Positions 1 through 64,000 of a stretch of 64,000 nt of DNA are shown here, one piece after another. Origin of the DNA: Perkinsela sp. CCAP 1560/9 (lineage: Eukaryota > Protista > Euglenozoa: Kinetoplastea); the NCBI GenBank assembly GCA_965644495.1, contig CBFFSA010000006.1, positions 310,001 through 374,000 of the forward strand. Reading direction: 5' to 3'. The position numbers were made by a program, and so were the translations under genes. Every line of letters begins with the position of its first letter. Within the stretch, counting starts at the first letter, position 1. The notes beneath the pieces were generated by a model that searched no databases, was not told the origin of the DNA, and saw only the letters and a list, made by a program, of their open reading frames with translations.

Positions 1-4
1 ATCT

Positions 5-1126
5 ATGTATGGTCTTGGAAAGGAGCTGTTTGCAAGTACCCGTGAGGTTGTACTAGACAATTTTCGATATTTTCTAGAAGAATGTGAACATCCTCAAGGC
101 ATACAGTTCTTTACAGAGGCAGACTCGATTTTTGGCGGTTTGCTCCCCGCCCTGACTGAAGCGGTTCAGGATGAAATCGGTCCCCTTGCCTTTATCGTGC
201 GCGGTTCGATTAGGCCTTCTGTCACAGAGGTGTCTTCACATAATATTGTCTCGGAGATTAACGAGAGAAGTCTCATGCAGACTGAAATCGCGCGGTGGAT
301 GAGTGCTGTTGAAATGAATAACTGCTCCACTCTGTATATGCCGATAGATCTCACAGCTTATGATGGGAAGATAGATGTGCTTCCCGGGTATACAAATCAC
401 ATGATTGACACTACCCTGTCCAATGAATGGTTCTTACCATCGCTACTTGCTATTCCCTATCAAGTTGCGATGGATTGTAATTTAGGCCGGGAGCGTGCGA
501 CCGTACTGACACCTGGCTTGCCGAGCCGCCGTGTTTCATGCTTTCACGAGGTCGCTCATCAGTTGCAGTATTCTTCCAGCACTCGTATTCTACATTTGGA
601 CATGGCTTTTCCTCATCCTCGTGATTTATCTCACATTCGCCATGGTTCGAGAAAGGCAGAAGACTTTTTTCATTATTCATCTTTCAACTGTAGACCTAAA
701 ACAGAGCAGACATACTCTCAATTGTGGTCAAGTAGGGGAATTGAAACATCTGTCATGGAAATAGAACATGTCCTGCGATCGCGGCAATATGCACAGACTT
801 ATAGTCCGAAACGAGCAATATACATTTCTGCACAACCCTATCCTTTGCATCCACTAACCCCTTCGAAGTTTTTGGGTCTCGAATCAAATGCAGATCTCTC
901 GTCCCTGAAGTTCAGTGAAGTTCCAGTTGCAGTCTGTGGCACAATGGGTTCCCAAACTGCTACATGGGTGAAAGAGTTGGCCGATGCTATCAATGGTTTG
1001 AGAAAAAACTCTTCTTTGCGGCGTAGCATCACTGGTCGAACGTACCCATATATGGAGCACGATGATTGGGTGGGATTGTTTGAGCACAGTGATGCGCTTA
1101 TTGATGACTACAGTTCTACACATTGA
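5..1126 (+). CDS. MSTO1: Misato/DML1 tubulin-like protein (probably 5'-truncated by the window edge)
   Basis: FRYFLEECEHPQGIQFFTEADSIFGGL resembles the Misato segment R.F.EECD.LQGFQ...D...GF.G. The frame is open to the window start. Confidence 0.75.
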   Translation: MYGLGKELFASTREVVLDNFRYFLEECEHPQGIQFFTEADSIFGGLLPALTEAVQDEIGPLAFIVRGSIRPSVTEVSSHNIVSEINERSLMQTEIARWMSAVEMNNCSTLYMPIDLTAYDGKIDVLPGYTNHMIDTTLSNEWFLPSLLAIPYQVAMDCNLGRERATVLTPGLPSRRVSCFHEVAHQLQYSSSTRILHLDMAFPHPRDLSHIRHGSRKAEDFFHYSSFNCRPKTEQTYSQLWSSRGIETSVMEIEHVLRSRQYAQTYSPKRAIYISAQPYPLHPLTPSKFLGLESNADLSSLKFSEVPVAVCGTMGSQTATWVKELADAINGLRKNSSLRRSITGRTYPYMEHDDWVGLFEHSDALIDDYSSTH

Positions 1127-1379
1127 TAGATTTCACGTCATACGAATGTATCAAACTTGTACAAGCATAAAAAAATTACTGTTTTGCATAATACAACGTT
1201 ATCTTATTCACTAATGCACAAGCATGCGATCTAGGCAGCATAGAAATAGTACATTTAGACGTGCATCATAGAGTAAAAGACTATGATAAAATGATGAATC
1301 TTTTTGTGTGTTTTATACTCAAATTCGTAGATTTTAGAATAGTTGAGGGTTTTCAAGCTTACGTTATTTTGGGTATGGA

Positions 1380-4300
1380 ATGAGTCGGAGCATTGCCCTG
1401 AACCTTGGGACACTAGGTGTCTGCTTGATTAGTCATCTGTTATCATGTGGTGTGTCTTGCGCGGAAAATTATAAAAATATCTTTGAAACACTAGAGGGCT
1501 TCCATACGACGCACGAAACTTTGGATTCCACGCACGAATTCTTACATTCCGATGCAGCAACGGGTCGTCATACTTCATTGCGATACAATGTCACGAAATG
1601 CGATTCGCAGCGTTATCATACCCTTGTTGACGTTGAACGACTCTATTGTCATCATTCAGGACACGCAGAAATTCAATTTAAAAGCCAGTCAAGTCTTTCA
1701 AATTTTCTAGAGCAAGTATCTCCGGGCACAGTTTTGATGTCTCATCACAGTCTGAAGTGTCAATCAAGTGGTGATCATGTCTTATTCCGTGTACAGAGTA
1801 TCGAGCTTCATCCAGAAAAGGAATGTCAAGTAGAGGTAATCGGGAACGAACTGCAGCCATTTGAGATCTTTCGGCACGCTGAAGTTGAGTTCGCCACCAA
1901 TATGGCACATGCGCCCCCAAGTTCACAGCGTAAAGTCGAAAGCAAGTGTGGAAATCGTGCAAATTGGTACATGCCTGAGTTCCTAAGCGCCAATCCAATC
2001 CACCCTAACAATGACGCGGGTTCTTTTGGACCCTCTCAAGTTATGCAGCACATGAGTCATCCCGTGAATGCAATGCAGAGTATTCTTCGTCGTAGCCACT
2101 CAGTTGGTATGAGTAAGCTGACTGAATCTAACCTTACCGACAGTGTGTTAGGCAATCTCACCAACGGTGAAGCAGATATCGATCAGCTGAGCTTTGCTGG
2201 ATCTTGGAAAGTACCTTTTCCCTCTGATGTACTCTATATTTTTGCGAGTACGCCTCGTATGTTGTGTAAGGAGTGCTCCATACAACTATCCCCTACGATT
2301 AGATTTCGACTGCACATAAGAGACTATCAACTCGTGGAGTTTACACTCATCATGGAGTCGGTTGTGTATTTTAGTGTGGTTCCGTACATTGACTTTGATG
2401 CTATGCAAAAGTCATTTGCAAAAGATCTTGCTAAAATAACGCTACCCAGTGTACTGTTCACGGTAGGTGGGGTTCCCGTTGAATTGCAACCAAACATTAA
2501 CTTGAGCACTTTTCTTGGGGTGCGTGCTAACGTAAAAGCTCGGGTAGGCTTCACGGTGGGTGTCTTTGGACATTTGAGAGGTGGGATTGCGTACGATCAG
2601 GTTAGCGGATTTCGATCTCCCTCCGCGGCCAAATTTGAAGCCGTACCACATGACTATGACTTTCGCATCGGGTCTCGCTGCCGGAGGTACGATGGTGCAC
2701 TCCTGCACGATATAGCTAATGTAGAAGAATGCGCTGCGTCGTGCGAACAGGATGCAAATTGTAAACACTTTCAGTTTGACCACACCGAACGGACTTGTGC
2801 GCTCAGTCGTGAGTGTGAGCTATTGTCCTCCCCTGATAGTGTGTTGTCGACGTTTTCATACTCACCTTGGGTTCGTCCCGATCCGCATCCAACGCTCTCT
2901 GCCATACTTTACCCAGCGATTATGCCTGAACTGAGCCTGGTCATTAATCGAATCGGTGGTCCCAACTTAGCACTTTGCGCTGGAACCAGTGTAACGGTAT
3001 TTGCCCTGAATACTACAACCTTGTGCTCAGTTACATCTGTAAACACCGAAATTGACTTTCTGATAGGAGGTAGTTTATACTTGCGCATCGGCGGACATAC
3101 GCTGATTAATCGAGAGGAGTATCTTAATCCAATATACACGGTGACCGTTCCGATACAAGGAGCTGTGAAGTATTGCTACGATGATATACGACGCTCTTTT
3201 CTGCCACCAAAGGCCTCACCTCCGGAAGTGCCGGAGCCCCCACCCATTTTCAAGGTCACGCAAACAAAGTTTCCATCCTCGGATAGCACTTGGAACAAAA
3301 TAATCGCATCTACTAAATTTTTTGGTAACGCTCTCATGTCGTTATTCTCAGTATTTGACCCTACTCAGAGGGCGGCAGAACAGCAGTCATTGAACTCTAC
3401 AGCGATTCAACCATACCTTATGAACTTTTCGAATCCGCAACTTGGTAGTTATCCAAAAGTTCTACAAAGTGAGTCAGTTAACCTCATGTCAAGTAGCAGC
3501 TTGTTGCCCGATCAATCACCAAAAAATGTTTATTCCGATCAAGCGTTTTTCAGCGAATTGAAGAGTTCTTTTCTGGTTGAAAAGGTCGAAGATGAATTTG
3601 AAATTATTACATCTGAACAGTGCGAACATCAGCTTCCTCGCATGTCTCAAGCTCTATCTTTAGGAGATTCGTGGATGGGTTTATGTGAGAGCTTTCCATA
3701 CCGTGTGGAAGTTCGTCTCATCTACATCGGTGGTAGTTCGAATCAATTTTCTTTTGTTGTTTCAGTGTTCGATGGGACAACAACGCAAACATCTAGATCT
3801 CGATATTCTTTCAAGGAACAAAAAGCTTCTGAGACCACCAAAGTCATCCTACGACGCCTATCCGACACAGAATCTCACAGCAATAGTTCCTACATTTTCT
3901 TTGGTAGTGAACTCTCGCTGCGAGTTGTCGAGAATGATATGTTGATTCTGGATCAGGCCCCGATAGTCTTGTCTGCCTGTTCGGATGTACTCATGCGGAA
4001 AACGGAAAGTTTGGACTACATGGAACAAGGGAGCGTCCTTCATTTAGGACAAACTTTAGATTCTGGTCTCACACGCCTTACATTGAGCAGCCGGGGACTT
4101 GCAATTGAAACAAACTACGACAAAAATGATCCACACCATTTGCAATACTGGGAACAGAACGAAGGAGGGATCCCATTAAACGACAACTCGTCCAATGCGC
4201 TTTGGTTTTACCCGAAAAATGTAACTAACCCTGACATAAATCGCCTATATTTTGACACTGAAGGTAAGGTGCGGCTCTTAAATTCGAAAGGGAAAACGCG

Positions 4301-5900
4301 ATATATTTTAAACCCTCCTTATGCATTGGGCGGACGATACTTGGTCTTGAATAATTGTTCTCTAGCGATTTATCGGGATTTGCCTTTCTTGAAACCATTA
4401 TGGGAGATTCGCGTAGCAGGGTGTCAGGAAAGTGGTCTAGTCAATGGCCATCGCGTATCTTTACGCCGATTGCCTCGTCAGAACACTAACATGCTGCACT
4501 TAGGTCAATGTGCATTTTCGAATTTGGATATCGAATCTCGGTCGCAGAATTCAGAGCAAGAGCCTTTAGATCTCAAAGATCTCGTTGCGCGCCCTTCTAC
4601 CGATCACATGGCTTTGTGCCTTCACCATGATGGCAATGTAGTTCTTACATCAAGAATGACCGGCGACATCCTATGGCAATCCAACACCAGTGGCGCTGGT
4701 GGAAATGTGCTCATGCGAAAAGAAAATTATATCGAGATTCATCACATCGACGAAGGTCCAGAGCGCAAATCAAGTCGCATTTGGTTATCTCATCATGTTT
4801 CTTGGATGTCTCATTTCCCTGGTTTAAGCATAAACACCGGTAACATCGCTTCAACCACAATGGCAAAGCCTATGATGCCCTTAATGTACACGCGATATCC
4901 TTTTCGTGATCGGTTTTGGATGTCAGTTGGCGATGCGCTCTACCCCGGGCAAACCATAATATCGTCTAGGACAATGTTAATCCATCAGTTGGATGGCAAT
5001 GTTGTACTTTACGAGAAAAAGACTCGTCGAAAACTATGGAGTACGAACAATGTTGCGGAAAATACTACTGCTTTCGCATTGCAAAACGACGGTACACTGG
5101 CTCTTTATGCAAGTACTGAGCAGAACTCTTCACGTGTGAGAAAACTTTTTGATGCTTTTCCTGTAGCAAATCGCAGAACTGGATTTCGGGTGAAGTGGTT
5201 AGTCCTAGAGGACGATTGCCGACTTTTGGCACGCGGACTGGATGCTGAAGGAAAAATTTCATCCCAGTATTTGAGCAATGAAACGTGTTCCAGTACCGAA
5301 GGCTTAACTCACAACAGTGCGGAAGCCTTTTTTCATCCGAATTTCGCAGCCAATCTTGATACCTCCGGTATTCTTGAATCCGACGAGTACCTGCATTACG
5401 GTGAGACCATGTTTTCCACAAAGACTTGTACTGCTCTTCAATTGCTTCCTAGTGGCACGGTGTACTACAGCTCTCTTGGTTTGAAGCGTAAAATACTGCT
5501 CAATTTCACATTTACTCTGCCAGGGGGGGTGCCTCCCATTGCCATTCAAGCGAATGAAAACTTAAAGAATCCTACGGATATTTTTGCAAAGAATAATGTA
5601 AAGCAATACGCCGGATCGGTAGAAACTAAGAACTCCACAACTAGGCGTTTGAATAGTATCAAATTAGGTAAAAGCTGTGTGTGGCTAATAGAGCAGCAGG
5701 ACCGCACACAAAGAGAATTGCCGCTTTGGCAAAATGCGAAGACATGCCCATCGTTCTCGGTAGATATTTTTAGCCCTCCTAAAAAACAAAGTGTGCCTTC
5801 ACAGAATCTTCTACCTCTTCCCATACAATGTGCACTTAAATCCTATAGAGTGGGTATCTTCCATGCAAATTCCACCTCTGTTACACCCGCGGGAACCTGA
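1380..5900 (+). CDS. Large putative secreted/surface protein with a PAN/apple domain and several bulb-type (B-type, mannose-binding) lectin repeats
   Basis: Hydrophobic N-terminal signal-like segment. PAN-like Cys pattern CRRY...EECAASCEQDANCKHFQF....TCAL at ~2679-2820. Bulb-lectin motifs QLDGNVVLY (exact QxDxNxVxY), LHHDGNVVL..LWQSNT and LQNDGTLALY at ~4600-5110. Confidence 0.75.
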   Translation: MSRSIALNLGTLGVCLISHLLSCGVSCAENYKNIFETLEGFHTTHETLDSTHEFLHSDAATGRHTSLRYNVTKCDSQRYHTLVDVERLYCHHSGHAEIQFKSQSSLSNFLEQVSPGTVLMSHHSLKCQSSGDHVLFRVQSIELHPEKECQVEVIGNELQPFEIFRHAEVEFATNMAHAPPSSQRKVESKCGNRANWYMPEFLSANPIHPNNDAGSFGPSQVMQHMSHPVNAMQSILRRSHSVGMSKLTESNLTDSVLGNLTNGEADIDQLSFAGSWKVPFPSDVLYIFASTPRMLCKECSIQLSPTIRFRLHIRDYQLVEFTLIMESVVYFSVVPYIDFDAMQKSFAKDLAKITLPSVLFTVGGVPVELQPNINLSTFLGVRANVKARVGFTVGVFGHLRGGIAYDQVSGFRSPSAAKFEAVPHDYDFRIGSRCRRYDGALLHDIANVEECAASCEQDANCKHFQFDHTERTCALSRECELLSSPDSVLSTFSYSPWVRPDPHPTLSAILYPAIMPELSLVINRIGGPNLALCAGTSVTVFALNTTTLCSVTSVNTEIDFLIGGSLYLRIGGHTLINREEYLNPIYTVTVPIQGAVKYCYDDIRRSFLPPKASPPEVPEPPPIFKVTQTKFPSSDSTWNKIIASTKFFGNALMSLFSVFDPTQRAAEQQSLNSTAIQPYLMNFSNPQLGSYPKVLQSESVNLMSSSSLLPDQSPKNVYSDQAFFSELKSSFLVEKVEDEFEIITSEQCEHQLPRMSQALSLGDSWMGLCESFPYRVEVRLIYIGGSSNQFSFVVSVFDGTTTQTSRSRYSFKEQKASETTKVILRRLSDTESHSNSSYIFFGSELSLRVVENDMLILDQAPIVLSACSDVLMRKTESLDYMEQGSVLHLGQTLDSGLTRLTLSSRGLAIETNYDKNDPHHLQYWEQNEGGIPLNDNSSNALWFYPKNVTNPDINRLYFDTEGKVRLLNSKGKTRYILNPPYALGGRYLVLNNCSLAIYRDLPFLKPLWEIRVAGCQESGLVNGHRVSLRRLPRQNTNMLHLGQCAFSNLDIESRSQNSEQEPLDLKDLVARPSTDHMALCLHHDGNVVLTSRMTGDILWQSNTSGAGGNVLMRKENYIEIHHIDEGPERKSSRIWLSHHVSWMSHFPGLSINTGNIASTTMAKPMMPLMYTRYPFRDRFWMSVGDALYPGQTIISSRTMLIHQLDGNVVLYEKKTRRKLWSTNNVAENTTAFALQNDGTLALYASTEQNSSRVRKLFDAFPVANRRTGFRVKWLVLEDDCRLLARGLDAEGKISSQYLSNETCSSTEGLTHNSAEAFFHPNFAANLDTSGILESDEYLHYGETMFSTKTCTALQLLPSGTVYYSSLGLKRKILLNFTFTLPGGVPPIAIQANENLKNPTDIFAKNNVKQYAGSVETKNSTTRRLNSIKLGKSCVWLIEQQDRTQRELPLWQNAKTCPSFSVDIFSPPKKQSVPSQNLLPLPIQCALKSYRVGIFHANSTSVTPAGT

Positions 5901-6363
5901 CATAGAAATGTCCTTATGCATCAAGTTTTAGCTTACTAGATTTCATTCACTTTCGCGTCATATTGTCTTTCAGTTCCATCTTTCAGTTATTTACCCTTAG
6001 GTTATCTGGGCGTACTTTGACGTATAAAGTCTAAACATTCTACAGACGTATTTTATAAGTAACCCTTTAAGCGTGAAAATAATTTTTGGCTCGCAAACTA
6101 TTTTCCGCGAGATTCTTATTGTTTAAAGGGATTTCTAAATGATTGACGTTTTCTAATTGACCATTCGTTCAAGACTATATACATCATTATTACCTTTGCT
6201 GGCGATCTTTCATGATGTTTATTGTGTCGTAAATTTGTATTATAAACAGAACGATTCATGTTAATTGCTGTTTACCCTTTCAAAGCCCTTTTCATGCTGC
6301 ATTCTCGTGTGGCCGTGATGTCCTGTGTAATTAGGCGGGGTGGTTTACCCTTATCTCATTAGA

Positions 6364-7488
6364 ATGCGCACCGAAGATCTGGATGACGATGCGTGGGCTA
6401 CAACAAGTGATGAGAATTCTAGAGAATCGATTTTAGATGACGAACACTGCTTTTATCACTATAAAGACATATCAATTACTCAATGGGCAGAAAAATATCC
6501 AAATTTGACAGACGCATCAAGGAGTACACATCGTCGGGTGGGGGACATTCTGCTTAAAAGTGATAACGAATTAGCAAAGAATATATTTCAGAACATCGTT
6601 CGAGTAGCATCCTTTAAATTCGAAGATTTCGTTCTCATTCTTAATACCCTTTGGGCGATTTTACGTCTTTTCTCGACAGATTATACTATTTGGGCCTACA
6701 GGCGCTGTGTACTGAAAAGGTACATAAAGCATTTATCGAATGCTAACTCGCCAGGCTTCATCCGCACATTGCTTTGTGATGAGCTCGAAATGTCTAAACG
6801 AAGTGCGGAAAGAACGCCTAAAAACTTTCAGATATGGAACGATCGCAAGGAACTTATTCAGCTTTTTGAGCTCAAAGCATTAGTTAGCTGCAGCATGGAC
6901 ATAGAGTCGCTCATCCATGCAGAAAAAGTTTTGTGCACACAACTGCTCGAAATGGATCCGAAAAACTACCATGTATGGTCATACCGAAAATGGTGCGTAC
7001 AACAGTACGATTCGACTGCCGGTGAACTGGATTACACCACACGGCTCATACAGCAAGATGTGTTCAATAATTCGGCCTGGACGTATCGATATTTTTTGAT
7101 AACCTCTAATTTTAATATTTTATGTACCAACTTCAATAAAGAAATAGCAAGAGTAATCAGGAGTCTATGCGTTGCACCTGGGAATGAATCTTCTCTGTCA
7201 TACGCTTTGGGACTGTGCATGGATAGATCTCAAAGCACCTACAATATTGAAAAGTGTCGACATTTCTATGAATGCTTAAAAAATTTCTGGAAAGGTGAGA
7301 AAATCTGTCACATTCATGAAGAGTTCTTGAATATCGAAGTCAAAACTGAGACAGATCGTTCTAATGAAGCAATCCTTTGGATGCTTCATGATTTGGCAAA
7401 AATACTGAATCTTTCAGACAGCACTTCATATTACGCTCAGATGCTTTGCGTAGAAAACAGTTTACATGCATCATTTTGGCTACCCTAA
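6364..7488 (+). CDS. FNTA: Protein farnesyltransferase/geranylgeranyltransferase-I alpha subunit
   Basis: PPTA repeats DYTIWAYRR, PKNFQIWNDR, PKNYHVWSYR, DVFNNSAWTYR, APGNESSLSY. First ATG is at 6364 (the ORF track starts at GTG 6340). Confidence 0.85.
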   Translation: MRTEDLDDDAWATTSDENSRESILDDEHCFYHYKDISITQWAEKYPNLTDASRSTHRRVGDILLKSDNELAKNIFQNIVRVASFKFEDFVLILNTLWAILRLFSTDYTIWAYRRCVLKRYIKHLSNANSPGFIRTLLCDELEMSKRSAERTPKNFQIWNDRKELIQLFELKALVSCSMDIESLIHAEKVLCTQLLEMDPKNYHVWSYRKWCVQQYDSTAGELDYTTRLIQQDVFNNSAWTYRYFLITSNFNILCTNFNKEIARVIRSLCVAPGNESSLSYALGLCMDRSQSTYNIEKCRHFYECLKNFWKGEKICHIHEEFLNIEVKTETDRSNEAILWMLHDLAKILNLSDSTSYYAQMLCVENSLHASFWLP

Positions 7489-7514
7489 GAAAAACCGAAT
7501 GAAATAGTATGAAG

Positions 7515-8430
7515 AACCCTCTTCCTTTCCACCACTCCCCTATTTTCTTGCTCTCTCTACACCCCCACAAAAACAAAACATCACCCTCCCCCTACCCCAT
7601 ATACATGCCCCCTCCCCCCCATGTCTGACACCCCCCACCCCACCCTCCACCTCCTCTCCGGTACCGCCAACCCCGACCACGCGGTCTCCATCGCCCACGC
7701 CCTCTCCCTTCCCCCCCACCCCTGCCGCGTCTCCCGTTTCCCCAACGGTGAAATCGACATTGAGATTCTCACCGACCTCCACGGGGGGGACGCCTTTGTG
7801 GTCCAAAGCACCTGCGGCCCCGACCTCAATGCCGCGCTGATGGAGCTGCTGCTGCTGCACACCGCGAGGCTCTCCGGGGCGCGCCGGGTCACCGCGGTGG
7901 TCCCGTTTCTCGCCTACGCCCGACAGGACCGGCAGACGCGTCCCGGGGTGCCGATCTCCGCGAGTGCGGTCGCGCAGCTGATCCAGGCCATCGGGGTGGA
8001 TCGCCTCGTAACGGTGGATCTGCACTGCGGGCAAATCCAGGGGTTCTTTCGAAACCTCCCGGTGGATAACCTCTGTGTGGATGGACCGTTTGTGCGGTAC
8101 CTCAAAGGGCGGGGGTTCGACCCCGAGACCGCGGTGGTGGTGTCCCCGGATGCGGGAGGGGTGGAACGGGCGACCCGGGTCGCGAACCTGTTGTATGCCC
8201 GTCACGTGGTGACGATTTTAAAAAGGCGCACGGAGGCGAGTAAGGTGCACTCGATGCAGATGGTGGGGGAGGTGAGGGGGTACACGTGTTATGTGATTGA
8301 TGATATGGTGGATACGGGGTGTACGCTGGTGGGGGCGTCGAATTTGTTGCGCGCGAGGGGGGCGTGTGATGTCGTTGCGTGTGTGACGCATGGGATTTTC
8401 TCGGGGGATTGCTGTGAAACGCTGGAAAGG
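7515..8430. other. GC-skew switch island 1 (C-rich to G-rich; centre ~7900)
   Basis: C runs from 7515 (upstream of the PRS ATG) to ~7830; G/T runs ~8100-8430. Flanks return to about average composition. Confidence 0.85.
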
Positions 8431-8616
8431 TGTGAACCCTTGCGTGAGGTCGTTGTAACCGATAGCATACCCCAGCAGGAGCACCAAAAACGGTGTTCGA
8501 AATTAAAAGTTTTACCGTTGGGTCCATTACTCGCTGAAACTGTGCGCAGAATTAATTCAGAACAGTCAGTCGCAGATAGAACGGCGGTATTTAATCAACG
8601 GAATTCGCAATTGTAG
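7621..8616 (+). CDS. PRS: Ribose-phosphate pyrophosphokinase (PRPP synthetase)
   Basis: Motifs SRFPNGEI, FVVQST, PFLAYARQDR, TVDLHCGQIQGFF, VVSPDAGGVERA, IDDMVDTGCTL, THGIFSG. Confidence 0.97.
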   Translation: MSDTPHPTLHLLSGTANPDHAVSIAHALSLPPHPCRVSRFPNGEIDIEILTDLHGGDAFVVQSTCGPDLNAALMELLLLHTARLSGARRVTAVVPFLAYARQDRQTRPGVPISASAVAQLIQAIGVDRLVTVDLHCGQIQGFFRNLPVDNLCVDGPFVRYLKGRGFDPETAVVVSPDAGGVERATRVANLLYARHVVTILKRRTEASKVHSMQMVGEVRGYTCYVIDDMVDTGCTLVGASNLLRARGACDVVACVTHGIFSGDCCETLERCEPLREVVVTDSIPQQEHQKRCSKLKVLPLGPLLAETVRRINSEQSVADRTAVFNQRNSQL

Positions 8617-9180
8617 TTCTACTCTGATTGTATATGTAGGCCTCTTTCTTTCTGGTATCCTTGGGCCATTATCCATGGTTGCATTTCACAGGTTTTGCGA
8701 TGGGTACACACTCTTGTAAAAACAAGTTGGATCATGAAACTTTACTGGGCGTTGACGAAGCAGAATGGGGCATCAGAAAGTAACGTATTAGGTGTTGTAC
8801 CGGGCTAATCTCTAATCAGTGATCGGTTTTCGCAATATTAGGGATATTAACCCACAACGAAAAATGGGAGCCTTTCGCAGTTTTTCAGATTCATGTACTC
8901 ATGTATCTATTTCAGATTCAATACCTAAGAGACGGGCCATATTATGGATGAAACTTAAAATACGGCAATCTCAAAGCATCCCGAAATCAAAGTTTTAGAG
9001 TTTAACGCGCTTCTTGGTCGCACGTCATGTTTATACGAAGAAAATGAAAAATCTAGAATCCCGAACGTCGGAAAAACGCGAATTATAGAGGAATTATAGA
9101 AATATTTAGCATAACACTTCGTCCATTCTTTAATAATTTGGGTGACATTTATGCATGTACAGTATTCATTTTATTAATGT

Positions 9181-9240
9181 TCCTTGTCTCCCCATTTTTT
9201 ACTTTTTTTTTCGCACTACATTTCCCTCAATGAGAGTCAG
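9181..9240 (+). promoter_or_regulatory. Polypyrimidine tract with downstream AG (candidate SL trans-splicing acceptor for ASCC3)
   Basis: tccttgtctccccattttttactttttttttcgc... followed by AG dinucleotides about 90 nt before the ATG. This is the usual kinetoplastid arrangement. Confidence 0.5.
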
Positions 9241-9327
9241 AAATCTATGAGTCAGAATATAATTGAACCACATGCTGTTTATCTACAGAACGCCGAGAAT
9301 TAGGTGTTCCCACGAATCTCATTTTTG

Positions 9328-12300
9328 ATGACCTTGGAAAGGACAGGTTGGGATATTCCAGACACTTTAGATGACTGGCTCCCGAGAATTTTAGAAAATG
9401 GGTGCAGCCAAGAGCAATGTGGAGACATAGTAGGAGATTTCGGCGAAGAAGTGGTCTCTTTATTTCCAAAATTTTTACCGGCGCCAATCAGTATACCTTC
9501 GTGGAATTTGTCAAGTGACAAAGACAAAAACACACGTGAGCACATGTTTTGCGAAACTGCTGAAAGTGTACTGCTTGACTTGTATAAAAACACTGATGAG
9601 GAGCTTTTGCACATCCTTATTAGAATACTTGATAACTACACAAATATTAAGGAGGACACCGAAAAGCGTCATCTCTTGCCAGTCTATATCGCAGAATGCA
9701 CAGAAGCCTTGGGGATTGAGCGGTGCGAACTTGTTGACGCAATTTTCAGATTCCCTGGTGAGATTCTTCTATCTCTTTTGGTAGATTTTATGAAGCTGGA
9801 TGTGTACAGTGATAATACAGAACCAAGCCATTCACGAGGTCCCACAGCACATTTCAAGAGAGGGAAGGAATTGGGCTTTCATACTGAAAGGGCTTTACAT
9901 CGCCGATTAACCTTGAAGGCCAAGGCTTTGCAAGCACTAGAGCAACCCGAAAAATTATTAATTCATGACACCTCTAACTCGGCATCCATAGGTCAAAAGA
10001 AAGTCTTGACAAAAGGAAAAGATCATGTTCGATTTGATTTGCCTGCTCCAACCTCTGCAAATCTTGGAAGAAACCAGTGTTTACCAGTTACTGAATTACC
10101 CGAGTGGACGCGCGATGCCTTCGGGTCTATTACTTATCTGAATACCATTCAAAGTAAAGTATTTTGCACAGCATACGAAACTGACGAGAATATGCTTGTA
10201 TGTGCTCCGACAGGTGCCGGCAAAACACTGATCGCACTTCTTGTTATTCTCCGGCAAATGAAACATAGTCGAAAAATGGATGAAAATTTTCTCAATGATT
10301 TCAAAGTGGTTTATCTAGCTCCCATGAAGGCTCTCGTATCAGAAATGGTTGACAACTTCTCCTCCCGTCTCAAAAGGTATGGGATTGTAGTTAAAGAACT
10401 CACTGGAGATATGCAGCTTACAAAGAAACAAATTGAGGAGACGCAAATAATCGTTTCCACACCCGAGAAGTGGGATGTCATAACAAGGAAAACGTCGGAT
10501 AATCCTTTTTTATCCATTTTGCGCGTTCTAATTTTGGACGAAGTACATCTCCTAAATGATGAGCGTGGTCCCGTACTGGAATCGATTGTTGCGCGCACAT
10601 TACGTCTCGGGGATATTGGGGATGCTGAAGTCCGCATCGCTGCTTTAAGTGCAACATTGCCGAACTACGAAGATGTTGCACGATTCCTGCGCGTTGATTC
10701 CTCGATGCATTTACACGTGTTTGGTCCTGAATACCGTCCTGTACCGTTGAGTACATCGTATATCGGAATTCATTCCTCTCTTCCCGAACAGGAAAAAAGG
10801 CGCGTAATGGAGCGCATCACGTACAGCCATATTTCAGAAGCTCTGTATAAAGGGAAGCAAGTTCTCGTGTTTGTACACGCCAGACGTCACACAGTACTGT
10901 TAGCCAGTCATATTCGCGAAACCTTGCTTGAGAAAAAACAAGAAGGCTTATTTCAAGATGAGACCTTTCTGGATCAAATTGGTAAATGCGTGAAACGACT
11001 ATCTTCTAAAGAGCTACAAGAACTCGCCCTTTATGGCATTGCTTTTCATCATGCTGGAATGCTTCGCACAGATCGCAACGCCGTTGAAGGCTTGTTTCGA
11101 TCAAAGGCACTACGGGTACTGGTCTGTACTGCAACATTGGCTTGGGGTATTAATCTACCTGCGCATACCGTAATTATCCATGGAACTGAAATTTATGATG
11201 CGCAACGAGGGGGATACGTACATCTTTCTGCTCTTGACGTTACTCAAATATTCGGTCGGGCGGGGCGTCCACAATACGATACGACAGGGCATGGTATAAT
11301 CATTACAAGTGAACGGGAAATACATCAATACCTACGGCTGCTGGCGCATTCGCTCCCGATCGAATCAAGACTACATCGATCCCTTCCCGATCATCTCAAT
11401 GCCGAAATTCATGCTGGCACGGTTGGTAACATTCCGGAAGCTGTTCAATGGCTGGAATATACATATTTCTGGCAACGTCTTCAGAAAAATCCTTTAAGGT
11501 ACGGTGTGAACATTTCTGATCTTCGTCGGGACCGCGACTTGACCAAATATAGATATGAATTGATGTCAGGAGCGGCCAAACAACTTGCAAAGTCTCGTAT
11601 GATCCGATACAGTGAAGATACTGGCAAGGTGGACTGTACTGAAGTTGGGCGTATAGCCTCCTATCTCTACTTGAGCTATTCAAGTATAGATATTTTTAAT
11701 AATCTTCTCTCTCAATTTGAACTCGAGAACAAAGCATTTGTGGAAGAGGGAGATGTGTTCAATGTAATTGCTTGTTCAATTGAGTTTTCACAGATACGCG
11801 TACGAATTGAAGAGGAAGTTGATCTACAAAAAATGTACTCGCAGTTGCCAGCGTCTGTCCGACGAATTAGTGTACGACGTGAGAGTGCGGACGATAGCAC
11901 TTCTCAGTGGAAAGTTGTGCTTCTCATGAAATGCTATATATCCAGACTAGTGCCGTCGGAGCACTCAATTGCAAGTGATATGACCTATATCACCCAAAAT
12001 GCAGGACGCGTAGCTCGTGGTCTCTACGAAATAGAGGCTCACAAGGGGCATCCGCATACAGCATTACTTTTTTTCAACATTGTCAAATCATTAGAACGAA
12101 AGTGTTGGGAAGACATTGACCATCCATTGCGGCAGTATGAAAAGGTGCCTCTGACTCAATCAGTAATTCGGTATCTCGACCAGAGGAGACCGAGCATACA
12201 GGATTTAATCGCAATGGGTTCGAACGACATTGGAGATTTGATTCACAATCGTCGGTTAGGAGCGGTGGTAAAGCAAATGGCGTTGCACTTCCCTGCAGTT

Positions 12301-15231
12301 GCAGCTTCGGTTGAAGTCTTTCCTATTACGCGTACAGTTTTGCGCTTAAAGATTACTATCACGCCAAATTTTGTCTGGTCTACTCAATATCACGACGCCA
12401 CAGACAACTGGTGGCTAACGGTTAGCGACGATCAATGCGAGACAATACTGCATCAAGAAACAGTTCGTTTCAATATTCATGATGTCATAAAAGCGAAATC
12501 AATGTATGTGAACTGTACCATTCCTGTTCATCCTGAAAATGAACGATTTCTTGTGAGCATGCATAATGAGAGATGGGTCGGTGCCTCGGAAGTTGTTCCT
12601 TTTACTTTATCCCGGCTTGTTTTGCCCGACGATAAAACGATTCGCACTAAACTCTTGAAGCTTCGTCCCATTGGAGTATACGTGCTTCCATCTAGGTTAC
12701 AGAAGCTCTACGATTTTACTTTCTTTAATTCAATCCAAAGTCAGTGCTTTCATGCGTTCTATCACCAAAATGACAATATCTTTCTGGGAGCTCCAACAGG
12801 TAGTGGGAAAACCGTGTGTGCTGAACTGGCTATGATACAGCTACTTCAAAGCCCTAAACTTCATCGTGGAAAAATAGTTTACATTGCCCCACTCAAGGCT
12901 CTAGTTCGAGAGCGTTTGAAAGACTGGTCAGCTCGATTCGAGAAGAAGTGTCGGTTTTCGGTCATTGAATTAACCGGTGACAAAACGCCGGACCTTGCCG
13001 CGATCCATTCAGCAGATATTATTTGCACCACGCCTGAAAAATGGGACGGAATTACGCGGAGCTGGAAAAGTCGACAGTACACTACGGCAGTCCGACTAGT
13101 TATCTTTGACGAAATTCATATGTTAGGAGGTGATCGAGGGCCTATTCTCGAGGTGCTTGTATCACGTCTTCGGTACATATCTTGGCATCAAAAGAGTGAC
13201 ATTCGACTCATTGGGTTGTCAACTGCAGTTGCTAATCCAACAGATATGGCGTTATGGTTAGGCATAGCGCGGCCGAACCAGATCTTTAATTTTGATCCGA
13301 GTGTCCGCCCGGTTCCAATGCGTTGTCACGTTGCTGGTTTCCCAGGAGTTCATTACTGTCCTAGAATGTCTAGGATGAATAAGCCGACGTACGAAGCAAT
13401 AGTGGAGAAGAGCCCGACGAAGCCAGTACTTGTATTCGTTTCTTCAAGAAGACAAACACGACTTACCTCAATGGCATTAATAAACCACATGTTACAAGAA
13501 GGAAAGAATACATCGTTTTTACGCATGAATTCGAATGAGCTTCGCGCTGCAGTAGGCCGCGCACAGGACTCATACCTTCAACATGGTTTACAATTTGGCG
13601 TTGGCATGCATCACGCGGGGCTGCTCGAATCAGATCGGATTCTGGTTGAAATGCTTTTCCGAAGTGGGAAACTTCAAATTCTTGTGTGCACATCTACGTT
13701 AGCATGGGGCGTCAACTTTCCTGCATATCTAGTAGTAATTAAGGGAACCGAGTATTATGATGCAAAGACGAAATCGTATATTGACTTTCCTATCACTGAT
13801 GTTCTGCAAATGATGGGTCGTGCAGGCAGACCACAGTTTGACAAAGAAGGGATAGCGCAGATCTTTGTAGCCGAATCTAAAAAAACGTTTTACAAACGCT
13901 TCCTTTATGAACCTTTTCCTGTCGAATCATCGCTCCATGAATGCCTGTCCGTTCATTTTAATGCCGAAATAGTAGCAGGAATAATATGCACATCAGAAGA
14001 CGCGGTGGATTATCTGACTTGGACCTATCTTTTCCGTAGATTACTGAGAAATCCTAGATATTATGGGCTGCAGGAATCTAATCCGGAGAACCTAACGAAT
14101 TACTTGGCTGACCTGGTTAGATCAATATTCAATGAGCTGGAAAACTCTTTTTGTATCTGCATGGCAGATTCCACCGAACAGGCTCCATCTCGGTATACTC
14201 TTGCGCATGTGTCGCCTACATTGCTAGGCAAGCTGTGCAGTTATTATTATTTGCATTATCGAACGGGTTCATTATTTGAAACAAATTGCCAGGCTGACAC
14301 ATCCCGAATGTCAATAATAGAAATCGTTTCAAAGTCTGAAGAATTTAAGGATTTTCCTTTGCGCCACAATGAAGATGCACGCAACACTGAACTAGCGGAA
14401 GCAATGAATCTTACTAAAGAAAACTGCGCCTATGATTCTCCTCACATGAAAGTATACTTACTTTTATTAGCTCATATTCAACGAATAACTTTACCAATCG
14501 CCGACTATTATACGGATACCCGAACTATGTTGGAGAATTTGGTGCGCATCATGCAGGCTATGGTAGATATTTGTGCGAAAAATGCTCTTTTATTCACAGC
14601 AATGCGCGTGATGAACATAATGCAAAGCGTCGTACAAGCACAGACATGGAAAAGTAGCAGCCTATTACAAGTTCCACATATTAAAAAGGAAATTTTATCG
14701 AATTTAAAGGCAGAAGGCATTTCAGAAATATGTCAGCTTGCCAACGGTACTTCGGCTGAAAAACGGATCGTTCGCTCCATTTTGTCAAAAAGAACCTACA
14801 AACTATCATCTGAACAAATAGATGAAAGTATGGAAGTCATAAACCGTCTCCCTCTGCTGGAGGTGTTCCTTAAGAGTGATACTCAAGTGGACGATGGAGT
14901 ATGCACCGTTACCTTAGACGTTACCCTTTTTCGTTTAACTCCTACACATCCCCACGTACATGCTCCGCACTATCCTCGAAAGAAGTATGAACAATTTTGG
15001 GCTATTGTTGGGTGTGATCAAACGGGCGAACTTATTGCTTTGAAGCATGTTCATCGAATACGGCGGCGGCGCCACTTTCAACTTGTCTTTGATTGGGATG
15101 AGAGTTGGGATCAAACTTTTGTTATTGGGGATGAGCTAATTCACAAATATAGACTGTATTTCTATCTTATTTCAGACTCCTACATTGGACTGGACTTGCA
15201 ATACGGTTTCGAAGTGACACGTCTTTCGTAG
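9328..15231 (+). CDS. ASCC3: ASCC3/Slh1 Ski2-like helicase with two helicase cassettes and Sec63 domains
   Basis: Two cassettes (APTGAGKT..DEVH and APTGSGKT..DEIH). GFPGVHYCPRMSRMNKP...SPTKPVLVFVSSRRQTRLT is ASCC3-type rather than Brr2-type. First ATG is at 9328. Confidence 0.9.
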   Translation: MTLERTGWDIPDTLDDWLPRILENGCSQEQCGDIVGDFGEEVVSLFPKFLPAPISIPSWNLSSDKDKNTREHMFCETAESVLLDLYKNTDEELLHILIRILDNYTNIKEDTEKRHLLPVYIAECTEALGIERCELVDAIFRFPGEILLSLLVDFMKLDVYSDNTEPSHSRGPTAHFKRGKELGFHTERALHRRLTLKAKALQALEQPEKLLIHDTSNSASIGQKKVLTKGKDHVRFDLPAPTSANLGRNQCLPVTELPEWTRDAFGSITYLNTIQSKVFCTAYETDENMLVCAPTGAGKTLIALLVILRQMKHSRKMDENFLNDFKVVYLAPMKALVSEMVDNFSSRLKRYGIVVKELTGDMQLTKKQIEETQIIVSTPEKWDVITRKTSDNPFLSILRVLILDEVHLLNDERGPVLESIVARTLRLGDIGDAEVRIAALSATLPNYEDVARFLRVDSSMHLHVFGPEYRPVPLSTSYIGIHSSLPEQEKRRVMERITYSHISEALYKGKQVLVFVHARRHTVLLASHIRETLLEKKQEGLFQDETFLDQIGKCVKRLSSKELQELALYGIAFHHAGMLRTDRNAVEGLFRSKALRVLVCTATLAWGINLPAHTVIIHGTEIYDAQRGGYVHLSALDVTQIFGRAGRPQYDTTGHGIIITSEREIHQYLRLLAHSLPIESRLHRSLPDHLNAEIHAGTVGNIPEAVQWLEYTYFWQRLQKNPLRYGVNISDLRRDRDLTKYRYELMSGAAKQLAKSRMIRYSEDTGKVDCTEVGRIASYLYLSYSSIDIFNNLLSQFELENKAFVEEGDVFNVIACSIEFSQIRVRIEEEVDLQKMYSQLPASVRRISVRRESADDSTSQWKVVLLMKCYISRLVPSEHSIASDMTYITQNAGRVARGLYEIEAHKGHPHTALLFFNIVKSLERKCWEDIDHPLRQYEKVPLTQSVIRYLDQRRPSIQDLIAMGSNDIGDLIHNRRLGAVVKQMALHFPAVAASVEVFPITRTVLRLKITITPNFVWSTQYHDATDNWWLTVSDDQCETILHQETVRFNIHDVIKAKSMYVNCTIPVHPENERFLVSMHNERWVGASEVVPFTLSRLVLPDDKTIRTKLLKLRPIGVYVLPSRLQKLYDFTFFNSIQSQCFHAFYHQNDNIFLGAPTGSGKTVCAELAMIQLLQSPKLHRGKIVYIAPLKALVRERLKDWSARFEKKCRFSVIELTGDKTPDLAAIHSADIICTTPEKWDGITRSWKSRQYTTAVRLVIFDEIHMLGGDRGPILEVLVSRLRYISWHQKSDIRLIGLSTAVANPTDMALWLGIARPNQIFNFDPSVRPVPMRCHVAGFPGVHYCPRMSRMNKPTYEAIVEKSPTKPVLVFVSSRRQTRLTSMALINHMLQEGKNTSFLRMNSNELRAAVGRAQDSYLQHGLQFGVGMHHAGLLESDRILVEMLFRSGKLQILVCTSTLAWGVNFPAYLVVIKGTEYYDAKTKSYIDFPITDVLQMMGRAGRPQFDKEGIAQIFVAESKKTFYKRFLYEPFPVESSLHECLSVHFNAEIVAGIICTSEDAVDYLTWTYLFRRLLRNPRYYGLQESNPENLTNYLADLVRSIFNELENSFCICMADSTEQAPSRYTLAHVSPTLLGKLCSYYYLHYRTGSLFETNCQADTSRMSIIEIVSKSEEFKDFPLRHNEDARNTELAEAMNLTKENCAYDSPHMKVYLLLLAHIQRITLPIADYYTDTRTMLENLVRIMQAMVDICAKNALLFTAMRVMNIMQSVVQAQTWKSSSLLQVPHIKKEILSNLKAEGISEICQLANGTSAEKRIVRSILSKRTYKLSSEQIDESMEVINRLPLLEVFLKSDTQVDDGVCTVTLDVTLFRLTPTHPHVHAPHYPRKKYEQFWAIVGCDQTGELIALKHVHRIRRRRHFQLVFDWDESWDQTFVIGDELIHKYRLYFYLISDSYIGLDLQYGFEVTRLS

Positions 15232-15449
15232 TTACTTAAGTATCTGCTGAGATCATCTCAAAAGTTTCACTATACCCTCCACTTACTTGTATTTATCAGT
15301 TTTTTGAGTCGGCAGCCGCCACACGACGGTCTTCTCGGAATTCAAATTCCCCCTGTCCATGTGTGGCAAAGTAGTGCGAAGTGCTTTTTTAACTCATAGA
15401 TTAAAATCTTAAACATTAAATGTCATAACAAATATCAAGTGCGCAGTGT

Positions 15450-16328
15450 ATGTCCTTAAAAATATGGAACCTTGGTCAAATTGACTACGTACGCACTTAC
15501 AGGTTACAAAAAATTCTAACTCGTTATCGCAAGCGACCCTACAATGAATTAGGTGACGAAGTGAAGCAACTCAATGTAGTACCTTCATCTTTTAGCCTTC
15601 CCCCACCTGATACCGATATTCTGCTTTTATGCGAGCACAACCCCGGTGTCTACACTACAGGAAAACGAGATCGTTCTTCGGATCTAGAAAAGGCGGGGTG
15701 CTTCATACCTACACGTGGACTAAATCAAATCCATCACGCATCTGAATACGATGACCTGTCATGCATTGGACACATCTCACTTAATAAAAATGCATCGACT
15801 CCCGTGCTTCGCACTGCCAGAGGGGGTGGGGCATGTTATCACGGTTCAGGACAGCTTATGGCGTACCACATAGCGAATATACAAAGTCTACATTCCAAGT
15901 GTAGGGAAAGGCATACCCAGGCGAGCCCACTGCGATGGTACATAAATAGTCTTGAGGACGTCATCATTGAAGTCGGACAGAGGTATGAAGTTGATCATTT
16001 TCTGTCTCGCCGAAAGGAGACAGCCGGGCTATGGAGTCCCTGGGGCAAAGTTGCGTTTATTGGACTTCAACTCTCGCAGTGGGTCTCAATGCATGGACTT
16101 AGTCTGAATGTTACGGTGGAGTGCGAACGACCGCTGTCTTTGATTACGTTTTGTGAGCAGCAGGATAATGTTCCGAGCTCCATCGAGTCCTTGTTAAAGC
16201 ATAAAGATGGTGTAGCGCACTGTCCTCCCACTGTATCACACTCAATGTCAGTTTTTTGCAAGGCGTTTGTAAGAAATTTCGGCTACCAAGTAGAAATGCG
16301 GAATTTAGAGTCAACGCATTTGTGGTGA
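15450..16328 (+). CDS. lipB: Octanoyltransferase / lipoate-protein ligase B
   Basis: Motifs LLLCEHNPGVYTTGKR, RGGGACYHGSGQLMAY, KVAFIG, VSMHGLSLNV. Confidence 0.9.
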   Translation: MSLKIWNLGQIDYVRTYRLQKILTRYRKRPYNELGDEVKQLNVVPSSFSLPPPDTDILLLCEHNPGVYTTGKRDRSSDLEKAGCFIPTRGLNQIHHASEYDDLSCIGHISLNKNASTPVLRTARGGGACYHGSGQLMAYHIANIQSLHSKCRERHTQASPLRWYINSLEDVIIEVGQRYEVDHFLSRRKETAGLWSPWGKVAFIGLQLSQWVSMHGLSLNVTVECERPLSLITFCEQQDNVPSSIESLLKHKDGVAHCPPTVSHSMSVFCKAFVRNFGYQVEMRNLESTHLW

Positions 16329-16538
16329 TTGACCTTTAAATGAAGAACTTCCAGGGATATTATGAGAAATTACACGTAGACCCGTGCGTATTACTCCACT
16401 TTCCACTGTATACCCATGGATAGACGAATATTGCGTTGAAGTGAGACAGTGCTGGTTTTTTTCATTGGGCGGACAAAACTTTCCTTCATGCCCTATGCCG
16501 TCGCATATGAAACACTTGAGAGTGGGGTACTTCGACAT
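16311..16538 (-). pseudogene. Antisense fragment with a CCHC zinc knuckle (gag-like remnant?)
   Basis: KCFICDGIGHEGKFCP is an exact CX2CX4HX4C. The same frame upstream is interrupted by two TGA stops. It lies opposite to the gene cluster. Confidence 0.4.
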
Positions 16539-16721
16539 AGACTTGAGAATCCGATAGTATCCTCAAGAATAGTTCCTTTCTGCCTGGAATTGTGACCGAC
16601 GAAATCATATTTCTTTCTCCTTCGTTTTCTTGTCTGTTCATAGTCTTTTAATGGTGAGATAAACTAAAAGTTTAAAAGATAAACTAAAAGAGGGAAATTT
16701 TATTTGTTATTATTTGTTTAT

Positions 16722-16902
16722 TACTATCCCCCGTATTACTATCCTAGCGTTGCCTGGTTTTGAGAAAAAGCAACGCTAGGAGGGGGGGTCCAAAAACAAA
16801 TCGCCGCTTCGCGGCAAGAGAGTCTTGAAGAGACAGTCTAAAAAGCAACGCTAATGAGGGGGGGGGGGTACTGAGGCAACGCTAGGATAGGGGGGGATAG
16901 TA
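16722..16902. mobile_element. MITE-like element, family A copy 1 (~180 bp, TIRs, possible TA target duplication)
   Basis: Left end TACTATCCCCC.GTATTA.CTATCCTAGCGTTGCCT; right end AGGCAACGCTAGGATAGGGGGGGATAGTA. Four TAGCGTTGC/GCAACGCTA motifs. Central GCCGCTTCGCGGC hairpin at 16803-16815. A second copy lies at 56190. Confidence 0.8.
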
Positions 16903-17195
16903 TTTGGTTCGACGAGCGAGTAATGCATTCATTCGAAGCAAAATTTAGTTTTTGCGCACTCATGCTTGCATTTTTGAAGCGACCCCTTCATTTACGCTTC
17001 CAAACAACTCAATTTCTTCTTCAAATTTTCGGAGTTTGGATCTAACTATATTCAATATTTGAAATAACTCCCACTTATATTTTGTTTGGCCGAAACCCAG
17101 GGCACCGCTATACACGCTATAGGCGTTTCTTATTTTTTTCTTCGTTTATTTTTTATTTTGATCATCACAAAAAGTATGGTAAACGATATACTATC

Positions 17196-17891
17196 ATGGC
17201 ATACCTAAACACATGTAGTTCTCACTCTGTGAGGGGTTCCGATGAACCGCAAGCGGTGCGACGTGGACGGGTTGAACGCAATATTCTCCCCCAAGAGTAC
17301 GAACTTGCAAGCTTGATTCGCGATGTGCAGAACCCGGATCCTAGCTGGACGACGCACACCAAGGCGTGTGACTGGCAAGGGATTACGTGTGAGGAAGCTT
17401 CTCCTGCAAATCTTCAAGTCACTGGGGTGAAGTGGCGTGGATACGGTCTGAAAGGGACGATTCATTGGCCTAGCATACCCATCACTACGCGGTCGTTTGA
17501 TCTTAGCTCCAGTTTCGTAACGTTTCAATTTAATCGACTCGAGGGGGAGGTGGACTTGACGGTACTACCGCACGAACTGCAAGTGCTTGAGCTTTATTAC
17601 TGTCAGTTTAGTGGGACAGTAGATCTTACCGCTTTACCCTTAGAGCTTATCGATCTGGATCTGCGCGGAAACAAATTTATCGGGGAAGTTGACTTCACGC
17701 GACTGCCACCTAAATTAAAAATTCTTCGTTTGTGCTACAATAAGTTCAAGGGTGAGGCCGATTTTCGCGATCTCCCGCCGACCGTTGATGTGCTCTCGAT
17801 CTTTCAAACCGAGCTGGAACCACTAAAGGGATTCGTCCCGGACCGTGTTCAAAGGACCATCTCATACCGTAGTACCGTAGCACCGCAGTAA
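17196..17891 (+). CDS. Leucine-rich repeat protein (LxxNxFxGxVDLTxLP-type repeats)
   Basis: ACDWQGITC cap, then repeats such as NRLEGEVDLTVLPHELQVLEL and NKFIGEVDFTRLPPKLKILRL. First ATG is at 17196. Confidence 0.85.
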   Translation: MAYLNTCSSHSVRGSDEPQAVRRGRVERNILPQEYELASLIRDVQNPDPSWTTHTKACDWQGITCEEASPANLQVTGVKWRGYGLKGTIHWPSIPITTRSFDLSSSFVTFQFNRLEGEVDLTVLPHELQVLELYYCQFSGTVDLTALPLELIDLDLRGNKFIGEVDFTRLPPKLKILRLCYNKFKGEADFRDLPPTVDVLSIFQTELEPLKGFVPDRVQRTISYRSTVAPQ

Positions 17892-18132
17892 AGTACATTT
17901 CACTGAGAAATGCTCTAACTCCTATTACATTGTGGCATAATTTTACAGATCATATTTTTAAATCACGCGAAAGTAAGGAAGATTAGCTAGTTTTTTGAAA
18001 TCGTCTCAATCGCTTTTTGTATTATCTCTTTGCATAGAAAGCATTTAATTTTGTCACGTTACGAAAATTTGGCGAAGCCTCCAACTTTTGTGCTTATTTT
18101 ATTGCTTATTATACATTTCGCTTTTTAGAGGA

Positions 18133-19833
18133 ATGGATGGGGCTCCAAATCCTTTTCAGGAAAACCGTCTTCCACCACCCCCAAGTGATACAATAACATT
18201 AGGAGAAGTTGGAGGCGTATTATATCAAACATCAGCTACGGACTCCAGGGATTCACAACTCATCACTTTTAAACAAAATCGAGGACGATACTTTCCCTTG
18301 TTGCACTGCTCTTTCGATCTGTTGAGCACAGTTCACAAACTTTCGAAAACGACTTCCTGCACAGTAAATGACAATAGAAGCTTACCCAACATTTTTGATG
18401 GTACCAGTATTTTTGACTTCAATAAAGCGCTTTGTAGGAATATGCAAGCGATAACGAACAGTGCGCTACTGAAGCTACGCCATGCGGCAGATACTTCCCT
18501 GCTGTTCTCACCCCTTCATTTCTTTCTCAGGCCTGTGCTACCCCCGGACGTCGAGCGTGGCATCTATCAATCTAATAAGACGAAGCAACTTCGATCTGGT
18601 CCGACACGAGTGGTGAAGTCAATTGCGTGGCACTCCTCCGGTATTTTGGCAGTATTGGTAAATTCTTTGCATGATACGGACACAGATAATGGAGCCGTCT
18701 CGAATCGAAGCTCTAGTACACCATGTACCGTGTTACTTGTGTCGCTGGATGACTTATCCGCGGAAGCCAGAGGTATTTCTGCAATCTCGATGGGGGATGA
18801 CAAAATTTCGACGGGCGATCTTTCTTTTCGCGAACTCGCGCATGAATTTCAAACCGGGTGCCACGCTCTGGCTTGGGTTCCGGACAGCACCCCCGTACTT
18901 GCCGTAAGTTGCCGCGGCGGTATACTACTGTGGTCCACAGAGCTCAACTTATCCCACCTCGTCCCCGGGGCTATGCCCGTTCCCCGTACCTCATCCCACG
19001 CTTCACATTTCACCGCGAGTGGGGTTGCCGTATTCTACGCGTTCCCCGACACCCACGCTGAGATTTCAGTTCTGAGCTTTACACCCCAGGGTGGGCGGTA
19101 CCTCGCTGCGGCCAGTGCGTCGAGCTGCACAACCGTTATTTACGACATCTCCCATGCCCCGTGTAGTGCTGGGGCGATGGTGCGTAGTCTCCGTACCTTA
19201 CGTGGGGCCCCGCACAGTTTGTCATGGTCCCCTGAGGGTACGCTATTCGCGATGGGATTTACCCACCGAGCGGAGCTCCTGGTGTATCAAACCAACAAGT
19301 GGTGCTCCACTTCGTACGCTTTTCCCGGGGCAGTGCGTAAACTGCAGTGGGCGGTGTTCGACGATGGTCGGACAACATTACTCGTGTCCTGTACCAGCAG
19401 CAGCGCCTTGTATTTTCTAAGTTTTCCGAAACCAGTGTCCAATGCCGGGGTGATTACTAAGGTGATTTCCTGTGATCCGTACATTGCGCGAGATCGGATC
19501 TCCGGGAAGCCATGTTACGTAGGTGCGGATCTGTCTTCGACAGTTCCCGAAAGATCGCACCAAGCGTGCCTTTTGGCGTGGTCACTGTCGAGGTCGCTGC
19601 AGAGACTGTGTGGGGGGTTGGAGGATGGTCATATTGAGGCATTTCGGCACGATGGAGCACGAGGGTTTTCCCCGATTGGTGTGATTCGGGCTCACCCCGA
19701 TGTACCGGGGGGAGTTCGTATTCAACAAATGGAATTTGTAAGCACAGACTGGGGAGAAGTGCTCTCTGTATTGTGGGATGACAGTTCCATCACATTTACG
19801 TCCTTCATGATGCGTCACGGCAGTGGTTATTAG
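18133..19833 (+). CDS. AAAS: WD40 nucleoporin, ALADIN-like (TbNup48-like)
   Basis: LAHEFQTGCHALAWVPDSTPVLAVSCRGGILLW, LSFTPQGGRYLAAAS, SLSWSPEG and VYQTNKW parallel the ALADIN blades. ATG at 18133. Confidence 0.7.
   Translation: MDGAPNPFQENRLPPPPSDTITLGEVGGVLYQTSATDSRDSQLITFKQNRGRYFPLLHCSFDLLSTVHKLSKTTSCTVNDNRSLPNIFDGTSIFDFNKALCRNMQAITNSALLKLRHAADTSLLFSPLHFFLRPVLPPDVERGIYQSNKTKQLRSGPTRVVKSIAWHSSGILAVLVNSLHDTDTDNGAVSNRSSSTPCTVLLVSLDDLSAEARGISAISMGDDKISTGDLSFRELAHEFQTGCHALAWVPDSTPVLAVSCRGGILLWSTELNLSHLVPGAMPVPRTSSHASHFTASGVAVFYAFPDTHAEISVLSFTPQGGRYLAAASASSCTTVIYDISHAPCSAGAMVRSLRTLRGAPHSLSWSPEGTLFAMGFTHRAELLVYQTNKWCSTSYAFPGAVRKLQWAVFDDGRTTLLVSCTSSSALYFLSFPKPVSNAGVITKVISCDPYIARDRISGKPCYVGADLSSTVPERSHQACLLAWSLSRSLQRLCGGLEDGHIEAFRHDGARGFSPIGVIRAHPDVPGGVRIQQMEFVSTDWGEVLSVLWDDSSITFTSFMMRHGSGY
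18880..19780. other. GC-skew switch island 2 (weaker; centre ~19200)
   Basis: C-biased ~18890-19160 and G-biased ~19330-19780, inside the ALADIN-like CDS. Confidence 0.55.
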
Positions 19834-20088
19834 GATTGTAGTTTCAGGTCTGCGCTTGAAGTAGCGTAGTAGGTTTTGACAACAATGTCATTCTTTAGAT
19901 GGTCCACCCTTTATTTAGAAAAACGTGGAGTCCGTTTATGTCAACCGATAAATTATATTTCGAGGTCGTTTAGCGCACATATTTTCTTGGATATAACTAT
20001 ACGACTTCAAAGTTTGACTATCAATTTCAGTAGCTAGATATTTTGCAAGTGAAACGCTCAGTAGGATATTAAAAGGAAACTACACTTC

Positions 20089-21639
20089 ATGTTCAAGAGG
20101 AATTTCGTTCCCCAATTTTTCGACCGATTTCTAAATATTCCCCGGCGAGCATATTGTTCAAAGACATCGTGCAGTACCCAGCCTCTAGCTAATGCAGAAG
20201 CAAGTACTGTCTTGTCTAAGGGTGGTGGCAGCTCCAAGGCAATGCATACGTGTATACCAACGTGGCTTACGGAAATGATTGAAGCATCGAAAAAGCTAAA
20301 GCGAGACATGAGAAGTCAAGACTTGCACTTTTACGATACATCTGAATGGCAAAGAAGGGCTCACTCGTTTGACAATGAAGTGTGGGATCCCAATAACATG
20401 ACAATGGTTGCCAAACAGCGACTATGTTTGGGACAGCCCCATAAAGAATACACGCTGATTGGAGAGATTTTTAGTTTTCCCGATCAGGAGGATAATCCTG
20501 TAGTCAACAATCCTGGTAGACCTGCAAAGCTTTGGTGGGACCACTCCAGTCCGACCCAAAAAGTTCTAGTTCAATTATCGGATCATTTTCCACCTTTGTT
20601 GTGGCCCGGAGTGATTCCCCAGTGCGAGTCACTTCTAAATTTATTCACAGAGTTTCTTGACATTGACGCTAAGCACATGAAGCTTAACATCGATGAATAT
20701 GAATCCAAACAAAAGTCCTATGAAGAGCAGCTTGGTACCTCGATTAGTTTTGAGACTAGCAACAAGCATCAGCTACGAGATCTTTTTATGAGAGACCTAC
20801 GAAACAAGGACCCCGCTGACTTTCGTCTGGATTGGGAGAAGGACTTCAGCATGTATTTAGGCACAGCAGATAATTTTCGAGTTATAGAAGAAAGGTGGAA
20901 AAGAAATCCCTTCTGTTTTGGATGGCCGCTCATGCTCTCCGATGGAAATCATTATATGGAAAATCAGCCCCTGCATTGTTGTGCGTTTCGCACGATAATG
21001 AGCAAATCTATTCTATCCTTCCAATCGCGAGTAGATTTACAACTGGAATCTCTTGCCACTTTGCGATCGACGCAAAACAACGATGAAGAAAATCCGTCAG
21101 ATATTCTTCTAGAGGTCCCAGTTTTAACTCACATCAACTACCAACAAAATAGGAGGCTGTGTGGGGGTCCGAAGTTTGTTCAACGATACAACAAGATTAT
21201 GGGAACTGATTTTCCAGAGGACACTCCCGTTGATGTGCTAGCTGCTCTTTGTCGGGAGGTTATCTGTAAATCTCCACGAGACGTATACAAAGAAGTAGAG
21301 TTTCTTGCGAAGTTGCTGGAGAAGGGAGTGCAGCCAGATCGAACTCCGCGACTCCCTACCGTCCTTCACAGTACCACGAAACTTGTTGGTCAAATAAGCT
21401 ACAACGTGGTTTATCTCGCATGTATGGAGTACGATAGATGGGTAGAGGACATTTACAAGAAGTTTTCTTCGCATCCTGAGCCAGTGCTACGAATAGCCCT
21501 TGCAAAAGGTGCATCCATAGTTATGAGACCCGACCTTGTAGAAGAAATGATACAGCTCGAGAAAGATGACGAAGTACAAGCATCTATGAAAAAGTTGATA
21601 GACATGGGTAAAAGTAATGCGGAAGCCAACAGGAAATGA
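20089..21639 (+). CDS. Hypothetical protein, probably mitochondrial (presequence-like N-terminus, helical C-terminus)
   Basis: 516-aa ORF starting MFKRNFVPQFFDRFLNIPRRAYCSK. No family recognised. Confidence 0.7.
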   Translation: MFKRNFVPQFFDRFLNIPRRAYCSKTSCSTQPLANAEASTVLSKGGGSSKAMHTCIPTWLTEMIEASKKLKRDMRSQDLHFYDTSEWQRRAHSFDNEVWDPNNMTMVAKQRLCLGQPHKEYTLIGEIFSFPDQEDNPVVNNPGRPAKLWWDHSSPTQKVLVQLSDHFPPLLWPGVIPQCESLLNLFTEFLDIDAKHMKLNIDEYESKQKSYEEQLGTSISFETSNKHQLRDLFMRDLRNKDPADFRLDWEKDFSMYLGTADNFRVIEERWKRNPFCFGWPLMLSDGNHYMENQPLHCCAFRTIMSKSILSFQSRVDLQLESLATLRSTQNNDEENPSDILLEVPVLTHINYQQNRRLCGGPKFVQRYNKIMGTDFPEDTPVDVLAALCREVICKSPRDVYKEVEFLAKLLEKGVQPDRTPRLPTVLHSTTKLVGQISYNVVYLACMEYDRWVEDIYKKFSSHPEPVLRIALAKGASIVMRPDLVEEMIQLEKDDEVQASMKKLIDMGKSNAEANRK

Positions 21640-22029
21640 CACTATTTTTAGAAAATTACTTTTGCAACTAACTAAAGTAATCGTTCTCTAGTTTTATATG
21701 GGCAGTAATCTCACATTCCCTGGTTTGCAGTGGTGTTTTTTTTCACTGAACCTTTCACATTTCTTTAAGTAATTATAAGTTATGTATTTTGAGAGAGCGT
21801 GATCGATTGTTAGAATATCCGATGATTACATCCTTTCACTGTAGATCAACCATGCTTTACACAAGTACCCATAAAGTATCTGTGAGTGCATTGCAGTATG
21901 TAAATAAGCGAGATCTGAGGTAGCTCCTTTATCTATTGTACTACAATTACTTCCATCAGATCACAATATCGACCGCTCGATCACCTGTGTTACATAATCG
22001 TCGTATCGTAGGTAGTTGTAGTCATTCTT

Positions 22030-22974
22030 ATGGGAGCGGCACATTCGCATGAAATATCGCCCCTTTCCTTGGCTGCGATCCGTGCCACGACTCTTGCTCT
22101 GCCCTGTAGTCACGATGAAGCTAAACGACCGTGGCAGCCGGAGGACTCACAATCTTCGTTTTGCCGTCTTCGCCAGGCGTATCTGGGGCTTGACTTTCGT
22201 TCTCTTTACAGCCACACACGGTCCTGGGTAGTAAAGTCGTGCGCCAGGGGACACCAACAAGACGCGTCGAGAGCTGATACAGTTTGTTCCCTGCTAGCGA
22301 ATTGCATACCCACACATTCCCGGACATGTAGAAAAATTCTACAATCTCAAGAATATTTGGGTTTGTCGGCGTTCGTAAAACTCCCTTGTCAACTCACCAT
22401 CGAAAGGGAGGCAAGACGATTATCAATTGATTCCTTAGTTGCAACTCATCGCATGAACCGTGAAATAAATAAAAAGCAAAAGAGAACGGACCTTGCCTCC
22501 TGTCGTAGCACAGGGTCCAGCCCCACTGAGCCTGTTTCCTCTATGACATCATTGCTTCCACCGACTCAACATTCATATTTTGATATTCATGACACACGTA
22601 ACCCGCCCACCTTGTTGGGAGCACAGGAATTGTTTCATCATGGACATCCACTTATTAAAGGGGTTCGCGCCACGTCTTCGTGTCGGGAACGTGGTTCCTG
22701 TGGTTCGACTAATAAGGCGCTCGGAGGTATCAAGAAAGCCAATAAGCTCGACTCCTACTTTACACAAGGATTTGGTACAAGGGAAAGCCATCAAATTCAA
22801 ACCAGCTTGACTGCATCAGAACAATTAAAGACGAATCTGGTCGTCCAGAAATTAACAGCGAGCAGATTGGCTATGGTTGGTTCATCCAGTAAAACATTGA
22901 GAATTCAAACCTGGATCACAGAAGTCAGTAAAAGTTGCCCTACCACCGCGGTAACAGATGTTCCGCCTTTATAA
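22030..22974 (+). CDS. Hypothetical protein with a possible N-myristoylation motif (MGAAHS)
   Basis: 314-aa ORF on the cluster strand with MGxxxS at the N-terminus. Confidence 0.6.
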   Translation: MGAAHSHEISPLSLAAIRATTLALPCSHDEAKRPWQPEDSQSSFCRLRQAYLGLDFRSLYSHTRSWVVKSCARGHQQDASRADTVCSLLANCIPTHSRTCRKILQSQEYLGLSAFVKLPCQLTIEREARRLSIDSLVATHRMNREINKKQKRTDLASCRSTGSSPTEPVSSMTSLLPPTQHSYFDIHDTRNPPTLLGAQELFHHGHPLIKGVRATSSCRERGSCGSTNKALGGIKKANKLDSYFTQGFGTRESHQIQTSLTASEQLKTNLVVQKLTASRLAMVGSSSKTLRIQTWITEVSKSCPTTAVTDVPPL

Positions 22975-23645
22975 AAGAGTTGTTTTAAACTTTAGTTATA
23001 ATCCTTTTTTAGCATCTCTAAAAACTTGTATTGTTGAATGCAGATCGATTTAGGTGTGTATAGGGGGGGTAAATGCCGATGAACATGGATTTATTTATAC
23101 CAGCCTCCTATTTTGTCTTTTATATGAAACAAACATCGTTGTTTCCCCTTTCCTAATGATATTTCTTGACCTTCATTATTTCTCTTTGTACTTTATCTTC
23201 GTACGCTTTTTTATCACATTCACTAATTTATTACGCATCGAGTTCCTAAAATACTAGGAACTGAAAATAGTTTTTAGTATACGTATTGAAATTTTTATAG
23301 TACGTATTGAATATGCATGACGTAGGGACTAGCGAGTAAGTAACTTCATTTATCAGCATCGAGTTCACTCCTCTCGCTTATTCCTCCCTATACAAAGGAT
23401 TGTTCTCACGATAATTTCATTTAGTCTTATACGGTAATGGATGTTGACGCCAAAAAATCTTTTCGTGCTGTGTTACAAAACGCTTTACAACTGTTGTCGC
23501 AAATTTTTCTTTAGTAACCACCTGCATTTAGAATTATCTCCCTTCCTTTATTCTCTTATTAATAATTATATAATAATGATTATTCTATTATATAATAATC
23601 TATTCATTATAAATATGACTTTAGAATAATGACTTAAAGAACGCC

Positions 23646-24542
23646 ATGATGTATCGCGATTCTTCTCGGGCTAAAGTAAGCGTGTTTTCTTTGGAGTCGT
23701 ACAGTTTTCTTGAGAAAACGGTGCACCGACCAGAGCGTGACCTTTCGACCGAGGCCCACCTTACTCGACTGCAAAAACGCTACGATCGCAAGGGTTGCGT
23801 TCGCACAGTAGAGTCCGTGCTTCTGGTACACTGCCATTCGCACCCTCATGTACTTCTCCTGCAGGAGGACAACGGCAAGGGGGCTTTTCGTCTACCTGGG
23901 GGAAAATGTCGTGAGTTGGAAACTGATTTAGATTGCCTGCGCCGTAAGTTAAAGTCTTTGTTGGGTAGGGATGATAGAACCCCTCCTGCAGGATTTCCGC
24001 ATCACAGTATTTTTGGTCAGATGAGTGTGTTTTCCGTCCGGTCCGCTCCATCGGTGATCAGCAACCCGGCTTCACGAGACCCTTCTGTCGCAGGTAAAGT
24101 TGGTATCCCTGAAGCAGTAGAAGAGAAGGACACCCCTCTCTCTAAGGACGCGACCCTTGATAGCACCTACGAAAATGCTCAAAATACGCAAACGGATTCC
24201 AAAGAGGAAACGACTAGTGCTTCGATTGCTCAGTCACCTGAAAACCAACATCCTCCGCCTCGAACGTTTCATGTGGCCGAGCTGCTCGCCGAGTGGACAC
24301 GACCGAACTTTGAGTCGCTGGTCTATCCTTACTGTCCTCCCCACGTTACCAGCCCCAAAGAGATACGGAGAATTTATCTCGTTCACATGCCTCAAAACCA
24401 CACGTTTCTCGTACCTAAAAATATGAAATTGTTTGCTGTGCCATTGTTCGAGTTGTATGACAATACCACCCGATTTGGGAGTGTAGTTTTTAGTAACCTT
24501 CCCCAATCTCTGTCTCGATTTGATTTAGCTGCAATGTCGTAG
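23646..24542 (+). CDS. NUDT21: Cleavage factor Im 25 kDa subunit (CFIm25/CPSF5) with an internal low-complexity insertion
   Basis: RTVESVLLVHCHSHPHVLLLQ, FRLPGG, WTRPNFESLVYPYCPPHVTSPKE, VPKNMKLFAVPLFELYDN. Confidence 0.92.
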   Translation: MMYRDSSRAKVSVFSLESYSFLEKTVHRPERDLSTEAHLTRLQKRYDRKGCVRTVESVLLVHCHSHPHVLLLQEDNGKGAFRLPGGKCRELETDLDCLRRKLKSLLGRDDRTPPAGFPHHSIFGQMSVFSVRSAPSVISNPASRDPSVAGKVGIPEAVEEKDTPLSKDATLDSTYENAQNTQTDSKEETTSASIAQSPENQHPPPRTFHVAELLAEWTRPNFESLVYPYCPPHVTSPKEIRRIYLVHMPQNHTFLVPKNMKLFAVPLFELYDNTTRFGSVVFSNLPQSLSRFDLAAMS

Positions 24543-24592
24543 CATTCTCCTACACTGTACTTGACTTGCGATTATCGCGGAAATTTTTGGAA

Positions 24593-24632
24593 AATCGTAC
24601 ACATTACACCGCAATCGTATATTACACCGCAA
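24593..24632. repeat. Two ~18-bp direct repeats (AATCGTA..ATTACACCGC)
   Basis: ATTACACCGCAA at 24603 and 24621. Confidence 0.6.
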
Positions 24633-24781
24633 GGTTAGGCCAGATAGATTTTTCATTATTATGAGAGGTCCCAACCCAAAAGTTCTTGTATTAAAAAATT
24701 AGATTTAATTTGAAAGGTCTAATTTTGCAGTACACATGAAATTTGCAAACTGGATGGCAGTCCAATTCCCAATCGTTTCTC

Positions 24782-26506
24782 ATGCGTCGCATTCACTGTC
24801 TAGACGCTAACCATATATTATCGCGGTGTTTTCATACTAGTTCTTGGCTATATCTCAACAGAGTTTATAAAACATTGTCTACCATGACTGAATCAGCACT
24901 TTCTGAGGGAGTCGATCAACTTTTGAAAGTGAAGAAATCTGATACGGATATGTCTACCAATGAAAGCGGTTACTATCAACAAAGGCTGCGCACCGTAGAA
25001 GGTCTTGGCGTAGAAGGCAAGGCCTATCCCCATAAATTCCAAATTTCAATGACGCTAGACAAGTATCGAGAAACCTTTGACGACAAACTAGAAAACGGTG
25101 AACGATTAGAAGAGAAAAGGGTTTCTATCGCGGGGCGAATTATGAATATCCGAAGTAGCAGCTCCAAGCTAAGTTTCCTTGACTTACAAGGAGAAGGGGT
25201 GAAGATTCAAATCTTTGCGCAGGTGAATTCTTATGAAGGAGGAAAAGAGGCGTACAATGCGATTCTTAAAATCGTACACCGAGGTGATATCGTAGGAGTG
25301 CGCGGAATTCCGTGCAAGAGCCGAACGGGGGAGCTCTCCATTGTCCCAACCGAGATGACTTTGCTCTCTACATGTTTTCACATGCTTCCCAAGGATTACT
25401 ATGGCTTCGAGAACCAGGAACAGCGATACCGCCAACGATACCTGGATCTTGTCGTGAACGGAAACACACGTCGTATCTTCCAAACCCGAGCAAAAATTAT
25501 TACCTTTCTCCGTCGTTTCTTCGACGAGAGAGATTTTCTAGAGGTGGAAACACCGATGATGAATCAGATCGCTGGTGGCGCCGCGGCCCGTCCCTTTAAA
25601 ACCCACCACAATGATCTCAACCTCGACATGTACCTCCGCATCGCCCCCGAGCTCTACCTCAAAATGCTCATCGTCGGCGGCCTCGACCGTGTCTACGAAA
25701 TCGGTCGCCAGTTCCGCAACGAAGGCATCGATCTCACCCACAACCCCGAATTCACCAGCATGGAGTTCTACTGGGCCTACGCCGACTACCACGACCTGAT
25801 GCGTCTCACCGAGGACCTCCTCAGCTCCCTCACCCTCTCCCTCCTCGGCTCCACCACCGTCCCCTACGACGCCACCGGCGAGCCCCTCACCTTCAACTTC
25901 GCCCCCCCGTTCCGTCGGGTCCACTTCATCCCGGAACTCGAGCGCTGCACCGGTCGCCCCTTCCCCCCCGATTTCAACGCCCCCTCCTTCCAACCCTTCC
26001 TGTTGGATCTGATCCAAAACGTGGCGAAGATCGAAGTCCCGCTGCCCCATACCGTCCCCCGGCTCCTGGATGCCTTAGCCGGGCACTACATTGAACCCAC
26101 CTGTGTTCACCCCACCTTTGTCTTAGACCATCCACGGATTATGTCCCCGTTAGCCAAATGGCACCGGAGTGATCCACGACTCTCGGAGCGGTTCGAGCTG
26201 TTTGTGAACCGCAAGGAGCTGTGCAACGCGTACACGGAGCTCAACAGCCCGCTCGCGCAGAAGGCGTGCTTCGTGCAGCAAATGGAGGACCGTGCCAAGG
26301 GGGATGAAGAGGGGATGGAGATGGATGCGGGGTACGTGAGCGCGCTGGAGTACGGGCTCCCGCCGACCGGGGGGTGGGGGTTGGGGATCGACCGGTTGAC
26401 CATGTTTTTAAGCAACCAGAGTAATATTAAGGAGGTGTTGCTGTTCCCGGCGATGAGGCCGGAAGGGGGTGGGGAGGAGGGGAAGGGGAGGGAGGGGAAG
26501 AAATGA
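24782..26506 (+). CDS. KARS: Lysyl-tRNA synthetase (class II) with a possible N-terminal mitochondrial presequence
   Basis: [73 protein letters not shown]. In-frame ATGs at 24782 and 24884. Confidence 0.97.
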
Positions 26507-26570
26507 AGGGGGGATTGTGGTGAAAGTTGAGGGGATGTGATGGTTTACGTAGTGGGTTGTACAGGGGATT
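25580..26570. other. GC-skew switch island 3 (centre ~26200)
   Basis: Starts mid-LysRS with almost all codons ending in C. It ends in G-tracts that run past the stop codon to ~26570. Confidence 0.88.
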
Positions 26571-26906
26571 GAAGACGAGTTGAAATACGGATTTGATCTA
26601 CTTGTGTAGGTTTACAGAGTAGCAAAAAATTAATTTATGTTGGGCTTTAGGTTTTTTTCTGAATTTACGTTTCCTTCTAATTTGTGTTAGATATACAACG
26701 TAAGGTTATTTTTAGTAAGACGCAGAAGCTTTACGACTATGATTATCTGGACCTCTTTTTGCACGGAAAACATGGAACTGTTAAGCGGAATGAATATTCT
26801 AATCATTCTTTAAATAGTGTATTTTAATGTAGGTATCGCTGCCGAGGAATGTTGAATTGTTCGGGAAAAAAAAGAATTGCTTAAATTAGAATGAGTGCTT
26901 TTAAAT

Positions 26907-27264
26907 TAGTGTCCGGGTTAATATTCCTATACGCTCGTATTATTCCTACCAGGAATATTAAGTGTTCCAATGGTGCTTAATATTCCTACCCCCCCTCTTC
27001 CGAACACCTACCCTGTCTTTGCTTGAGATCCACAATTTTCATCCTTCAATATATCCCCTTTTTTATGATTTTTTCATCAAATAGCAAGCCCAACGCGCGC
27101 ACAGGCCCTAAAGAGGCAAAAACGAGCACAAGATCAAAGAGCGCGCCGCGAAGCGGCGCGAAATGTTTTTTGGTCCTTTTCTGCTAAGTTTTTAATAGTC
27201 CTATACCTCGTAATATTCCTATACCCTCTTAATATTCCTACCAGGAATATTAACCCGGACAGTG
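26907..27264. mobile_element. MITE-like element, family B (~360 bp)
   Basis: Perfect 19-bp TIR TGTCCGGGTTAATATTCCT at 26910-26928 and 27243-27261. Iterated TAATATTCCTA-type motifs. Internal hairpin CGCGCCGC-GAA-GCGGCGCG at 27142-27160. Confidence 0.8.
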
Positions 27265-27433
27265 GTTTAATATGAGTATTTTTTTAGAAGCAGGTTACTC
27301 CACTGTTCAATTAAAAACAAACATGTGTTCAAGCGATTCGCTGGACGCACGCGGCAATATTATCTTTACTATCAGACATGTTAGACTAACTACTTACTAT
27401 GAGAAAAACTTAACATTTATTTCGGAAACTTTT

Positions 27434-28012
27434 ATGGATGTCGTAACTCCTGATTTCTCACACATCTGGCTTCGAAAAACGGGAAGGATATGTATTCTTG
27501 CTGTGGCTGCATTGTCTGGTGTACTTTTATGGCTGCGTAAAAGTGGACTCTTCTCTACGCTTCGTCGCGTATTTTGTCGTCACCCACGGGAGCCTAATGA
27601 AACTACAGGATCTGATATCCGGAGTACTTTCGCAGACGTTTCGTTGAGTGAAACCAAGGAGGCTCACTACCCTCCTCTCGCAGCTCCGATCCGAGGGTTT
27701 ACACCTGAAGAGCTACGTCGTTACGACGGTAGCGATCCATGCTTTTCCTCATCAATTTATATCTCTGTAATGAGACGAGTATTTGCCGTAGGTCCCGACC
27801 TATATGGCCCCAACGCGCCTTACCATTGCTTTGCGGGAAGAGAGTGTAGCCGACATTTAGGATTGAGTACCATCGGGGATACCGAGTGTGACAAAGATTA
27901 TTCTACACTCAACTTTTCACAAAAAGAAACGCTTTTAAAGTGGTATCAAAAATTTCGTACTAAATATGAAACGGTCGGTTGGTATGTGCCCCTTGCGGAA
28001 TATTTTCAATAA
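27434..28012 (+). CDS. Membrane-anchored cytochrome b5-like heme/steroid-binding (MAPR/PGRMC/Dap1-like) protein
   Basis: N-terminal TM, then FTPEELRRYDG, IYISV...VFAV...YGPNAPYHCFAGRECSRHL and WYQKFRTKYETVG. The ORF is open from ATG 27272, but ATG 27434 fits the family better. Confidence 0.85.
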   Translation: MDVVTPDFSHIWLRKTGRICILAVAALSGVLLWLRKSGLFSTLRRVFCRHPREPNETTGSDIRSTFADVSLSETKEAHYPPLAAPIRGFTPEELRRYDGSDPCFSSSIYISVMRRVFAVGPDLYGPNAPYHCFAGRECSRHLGLSTIGDTECDKDYSTLNFSQKETLLKWYQKFRTKYETVGWYVPLAEYFQ

Positions 28013-28172
28013 TACTACAAATGCCACTCTATCTCGATGAAAAGTGCTTATTTACATTTATTCGTATTCGGTATCTCAGAAGCTTGTTGCTGTTTGTCGA
28101 ACTTTTTGAAGTAATAGTATCGAAAGTTTGCACTGCACATCTCTTTTCTCGGAATATAATATTTTTTCGTAG

Positions 28173-28475
28173 ATGAATGCACCCGCTCGAGTCGCTCCAA
28201 AATCGTTGCATCAGCTGAGATTGTTCTGTCAGCTTGCCGTGTTTTGGACTGGATGGGAAATCGGCGCTAGGCAAAAAATTGCTATTCGTGACCGTTGGCA
28301 CGAGGCACGAAAAAAGAAATGGCTCGAGCGAGCCAAAGCGCAGCAAATGAAAAGCGATGAAATGGAAAGACTGGCTCCGAAGACCGAACACCCTAGCTTT
28401 TTGAAGGATCCTCCTGCCGCGATTAAGTCTCAGCTGCAAAGCTTAGCAAAAGGCAATCTGGATGTTTTCCTTTAA
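28173..28475 (+). CDS. Mitochondrial F1Fo ATP synthase subunit e-like (kinetoplastid type)
   Basis: APKSLHQLR N-terminus, TM segment with GxxxG (GWEIG), then a charged helix. Resembles trypanosomatid subunit e as recalled (not searched). Confidence 0.6.
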   Translation: MNAPARVAPKSLHQLRLFCQLAVFWTGWEIGARQKIAIRDRWHEARKKKWLERAKAQQMKSDEMERLAPKTEHPSFLKDPPAAIKSQLQSLAKGNLDVFL

Positions 28476-28897
28476 AATCCCTAGAATATCATTCTATCTT
28501 GTCGAAAATTTATCCAATGTTGAGCGCTATATGCCATGAAATCACGCTACATTAGAAAAGTGCAGAATTCGAAACCAAAGACTGAAGCTCGTTACGTCAT
28601 TTAGTAGCATGCGTGAGTACTTTCTTGTGTGAATATTTTGTACAACGTTATTAACGCAATGAACAGTGAACACGACTAGTTGAATAGCTGTTTCTGATAA
28701 GTATCACGATACAAAAAAATGCTAATCACAGCCCAGAGTTTCTATTTGAGACTCTGAATTACTTACTACTATGTGTACTCATTAAAATCGCAAAATTACG
28801 GCCCTCAAACTTATTATGGTCCTAAATTGCGGTCCTCAACTTACCATACACGTGTAGTATTTCTGTTTTTAAATTTGATATATCAATACGCCATAGC

Positions 28898-31354
28898 ATG
28901 CCGAAACAAGAAACTCAAACTAAGAATTTTGCATCTTCCATTGATGCTATAACGCCACAAAAAACGTTCAACGTGGCGTGCGCAATACCTTTGAAAGCGA
29001 GGTCGGAATCATCAGTCATATCCTTGCGAGAAAAGACCTCCCTTGGCTATTGGACTTTACGTGGGAATGAACTACGTCGCTCCTCAAGTTTGCCCAGCAA
29101 TTTCAGTTCATATTCTCGAACGGGTTGCAGTTTTACAGAGTCTGAGTGCTCGCCTTCTGTTGTTACAATAGATGAGTTATATTTGGATGACATAATTATA
29201 GCCAGTACAGATGCAGGGCCGCACCAATTGCAATTTTTACACGATGGCCTATGTGTATTTGCGACACAGGTGCCTCCCTTAATTGAAGAGATCTACTCAC
29301 CCATGGATTTCGTAGTAGCACTACATTATGAGGAAATTTATAAAGTGCTAATCCGCGAAACGCGTTTATGTATGCTGTTACATCGTGAAGTAGCAAAGGA
29401 GGTAATTCTGCAAATGTGTGCCCAGCTCGTAAAGTTCCTAGTGACCAAGTGTCCTATAGGTGATTCTGTTTTCTCATCACAAATACAGAGGTATATTGAA
29501 CCTATTCCTGTCGTAGTTCGCTATAACTTGTCTACCCCATTGTGTGAATGGATTAGTGTTGTCCTTCGTGAGCGATCAGCAGGTCTTTCGGAATCCTCAA
29601 CAACAAACTCACAATATAAAACCAAGGTCATGATGTGTATGAAAGAATGCGACGCCCAAATTCGTGACTCACTGGATGAGTTTTCAAAATTCGTAATTCG
29701 ATTTGCCACTAGCGATGATTTTGTAACCTTTTGCGCTTTAGCTTCGGAGACCGCACTTGATATTCTAGACATCACATCTCGAGCAGAGGAGCAGAATGTC
29801 GTCAAAACCATTCCATTATCACCTGATAAAAATGGACCACGTCCTTCGAGTATTCGCACGAACTTTCTAAACTCGATTACGCAATGCGAAACTGACTCCA
29901 TGGACTGTACATCCGAATCTAACCCTCCCAGTTTTCATGTGAGTCCTACTGTATCTGTTTCCTGTAAAGAAGAAATTGATCCTTGTTCTTCCGAAGGAAC
30001 GCGACCTTCGAAAAATACTTGTTCAAACGAAGCCGGTACTTTCTTTTTAGATTCACCTGACGCACTGCAGACCCTTCCCCTCTCGGAGGAATCAATGTCA
30101 AGAATAGAGAAGAATGACAGACCTCGAGACCTTGCTTGCAGATTAGGAAATGGCAGAAACCTAAACGTCGAAGGATTCGTTATAGATGACACAATGTACA
30201 AAACGTCAGATTCGATCAAACAAATTGAAAATGGTCAGTTTGAAAGTATATTTGCTAAAAGTAGCCAAAAGCGGTCGAGTGAGGATCTGAGTAGTCCCAC
30301 TCCCTATTTTTCTAACGAGGAAAAACGGATTCGTACGCCTGATATATCAGAAACATTTGTCTCATCCGTCTACACCCCCCAAGATGCACTCTTAGGACCG
30401 CTTCAGGAAAGCGAGGCATTGTTATGTGAAATGGAGAACTTGGAGACGGCAGATGAGCATGACACTCGAGCAGTGCACGGCACGGAATTACCAATTTATT
30501 TGAAGTCGAATGAATCGTTTGCGCTCTGGAACACATACGTGTGCGACAGAGAGAAGTTTGTAAACGAATATTTCGATGGACTTGCAATCTCGTTGCTACC
30601 GAAAGCGGCAGCGCTTCAACGGGCCCAGTTGCGTTTAATGTGGAAAACTGGACTTAATCAGTTAGTAATGCAAGCTCGACAGAGAACACTCTATTTTGAA
30701 AAGAATGTAAGAAATGAGGAGAATCCGAAGACATTACCGCGCGCCAGAATTTCTATAGACACTCACTTAGCAAAGGGAAAACTTAGACAAAAAGAAATGC
30801 CTTTGAAAAAAGAAAACAGAAAGCGTCGTCGGTCACAGATTGACAAAACGTCCATTTGTAAAAATAGCAAATATGGTACTCAGAATAAGGCAATGAAAGT
30901 GTCCTCAACAAATTACCAAAAAAAGACTAGGAAGAAAGAGGTGAATTTGAAGGAAACGAAACATGTTTTTAGTGTTTCACGCAAATGCGAAGTACATGAC
31001 ATGTTCGATCTTCGTATTCCATTGGAAAAAACATTTTTTTCACAAAAGAAAAAAATTAAAGGTAAATCCAGAAAAAGTAGAAACAGACCTGTTGATGCAA
31101 CATTCGGATACGGGTTGACTTCTACAATCCTAAGTACAAGAGGTCATTCTGCAACGACTCGAACCCCTCTAAAGCGCTCTCCAATGAATCGCACGGGTCT
31201 CATTTCTCTAAACTCGGATCGAATTGTACGTGCGCTAAATAAACCAAGTGCCACGAATCGTGATAAAATGAATTGCGCATTATTCTCCCTGCGGTGCACC
31301 ATGAACAAGCTGTCAAAAGGTATAAGTGAACTTTATAACCTCATAAACGCATAA
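28898..31354 (+). CDS. Hypothetical protein with a Ser-rich middle and Lys/Arg-rich C-terminus
   Basis: 818-aa ORF on the cluster strand. No family recognised. Confidence 0.7.
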   Translation: MPKQETQTKNFASSIDAITPQKTFNVACAIPLKARSESSVISLREKTSLGYWTLRGNELRRSSSLPSNFSSYSRTGCSFTESECSPSVVTIDELYLDDIIIASTDAGPHQLQFLHDGLCVFATQVPPLIEEIYSPMDFVVALHYEEIYKVLIRETRLCMLLHREVAKEVILQMCAQLVKFLVTKCPIGDSVFSSQIQRYIEPIPVVVRYNLSTPLCEWISVVLRERSAGLSESSTTNSQYKTKVMMCMKECDAQIRDSLDEFSKFVIRFATSDDFVTFCALASETALDILDITSRAEEQNVVKTIPLSPDKNGPRPSSIRTNFLNSITQCETDSMDCTSESNPPSFHVSPTVSVSCKEEIDPCSSEGTRPSKNTCSNEAGTFFLDSPDALQTLPLSEESMSRIEKNDRPRDLACRLGNGRNLNVEGFVIDDTMYKTSDSIKQIENGQFESIFAKSSQKRSSEDLSSPTPYFSNEEKRIRTPDISETFVSSVYTPQDALLGPLQESEALLCEMENLETADEHDTRAVHGTELPIYLKSNESFALWNTYVCDREKFVNEYFDGLAISLLPKAAALQRAQLRLMWKTGLNQLVMQARQRTLYFEKNVRNEENPKTLPRARISIDTHLAKGKLRQKEMPLKKENRKRRRSQIDKTSICKNSKYGTQNKAMKVSSTNYQKKTRKKEVNLKETKHVFSVSRKCEVHDMFDLRIPLEKTFFSQKKKIKGKSRKSRNRPVDATFGYGLTSTILSTRGHSATTRTPLKRSPMNRTGLISLNSDRIVRALNKPSATNRDKMNCALFSLRCTMNKLSKGISELYNLINA

Positions 31355-31949
31355 GCGTGTTAAAAGTGGTATATTTCACTACTTAGGCTATTAGTTTCGA
31401 TCATATTTGCCACAGGATACTTGCCACAGGTATTATGCTTGGTGTGTTAGGGGCCCTAACTTATGGCCATTATATGTCTCTCTTCAGGTTGCCATAATGA
31501 AATTAAACTCTAGACGAACTCTAGACGATCTTGCCATTAAGTTCTTAGTATTGTACGACAGCGATATGCTATCAGAATTCAAGCGACATAAAGATGTTTA
31601 CTTTTTTTTTATGTGGAACTACGTTTGTTGACATCATCTTGCTCGATTTCAGCAATCCACTCAGGTTAACATTGGACAGACAATTATCCCCCTGAAACCC
31701 CATATAATCTTGCACGAGAGAGAGATAATTTACTGTGTTTCTTGCATCCAACGTGTTTATTCCCTATAAATTTGTTGTAAACGAACTGAATCTTTAAACG
31801 GACATGAATCTACGTACATAACGCACGTGAAACATAAACATTTTTTTTAACACAGCTTTTGGGCACCTTTGAATATCCCAAATATTTTTCTACACATCAT
31901 ACATAAATTCTTATTCTCATTTCATCTGTATCACGCCATATCTTTCTTC

Positions 31950-32960
31950 TGTTTCCTCCTTTCTCTCCCTCCTTATGCAACCTTCCTCCTCCTCCTGCGC
32001 CGGATGCGGCTCCCCCCACCCCACCCTCGCCTGCCCCACCTGCAAGGAACTCCGTCTCCCCCCCACCCTCTTCTGCACCCAAGCCTGTTTCCGCAAAAAC
32101 TGGAAAGCCCACAAATCCACCGCCCACAACCCCGACGCCTGTACCCTACGCACCATGCCCGACACCAGCCTGCTCTCCTTCCCCTTCACCGGTGCCCTTC
32201 GCCCCGGGCGTGTCACCCCGAAGCGCCCCGTCCCTTCCCATATCCGAACCCCCGACTACGCCTCCCACCCCGACGGTCGCAGTCTTCTTGAAGAGAACGA
32301 TCTCCGAGGCGCCATCCCGGTCCACGCGGACCCCAACGTGGTTGCGAAAATACGAACCGTGTGTGCGCTCGCACGGGAGGTGATCAACCTGGCCATGACC
32401 CATGTCGCGCCCGGGGTCACCACGGAGGCCCTGGACCGGGTCGTGCATGCGGCCACGATTGCCCGCGGGATGTACCCCTCCCCCCTGGGGTACTACGGGT
32501 TCCCCAAGTCCGTGTGTACCTCCGTGAATGAGGTGATCTGTCATGGCATCCCCGATGCCTATGTGCTGTGTGAGGGGGATATTGTAAACCTCGATGTGAG
32601 TTGTTACCTCGAGGGGGTCCATGCGGATTTGAATGAGACGGTGTTTGTGGGGAAACCGTCCAAGGCGACAGTGAGGTTGGTACACTGTGCGTATGAGTGT
32701 TTAGCCGAGGCGATCGCGTTGTGTCGTCCAGGGTGTTTTTACCGCAACCTGGGGGAGGTGATCACGCGTCGGGCGGAGAAAGAGGGGTGTAGTGTGGTGC
32801 GTACGTACTGTGGTCATGGTGTAGGGGAGCAGTTTCATTGCGCCCCGAATGTGCCTCACTACGCTAATAACAAGGCGGTAGGGGTGATGACTCCGGGACA
32901 TGTGTTTACGATTGAGCCGATGATTAACCAAGGGGTGTGGAGGGATGTTACATGGCCGGA
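31950..32960. other. GC-skew switch island 4 (centre ~32450)
   Basis: C runs 31950-32340 and G/T runs 32570-32950 across MetAP1. Confidence 0.85.
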
Positions 32961-33111
32961 TAATTGGACGTCAACCACGAAGGACGGGAAGTGGTCGGCT
33001 CAGTTCGAGCATACACTGCTGATAACAGAGAACGGCGTGGAGATTTTAACGGAAACCGAGGAGCCGTATTACCGTAAGCAGCTTCGTGAAATGGGAATCG
33101 ATCTTCCGTAA
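31975..33111 (+). CDS. METAP1: Methionine aminopeptidase 1 with N-terminal zinc finger
   Basis: C..C...CPTC....FCTQACF..W..HK zinc finger. FPKSVCTSVNEVICHGIPD, GDIVNLDV, GHGVG, FTIEPMIN, SAQFEHT. Confidence 0.97.
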   Translation: MQPSSSSCAGCGSPHPTLACPTCKELRLPPTLFCTQACFRKNWKAHKSTAHNPDACTLRTMPDTSLLSFPFTGALRPGRVTPKRPVPSHIRTPDYASHPDGRSLLEENDLRGAIPVHADPNVVAKIRTVCALAREVINLAMTHVAPGVTTEALDRVVHAATIARGMYPSPLGYYGFPKSVCTSVNEVICHGIPDAYVLCEGDIVNLDVSCYLEGVHADLNETVFVGKPSKATVRLVHCAYECLAEAIALCRPGCFYRNLGEVITRRAEKEGCSVVRTYCGHGVGEQFHCAPNVPHYANNKAVGVMTPGHVFTIEPMINQGVWRDVTWPDNWTSTTKDGKWSAQFEHTLLITENGVEILTETEEPYYRKQLREMGIDLP

Positions 33112-33314
33112 TGCAAGGGGGTGATAACACCCGCATCCTCGTTGAGCATCTGGAAGCATAGACGAAAAAAGTGATTAGGTTTCATATAGTAGCAAAAAAG
33201 AAATGCATTGTTCAAAAACTTGTTCTTATTCTTGATACGATTCTGCTTACTTCATACACCCTCCTGGGATGAAAAAAGTCTATTTTAAATGTATTTCCGT
33301 TTTTTAACTCCCCG

Positions 33315-34748
33315 ATGAGAAAAGTACAATCCTTCGGCCTGTATCAATATTCGCGGAGAAGTATAGCTTACTTTGATTGTCACCCGGGACTCAATACTCC
33401 GTTCTACAGCACACGAGACCGCCCACGTGGAATCGGGAAGCAGCTTGTAGAAACCCAACGTCAATCTTCTCGTCTGGAAAATGGGACACGTGTGGTTACC
33501 GAGGAGAGACAAGGCGCATTCTCTGGCATAGGAGTATACGTACAAGCCGGGGCGCGGTACGATCCTATCCAACTTCCAGGGCTCAACCATGTCATGCGTT
33601 GGAGTTTCCTCACATCAAACTTGGACTCATCCATGTTTCAAATTGACCGCGAATTTCGTGCTGTAGGGGCCAGTTACGAGCATCACGAGCTTTGTAAAGA
33701 GCTATTGGGTTTCAAAATGGAATGCAGACGAGATTTGTACAGCGTGCCTCTGCAAAAGATGTTTTCATGTGTCTCCATACCGCGTTTTATGGAGACAGAA
33801 GTCGTACGCTACCGCGATGCCATGGATGCGATTACAGAAGAACTTCGTTGGAAGACACCACGGCAGTGGTGTATTGAAGAGGTTCTTCAGCTAGCGTTCT
33901 ATCGAGAGCCGTTAGGAATGCCTCGCTATGTTCCCCCTCACATCAACGATGATATTGGAAAGGAAGCCTTACTTCAGCAGTGGCGAAAGTGTTTCCACCC
34001 CAATCGAATTACTCTCACTGGAATCAATGTAAGTCACCAGGAACTAATAGCGACATTCCAAAATCACGAGTTCGCACTTTCCAGCTCCGCCCCACACTTT
34101 CGTGAATTCAAAAATGGATATCAAGTAGGGCCCTCCTGTTTCCAAGGAGGCAAAGATCATGAGTTACATGAGAAACGTCAGAAGGTGATGACAAGTATGC
34201 CTTACATGGAAAATGAAGTTATTGGGGTATTGGCCTGGCGCACTTATGGGATGCAGTCATTGAGGAATTACGCAATCGCATGTGTGACCGTGCAACTTTT
34301 AAGCATTGAGCTGCAGGAAACCATTGAAAACGCCTCCGAGTCTACAGTTGAGGGATTGCGCTCCTTTCATTCTCCTTTCCTTGAAGTCGGAGTTTGGGGT
34401 TTTACCTATCGTTCGCGCTCCGAGGACGCACGGTTAATGGTTGAACAAGGTATCAAATTTATGCGTGGGCTCAAACCGACCGAAGAGGGTCTCGGTACGG
34501 CAAAGCATCGCGCAGTTTGTCGGTTATTTCATGATCATTTTGAGTGTGCCCGTGACTATATGGACTCTCTCGCACTGTCTACATTGACCGACAGTTCTAA
34601 ATTCACTGATGTACTGGAGCAGGTAGATCAAGTGACAGCTGGTGACATTAAAGGCTGCCTAGAGTTTGCCTTAGACGAGAAGCCCTGCATGTACTCCACA
34701 GGCGAAGTCCTCCTTATTCCGAGTCTCCGTCAATTAGGGTTTAAATAG
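33315..34748 (+). CDS. Mitochondrial processing peptidase alpha subunit-like (non-catalytic M16 family)
   Basis: SRLENGTRVVTE..G....GVYVQAGARYD...GLNH; lacks the catalytic HxxEH. Ends with VDQVTAGDI. Presequence-like N-terminus. Confidence 0.8.
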   Translation: MRKVQSFGLYQYSRRSIAYFDCHPGLNTPFYSTRDRPRGIGKQLVETQRQSSRLENGTRVVTEERQGAFSGIGVYVQAGARYDPIQLPGLNHVMRWSFLTSNLDSSMFQIDREFRAVGASYEHHELCKELLGFKMECRRDLYSVPLQKMFSCVSIPRFMETEVVRYRDAMDAITEELRWKTPRQWCIEEVLQLAFYREPLGMPRYVPPHINDDIGKEALLQQWRKCFHPNRITLTGINVSHQELIATFQNHEFALSSSAPHFREFKNGYQVGPSCFQGGKDHELHEKRQKVMTSMPYMENEVIGVLAWRTYGMQSLRNYAIACVTVQLLSIELQETIENASESTVEGLRSFHSPFLEVGVWGFTYRSRSEDARLMVEQGIKFMRGLKPTEEGLGTAKHRAVCRLFHDHFECARDYMDSLALSTLTDSSKFTDVLEQVDQVTAGDIKGCLEFALDEKPCMYSTGEVLLIPSLRQLGFK

Positions 34749-35029
34749 TTAAATAGTTAGGGTTTAAAATAGTTATTTGCGTCCAACAATGGCGTTCTTC
34801 GAAAAAAATGGCATACTGCAATTTTAAGAGTATTTAACGAAACAAATTAACGATACTGGCTCATAGTTTGTTTACCTCAGTGTAGAATTTTATTATGAAA
34901 GCATTGGCTGTTCAATAAAATACATTGAAATCGAACGCGACCCAAGAATTGACTACATGCGTCCCCTTTTTTTAACACACTTTTAACTACACTTTTATCT
35001 TTTTTTTGCTATTATTGATCCTCACTAAC

Positions 35030-35830
35030 CACCACTTTATTTTTCCCTGTCCCCTATCCCACCACATGGTAATTCCACAACACCCTCTGTTTACTTTCTT
35101 TCCACCCTAAAACCCCTTTTCCTACCCTATCCACCTCCCCTCCCCATGCTCCGCCGCCCCTCCCCCCTCCTCCTCCTCCTCCCCTTCACCCCCTCCCCCC
35201 GCTCCCCCACCCTCGTCCTCGACAACGGCATCCGCCACGTCCAAATCACCCGCCTCACCCACCCCTCCCGCCACCAGGCCCTCTCCCTGATCCCCATCCC
35301 GCGGTTCGCCTCCCGGTCCTTCCTCGACGCCTGGTGCTACCAGCCCTACATGCGGGACCACCACATGGTGGTGAGCGACGACATCCACGCCCCGCTGCAA
35401 GTCGCCCCGGTGCGCTGGATCCTCCACCGCTTCCCCGCGCTGGCCTACTTCCACCCGGGGAACCTGCCCGCCGCGCTGGAGCTCGGGATCACCCGGGCGC
35501 AGTTCGTGCAGCGGCAGCGCCTGATGCGACTCCCGTGGCGGTTTCTGGTGTTTCGGAGTGCCCGGGCGCGGGACCGGCTGTGCGGGCCGTACGTACGGCG
35601 GCAGGTGGGGGAGCTCGTGGGGGAGTCCTATGGGGCGCATCCGATAGGGGGGGCAGGAGGAAAGGCGGGGGGAAGACCCACCGTGGAGTCGTTTGTGTTG
35701 TTGCTGAATCCTGCGTGGGTGCCGCATGCGTTGGAGAGGTTGCGTGGATTGGGGTTTGAGATCGAGGAGACACGGTTGGTGGAGGTGGGGAATGATCGTG
35801 ATCTGGCGGCGTTGGAGGCGGTGGGGGATC
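35030..35830. other. GC-skew switch island 5 (centre ~35470)
   Basis: Extreme C runs 35040-35330 and G runs 35540-35830. Confidence 0.88.
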
Positions 35831-35955
35831 TTTTTAATGTCACGTTTTTATATTATTTGCTTTTTCTTGCGGTGCTGAGTAGTGCCGGTGCCGTGCGCTC
35901 ATTCTTTTTAAGAGGTAAGGAGTGGCGTGACAAAGAGAAAGAGTTAACTACGTAA
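35146..35955 (+). CDS. Hypothetical, probably mitochondrial, membrane protein
   Basis: MLRR start and a C-terminal hydrophobic helix (VTFLYYLLFLAVL). The CDS lies inside a GC-skew island. Confidence 0.7.
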   Translation: MLRRPSPLLLLLPFTPSPRSPTLVLDNGIRHVQITRLTHPSRHQALSLIPIPRFASRSFLDAWCYQPYMRDHHMVVSDDIHAPLQVAPVRWILHRFPALAYFHPGNLPAALELGITRAQFVQRQRLMRLPWRFLVFRSARARDRLCGPYVRRQVGELVGESYGAHPIGGAGGKAGGRPTVESFVLLLNPAWVPHALERLRGLGFEIEETRLVEVGNDRDLAALEAVGDLFNVTFLYYLLFLAVLSSAGAVRSFFLRGKEWRDKEKELTT

Positions 35956-36137
35956 CGAGTGTATTTGTACTATGTGGAAATTCACATTATGCCGCACATG
36001 TATTGACTTGTTTTCTAGTATCTGTAATTATGAATTACCCCCGCAATAGGCAAAGCATACGAGTGTTCAATTGTTACTGATATTTGAACGCAGAAGAGTA
36101 GTAGAAATTCGATAGAAATATAGAACCTTTCATAACA

Positions 36138-39100
36138 ATGCCGAATTTGAACCGTGCAGTTCTGTACATTAGACGACTTTCGAAAGGTAAAATAGCCAAT
36201 CGCTGTGATTGGTTCCGCTGGGATCAGATATACGGTCATTCATGTTTGCCCGCTTGTGGCGCAGTGTCTCGGCACGCTGATATGCACTTGCGCCCGCATG
36301 GTACTACACAAAACCTAGTTCTGCGCTGCTGCAGTAGTGCTGCTGTGGATGAAACGGATGCCGACAACTTAGAAGCTATTGGTGAACCTGACGAAAACCT
36401 TTTAGAAGCCGCTTTGCCAGTAATGTCAACGGAAGAATGGGATCTTACAAACATCTCCCCCATTCATTCCCTAGATTTTCTCGCGCTTGGACGGCTTCAA
36501 AATTTCATTAAGCGCCATCCAAGAGCAGTTTCAGGATCCGAACGGGACGACATGAAAACTACTAGTTTGGAGAAGCTCTGTGTCGTGTCGGGGAAATTTG
36601 ATGACGATACTGAATTATTCAAGCTTTCTTCGAAACGGCTTGACAATGCAGGCATTCTCTGCAGGGCTTGTGTCACTTTTCCATTGCCCAAGGAAATTAG
36701 CGATGATACCCTACAGGGAATCGGATACGCTTTGCACGCCAGAGAAGCTATTCATGTTGCTTCAATGCATGCTGAGCGCCAACTAGATGCGCTTGGTATT
36801 CCTGTTTGTGGATTGCGCAGAACGCAAATAAAATATGCCGAAGCGAAGCGAGCATCAGGTCTTGCCGCCCCATTTCCGAATGACCCAATAAAATCCTTAA
36901 AGGATACCACACTGCCCAGTCCACTCCGCTTAATACGAGAACACAGATTGCATGAGATTCAGAAGTTGTACATTCCAGTACGATATAACAGTTTTTACGG
37001 AAATCCACATGCTCTGGTGAGTCCTGTCAATGTTGATGAATTTTCCGTTGATCGCATTACTGCGTACTGTGCACATCATCGACCACAGGTAAAACTTTCC
37101 GAGCTTTGTATAAAAGAAGTCATCAATTCTGTAGAAGCTAAAGCAACGAGGGATAAAGGTTTTTTAGGTACCGCAGAAAAGGGTGATTCTACAGAATCTG
37201 TAACTGCCTGGATACACATTACTATCAGATTGCCTGTTCCGGAGAAATACGGAACACGGGATGTGAAAGGTTTTGCACCCCATAAAAAAACTGCTCTTAT
37301 TCTGGCGTGTATGCATGGGGAGCTGTTGCTAGATACACTCGGTATCCCCATTTTCTCGAACACTGAACAGCAAGAAAAACATGCCAAAGTCTGTGAAATG
37401 TATGGTCGAGGCGCTCCGCGTCCTGGTGATGAACCCGCAGCATCTTCTACAATAGGTCCGCCGGCCCTGAGAACCTTGTTTCCTGGCGAAAGTATTCCTG
37501 TCGGGGACCCGAAATGTGTTGACTCTCATTTGTCGAAGTACCGCGTTTCGCACATAACATTTCTTCCTGAGATACAAGACGTGTCATCAATCGATAGCAG
37601 TGCAATGAAAAAAATACAAGATTACTTTATTACACACGGTAAAGTGGATATGGAGCAATTTTACATAGAAAAAATTGATGGAACAGACTGTAATGGAGTA
37701 TTTAAGGCAGTCCTAGCATTGCCCATCGCAGACAACCGGCACGAACTCGCAGTAGGAATAGCGAACACTGCGGCACGAGCAAGAGAAGTGTGTGCCATGC
37801 ATGCGCTTACGATTATTGATCACATTACGAAAGAATCTCACATCAACGTCGAAGATGATGCACGTTCCCAAGGACTAATTCGGCCCCCTTTACGGTTCTC
37901 GAACGGCATGGATCGCATTCCATCTTTGCTGAATTTCATGAGAAAAGAACTTGAAAGCACACCTGTATCTTCCCGCACTGCAGTGGGGTCACGAAAGCAA
38001 AGGTCTAGAAAACTCTCATCTGAACTACAGGCTGATTCTGAAGAGTATATTCTTGTTCCTCCGGAAGAAACTATCGGAAGAGAGGCCAGTGAAATAGTGG
38101 CACTTACATCGCCGCGAAAATTCGATGCTTTTTCAGTTGAACGGATTAACGACTATCTACGAAGGCATGGAACTAGCCCTGAATTCGCGACAAACGTAGA
38201 AAATATTGGAGACTTAAGTTCGAGCCAGTTCTATCGAGTGAAAATATTTCTTCCCACGCCACCAGGATATGGACCTCGAGTAGGGATAGGTGAGGCCCCT
38301 AAGAAGCAAGAGGCAAATATACTCGCTCACATGCATTGTGAACTTATACTGGATCATTTGGGTATTCCATTATTTGACCATGAAGTACTTCAAAAGAAAC
38401 ATGCAATGGCGGCTCGAAAGCACAAGAGATTTGCTCCTACCCCTGCCGATGTAGGTTCTTCATTTTCTACACCGTCTCCACCTCCACTTAGAAAAGAAAG
38501 AAATGATTCTATGAAATGGTTGCGCTTCTTGCGAGAAAAATTTGAATCTCACAGTATAGATATCTCAGCGTCTCATGTCCAGACTGCACAGACTTCCACA
38601 TGGGACTATGTCGGTCCAAAAGAACTTGACTACGACGCAAAGCTTAAATTATATCACCACATTGTCACGCACCCCAAAAATCGCAATGTAACGACGCTCG
38701 ATAATCGTTTTGAAGTATCACGTAACGGTGAAAGTGGCGCTTCTTATTACTATTGCAAAATGAAAATCGATGTTCCCGAACACCGCGGGAAGATTGCGGA
38801 AGCAAGAGGTTCCGCCGTAACTCAGAGGGATGCAGAAATGCTATGTTGCATGCACGCGCTTCGGATTTTGGATGCGTACGGAATGCGAGTATTCTTTATT
38901 AAAGGTATGCAAGACAGGCACGCGAAGCAGGTAAGAAAAGCCGGTCGGTGGGCTAGATTTTCTACAGAACCTCCACCCCCAGCGTCGGACAACATATCCT
39001 TTCCGAAGGCTTTACGCATTGATGCCGCAGGACCAAAGCCGAAGCCACCGCCAACACCTTCCATCTGTGATGATGGAGTCTGGAATGCTTTTGTTGATGA

Positions 39101-42100
39101 AGTTGCGACATACCTACATGAACAAGAAGAGTGGGATCTTTGCCGCTGCTTGCTTCGAAATAAGATACCAGAGGTAGGTGACAAGCTTATTGATGAAACG
39201 TTACTTGCAGTTGAAAATAGAGCACTAGATATGCATGCTCGAACAAAAATAAATAACTATTGTATAGTTCGTGGCTATGAAGCTCCGGCATTTGACTATA
39301 AAGACGTTGGAAAGCGAGAGTCTCAGTTTTATTTCGCTAGTACTAATATTCCAGGATTTTCAGGTCTGCAGGCATTCGGTATTGGCTCTTCAAAGGATGA
39401 ATCTACGCGTCGCTGCGCTATGCATTGTTTAGAAGTCCTATCGAAATTAGATCCCAGTATTACTGGGCTTGATCTTTTGCGTACTGCAAATTGGGATTCG
39501 CGAAACAATGTGGATCGTAACGTGCAAGTTATGCAAGAGGAAGGCAGACACCGAGTTGTCGAACTCTACTGTCTATCTCGAGGACTCGAATTACCTTCTT
39601 TTGAAATCAGTGCGAGGAATGTAGCTACGGGGCGAATGTACTCAGTCTCTTCTACATTAGGGGAATTTACAGCACGAGCAGAAAACCCTATGCATCAACC
39701 AGCGCTGAACCAATGCTTAAGCATAATGATGAATAAGATGGTAAAGTATGATCCAGCATTTCGTGAATTGCAGACATTTCTTCGAAGCCATCCTTTTCTC
39801 GACACATACACTGTCTTGGACTTAAAGCTTTCCCAGGATCTGCTTCGTCGAATGAATGCGCTTTCTGAGGTTGTGTTTACTTCAGTTGAATTATCTAAAT
39901 CCGCAAATGACTCAAGGAAGTCCGACGCTAGTGGAACTGATTTTTCAAAGCACCGTGAAATATGGCATGTCGATGCTGAAACTCGCGCACGTCGAAATGA
40001 AAAATTGCTGAATGAGAAAAGAGAAAGAGAAAGCGATGAACAATATCAGGAACATTTTGGACGAAAGCGCTGTTCTCTTCCAATATTCAAATTTCGAGAT
40101 GAAATTATAAAACTTTTGTACGAGCAAGGGCACAATGTGGTTGTTTTATGTGGGACAACGGGATGCGGGAAAACCACGCAAGTCCCTCAATATATTTTAG
40201 ACTATCATATTGAGAAGGGTGAGGGAGCCTTCTGCACTATGCTTGTGACACAGCCAAGGCGCATCAGTGCTGTATCCATTCCAAAAAGGATAGCGAGCGA
40301 ACGAACAGAGATTTGTGGTGACAACATTGGTTTCATTGTTCGCCTGGATGCCCTACCTGGGAAGCATGTAACGTTTGTGACATCAGGTGTTCTTCTCAGA
40401 ATCTTGAAAGATAATCCTATGCTAGAGGGATTTTCACATGTCATTGTCGATGAAATACACGAGCGAGACATTAACTCCGACTTTCTTTTGATCCTCTTAC
40501 GTGATTTGCTAGGAAAAAGAACAGACCTTAAGGTAGTGTTGATGAGCGCGACGCTACAAGCCAAATTATTTTCCGATTATTTTGGGGGTGCACCCGTACT
40601 CGAGGCGGAGGGCGGGGTATTCCCTGTCGAAATGCATTATCTGGAGGATATTGCAAAGGTGGCAAAGCAGTACGGATTTTCCAGTCCATTTATTCAAGCC
40701 AACGATACCGGTGAAGATATTTTTACAGCGAATCTTGACTACAGTGTTATTGCTTTTGTTGTCTCTCACTTGATGGAAACAAAAAAAGATGAAATGCTTG
40801 GCTACTCTATTTTAATCTTCTTGCCTGGGTGGGAAGAAATTGTTCAGGCGAAAACTATTTTGTCTAGTGGCGCAGGAGGTGACCCTTCGCAGTTTACCTT
40901 CGTAACTCTGCATAGTGCTGTTTCAGCAGCCGATCAGGCACTATGTTTTCGGGCTGCCGATTCTACAAAGACAAAGATAATTCTCTCCACAAATATAGCA
41001 GAGAGTGGTGTCACGATTGACGATATCAAAGTGGTGATTGACGCTGGCCGCATGAAAGAGAAATCGTTCATACATACGGAAGGGCGCTCACAAATCGCCA
41101 AGGAGACTGGCGAAATGGGAGCCTACGCTCAGCTAGTAACTGTTCCTGCGAGCCGTGCGAACTGTGTTCAGCGTCGCGGTCGTGCTGGTCGTACAAGAGG
41201 TGGTATTTGCTACCGAATATACAGTAAAGCGCATTTCGAAGCACTTGACGATTTCCAAACTCCGGAATTGCTACGGCAGCCGCTTGATTCTCTGTGTCTT
41301 TCAATTCTACACTTAAAACTAGGAGATCCCAATACAGTTCTTAGCAAGGCGCTCGAATGCCCCACAATAGAGAGCGTTGATTTCGCCCTTCAGCGTCTGG
41401 AGCAGCTCGGCGCGATCAAGAAGAATATTGCAGAGGATACTGTTCTAACTCCCTTAGGAGAAGTAATGGCCGTACTTCCCGTATCACCGCATATGGCCAA
41501 AGCTCTAGTCTATGGAACGATGTTTCGTTGCTTGGATTCGATCTTAACAATCGCAGCTGCAAGCCAGCAAAACCTTTTTATGGGCAGTAAAGATAAACGA
41601 CAGGATGTCAAACGTTCCAAACTTCAATTTGAGCTCGGAACTCATAGCGACCATCTAACTGCGCTTAATGCCTTCAATGCGTGGGTTGCTAGGCGTAGGG
41701 CATCCGTTGAAAGCAACGACAAAAACAAACTTATTGCCCTCTCACAGTTTGAAGATAACCTTGAACTGAATTCTATCGCCTTGCTACAAGTTGCAAAATA
41801 CAAGAAACAGTTTGCAGAACTGATTTTTCGCGTTGTGCTACAGTGCGCACCTCCCGAAGAAGGATGCAGGCGCGGGGATTGTTTTGTGGAGGATACTACG
41901 TTGTCCGAACATGCCGGCAACATAAGCTTAGTCAAAGCTGTGTTAGGCACTGCGTTGTATCCCAATTTTGCTGTTCACAGAGAAAAACGTAAAACCTTTC
42001 GAGGCAAGCACGATAATATGATGGTACTTGCGAGCAATTCAGTTCTGTGTCAAGCTAAGGAATTCGGTTCTAGATCCCGTACCCCATATGTGATTTTTGA

Positions 42101-43394
42101 TGAGAAGCAAAGACTACAATATTCAGAAACTAAATCTCTCATTTCATTTAGAAATGCAACGGCCCTCAACATGCTTAGTGTGGTAATTCTCGGTGCGCCG
42201 GCTGAGGAATTAGAATACAGGGAAGATATTAAACTCGGCTTGTTAGGTGATTGGATGCCTTTTAGATGCGAGGAGAATAGCGACATGCTTGAGGTTATTA
42301 AACGGTTCAAGAAAGCTTTGGATACAGCAGTAAATCTTGGAATTCAGTTTCCTCGCAATACGCAATATCAAAAATTTATTAAGGAGTTTCGCCAATTGAT
42401 TATTGAAGCCATACAGGATGAGGTGGTAGTCAATTCCTTAATTTCTGACAATTGGGCAGAAAAAGGAAAAATTCTGTGCCCAACCGACCAAACGGATTTC
42501 GAAATTAGAGAAATCGCAGATTCGGAACTTGAAGAACCTCAAATACAAGAAAAAGATTCGCGAGCTCCGATTTTCCGAAATACGGTCTTGAAGTATGATG
42601 ATGGCTCAGTGCGCAGCATAGCAGAAACTACTTTTGAAGGGGAAAGCGTGAACGGTAGAGCACAGGCACCTCGAAATCCTTTTCATTCTCCATCCGAAGA
42701 AGAGACTTCTAAGAGCGATCTTGTCGAGTTGATTCTTCATTATTATCCCGAAGCTAAACAACCTGAAAAGATCATAACGTATAAAACGACGCAAAGCCAG
42801 GAATACGAGTGGAATGAGCGGCCATTGTACGAATCTACTGCCACTCTTAACGCAAAGATTGTTTTAACCAAAACAGGACATTTACGAGCGAATCGAAGTG
42901 CAGCAGAAAAAAGTGCAGCTTTCGCTGTGCTTCGCGCGGCTCGAAATGATAAAAAATATTACTTTGGTCACACAGAGATTCAAAGAGAAAAACGAGTCCG
43001 TCGACGCGCAAACATGCTGCCCGACCTTGAGGTTTGCAAATCGGCGAAAAGTGCATTAATGGAATTTATAACTCGAAACCCTCCTAAAGATATGGACCTT
43101 CGGTCTGCCTTGTTCTTTCAAACAAAACAGAAAGAAGATTTGAAGTTTGAATCATTTTGCTACCTGTTGGGTCACAAACACGTTTCCCAACGTTTAGATC
43201 AAAGAAGAAAAGCGGAAGCGGATGCAGCATTGATTGCCTACAATTCGCTAAAGGCAGATCCTCGTAAATATCTTGGCGAAGACTTCGCTGAGGAAACGGG
43301 CGATAACGTGAAGAGGTACGACCAAGATGGCTTTGAAATCCAAGAGGAATATGCTAGCCATGGAGCGGAAAATTCACCTAATGAATGGTGCTAA
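36138..43394 (+). CDS. REH2: Kinetoplastid RNA-editing helicase 2 (DExH/RHA type with multiple dsRBD-like repeats)
   Basis: GTTGCGKTTQ, DEIH, SAT, STNIAESGVTI, QRRGRAGR. Repeated N-terminal 'A.MH....LD.LGIP.F' units as in KREH2. Confidence 0.85.
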   Translation: MPNLNRAVLYIRRLSKGKIANRCDWFRWDQIYGHSCLPACGAVSRHADMHLRPHGTTQNLVLRCCSSAAVDETDADNLEAIGEPDENLLEAALPVMSTEEWDLTNISPIHSLDFLALGRLQNFIKRHPRAVSGSERDDMKTTSLEKLCVVSGKFDDDTELFKLSSKRLDNAGILCRACVTFPLPKEISDDTLQGIGYALHAREAIHVASMHAERQLDALGIPVCGLRRTQIKYAEAKRASGLAAPFPNDPIKSLKDTTLPSPLRLIREHRLHEIQKLYIPVRYNSFYGNPHALVSPVNVDEFSVDRITAYCAHHRPQVKLSELCIKEVINSVEAKATRDKGFLGTAEKGDSTESVTAWIHITIRLPVPEKYGTRDVKGFAPHKKTALILACMHGELLLDTLGIPIFSNTEQQEKHAKVCEMYGRGAPRPGDEPAASSTIGPPALRTLFPGESIPVGDPKCVDSHLSKYRVSHITFLPEIQDVSSIDSSAMKKIQDYFITHGKVDMEQFYIEKIDGTDCNGVFKAVLALPIADNRHELAVGIANTAARAREVCAMHALTIIDHITKESHINVEDDARSQGLIRPPLRFSNGMDRIPSLLNFMRKELESTPVSSRTAVGSRKQRSRKLSSELQADSEEYILVPPEETIGREASEIVALTSPRKFDAFSVERINDYLRRHGTSPEFATNVENIGDLSSSQFYRVKIFLPTPPGYGPRVGIGEAPKKQEANILAHMHCELILDHLGIPLFDHEVLQKKHAMAARKHKRFAPTPADVGSSFSTPSPPPLRKERNDSMKWLRFLREKFESHSIDISASHVQTAQTSTWDYVGPKELDYDAKLKLYHHIVTHPKNRNVTTLDNRFEVSRNGESGASYYYCKMKIDVPEHRGKIAEARGSAVTQRDAEMLCCMHALRILDAYGMRVFFIKGMQDRHAKQVRKAGRWARFSTEPPPPASDNISFPKALRIDAAGPKPKPPPTPSICDDGVWNAFVDEVATYLHEQEEWDLCRCLLRNKIPEVGDKLIDETLLAVENRALDMHARTKINNYCIVRGYEAPAFDYKDVGKRESQFYFASTNIPGFSGLQAFGIGSSKDESTRRCAMHCLEVLSKLDPSITGLDLLRTANWDSRNNVDRNVQVMQEEGRHRVVELYCLSRGLELPSFEISARNVATGRMYSVSSTLGEFTARAENPMHQPALNQCLSIMMNKMVKYDPAFRELQTFLRSHPFLDTYTVLDLKLSQDLLRRMNALSEVVFTSVELSKSANDSRKSDASGTDFSKHREIWHVDAETRARRNEKLLNEKRERESDEQYQEHFGRKRCSLPIFKFRDEIIKLLYEQGHNVVVLCGTTGCGKTTQVPQYILDYHIEKGEGAFCTMLVTQPRRISAVSIPKRIASERTEICGDNIGFIVRLDALPGKHVTFVTSGVLLRILKDNPMLEGFSHVIVDEIHERDINSDFLLILLRDLLGKRTDLKVVLMSATLQAKLFSDYFGGAPVLEAEGGVFPVEMHYLEDIAKVAKQYGFSSPFIQANDTGEDIFTANLDYSVIAFVVSHLMETKKDEMLGYSILIFLPGWEEIVQAKTILSSGAGGDPSQFTFVTLHSAVSAADQALCFRAADSTKTKIILSTNIAESGVTIDDIKVVIDAGRMKEKSFIHTEGRSQIAKETGEMGAYAQLVTVPASRANCVQRRGRAGRTRGGICYRIYSKAHFEALDDFQTPELLRQPLDSLCLSILHLKLGDPNTVLSKALECPTIESVDFALQRLEQLGAIKKNIAEDTVLTPLGEVMAVLPVSPHMAKALVYGTMFRCLDSILTIAAASQQNLFMGSKDKRQDVKRSKLQFELGTHSDHLTALNAFNAWVARRRASVESNDKNKLIALSQFEDNLELNSIALLQVAKYKKQFAELIFRVVLQCAPPEEGCRRGDCFVEDTTLSEHAGNISLVKAVLGTALYPNFAVHREKRKTFRGKHDNMMVLASNSVLCQAKEFGSRSRTPYVIFDEKQRLQYSETKSLISFRNATALNMLSVVILGAPAEELEYREDIKLGLLGDWMPFRCEENSDMLEVIKRFKKALDTAVNLGIQFPRNTQYQKFIKEFRQLIIEAIQDEVVVNSLISDNWAEKGKILCPTDQTDFEIREIADSELEEPQIQEKDSRAPIFRNTVLKYDDGSVRSIAETTFEGESVNGRAQAPRNPFHSPSEEETSKSDLVELILHYYPEAKQPEKIITYKTTQSQEYEWNERPLYESTATLNAKIVLTKTGHLRANRSAAEKSAAFAVLRAARNDKKYYFGHTEIQREKRVRRRANMLPDLEVCKSAKSALMEFITRNPPKDMDLRSALFFQTKQKEDLKFESFCYLLGHKHVSQRLDQRRKAEADAALIAYNSLKADPRKYLGEDFAEETGDNVKRYDQDGFEIQEEYASHGAENSPNEWC

Positions 43395-43722
43395 AGAGGA
43401 ATCAGGCAGTTTTTCGTATTTTCATGAGACATACAACCTCATGAAGCATATTTCATCTATGTCTTGTGAACTACGTCTTGCTTTAAAACATTTGATGTCC
43501 TTGGAAAATAACCCTATTCACTGACTAATGTTTCTGACCATTAGCTCTCTTTGAGCTTTAATATTGTGCATGATTTTGCGTTTGCGAAATTTATCTTCGA
43601 TCGCTTTTTTGTAATGGATTTTGTCGTGAAAACATGAATCATGTTCTCTACTAATTGGTTCCATTCGTTTCATTTATACCAGAGTACAGGAGCATACACA
43701 TTGATTTTCCTTTCATATTTTC

Positions 43723-44325
43723 ATGAATTTCGCTTCCTTCCGACTAGAAAAATTAAGGTGTAGCGTATCGACTGGGTTTCACGTCCACTTTTCTGCACGA
43801 TATTCCCGTTCTATTACATTTTCCAACTTGCATCTAGTATTTAAGGGTGACCAAAAAAATATTCTACGAGGACTGTATCGTGCCTTGCTCCGATACGGAG
43901 AAGACAGGCTAATGCTGCGACGCATCTTGCTGTTAGAGAATCCAAAGTACCTCAAGTACGGATTAGAAGCCCTTCAGTATCACAGAAACGTAAGTGAGAG
44001 TCAAAAGTCGTACGGTAAAATACGTGGCATAAGGTTATGGAAAAATATGCCGTTTCTCGCAATGCTTAAATTGCGCATTCTAAGCTTTCAGATAGGTTTA
44101 TTTTACATCAGATTGCGTTGCCAGAGTACAATAGCCATAATAAATGTTTTTTTGATCTCGGCCTTTATTTGCCTACTTGTGGCATTGTTTCAGTTATACA
44201 GAGCTCTCGGGACTCTTCTGCAGGATAACCGGTACAGACACCGAACTGACGTGCAAAGGTTATTCACAACAGTGGAGACTATGGCAAAAGCCAAGAATGC
44301 GGCGTTGTTAAATACTACCGAATGA
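43723..44325 (+). CDS. Hypothetical membrane protein (basic, one TM; possibly mitochondrial)
   Basis: 200-aa ORF with hydrophobic segment IAIINVFLISAFICLLVALF. Confidence 0.6.
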   Translation: MNFASFRLEKLRCSVSTGFHVHFSARYSRSITFSNLHLVFKGDQKNILRGLYRALLRYGEDRLMLRRILLLENPKYLKYGLEALQYHRNVSESQKSYGKIRGIRLWKNMPFLAMLKLRILSFQIGLFYIRLRCQSTIAIINVFLISAFICLLVALFQLYRALGTLLQDNRYRHRTDVQRLFTTVETMAKAKNAALLNTTE

Positions 44326-44571
44326 CTGACTGCACACGTATTAGGTGGCCGAACACTATTGCATCGCCTTTCAAAGATTCGGTTAAATAGGCTCTATCCC
44401 ACATGAACACTAGCTCAGGCACGGAAGCTGTACGAATTTTGGTAATTGTATGAACATTAATAGAAATCGTAAATTGACTATATGATATACACGTTTCGAA
44501 CAAAGTTCGGCATAATTTCTCAATTATTTTACAAATATTAACTGGACTTGCAAGGTTTGTATGCTTAGAAA

Positions 44572-45669
44572 ATGTCAGAAATTGAAACTGGGGATAAACG
44601 CGGCAACAAAAAGCGTGCGAAAGCAGTTGAACGGGGTAGTGATGAAACATCTGTGAATACTTCTCGTTCAATTGCTGACGACAGAAAAGAAAGTCCCACA
44701 GGGAGTTTTGAACCTTGTGAAGTTCAGGTGTCTTTTGATATCCGTGGCTTCACGGAGGACTCCGCTATCGAAGACGTGTCGTTCTATCTTCGAGGAATTC
44801 TTCCTGATCGAAAAAACGTTATATCTTGGGATGTACTTGTGAAAAGTCTTCGAAATGAAGAGCTCACCTCGTTGATTTATCTTTCCGAAACCGTTGACGA
44901 TGCGTCATCTTGTTCAGAAGTATCGCCACAGTGTTCTGCTTCAACAGTCTCAGTGGATTCCTCATCTGAAGCCAGTGGGTTGGTGGCTCTGCTACCAGTG
45001 TGCTTTACGCATAGGAATAAAGAGTGTATATCTACAACTTCATGCTTCGAGGAGCGTGAAATCTCTCGGTATCTTGCAGCATATGGCTGTAACAAAGTGT
45101 GCGAGAAATTGAAAGCGATTTCCACTCAGAGTTCTGAAAACACTTGCTTATATTTCATGTTAAACCATCGAGCGGCTTTCATGCCCAATCAAGTTGCATA
45201 CCAAACTCTTCTTCAACTTTTTGGCACGATAATTAAGAAGTCGTGGATAAAGTATAAAGATATTTATATTTTTACTTTAGTAAAGGCACGTCGTCTTTCT
45301 CAGGGGGGAAAAGATATTATGGCTTCGAAACGCAGAAGGAAGAGTACATCTTGGTCAACGGGCGAGCAGAACTCTCAGGCAACAACTAGCTTGGATTTCG
45401 AGTTCGTGCGACCTGAAGATGAAATCTTTTACAAATATGGTAATTCGCTCACTGAGGTTCGGCCTAATGATAGTTCGGTTGAATTCGCGGAAGAATACCC
45501 TGGACAGCCGACTATTGAAGTTCCTTTTGCAATTCCAGTTTTAATCCCTCTGGTTAGAATTAAAACAAATGGGGCTCGCAAAAGTAAAGATTCCAAATCT
45601 GGGTGTTCCAACCCGCTTTTAAGCCTAATGGGGGAAATACAGAAATTAGTAGATCAAGAGTCCTGTTGA
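44572..45669 (+). CDS. BCP1: BCP1/BCCIP family protein
   Basis: VQVSFDI, YFMLNHRAAFMPNQVAYQTLLQL and FEFVRPEDEIFYK parallel the BCCIP motifs (V..eF, LL.ERfiN.P.q.a....qL, F...EeE.F). Confidence 0.65.
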   Translation: MSEIETGDKRGNKKRAKAVERGSDETSVNTSRSIADDRKESPTGSFEPCEVQVSFDIRGFTEDSAIEDVSFYLRGILPDRKNVISWDVLVKSLRNEELTSLIYLSETVDDASSCSEVSPQCSASTVSVDSSSEASGLVALLPVCFTHRNKECISTTSCFEEREISRYLAAYGCNKVCEKLKAISTQSSENTCLYFMLNHRAAFMPNQVAYQTLLQLFGTIIKKSWIKYKDIYIFTLVKARRLSQGGKDIMASKRRRKSTSWSTGEQNSQATTSLDFEFVRPEDEIFYKYGNSLTEVRPNDSSVEFAEEYPGQPTIEVPFAIPVLIPLVRIKTNGARKSKDSKSGCSNPLLSLMGEIQKLVDQESC

Positions 45670-46249
45670 TACCTATACAATGTGTATCGAGATTCGTCGT
45701 GATGTATTGAATGGATTGCGTACGACACCTGCCGATGATTTTTATACCACAAATCTAGTACGAGTATTTCTAGATAAGGAATTCTAGATAAATGCCCAGA
45801 AAGAGTACAAAACATAAGGAATAGATACATTTCCATTGGAGAATGTCTATTTTATGTTTTTTATTCTAATAGATAATTTATCTGCGTTTTCTATGTACGG
45901 TATTGATGGTTATTAAGTAAAGTACACTCGAAGGACCGTAATAGGAATCTGAAACTGAAATCTTACGTGTAGGTTTTTGAAAGTCTTCACACGCAGCCCC
46001 TCATCATGCAACTTACTTATTTTACCCATTTAAATCCAATAATATGTGTTATGCATGGAAGAATGTTAAACCTGATGAACAGTCTCATGTATGATAAATG
46101 GAACTATTATACACTGTATGCAGCTTATAGTGTTTTGATAATGCCCTCTTTCGCAGCCACTTTTCGCTTCGTGTATTATATACCATATCATATGACAAAT
46201 TGCGTTTCATTATGATGCATCATTTCGTTTAAAGAAGCCCTTATAAACG

Positions 46250-48982
46250 ATGAGCTCAGATAATATTTCATCTAAACTCCGCGTAATAGAAAGGGTAGTA
46301 GGACGTATCGACAAGTGCATCGCTCGTGAGCTTAAGACGTTGGCCTGTAATTTTCAGGCTGAATCGAGTGCACTGATGCGCGCAATGCATCTTTTGCGAA
46401 TAGCTTTAAAACTTTCTGATCAGATAGCTATACTCTGCATTGAAACTTTCAAAGACATTGTTGCCACGAACATTTTAGAGGGTGATTCGATACTTGTTGA
46501 ACAGGTTCCACTAACGTCTCCTATTTTTGGCTCTACCGTAAGTTCAATGATTGTTTCCTTGTGTGCGGAACTGGTAGAAGGACGCAATCCACTTGCTGTT
46601 CAATGTAAGTCATTGGACCTTCTTGCCTGCGTTGTACAAAATTCTAAACTGAATGTTACGGGTTCATTGCTCATATGTTCGATTCAGGTCGCTTTCAATA
46701 CGCAGCATCGAACTGCGAACGATGACTTTCGACTGTATGCAATGGATGTGCTGAGTGCCCTTTTGATTCATGTGCCGAATATGTTAGAAGTACAGGTAGG
46801 GCAAGAATGCATAGAAAAATCTGCAATCTGGACTGAGCTTCTCGAAAAACGTGACCCAATCTGCCGACTTGGAGGAAACGTTCTTTTTCTACAATCATAT
46901 CATGCACCGTGCGAAACTGATTTTGAAGGGGCTTTGAGTGTTCTTTCACGGAAAGAACGAGATGCTTTTGCTGTTATAGCTGGACTATGTTCCATTGTGA
47001 AAGGCTCTTCATGTTGTGAGCTTTTAAGAACTGCTGCAGGCCGGAATGATCAGGAAAAAGCTAAGGCAGTAGCCTTATACGGGCTCCGCGTCGTATTGCA
47101 TCATGGTCGTTATAGCATACCGAAGCTGAGCACTCTTCTTGTTCGTTGTCTGCCATTCATTTTTGACGTTGTTTATAAGTCCTTTGCCGCGTCACGTCGA
47201 ACTAAACTATTCGACGATGCCGTTAGTATCGTAGAAATCCTAGTAACAAATTACATGTGCCACGCCAGAAGAGAGATTAGCGAACTTCTTCTGCTATTGC
47301 GCCTGATTCTCCTTTCTCCTCTTACGTTATATCATCAAAGAACAAGAATCCTACAGAGCCTTGCACGTATTATGAGTGACTCAAACCTCTGGCTAACTAT
47401 GTATATGAGCTATGACTGCCAATTGAATCATGATGACATTTGCATCTTACTACTTGATAGTATCGCTCAAGTAGCTCAACATCGTTGGACAACGATAATT
47501 GGGATATCAAATGCACAACAGCACATACAGGTTGAGCTTGCATTGAAGTGCTATGAAAATGGGTTTGCCGGGCTGAAAAGCTACTTAATGAACAAAGATG
47601 AGGCCATCAAGCAGAGTTTTATAAAAGGGCCAAGTTGGCTTGCTCTTGGGGAGAAACGATTTAGACATGAACGAAGTAGAAGCGAGCATAATTGCAGCTC
47701 GAATAGCTGGAATGTACATTCGGAGTTTCACTTTGTTGAAGAGAATCTAGTCACATTACCTGCAACTAGCGCGGCTGGTAATAGTAATTTATGCCCTGTT
47801 ATGGAGGAAGGAATGGACCAGCTTTTAATATCAACCGAAGACACTCTTGGAAAATGGATTCAGCATAAGTTACTCCTGTCACGTGCGGTGCGTCTTTTGA
47901 ATACGGAGCTCACACGTGGATTACGAGCGCTTCGAAAATGTGGAATTATACAATCTGAATCTGATAGTAGCGGTTTTTGCCTCGCTTTGCGTCATCTACG
48001 TAATGTGAGCCCTTCCGTACTTCGTACAGTACTCTCCAAAGTAAAAAAGTCTTCACTTTACGCGAATGTCGCACGTCTATATATGCACTCACTTCGATTA
48101 AAAGACGTTGCTCCGGATGAGGCAGTTCGACAGTTTACGGAACTGTTTCCTATGACCGCCCATACAACACAATTTGAAGGGCCTGTTTGGTTTGAATTGA
48201 TGGGCTTCCTGGCCGAGGCCTATACTACACAAAATCCAGGACTACAATTAGATCGCGAGAGTGGGCAAATATTGTGTTCTACGCTTCTCACTCTGCATAC
48301 GACTCACCACAACCCCAATATTCATGAAAGCGAGAGGTTTACCGCAGAGAGGTTTTCCAGTGCTACATTAGAATGTTTGGGCGCTAACACTCGAATAGGG
48401 AAGGAACAACTCATGGAGTCGTTTCGCCGCGTGACGAGATCAAAATGGAAGCCCAAAACTATGCCTGCCAACATGACGGATTATGAGTGGGAGTGCTTTG
48501 GATACATGGATAGGGAGGCGCAATTTCGAAATTCCCTGCATCGACGGCACGGTGATCCGTACACCACTTCGGTAGAAATTGCTGAAAAGAGGTACACTTC
48601 TATGATAGAGAAATCTTGGCATCATGCAAGTGAAAGATTGCAGCGGGATAAGGAGTTCATTCTTTGTCCATTTTTGCGTCCAACCAAGCCTGGAGAAGCA
48701 ATACATTTATTCAGCGAAATGTTGAATCGGTATTGGTTTACGCTCTCCCAACTTCGTGACTCAGAGTTCCTCTTCAAGTATCCCAGAGTTGTCCAACGTG
48801 CGTCACATTTATTAGGAACTTGTACGGATATCGTTGCGATACTAGGACTTGATCTTGAGGATTTATTACAAGGGTCATCTGTTGCGCCCGTGGAATCTTT
48901 TCATGATGATCCTATACGATACACATCAGCATTAGGAGTTCTTCCTTGGAGCGGAGTTCACTTTCAATGCCCTCTCATTTAA
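46250..48982 (+). CDS. Divergent, C-terminally shortened BIG/GBF-like ARF-GEF (DCB-HUS-Sec7)
   Basis: HUS-box-like MYMSYDCQL. Sec7-like elements DEAVRQF..LF....E, LLTLHTTHHNPNI and FTAERF. Confidence 0.6.
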   Translation: MSSDNISSKLRVIERVVGRIDKCIARELKTLACNFQAESSALMRAMHLLRIALKLSDQIAILCIETFKDIVATNILEGDSILVEQVPLTSPIFGSTVSSMIVSLCAELVEGRNPLAVQCKSLDLLACVVQNSKLNVTGSLLICSIQVAFNTQHRTANDDFRLYAMDVLSALLIHVPNMLEVQVGQECIEKSAIWTELLEKRDPICRLGGNVLFLQSYHAPCETDFEGALSVLSRKERDAFAVIAGLCSIVKGSSCCELLRTAAGRNDQEKAKAVALYGLRVVLHHGRYSIPKLSTLLVRCLPFIFDVVYKSFAASRRTKLFDDAVSIVEILVTNYMCHARREISELLLLLRLILLSPLTLYHQRTRILQSLARIMSDSNLWLTMYMSYDCQLNHDDICILLLDSIAQVAQHRWTTIIGISNAQQHIQVELALKCYENGFAGLKSYLMNKDEAIKQSFIKGPSWLALGEKRFRHERSRSEHNCSSNSWNVHSEFHFVEENLVTLPATSAAGNSNLCPVMEEGMDQLLISTEDTLGKWIQHKLLLSRAVRLLNTELTRGLRALRKCGIIQSESDSSGFCLALRHLRNVSPSVLRTVLSKVKKSSLYANVARLYMHSLRLKDVAPDEAVRQFTELFPMTAHTTQFEGPVWFELMGFLAEAYTTQNPGLQLDRESGQILCSTLLTLHTTHHNPNIHESERFTAERFSSATLECLGANTRIGKEQLMESFRRVTRSKWKPKTMPANMTDYEWECFGYMDREAQFRNSLHRRHGDPYTTSVEIAEKRYTSMIEKSWHHASERLQRDKEFILCPFLRPTKPGEAIHLFSEMLNRYWFTLSQLRDSEFLFKYPRVVQRASHLLGTCTDIVAILGLDLEDLLQGSSVAPVESFHDDPIRYTSALGVLPWSGVHFQCPLI

Positions 48983-49295
48983 TAAATATCCATCCAGATT
49001 GTTTTTCGTGTTACTGTGTATACTGTATCCGCCTAACTATTTCTTTTTCTCTCTTGAAGATTATTCTTTTTGGACCTCAGAATATGTTTTTTCGTAAACT
49101 GGCCCCTTTATTCGAAGGGTCCCAAATGGGTGGACTCTTGAGTAGGGATGACAATAAGAATTTAGTATGATATTTACTACGATGAAATAGTTTGTTGAAC
49201 TTATTTCACCTCTAATTGCACTTCTTCATCTACTTTGCTGCTAGTTTTACCTTACCCGTTGATGTTTCAATGGAGTTCTAACCCCGTATTATACA

Positions 49296-51707
49296 ATGGT
49301 ACGTGTACCCGCGAGGTACCTAAATCTCAACAGGAATCAAGAAGTCCCTGCTATAGAAGAAGGGACAGTATACGTCTCCTGTGATGGATGTGACGCGGCG
49401 TGCAACGGTTATGTACAAGGGTTTTTCTTCCGATGCGCTTCATGTCGGCATGATTTGTGTCAAAACTGTTATGAGCTTTTAATTTTAAAGCCTGCCTATT
49501 TTCCAACGAAAGCATCGGATCAAAGATTACGTGCAAAACTGATAAAGAAACACCCCAATCATCAATTTTTCTTTATGGGGATGGCTCCAGACCCAGCAAA
49601 AATCTGTGTTACGGCCCCAGAAAAGAAAAGAAGAACTCCAGGCAAAGCAAAAGTGTGTATCGCACCCCCAGAAAAGCAACAGCGAACTACCCAGGAAAAT
49701 AAGTTAATTTCCCTTCCGCCACAGACAATTGAGGAGTCATCAGTTACAAAAAATGCGAAACGGAAAAGAAAGAGTGTTCGAAGAAAATCTATTCCATCGT
49801 TGAGCCCGAGAAGCGCTTTCGTTGACACAAAGAACGCGAAACAGATTGATATGGCTGTGCGTTCGAGCAACAGTTCTAATATTAGAAAAGGACTGGTCCC
49901 CTCTCCTTGCCTACACACCCGTCGATCTTCTCCTAGCGAATCATCTCACAGCGATGCTGAGCTGATTTTACCACACGGAATGTCTTCCGGAGCTCCCGAA
50001 GAGGGAGGTTCTCGTAGGGAAAAACTCCCTTTAGTTCAGAAATACAGAGCAGCAAACGTTTTAACCGAGCCAGACTACATAAACGTGAACTGTATTGAAA
50101 CACCAAGTGAAAATGCTAACGAAACCCTGTCGTCCGTTTTGATTCAGGCGGAGAGTAATGATCGAGTGGCAAATTTTGAGCATATGATGATGGCGCACGA
50201 AGTCGATCTAGACTATTCTAATGATATCGATAGTTTTGATGTTGTAGAGGTTGATCATGATCAACCTTTAGCACGTCTGCGCCCGCATCTTGGTACTAAA
50301 ATCAATACTACTCGCTCGCACTGGAAGGCAACGAAAATTTATCCCGTGTATAGAGAAACATCTTTTAAACCTGAGAAGAAAGCATTAGTAAGATTCTTCT
50401 CGTCTCATGTTGTGGAAAACATGGAGTTGTACATTTTGCTTGCCGAATATAGTGCTCATGAAACACCGGTTTCGGAGCTTCTCTTCGTGTGTAATGACAA
50501 CACTGTAGTAAGGGTAACCCTGGGATCTCAGACCATCACAGCAATGGATACTTTAGTACATGACATTGATCGTAACATATTTACTGAAGAAGGTCATAGA
50601 AAAGTGCGTTACAGCGCTGTTCGCATCACCTACTGTAATCGACATGCTGTTTACGTTATTGAATTACCAATTGAGGAACTTCAATTATCTTTCTTGAAAG
50701 TACAAAACAAAGGTCCTCTAAGTCGCACAGAAAGGTCTTCTGTCCCGGGGGTCGAAGCAACACTGTGTGAAGCACATGGAACTGTTGCACACTATTCCGA
50801 CGTTATTTATCGTTGTAGGCTTGAGGCATCGCAGATGGTTTCGTGTCCAATAGCAAGAGGGGCCTTGTTATGGGCGATGCGAGGATCACTTTTAGCTATT
50901 GGCTTCGTATGCGGGGATGTACTCATATTTACGTTGGAGCAACGTACGCTAAGGCCTTGCGGACGGTGCAACCTTAGAATACAAAGTCTTTGTCAGCCTG
51001 TGAGAGTCTGTGATAGTCACGACCTCTCTTATTCGGTTCAACATGCCTGGAAGCACTGTTGTCTCGAAGTTCGCGAGCAGGAATGCTCCGCACCAGCCAC
51101 CGCAACAATGACTACTTCAATTGTAATATTCGGCACTGTAAACTTACTAATAGTTTTGGAGGTTCGTCCTAGTTGTACACCCAAAGCACTTTACAGAGAA
51201 ACGCTTGATTCCACTATTGCATGTGTTGAAGAATATTATACACCGGACAGCACTTCACGGTATAGTGCATCCTTCAACGTTATCTTAGGCGACGGTTCAT
51301 GGATGCTTTTCGATGTCACGATTAATAAGCATCCCCGACCTGTAGTTCATAAGAGGTATGTTTCGGGTTCGTCCGACAAAATACCATGGTGGGTGGATTA
51401 TGATACAGTATTTGTGGGCGATAGTGCCATAGGTATCCCCGAAGTAGGATCATGTGGAGATCGTACAGAAAGTAATATTACAAACGCAAAGCCCGTACAG
51501 TCGCAGAAAGGCATGCTTTTCGTGCGTTCGAGACAGAATAATTCCGCGGCATTCTCATACAACTGGTATCCTTGGGCTAATAGCGACCCCGAAGGTGGAC
51601 GTACTGGTGTCAGCGTTCCATCCATACCTCCTCGATGCATTTCTTCCTCGACTACACTCGTACACTGCCCGGTTGAAGGTGCACTTTACCGTTTTGTACC
51701 CAAGTAG
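49296..51707 (+). CDS. Hypothetical protein with an N-terminal ZZ-type zinc finger and beta-rich C-terminal region
   Basis: SCDGC...FFRCASCRHDLCQNCY...HPNH. Confidence 0.7.
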   Translation: MVRVPARYLNLNRNQEVPAIEEGTVYVSCDGCDAACNGYVQGFFFRCASCRHDLCQNCYELLILKPAYFPTKASDQRLRAKLIKKHPNHQFFFMGMAPDPAKICVTAPEKKRRTPGKAKVCIAPPEKQQRTTQENKLISLPPQTIEESSVTKNAKRKRKSVRRKSIPSLSPRSAFVDTKNAKQIDMAVRSSNSSNIRKGLVPSPCLHTRRSSPSESSHSDAELILPHGMSSGAPEEGGSRREKLPLVQKYRAANVLTEPDYINVNCIETPSENANETLSSVLIQAESNDRVANFEHMMMAHEVDLDYSNDIDSFDVVEVDHDQPLARLRPHLGTKINTTRSHWKATKIYPVYRETSFKPEKKALVRFFSSHVVENMELYILLAEYSAHETPVSELLFVCNDNTVVRVTLGSQTITAMDTLVHDIDRNIFTEEGHRKVRYSAVRITYCNRHAVYVIELPIEELQLSFLKVQNKGPLSRTERSSVPGVEATLCEAHGTVAHYSDVIYRCRLEASQMVSCPIARGALLWAMRGSLLAIGFVCGDVLIFTLEQRTLRPCGRCNLRIQSLCQPVRVCDSHDLSYSVQHAWKHCCLEVREQECSAPATATMTTSIVIFGTVNLLIVLEVRPSCTPKALYRETLDSTIACVEEYYTPDSTSRYSASFNVILGDGSWMLFDVTINKHPRPVVHKRYVSGSSDKIPWWVDYDTVFVGDSAIGIPEVGSCGDRTESNITNAKPVQSQKGMLFVRSRQNNSAAFSYNWYPWANSDPEGGRTGVSVPSIPPRCISSSTTLVHCPVEGALYRFVPK

Positions 51708-52009
51708 CGGTAACGCCTCTCCAATGGGGTTTAATTTTATCATGCACACGTGATAGCAACTAATGGTCAAGATTTCACTCATCTCCTTGACAAGTAGGTG
51801 CGCACATAAAGCGAAATGCATTGACTGCGTGAAGTATATAATGCGATTGTAATATTCCGTTATGATTTGTAGCAACCCTTTAAGACTGCAATTCATGTTT
51901 TAATACATCCCACCTCACTTTTAATAAACTTATTAAATAAGTTTATAAAAATAACGAATCGAAAATACATATTATATTCCATTTGTCAAATTATTATCCC
52001 TTTTCAATC

Positions 52010-52760
52010 CATCCCCCACCTTTCCGCTTCAAGCCTCTTTCTTTTTTCTTTCTTCTTCCCTCCACCACAACACCCCCTTCATCTCCCATGTTACGGCGCA
52101 CGGTGTTTCACGCCTGCTCCTCTCTGTCTCACCCCCCACCCCCTCCGACTCCTGCGGAAGTCCCGGACGACACCCTCACCGCTCCCACCCGCTCTTCTGC
52201 ACGACTCGCCCCGGGCCCCTACCGCCGTGTGGGGAATCTCCTCGTGGTGGAGGTCAAGAAGCAGCTGTGGCAGCAGGGCTGGGAACTCGCCCGGGACCTG
52301 CGCTACCTGGGGTTCGAATACGGCCGCCAGGTCACCGTTCACCCGGACGTGCCGGAGGTGCGGGAGCGGCTGTTCCACGTGCGGCACCTGGTCACGATCG
52401 ACATGATGGACCTGGATGAGGTGAAGGCGGCGCTGCATATCCCTCCCCATATTCACTTTTCGGATCTGCTCGCGCAGTACCCGGATAACTGGGGAGAGGT
52501 GCCGGTGGGGAGGGGGTGCTACGTTGCCGCACGGAAACGGTTTTGTCAGTACCGGAAGGAGCGGCTGCGGGATATTGTTCACCGCGATTCGATAGAGAAA
52601 AGGATGGTAAAATTACAGAAACAACTGGCCAGGGAGGAGAGCGAGAAAGGTCAGGCACAGCATGGGGGTTGAAGAGGTGTTGTATCCCCAAAGGGGGGTT
52701 TCTTTCTCTACGCGATATGCTACGCCGTACTGTGAGAGTGGGGTTTCTGTGTATTATGGG
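52010..52760. other. GC-skew switch island 6 (centre ~52330)
   Basis: C runs 52010-52230 and G/T runs 52490-52760, extending past the uL30m stop codon. Confidence 0.8.
52088..52672 (+). CDS. MRPL30: Mitochondrial ribosomal protein uL30m
   Basis: MLRR presequence. L30 core LRYLGFEYGRQVTVHPDVPEVRERLFHVRHLVTI. First ATG is at 52088. Confidence 0.8.
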   Translation: MLRRTVFHACSSLSHPPPPPTPAEVPDDTLTAPTRSSARLAPGPYRRVGNLLVVEVKKQLWQQGWELARDLRYLGFEYGRQVTVHPDVPEVRERLFHVRHLVTIDMMDLDEVKAALHIPPHIHFSDLLAQYPDNWGEVPVGRGCYVAARKRFCQYRKERLRDIVHRDSIEKRMVKLQKQLAREESEKGQAQHGG

Positions 52761-52914
52761 TTCTTATGTAAATTGTGTGTCGACATTGTAATGTAGATGC
52801 AATGTATCTACATTGCATATTTCTAATTGAGTTGAATGGAGGTGATAAGAAAGCGCGTGCATTGAATGATGCACAGATATATTTCGTACAGTTCTATTGC
52901 TATCTTGCTTACCT

Positions 52915-53589
52915 ATGTCTTTTGTATCGCCGGAGAGAAGCGTTATTTTTCTGGAGCGAGAGGAGGCCTCACCTCCTCGAAAAAACTATGACCTTCACGC
53001 GGTTGTGTCAAAAGTAGAGCTGAGGCCTTTCGGTGACTTTAATCGCCAAATTGCACTTAGCCCGTTACGAACGTCTGCGCGGTCTTCTACTATGAGTGAG
53101 AAACTCTTTGACGTAAATTTATTCGACACGCCGTATCATCAGGAAGACGAATCCCTGCTTTTCTTTAAAAAGCGAACTCCCAGGTCAAGCAGTTTCCCTC
53201 TACAGGAATCTCCCCAGACTAGAGATGAAGTAACGTTTCCAACTGTACCGTGCGAGTCTTGCGATATTTCGTTGTCCTTCAAAGACCCAGTTGAGCCTCT
53301 TTCCGTGGGAGAACAGGTTTCTGATATTGTTTATCCACTAGAAACATCACACGTTTCTAATGAAGGAAACAATAGCAAGAAAATTTACGATCCCATCTCA
53401 CAGTCTAGCAATAAGTTTATTGAGCCAGTTAGTTCGGCAACGGACTTAGAACCCAGCAGGAGAAATTCAAAAAAGAACACATTCGCCGCCCCTCCGGTGA
53501 GTCCTCCTAAGCAATGGACTAAGGACGTCCAAAATTTCTTTCAATATATCGATTCAAGACCCTTGCAAATGGAAACCGAGGTAGTGTAG
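52915..53589 (+). CDS. Hypothetical disordered SP/TP-rich protein with a sororin-like C-terminal motif
   Basis: Multiple S/T-P sites. C-terminus KQWTKDVQNFFQYIDSRPLQME. First ATG is at 52915. Confidence 0.6.
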   Translation: MSFVSPERSVIFLEREEASPPRKNYDLHAVVSKVELRPFGDFNRQIALSPLRTSARSSTMSEKLFDVNLFDTPYHQEDESLLFFKKRTPRSSSFPLQESPQTRDEVTFPTVPCESCDISLSFKDPVEPLSVGEQVSDIVYPLETSHVSNEGNNSKKIYDPISQSSNKFIEPVSSATDLEPSRRNSKKNTFAAPPVSPPKQWTKDVQNFFQYIDSRPLQMETEVV

Positions 53590-53663
53590 CTCGTAGAATC
53601 GAAGTGTGAAATTGGATTATGAAGCATATTTAGGTATTACTTGTATAGCAATGCGCATGTAGG

Positions 53664-53717
53664 TATGTTGTATAATAATGCAACGTTGTATAATGCTGCT
53701 ATGTTGTATAATAATGC
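53664..53717. repeat. Three 18-bp tandem repeats (TATGTTGTATAATAATGC)
   Basis: Units at 53664, 53682 (degenerate) and 53700; a fourth degenerate unit near 53638. Confidence 0.75.
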
Positions 53718-54012
53718 GTACATGTATGTGATAGTATTTTACACGTATTGGTACTCTCATAGTAGTGCAAACTATACCCGAGAAACGCATTGCATTGCCC
53801 TGGGAACTATGATATGCTAAAACAAAACAATCGAATGGAATTCTGGAGTATCATACAGGAATGTGTAAATCGAAGATCCTACACAACCCCCTCGATGAAT
53901 ATGTCATGCTTTACTGCGTTAAATTGCAAAGAATTAATAAATTAGTTTAAATTAATAAATCATTAAGGTCGTGTGAATTTTCTTCTCGCCAAATTTATTG
54001 CCACTCTTTTTA

Positions 54013-55020
54013 ATGGGTCGTACAATACTTATCAGATTTCTGAATGCAGCCGATGGTCCGCCCATCAGAACTCGTCCAAGCAAAGTAAGCGGAGTAACCA
54101 TTTCTATGGAGATGCAAATGTCACACTTCATTGAGCATATAGAGAATCCTCATGTTACGTGGGTTGAGGCACGCCCTATTCAGAAGTGGTTTGGTATTCG
54201 TTTGGATGAGGCACGTGAAGTAACAAGCGTTCGTTGGATGACTTTAAAGCTTAAGGGAAATGTGTCGCTTGAATTCCTCCCATATTCAACTAAGGAGTGT
54301 AATCTAGCCGGAAATCTATTGACCTCGTGTGGAACACTTCAAGGACTTCCCAAAGAGCTGCAAGTACTTTCAATTTCGCGGAACCGAATAGATCAACCGT
54401 TAAACTTGGGATATCTTCCTGAAATGATGCTTTCGTTTTCCGCTCATACAAATAAGTTTAAAAGCGTAGTTGATCTGACCAGTCTTCCTTCTGGAATAAC
54501 GATCGTTACCTTCCGTCACAACAGGCTCTATGGAAAGCTTGACCTCACTTCCCTTCCACGACAACTTAATTCGCTTCTCGCCAATAATAATAAATTTGAA
54601 GGCGCACCGGATCTGGGGCACCTGCCGTCTTCACTTTCTAATCTCAACTTAAGTCACAACTATTTTATAGGCCAACTTTGCTTTCAGCATCTTCCACACA
54701 GTCTCAAGATTTTGTCTTTGTCTCACAACGGATTTGAAGGGTTTCTGGATCTGGAATTGCTTCCTCCGAAATTGAATTTTTTTGACGCTGGAAATAACCA
54801 ATTCCAGGGCACCATTTCTCTAGCGAAGCTTCCTCCTGGCATCGAACATCTGGATTTTAGTGGAAATCATCTGATCGGGGAGCTTCATTTAGAAAATCTG
54901 CCACCAACCTTGGCGAACTTATACTGCAATGAGAATAACTTTAACGGTACGTTGAACCTACAAAATATTCATTTTGAGATAGACTTCAACGGAAATTCGT
55001 TCCGTACCGTATTGGAATAG
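54013..55020 (+). CDS. Leucine-rich repeat protein, same repeat type as 17196-17891
   Basis: About 10 repeats of LxxLxLSHNxFxGxLDLxxLP. First ATG is at 54013. Confidence 0.88.
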   Translation: MGRTILIRFLNAADGPPIRTRPSKVSGVTISMEMQMSHFIEHIENPHVTWVEARPIQKWFGIRLDEAREVTSVRWMTLKLKGNVSLEFLPYSTKECNLAGNLLTSCGTLQGLPKELQVLSISRNRIDQPLNLGYLPEMMLSFSAHTNKFKSVVDLTSLPSGITIVTFRHNRLYGKLDLTSLPRQLNSLLANNNKFEGAPDLGHLPSSLSNLNLSHNYFIGQLCFQHLPHSLKILSLSHNGFEGFLDLELLPPKLNFFDAGNNQFQGTISLAKLPPGIEHLDFSGNHLIGELHLENLPPTLANLYCNENNFNGTLNLQNIHFEIDFNGNSFRTVLE

Positions 55021-55378
55021 TTTTCTTTTTAATATAATTTTGTAGACACACATGACTGATTCCAAACGTATAACATTGATGTAGCCCTCTTTTTGGTCAT
55101 TTCTGGTCTTGGTTTCTTGGATAACGAAATTCTATTTATTTTTTTGAGTCCTTTTTCTCAGCGGTAACAGCAATATTTCAAACAAAACTTTGTTGGGAAG
55201 TGCACTGGAAGAGGCTTTACTGCCACCATAACTATCAAAACTTGGAGTTCCGATATACATGTATATTATATGCTGTAGATCAATCAGAAATCCTCATTAA
55301 TCAAAGATTCACTTTTTTTATTCTCTGCTTGTCTATCCATTGGCCTGAATAATAAAGAAGGACAGGTAACTTCGAAAA

Positions 55379-56050
55379 ATGTCTGGTGAAGCGAGGTACC
55401 CCATTTTGCCGTCACGCATGGGTCTAAGCGTGATGAAAACTCGACTCAAGGGTGCCCAGAATGGGCACCGCATGCTGAAAAAGAAAGCAGATGCCATTCA
55501 AGTGAGGTTTCGCTCGATTGTAAAAGAGCTATCCGAAACAAAAAACGAGTTGGTAAGTCACACAAAACAGGCACAGTTTTCTCTCTGCGAAGCTCGGTTT
55601 TTCGCTCCAGGCGGTACATTAGATTTCGCAATTCAAGAGTCGCTGAAGCTCCCGACACTTCAAGTCCATCTTGCCACAGAAAGTATTGCTGGAGTGCCCA
55701 CACCAAAATTTTCGCTTGCGACGGACTCACTTGAGTGGGAAAAGACAGTGAGCACTGATGTTGTTTCTTTGGGGCAAGGCGGTGCACACATTACCCGGGC
55801 CCGCCAAAGTTTGTATGAATTACTATCGGAATATGTGCGAATTGCATCTCTACAAACTGCATTCATTGCGCTGGATCAAGCTCTTCGCAAGACTAACCGT
55901 AGAGTCAATGCTTTGGAAAAGGTTGTGATTCCAAAGATGATTCGTACAGCGCATTACATTGAAAGTGAGTTGGAGGAAATGGGCAAGGAGGAATTCTTTC
56001 GACTCAAAATGGTGTGCAAGAAAAAGAAACAAGAGGGACATAGCCGGTAA
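55379..56050 (+). CDS. VMA8: V-type ATPase subunit D
   Basis: PSRMGL..MKTRLKGAQNGHRMLKKKADA, ASLQTAF..LD...KTNRRVNALEKVVIP, EEFFRLK. Confidence 0.95.
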   Translation: MSGEARYPILPSRMGLSVMKTRLKGAQNGHRMLKKKADAIQVRFRSIVKELSETKNELVSHTKQAQFSLCEARFFAPGGTLDFAIQESLKLPTLQVHLATESIAGVPTPKFSLATDSLEWEKTVSTDVVSLGQGGAHITRARQSLYELLSEYVRIASLQTAFIALDQALRKTNRRVNALEKVVIPKMIRTAHYIESELEEMGKEEFFRLKMVCKKKKQEGHSR

Positions 56051-56189
56051 ATATTTTTATAGTTTCTCAGTGAGGGAAGTGGGCTTTTCTATAAACTCAT
56101 ACAATATAAATACGGTACCTGCAATGTGTGATAGGTAAAAATGGGGTATAATAGCCATTTTCCTGGATTAAATGTCCAGGACTTGCCAC

Positions 56190-56331
56190 TACTGTCCCCT
56201 TACTATCCTAGCGTTGCTCGGTATCCGCCTCATTAGCGTTGCGTTTGGGGCTGTCTCTTGCCGCGAAGCGGCAAATCTTTTTACCTCCCCTCTTAGCGTT
56301 GCTTTCTACCAGAACCGGGCAACGCTAGGAT
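56190..56331. mobile_element. MITE-like element, family A copy 2 (inverted relative to copy 1; one TIR tip lost)
   Basis: TACTGTCCCCTTACTATCCTAGCGTTGC...CTCATTAGCGTTGC...CTGTCTCTTGCCGCGAAGCGGC...CTCTTAGCGTTGCTTT...GGCAACGCTAGGAT is colinear with the reverse complement of 16722-16902. Confidence 0.8.
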
Positions 56332-56426
56332 CTATAGTCTGTCTTATTTTCTACTGATTTTTTTAAATACCTTTTAAATATTTTGGAGAAGAAAACGTTT
56401 TTCAAGTTGTTGACATCCTTTTGTAA

Positions 56427-58289
56427 ATGTTGAATCCAGATTCTTCGAAACTCAAAATCTTTGTCCGTTTACGCCCGATTCGTCCACGGCACTTGGCTCC
56501 GGATGGTATGACATCGTTAAATGAATTGGGCGTCTCCTGCACACAGCACGTATCAAACGATAAGCCCGATTCTCCTCTTTCTTCACCTTTTCACATTCCA
56601 TGGAGGTGGACATCTACTAAAATTAGTCACCTTGGGTGGAGTTCAGAGGCTTCATCTTGCGGTCCTGCGAATGGAAACAGAACTCAAGAGACGCGGAAAC
56701 TCATGAAGGGCAACGGCATTTCAATGCAACAATTCGACTGTCACCGGGTGTTTAAACCTCACGAATCCACTTCAGAAATTTTTCAGTCTCTGGTCCCCCT
56801 ATTACATGATATGACTCGTACGCGCCAGAATTTGTGCATTGCGGCCTATGGTCAAACCGATACCGGAAAAACTTATACTCTTTTTGGAACAGAAGCTGTC
56901 CCTGGTATTTTTCGTTTGGCTGCAGAAACGTTGCTGGGTGTAAGTAGGGCCAAATTTTCACTTTCTGTTTCTGCCGTCGAAGTGTACAACGAACAAATTC
57001 GCGATTTGGTGGATCCCAGGGCTCCTGTCGTAGTGCTCCAAGAAGCTAAAGAGAAAATATGCTCTCGAATAATACAGATATCATCCGTTACAGAAATATG
57101 CAACATAATGAATCTAATTCAAATACATCGATTTACTGGAATTACGGACGCACATTCTCACGCCAGTCGATCTCATTGTATCGCCTCTCTTCATCTGATG
57201 TTCAGTGAAACGGATCAAGTCTGTTTGCAGATTGTAGATCTGGCCGGCAGTGAAAACGCCGAAGATCCTTACGAACATCCTTCAAAAAATATGAATATTC
57301 TTCATGGATCATTCACCTGGTTCGTCCGCAGCGAAGAGTACAAAGCTCACAAGAGACGAACACAGGAAGGATCCAATATTCGAAAAAGTCTTTTGGCTCT
57401 TACGCGGTGCGTTCACACGCTAGCGAGTTTGAATCACTCTCATGTCCCGTACCGAGATAGTAAATTAACCAGGATTCTTAAAACGGTACTTTCGGGGTCC
57501 GGAGTTCTAGCTCTTATATGCACCGCTGATCCCTCAAACTATCGTGGTACGTTGAGCACCTTGCGCTTCGCGGATTCGGTCCTACGTATGTTGACGAATC
57601 GAGATAGAGACGGCGCAGGCGATCTTGCTCCGTTGTTAGCGCACTGTGAAGAAGAAATAAAAATATTGGAAGAAAGTGCTGTTTTGAACACTGCAGAACA
57701 TATCGATAACCTTCAAGAACTAACTTCTGCGCACAAAAAGAAATTGAGCCTGATTGAATCAGAGGCGAAAAACCAAGAACTCAAACGAAAAACGAAGAAA
57801 GCCGATTATAAAAAACTTTTCTATCAACTGGAAAGTCGTACTCGGGCTCCTTGGCGTCAAACTCCCCCTTTATCACGTCAGAGAACCACTAGCTGTCCTG
57901 TACTTTTGTATGGAAGAGATACTGATCACCATAGTTGTAGATCTCTCGTTGAACGCCAAAACTATGATGTAGGGAAGAATTCTTTTGATGCAATAGTATT
58001 ATCCCGGGAAAAAGACTTTTTGCAAAGACAAAAGCAAAGTGTGGAAAGAGGTTTAGAAAGAATGAGAAATATGGATAATTGCGTTGTTGACATGACCAAA
58101 AATTTGAGAATATTGCAACATGAAGTAATTGCCCTAAAGAAACGTTTTGGATACTGCAATACAGACAAATGTGTGGATGACAGTTTCGATCCAAGCAGTG
58201 GAAATTCACAAAATGATATTACTTTAATACCTAAATTGCATAACATGTGCAATTACTTGGACCTATTTCTTTCAGAAAACAGAGAATAA
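56427..58289 (+). CDS. Kinesin-like protein (N-terminal motor, C-terminal coiled coil), divergent
   Basis: KIFVRLRP, AYGQTDTGKTYT, EVYNEQIRDL, ASRSH, IVDLAGSE, NIRKSLLAL, HVPYRDSKLTRIL. Confidence 0.9.
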   Translation: MLNPDSSKLKIFVRLRPIRPRHLAPDGMTSLNELGVSCTQHVSNDKPDSPLSSPFHIPWRWTSTKISHLGWSSEASSCGPANGNRTQETRKLMKGNGISMQQFDCHRVFKPHESTSEIFQSLVPLLHDMTRTRQNLCIAAYGQTDTGKTYTLFGTEAVPGIFRLAAETLLGVSRAKFSLSVSAVEVYNEQIRDLVDPRAPVVVLQEAKEKICSRIIQISSVTEICNIMNLIQIHRFTGITDAHSHASRSHCIASLHLMFSETDQVCLQIVDLAGSENAEDPYEHPSKNMNILHGSFTWFVRSEEYKAHKRRTQEGSNIRKSLLALTRCVHTLASLNHSHVPYRDSKLTRILKTVLSGSGVLALICTADPSNYRGTLSTLRFADSVLRMLTNRDRDGAGDLAPLLAHCEEEIKILEESAVLNTAEHIDNLQELTSAHKKKLSLIESEAKNQELKRKTKKADYKKLFYQLESRTRAPWRQTPPLSRQRTTSCPVLLYGRDTDHHSCRSLVERQNYDVGKNSFDAIVLSREKDFLQRQKQSVERGLERMRNMDNCVVDMTKNLRILQHEVIALKKRFGYCNTDKCVDDSFDPSSGNSQNDITLIPKLHNMCNYLDLFLSENRE

Positions 58290-58762
58290 TAGTGTTCAAT
58301 ATTTTCAAAAAAAATTGATTTACGTGTAGGCTGTTTCTTCAGATTTTGCATCTTGTGTAATAAATATTTGAGAATCATATACTTTCGTTTCTCACACAAG
58401 ATTTTGCTCAAGAGTTTATTCGTATGTCAAGATGTTCATTAAAAAAAGAAATGCGAAGCAGTGCAACCTAGTAATAGTATTTGTTGGCTTATGTTTAGTA
58501 GTATTTTGAACCCGTATACATGTACATTTGCAATGCATTGCTCATAATTCATTTTCTTGATAGACTATATTTCAAAAATTGCACTATATTTGCGAACATC
58601 CTTTGATTTACTAGTAGTTTTTTAAACTTTCTTTCGCATAACCCATTTCTTATTGCGGTTTGTCTCTTACCTGCGCTGAGAGGTATTGATTGAAATTTCA
58701 CAATAATCCCTACTTCAATCTCATATACCTTGTCGCGTATCGGTCATTCATTTTCGCCTAAA

Positions 58763-61700
58763 ATGGCAACTCTCGAGGAGCTTCCGGAGGTAATATCGTT
58801 GCCAAAAATGGAAAACGAAATACTGCGCGCATGGAAGGAAATGGATGCTTTTAAGGTGTCTTTAAAGCAGTCCGAGAACCGTCCGATTTTTTCCTTTTAT
58901 GATGGCCCCCCATTCGCCACTGGCCTTCCGCACTATGGGCATTTTCTTGCCGGCACCATGAAGGATATGGTGTGTCGATACGCGCATCAAACAGGTCACC
59001 ATGTTGTTCGAAGATTTGGTTGGGATTGTCATGGCTTACCGATTGAATTTGAAATAGAAAAGTCTCTAGGTATTAAGTCCAAAGCTGAAATAGAAGAAAT
59101 GGGCATCAAAGACTATAATGCCGCATGTCGCGCAATAGTTATGCGTTACGCTGCACAATGGGAGCAACAAGTGACACGTATGGGGCGATGGATGGATTTC
59201 GAGCATGATTACAAAACAATGCAAACATCGTACATGGAGTCTGTATGGTGGGTGTTCGCAGAATTGTGGCGAAAAGGTTTGGTGTACCGAGGATTTAAAG
59301 TGATGCCTTACAGCACAGGATGTACGACCCCTTTGAGTAATTTTGAGGCAAATATGAACTATAAAGAGGTATCCGATCCTAGTGCCTATGTGACGTTTCC
59401 TATTGAGAACTTTTCCACATGTGAAAAGGAATCGTTTCCTATATCAAAACGTATCAATCTTCTTGCTTGGACAACAACCCCGTGGACGTTGCCTTCGAAT
59501 CTAATGCTATGCGTCCATCCTGACGTGGAATATGTGTTATTCGAAATCAAGAATCCGGAAAATCACGATTCTGCATTGGAAATAAGTAACCGGAGTCCTC
59601 AAATATATGTGGCTGCTAAATTGCTCCTTGCTTCTGTACTTCGGATTGTTTTCTCCGCCGAGGTTGATGATGCGAACATTATGGCAACGTTTCCTGGTTC
59701 CAAACTTGAAGGATATCGCTATGAACCACTTTTTGAGTACTTTTCCGATCCGAAAAGTGTTCGTTGGTCGGATCGCGGCGCCTTTCGCGTGGTAGTTGAT
59801 ACGTTTGTAACGCAGGAAACTGGAACCGGCATCGTTCATTGCGCACCTGGATTTGGCGAAGAAGATTTTCGCGTGGCTCAGAAATATGGAATCGTAAGCG
59901 TTGGTGGTGATTCAAACCCTACACAAGCCGGGGGCAAGGAAAGGGAAGAATTAACAAATGAGATACCTTGTGCAATACAAGACACAGTAATTGTTTGCCC
60001 AGTCGACGACAGCGGGTGCTTCACCGATGAAGTCCCCGACTTTAGAGGTGTGTATTGCAAAGACGCTGACAACGATATCTTAAAGATACTAAAGCGTAAA
60101 GGTCGATTACTGCACAAGGGGGCCATAGTACACTCGTATCCTTTTTGCTGGCGTAGCGAAACCCCTTTGCTGTACAAGGCAGTATCTTCTTGGTTCATTA
60201 ATGTTCGAGCCTTGAAGCCCCGCTTGATTGCCAATACACTTCAAAGTCGTTGGGTTCCTGATTTTGTTCGAACGAAGCGGTTTATGAATTGGCTTGAAGA
60301 AGCGCAAGATTGGGCGGTAAGTCGTAGTCGGTACTGGGGAACACCTCTTCCACTATGGGTGAGTTCAGATGGAAAAGAGCTTCGCTGTATTGGAAGTATT
60401 GAGGAACTCAGGAGTGCGTTGAAGTCCAAACACGCTCTAAAGAATGCGAACAATTTAGATGACTTACATCGAGAGTATGTGGATCAATTAGAAATTCCAA
60501 GTGCCCGAGGAAACGAATATCCTCCACTCCGACGCGTTAAAGAAGTATTCGATTGCTGGTTTGAGAGCGGGTCCATGCCGTATGCTCAAGTGCATTACCC
60601 GTTCGAAAATAAAAAGGTTTTTAAGAACAGCTTTCCAGCCGATTTTATAGCAGAAGGTTTGGACCAAACTCGAGGGTGGTTCTATACGCTTCTAGTTTTG
60701 TCTACTGCGTTATTTGATAAGCCAGCGTTTCAGAATTTGATAGCTAATGGCCTTGTACTAGCAGAGGACGGTAAGAAAATGTCAAAGCGGCTGAAAAACT
60801 ATCCGGACCCCATGAAAGTTATAGAGAATCATGGTGCTGATGCACTGCGCCTTTATCTAATCAACAGCCCTGTAGTTCGTGCGGAACCGCTACGATTTAG
60901 AGAATCTGGTGTAAAGGAGATTGTTCGAGAAGTTTTCTTACCTTTGCTACACGCGGTGAAATTTTTCTTGCAGAACGTGAATGCCTTTTGGTCTCGCACG
61001 TGTAACTCTCAGAATAAAATCAGTTGTAGCATCCAGAAATTTCTCCCTTGGGAAACATTGCAGTCAAGTAACATCATGGATCGTTGGATTAAAAGTGAGA
61101 CGCAGAGCCTAATCTCTTTTGTTCACGCAGAAATGGAAGGCTATCGACTGTACTCAGTTGTGCCGGAACTGGTTCATTTTCTGAACAATCTGACCAATTG
61201 GTATGTGCGAATGAACCGAAGACGCATAAAGGGATTAGTCGGCGTCACCGAGCAGCGTAATTCATTATGCACGTTGTTTCAGGTGCTGTGGAGCACGTGT
61301 CGCATTATGGCCCCTTTCGCACCTTTCACAGCAGAAATTATCTATCAAAAATTGCTGCCCTTACTGCCAAAGGCCAATAAAAGCTCCATGTATGGAGAAG
61401 AAAAGCCGGGCATGCGTTCACAGTTACGTTCCTTGTGGAAGCGCCTCACACAATTCTTTACACTACAGCTCCTGAAAAAAAGTCAAGAACGCTCAAGTAT
61501 TCATCACATAATGCTTCCTTCATGGGATAAAACACAAGTTAATACCGATGTTGAAAAATCTGTTCGTCAAATGCAGAAGGTTGTTGAAATGATTCGCACA
61601 CTTCGAGATCAAAACGGTGTGCCTTTAAGAAATGCCTTGCGGCGGGCGGTAATATGTCACCCAGAAGCTGAAGTGCGCAAAATCATCGATGAATTGCAAA

Positions 61701-62326
61701 GTTATGTATGCAGTGAGGGAAACTTGTTTGAAATTACTACTGGTCCTCCAGACACGTATTGTGTCCCGCGCATTGAACCGAATCTTGCTACTTTGGGAAA
61801 GAGACTTCGAAAAAAGGCTGCCAATGTTGCAACTGAAATAAGCAACCTTCCTGATGTAATGTCTCGACAACTTTTAGAGGTAGGAATGCTACATCTCCCT
61901 CAAAGTGGATTACAAATAACGCTAGAGGACGTGAAGGTGAAATACGAGTTACGCCCGGATAGTGAGCACGCCAATAAAAAATGTGTTATCATGCGAGAGC
62001 CACGTGGTTTGATTATTTGTCTGGATTTGACACAAGACGGAAATACGATAGGAGTCGGCATGGCCAGAATTTTTGTGTCACACGTACAGCAAATTCGTAA
62101 ACGCCGTGGTCTCCGTATAGAAGATGAAATCGTGGTAGAATATTACACAACCTCTTCGCTGCTGAAAAACGTCTTTCGCGATTATGCTCATGTTGTAAAC
62201 GGTACGATAAAAGTTCCGTGGGGCCCAGCCGTGCAAGGCAGCAACAAGGCTAAAATGATTGGATCAGAAGATCTCGCAATAGGAGACGAGGCCATAACAA
62301 TTAGTCTGTATTGGCCCAGTAGATAA
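58763..62326 (+). CDS. IARS: Isoleucyl-tRNA synthetase (eukaryotic cytosolic type)
   Basis: FYDGPPFATGLPHYGH, GWDCHGLP, WTTTPWTLPSN, FIAEGLDQTRGWFY, KMSKR. First ATG is at 58763. Confidence 0.97.
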   Translation: MATLEELPEVISLPKMENEILRAWKEMDAFKVSLKQSENRPIFSFYDGPPFATGLPHYGHFLAGTMKDMVCRYAHQTGHHVVRRFGWDCHGLPIEFEIEKSLGIKSKAEIEEMGIKDYNAACRAIVMRYAAQWEQQVTRMGRWMDFEHDYKTMQTSYMESVWWVFAELWRKGLVYRGFKVMPYSTGCTTPLSNFEANMNYKEVSDPSAYVTFPIENFSTCEKESFPISKRINLLAWTTTPWTLPSNLMLCVHPDVEYVLFEIKNPENHDSALEISNRSPQIYVAAKLLLASVLRIVFSAEVDDANIMATFPGSKLEGYRYEPLFEYFSDPKSVRWSDRGAFRVVVDTFVTQETGTGIVHCAPGFGEEDFRVAQKYGIVSVGGDSNPTQAGGKEREELTNEIPCAIQDTVIVCPVDDSGCFTDEVPDFRGVYCKDADNDILKILKRKGRLLHKGAIVHSYPFCWRSETPLLYKAVSSWFINVRALKPRLIANTLQSRWVPDFVRTKRFMNWLEEAQDWAVSRSRYWGTPLPLWVSSDGKELRCIGSIEELRSALKSKHALKNANNLDDLHREYVDQLEIPSARGNEYPPLRRVKEVFDCWFESGSMPYAQVHYPFENKKVFKNSFPADFIAEGLDQTRGWFYTLLVLSTALFDKPAFQNLIANGLVLAEDGKKMSKRLKNYPDPMKVIENHGADALRLYLINSPVVRAEPLRFRESGVKEIVREVFLPLLHAVKFFLQNVNAFWSRTCNSQNKISCSIQKFLPWETLQSSNIMDRWIKSETQSLISFVHAEMEGYRLYSVVPELVHFLNNLTNWYVRMNRRRIKGLVGVTEQRNSLCTLFQVLWSTCRIMAPFAPFTAEIIYQKLLPLLPKANKSSMYGEEKPGMRSQLRSLWKRLTQFFTLQLLKKSQERSSIHHIMLPSWDKTQVNTDVEKSVRQMQKVVEMIRTLRDQNGVPLRNALRRAVICHPEAEVRKIIDELQSYVCSEGNLFEITTGPPDTYCVPRIEPNLATLGKRLRKKAANVATEISNLPDVMSRQLLEVGMLHLPQSGLQITLEDVKVKYELRPDSEHANKKCVIMREPRGLIICLDLTQDGNTIGVGMARIFVSHVQQIRKRRGLRIEDEIVVEYYTTSSLLKNVFRDYAHVVNGTIKVPWGPAVQGSNKAKMIGSEDLAIGDEAITISLYWPSR

Positions 62327-62932
62327 GATGTTAGATAAAAGTAAATTTACTCATTGACTCAATTTTTTTACGTAACAAAAACTCTGCTTTCTGATATCAA
62401 GGCGGGATGTGAGATTGCAAAGGTACGTAATTTCGATGCATTATAGTTTATGGTCCTTAAATTAGCGTGTTTTAGGCTCCTTACATTTAAACTTTGCTCA
62501 CAGTTTATCTTTACTTTCTTAGCTCAATGACGAATAATTACAATACTGTCATTGTTATTATTTTGTTAAGCCTATCTTATTGGCCAGTTCTAGTACTTTT
62601 TATTTTAGTGACTCAATACGGCTCTAATGCTGAACATCCACTCCTGAATACTAGTTCGTTACCTTACTTATGCTTCCAATTGTACGACATTGTGATTAAA
62701 AGCATGTTTTGCATACCAAATACATGGAATGTCTAAGTAAACATTTATACCTGTAGGTGCACGTTCTGTACGACTACATACGAGTAAAAATGTTGTTAAG
62801 CATCCCTCATTGTAATTAGAAAACATGTTCACTTAAGGGAATCAGGTCACATTTTTGTGGCAAATACCTCCGTACACAAATGTATACTGGGTATATAAAT
62901 CTCTCGTTTTCTACTTAACTATTGTCCTGTGA

Positions 62933-63154
62933 ATGAGTGCTCTTTTTAACTTTGAAAGTCTTCTCTACGTAGTTCTTCTTACTATCTGCGCTTCAACGTA
63001 TGCAAAATCACTGCGAAACAGTCTTTTTGAGCGAGAATCTCCACATCTTTATCAAAGGTTTCTTTACAAATGCGCTATAGTAGGTGAAAGGCTAAGTCCA
63101 TGGGTCTCTTTAGGGTGTATCCTTATGGCCATAAGAGTCTTGTTTTACCGATAG
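62933..63154 (+). CDS. TMEM167: Protein Kish (TMEM167/Ksh1)
   Basis: MSALFNFESLL.V.LL.IC..TY ... KCAIVGERLSPWVSLGCILMA. Confidence 0.92.
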   Translation: MSALFNFESLLYVVLLTICASTYAKSLRNSLFERESPHLYQRFLYKCAIVGERLSPWVSLGCILMAIRVLFYR

Positions 63155-63411
63155 CAATACCATCGGTATTACTGATACTAAGTATCGGTCAGCTTTGCTG
63201 GCCAGTAACATCATTTTAAGGTGAGTTTCGGTCGTTCGGAAGCTTTTCTTTACCCTTTTCTTCACCGCACTTCAATTTGGGTAGTTGGATATGCAAGGAT
63301 ACTTTCATGAATAGTTTACTTATCCATAAGTCCAATATGAAACACAATTTGGACATTGTTTTGCGAAATGGAGAATACCACATAGAGATTCGATAGCTAT
63401 CTTTCACTTTA

Positions 63412-64000
63412 ATGTTGGGAAGAAATTCGAGCTCTTATGAACTACTGCCCTTGGAGTGGTATCTTCGAATCATCAACCGGTCGTTGCCTGAATGTTTTGG
63501 ATCTCTATTACGAATGAGACAACGCGTACAATCGGGCAACAAATCAATGAATCACTCATATATCAAGAGTTCGTTTCGACGCGAGAGCGATCTCAGCATG
63601 CGAATTGTACTGTGGTCGTTGGGAATATTTCGTTATCAACCGTACCTGCGCTGTATATTTATGCATAACACCCTGAAAGCCTATCGAGATGGAATAAATG
63701 ATGCTTTGGCAATTGCCTTACATCTCTTGTGGGATCTTTACAATGATAATACGAATTTAATTTCCCGGTGGGAGGCGACTTGTCGTTTAACGTTAGTACA
63801 CGAAAATAATATTTCCGTTTCCTTGGGCAATTCTGAGGACGGCAGTTCATTGGTTCCGACATCGACCTTTGAGCAAGTACATGTGTCCCCAAATATCAGT
63901 GATAGAGAGGATTCATGTAGAAGCGATGAGTATTCATGTGACGCGGAAGACACCCAATCGTCAGGGATTGTCCCTTCCGAATTACCTACGCGTGCGGAAT
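63412..64000 (+). CDS. Hypothetical protein, 3'-partial (not in the ORF track)
   Basis: Frame from ATG 63412 (MLGRNSSSYELLPLEWYLR...) reads without a stop to the window end. Confidence 0.65.
   Translation, partial: MLGRNSSSYELLPLEWYLRIINRSLPECFGSLLRMRQRVQSGNKSMNHSYIKSSFRRESDLSMRIVLWSLGIFRYQPYLRCIFMHNTLKAYRDGINDALAIALHLLWDLYNDNTNLISRWEATCRLTLVHENNISVSLGNSEDGSSLVPTSTFEQVHVSPNISDREDSCRSDEYSCDAEDTQSSGIVPSELPTRAE

Follow-up and report, generated by a model that had tools for sequence, protein, structure and literature searches.

Paired C-rich and G-rich islands within genes of a Perkinsela gene cluster as candidate sites of strand-polar DNA repair

The window, a stretch of 64,000 nucleotides of Perkinsela sp. 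CCAP 1560/9 (C6:310001-374000 of an assembly with 21 Mb in 110 contigs), holds about 30 genes, intron-less and on the plus strand throughout, and no tRNA genes were found in it; its earlier description as part of a polycistronic kinetoplastid cluster is supported. The closest matches of its lysyl-tRNA synthetase (LysRS) are prokinetoplastid (69–72%), the LysRS tree places it as sister to the Perkinsela clade (support 97/95), and the NUDIX–LysRS gene order is common to the window, Perkinsela CCAP 1560/4 and an ENA contig. A kinetoplastid-like SSU rRNA lies on C11 (50% GC); a second, unrelated SSU rRNA (C58:32767-34872, 2106 nt, 38% GC) is probably co-assembled host amoeba DNA.

Along this cluster lie islands in which a C-rich left arm is followed by a G-rich right arm. 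The islands of the window, their host genes and one internal control are as follows.

7516..8433, no strand: island 1, centre ~7940; C arm from ~100 nt before the ATG
7621..8616, plus: PRPS (ribose-phosphate pyrophosphokinase), host of island 1; silent C/G passes from 81/3 to 8/92
18088..19833, plus: WD40 (Aladin-like) gene, host of the weak 19.3-kb site
18800..19833, no strand: weak or decayed island, centre ~19330; GC-rich, skew within the null
24782..26506, plus: LysRS, host gene; background composition in its first 750 nt
25586..26650, no strand: LysRS island, in the 3' half of the gene, centre ~26160; G arm extends beyond the stop
31863..32997, no strand: MetAP1 island, centre ~32480
31975..33111, plus: methionine aminopeptidase 1 (MetAP1), host gene; orthologue on the prokinetoplastid contig L028 without island
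33315..34748, plus: M16 peptidase, between two islands; background composition, internal control
34952..35976, no strand: strongest island, centre ~35440
35146..35955, plus: 269-aa conserved hypothetical, host of the strongest island; L028 orthologue 51% identical, without island
51872..52870, no strand: 52-kb island, centre ~52250
52088..52672, plus: 194-aa hypothetical, host of the 52-kb island

Six islands had been claimed in the earlier note, of which the five centred at 7.94, 26.16, 32.48, 35.44 and 52.25 kb stand far above chance. Their inversion scores are 0.45, 0.53, 0.41, 0.60 and 0.35, where the null maximum is 0.32 with codon order shuffled and 0.365 with proteins kept, and their silent-site log-likelihoods are 95, 112, 104, 108 and 35. 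The claim does not hold for the 19.3-kb site, a weak or decayed island with 58% GC, an inversion score of 0.175 inside the null and silent sites that give no call.

Over the window and 200 kb of flank (264 kb analysed, 238 kb of it gene cluster), we count 23 islands among ~124 genes, or about one gene in five. They are irregularly spaced at 1–34 kb, in clumps; eight of the 23 fall within the first 30 kb of the cluster, so that their density peaks right after a gene-poor, repeat-rich stretch of 26 kb (C6:210001-236000) that directly precedes it. The host genes are functionally unrelated, for which reason we rejected an explanation by gene class.

Polarity, composition and confinement of the islands

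The C-then-G order, said to be invariable, is seen in 23/23 islands in 264 kb, and a two-sided G-then-C signal occurs only where two neighbouring islands abut. Genome-wide, a coordinate-only pattern count (a C run followed by a G run 280–300 nt on, against the reverse) gives 85 forward and 17 reversed hits, some of the 85 contributed by ~300-nt elements whose inverted ends start with C runs (C1:2016691, C5:835456, C4:151563, C2:1235321). The order C-then-G reads identically on both strands, so that the minus-strand polarity test cannot discriminate; minus-strand genes of a relative also show the C-to-G pattern. As had been noted, there is no exact inverted repeat, and the arms lack complementarity beyond composition. 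The islands share no motif, a search at their centres returning nothing clearly above the null; a repeat or quasi-palindrome was accordingly rejected, there being neither a sequence common to islands nor complementary arms. The proposed C(+A)/G(+T) skew is contradicted: T/(A+T) at four-fold sites is 0.58 in left arms, 0.44 in right arms and 0.54 in the background (left versus right p=1.5e-4), a silent-site AT skew with pyrimidine on the left and purine on the right, the reverse of a keto skew.

At four-fold sites, where the background is A.27, C.21, G.22 and T.31, C reaches 0.69 in the left arm and G 0.68 in the right. Enrichment is maximal 200–400 nt from the centre and has faded by ~800 nt, GC itself is maximal at the centre (GC4 0.82–0.87 versus 0.42 in the background), and beyond 1.2 kb the GC skew is within 0.07 of zero. 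A one-parameter model, in which any base becomes C in the left arm or G in the right arm at ~1.5x the background flux, predicts the remaining three bases to within ~0.015 (left, A/G/T 0.103/0.083/0.120 predicted and 0.109/0.075/0.122 observed; right, A/C/T 0.108/0.083/0.126 predicted and 0.113/0.094/0.110 observed). Two-fold sites respond on one side only: in left arms C/T sites move to C (.75) and A/G sites have G at 0.25–0.48 against a background of 0.42, while in right arms A/G sites move to G (.82) and C/T sites have C at.28 against.40. Ordinary GC-biased conversion is ruled out because these wrong-side sites gain no GC.

The shift is the same in all eight four-fold codon families, which flip mid-gene, and the arms are near mirror-symmetric about the centre, whatever the direction of transcription. 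The same bias reaches the proteins. Among non-synonymous differences from orthologues, the island gene has its own C in 90 versus 20 cases on the left and its own G in 89 versus 28 on the right, with controls even; the amino acids gained are Leu, Pro and Ser, and Val, Ala, Arg and Glu. This drift force overrides protein constraint, as in runaway conversion (PMC7403616). The earlier view of a fixed, long-used, two-sided and strand-asymmetric process written into coding DNA is thus borne out by silent and replacement sites, unrelated genes and near mirror symmetry. CpG o/e is 0.87–0.96 in islands versus 1.03 in the background, no excess, although this means little without CpG depletion. G4 motifs favour the plus strand in right arms (48 versus 5) and the minus strand in left arms (63 versus 2).

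The islands had also been described as properties of chromosomal sites and not of genes, which does not hold, since 23/23 centres lie inside ORFs (coding fraction 0.72) and the effect ends at the spacer. At 400–600 nt from the centre, C is 0.23 in the neighbouring gene versus 0.60 in the host, and G is 0.11 versus 0.58 (p ~1e-9 and 1e-8). The reported reach into UTRs and spacers stands as a short extension, ~100 nt upstream of the ATG and ~150 nt downstream of the stop, but the next gene is not reached. Of the refuting condition set by the earlier note, islands confined to a gene class and always aligned to start or stop codons, a part is found: centres are always in ORFs and the effect is gene-bounded, but the host genes are not one class. 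An island may begin mid-gene, as in LysRS, both arms always occurring together, and no centre lies >1 kb from both gene ends (0/23 versus 18% expected, p=0.01). Spacers thus confine the island as a unit with two sides, which differs from a 5'-to-3' codon gradient. A process starting at spacers and moving inward was rejected, as the arms remain paired inside long genes and the gene on the far side of the spacer shows no effect.

Haplotypes and relatives

Essentially the same islands are present on contigs from other runs (three samples), in a second haplotype and on the ENA contig, which disposes of the assembly artefact that had been named as a possible refutation. We compared two or three haplotypes over 48 kb, the second possibly from a related sample. 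From −2.2 to 46 kb of the window they form a mosaic of identical blocks (6.3–11.0 and 31.0–41.5 kb) in alternation with blocks diverged by 1%; in sample X2 heterozygosity extends to position 31936, which is the MetAP island's left edge. Block ends lie at ~11.0, 31.0, 31.9 and 41.5 kb, none on an island centre. Indels between haplotypes number 24 events in 5.1 kb of spacer versus 13 in 18.9 kb of coding sequence.

Against the second haplotype, 14/607 silent sites differ in the LysRS island and the weak one, versus 61/5145 elsewhere (odds 2.0, p=0.03), against a patchy background; the other three islands covered fall in identical blocks, and a read comparison of 5,900 letters gives few differences inside islands. 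By our calculation silent diversity would be ~1.7-fold under a mutational model and ~0.7-fold under a fixation bias, and the slightly raised diversity leans towards mutation over fixation bias.

A MITE-like element (window 26901-27270) contains internal direct repeats between inverted ends of 28 nt (89% complementary), and the DNA around it differs from the ENA haplotype by 29 SNPs per kb. A second short inverted-repeat family has two copies (window 16739-16890 and 56205-56331). The ENA haplotype bears a 435-nt insertion in the Brr2/SNRNP200 helicase ORF (L035 13053-13487; window ~10823), 85% like a repeat at C6:214325-214769.

Contig L028 is syntenic with the window (MetAP, M16, the 269-aa gene and REH2; PSS and Arf), and the three orthologues of island genes examined there have no islands; Arf, 94% conserved, has none either. 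By contrast, a Perkinsela-clade genome (L002, L036) carries a broader, gene-wide form of the islands: all 11 genes with GC4 >0.7, on either strand, show a C-to-G gradient (PRPS rho.33, p=1e-5; LysRS rho.30, p=1e-6), with the C maximum just before starts and the G maximum just after stops, restarting at each gene. Both two-fold classes are GC-rich throughout in that genome, which is what scattered initiation points with overlapping arms would produce. Traces of the pattern are present in Perkinsela CCAP 1560/4. In this sample, only ~20 kb per locus, islands are gained and lost between lineages.

Candidate processes

In their behaviour the islands resemble a stable hotspot where repair is biased. 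In canids and gerbils, the GC peaks that GC-biased gene conversion leaves at stable recombination hotspots share with them a kb-scale central rise in GC, the overriding of purifying selection, clustering and variation between lineages (PMC7403616); the islands differ in being strand-polar (only C on the left, only G on the right), without GC gain at wrong-side two-fold sites, and gene-bounded. Strand-asymmetric mutagenesis at meiotic breaks, in which translesion polymerases are implicated, is likewise mirror-symmetric with off-centre maxima, but its sign is opposite, C and A being lost on the retained tail, and its compositional effect is orders of magnitude weaker (PMC7615360, PMC11922761). 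The islands are filed under neither class, since they lack the strand symmetry that defines GC-biased conversion and their polarity is not that of known break mutagenesis. Plant coding regions, with C over G near gene starts and bimodal GC3 classes, have a CG3 skew of ~0.05–0.1 and no mirrored G arm (PMC2895627), whereas island skew runs from ~−0.8 to +0.75 and may start mid-gene. We found no description of the island pattern in the open literature, most subscription journals lying outside the search.

GC-skew switches at CpG-island promoters and replication origins, negative to positive on a GC-rich site, recall the islands, which nevertheless lack long-range asymmetry, G+T coupling and CpG excess and are centred mid-ORF (PMC2817419, PMC9645720). 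Fixed bidirectional origins with a local signature of polymerase hand-over, the lead candidate of the earlier note, have in their favour the sign of the switch, as at bacterial and human origins, and the local GC rise with skew at human origins (PMC9645720). We nonetheless consider them improbable. The supporting argument from G+T on the leading strand breaks down on an AT skew of opposite sign, with no keto skew and T as depleted on the G arm as A; no skew remains beyond 1.2 kb, the signal ends at gene ends, and the spacings are irregular and clumped. Origins mapped by SNS-seq in T. brucei share with the islands a two-sided strand-polar composition within a kinetoplastid polycistronic cluster, and G4 motifs, but they are 85–92% intergenic and A/T-rich, with G and A upstream, T and C downstream and plus-strand G4 upstream, the reverse of islands that are intragenic, GC-rich and C upstream, G downstream (PMC13179062). 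A somewhat better, though still unlikely, candidate is a bidirectional internal promoter or self-reinforcing R-loop/G4 bubble, in which the displaced strand on each 3' side would lose C and A and gain G through deamination and bypass by Rev1, and the loop would end where the RNA is cleaved at splice and poly(A) sites. Its polarity matches human CpG islands and origins (PMC2817419), the non-template strand is G-rich downstream in each direction, with G4 motifs placed accordingly, A-to-G and C-to-T changes fit single-strand damage, Rev1 and JBP1 are encoded, and island density is highest at the cluster head. Yet antisense activity equal to sense would be needed from mid-ORF of essential genes, ordinary read-through here leaves no GC skew, deamination does not give the T depletion of the G arm, CpG is not enriched and the G4 motifs may result from the skew.

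Selection on the mRNA (codon use, long-range C–G pairing or stability) would be gene-bounded by nature, as the islands are, and in the relative the gradient restarts per gene and recurs at PRPS and LysRS; folding is also slightly better than in synonymous shuffles (mean z −0.76 versus −0.16 in controls). We judge it very improbable all the same: swapping the arms leaves the energy unchanged, so folding cannot fix polarity, and with no inverted repeat either, inverted-repeat, fold-back and RNA-fold explanations of polarity were rejected. Moreover, eight codon families shift alike and flip mid-gene, amino acids follow the drift, the hosts are unrelated in function, and Arf and the L028 orthologues do without islands. 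Artefact or inserted repeats have next to no chance; homopolymer-rich DNA is error-prone in long reads, but conserved open enzymes run through the islands, independent contigs of three samples and the ENA contig match, and there is a single genome copy with no shared motif.

The footprint thus matches no origin, promoter or recombination signature tested, and sites of lopsided DNA repair are its most likely source. Since the symmetry does not depend on the direction of transcription, a process that acts on DNA to both sides is required, and break repair is favoured by the width, central GC peak and short range of the islands, its two-sided need for homology, the stops at indel-rich spacers, lineage turnover and the recombined mosaic. 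We tentatively read the islands as scars of long-lived intragenic sites of recombinational double-strand-break repair with a strand-polar bias, a reading to which we give somewhat less than an even chance; island centres would then be candidate break sites. Breaks would fall within ~200 nt of a centre, and a tract of 500–800 nt would be processed on each side. The resected and re-made strand (top on the right, bottom on the left) would gain G whatever the prior base, and the retained 3' tail would turn C-rich as it did so; the G-rich strands are exactly those re-made after 5' resection. Tracts would end on meeting the indel-rich spacer, with its change of homology or chromatin. The bias could be mutational, with G put into the new strand or lesions on it, or could arise from mismatch repair in heteroduplex, C on the invading strand escaping correction; C:C mismatches are poorly repaired.

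Several observations count against break repair. At human hotspots the bases struck by mutagenesis of resected DNA are C and A of the retained tail (PMC7615360), so that the polarity is opposite; damage to resected tails was rejected as the source, C being gained left of the centre and not lost. Known GC-biased conversion would raise G at left A/G sites, which is not seen, haplotype block ends lie off island centres, and the missing centres deep in long genes are unaccounted for. Genes for Spo11, five MutS proteins, Rev1, Pol eta, Pol kappa and JBP1 are present in the genome, and meiosis genes have been reported from Perkinsela (PMC5601477); this set, its repair genes ordinary for kinetoplastids, permits any of the models and proves none.

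It is possible, if doubtful, that GC-raising repair in this lineage consists of two strand-specific biases, any base becoming C 5' of an initiation point and G 3' of it, sharp gene-confined sites resolving both halves here and dispersed sites in the Perkinsela-clade relative blurring them so that whole genes are GC-rich and graded from C to G. If so, the islands are a readable map of initiation sites and record undescribed repair chemistry that rewrites essential enzymes. Should they mark break or initiation sites, such sites could be read from sequence alone, without functional genomics, and would offer a direct handle on how GC-biased repair chooses its strand. In this early-branching kinetoplastid a base-independent, strand-polar force rewrites about one fifth of genes, amino acids included, and phylogenies or codon analyses based on Perkinsela-clade proteins are biased by the drift. 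An LRR-like family, large, dispersed and shared with Perkinsela (for example window 17082-17891, and many genes of the flank and of relatives) has no island gene in the analysed 264 kb and one island-type gene in the relative (L036 15930-16601).
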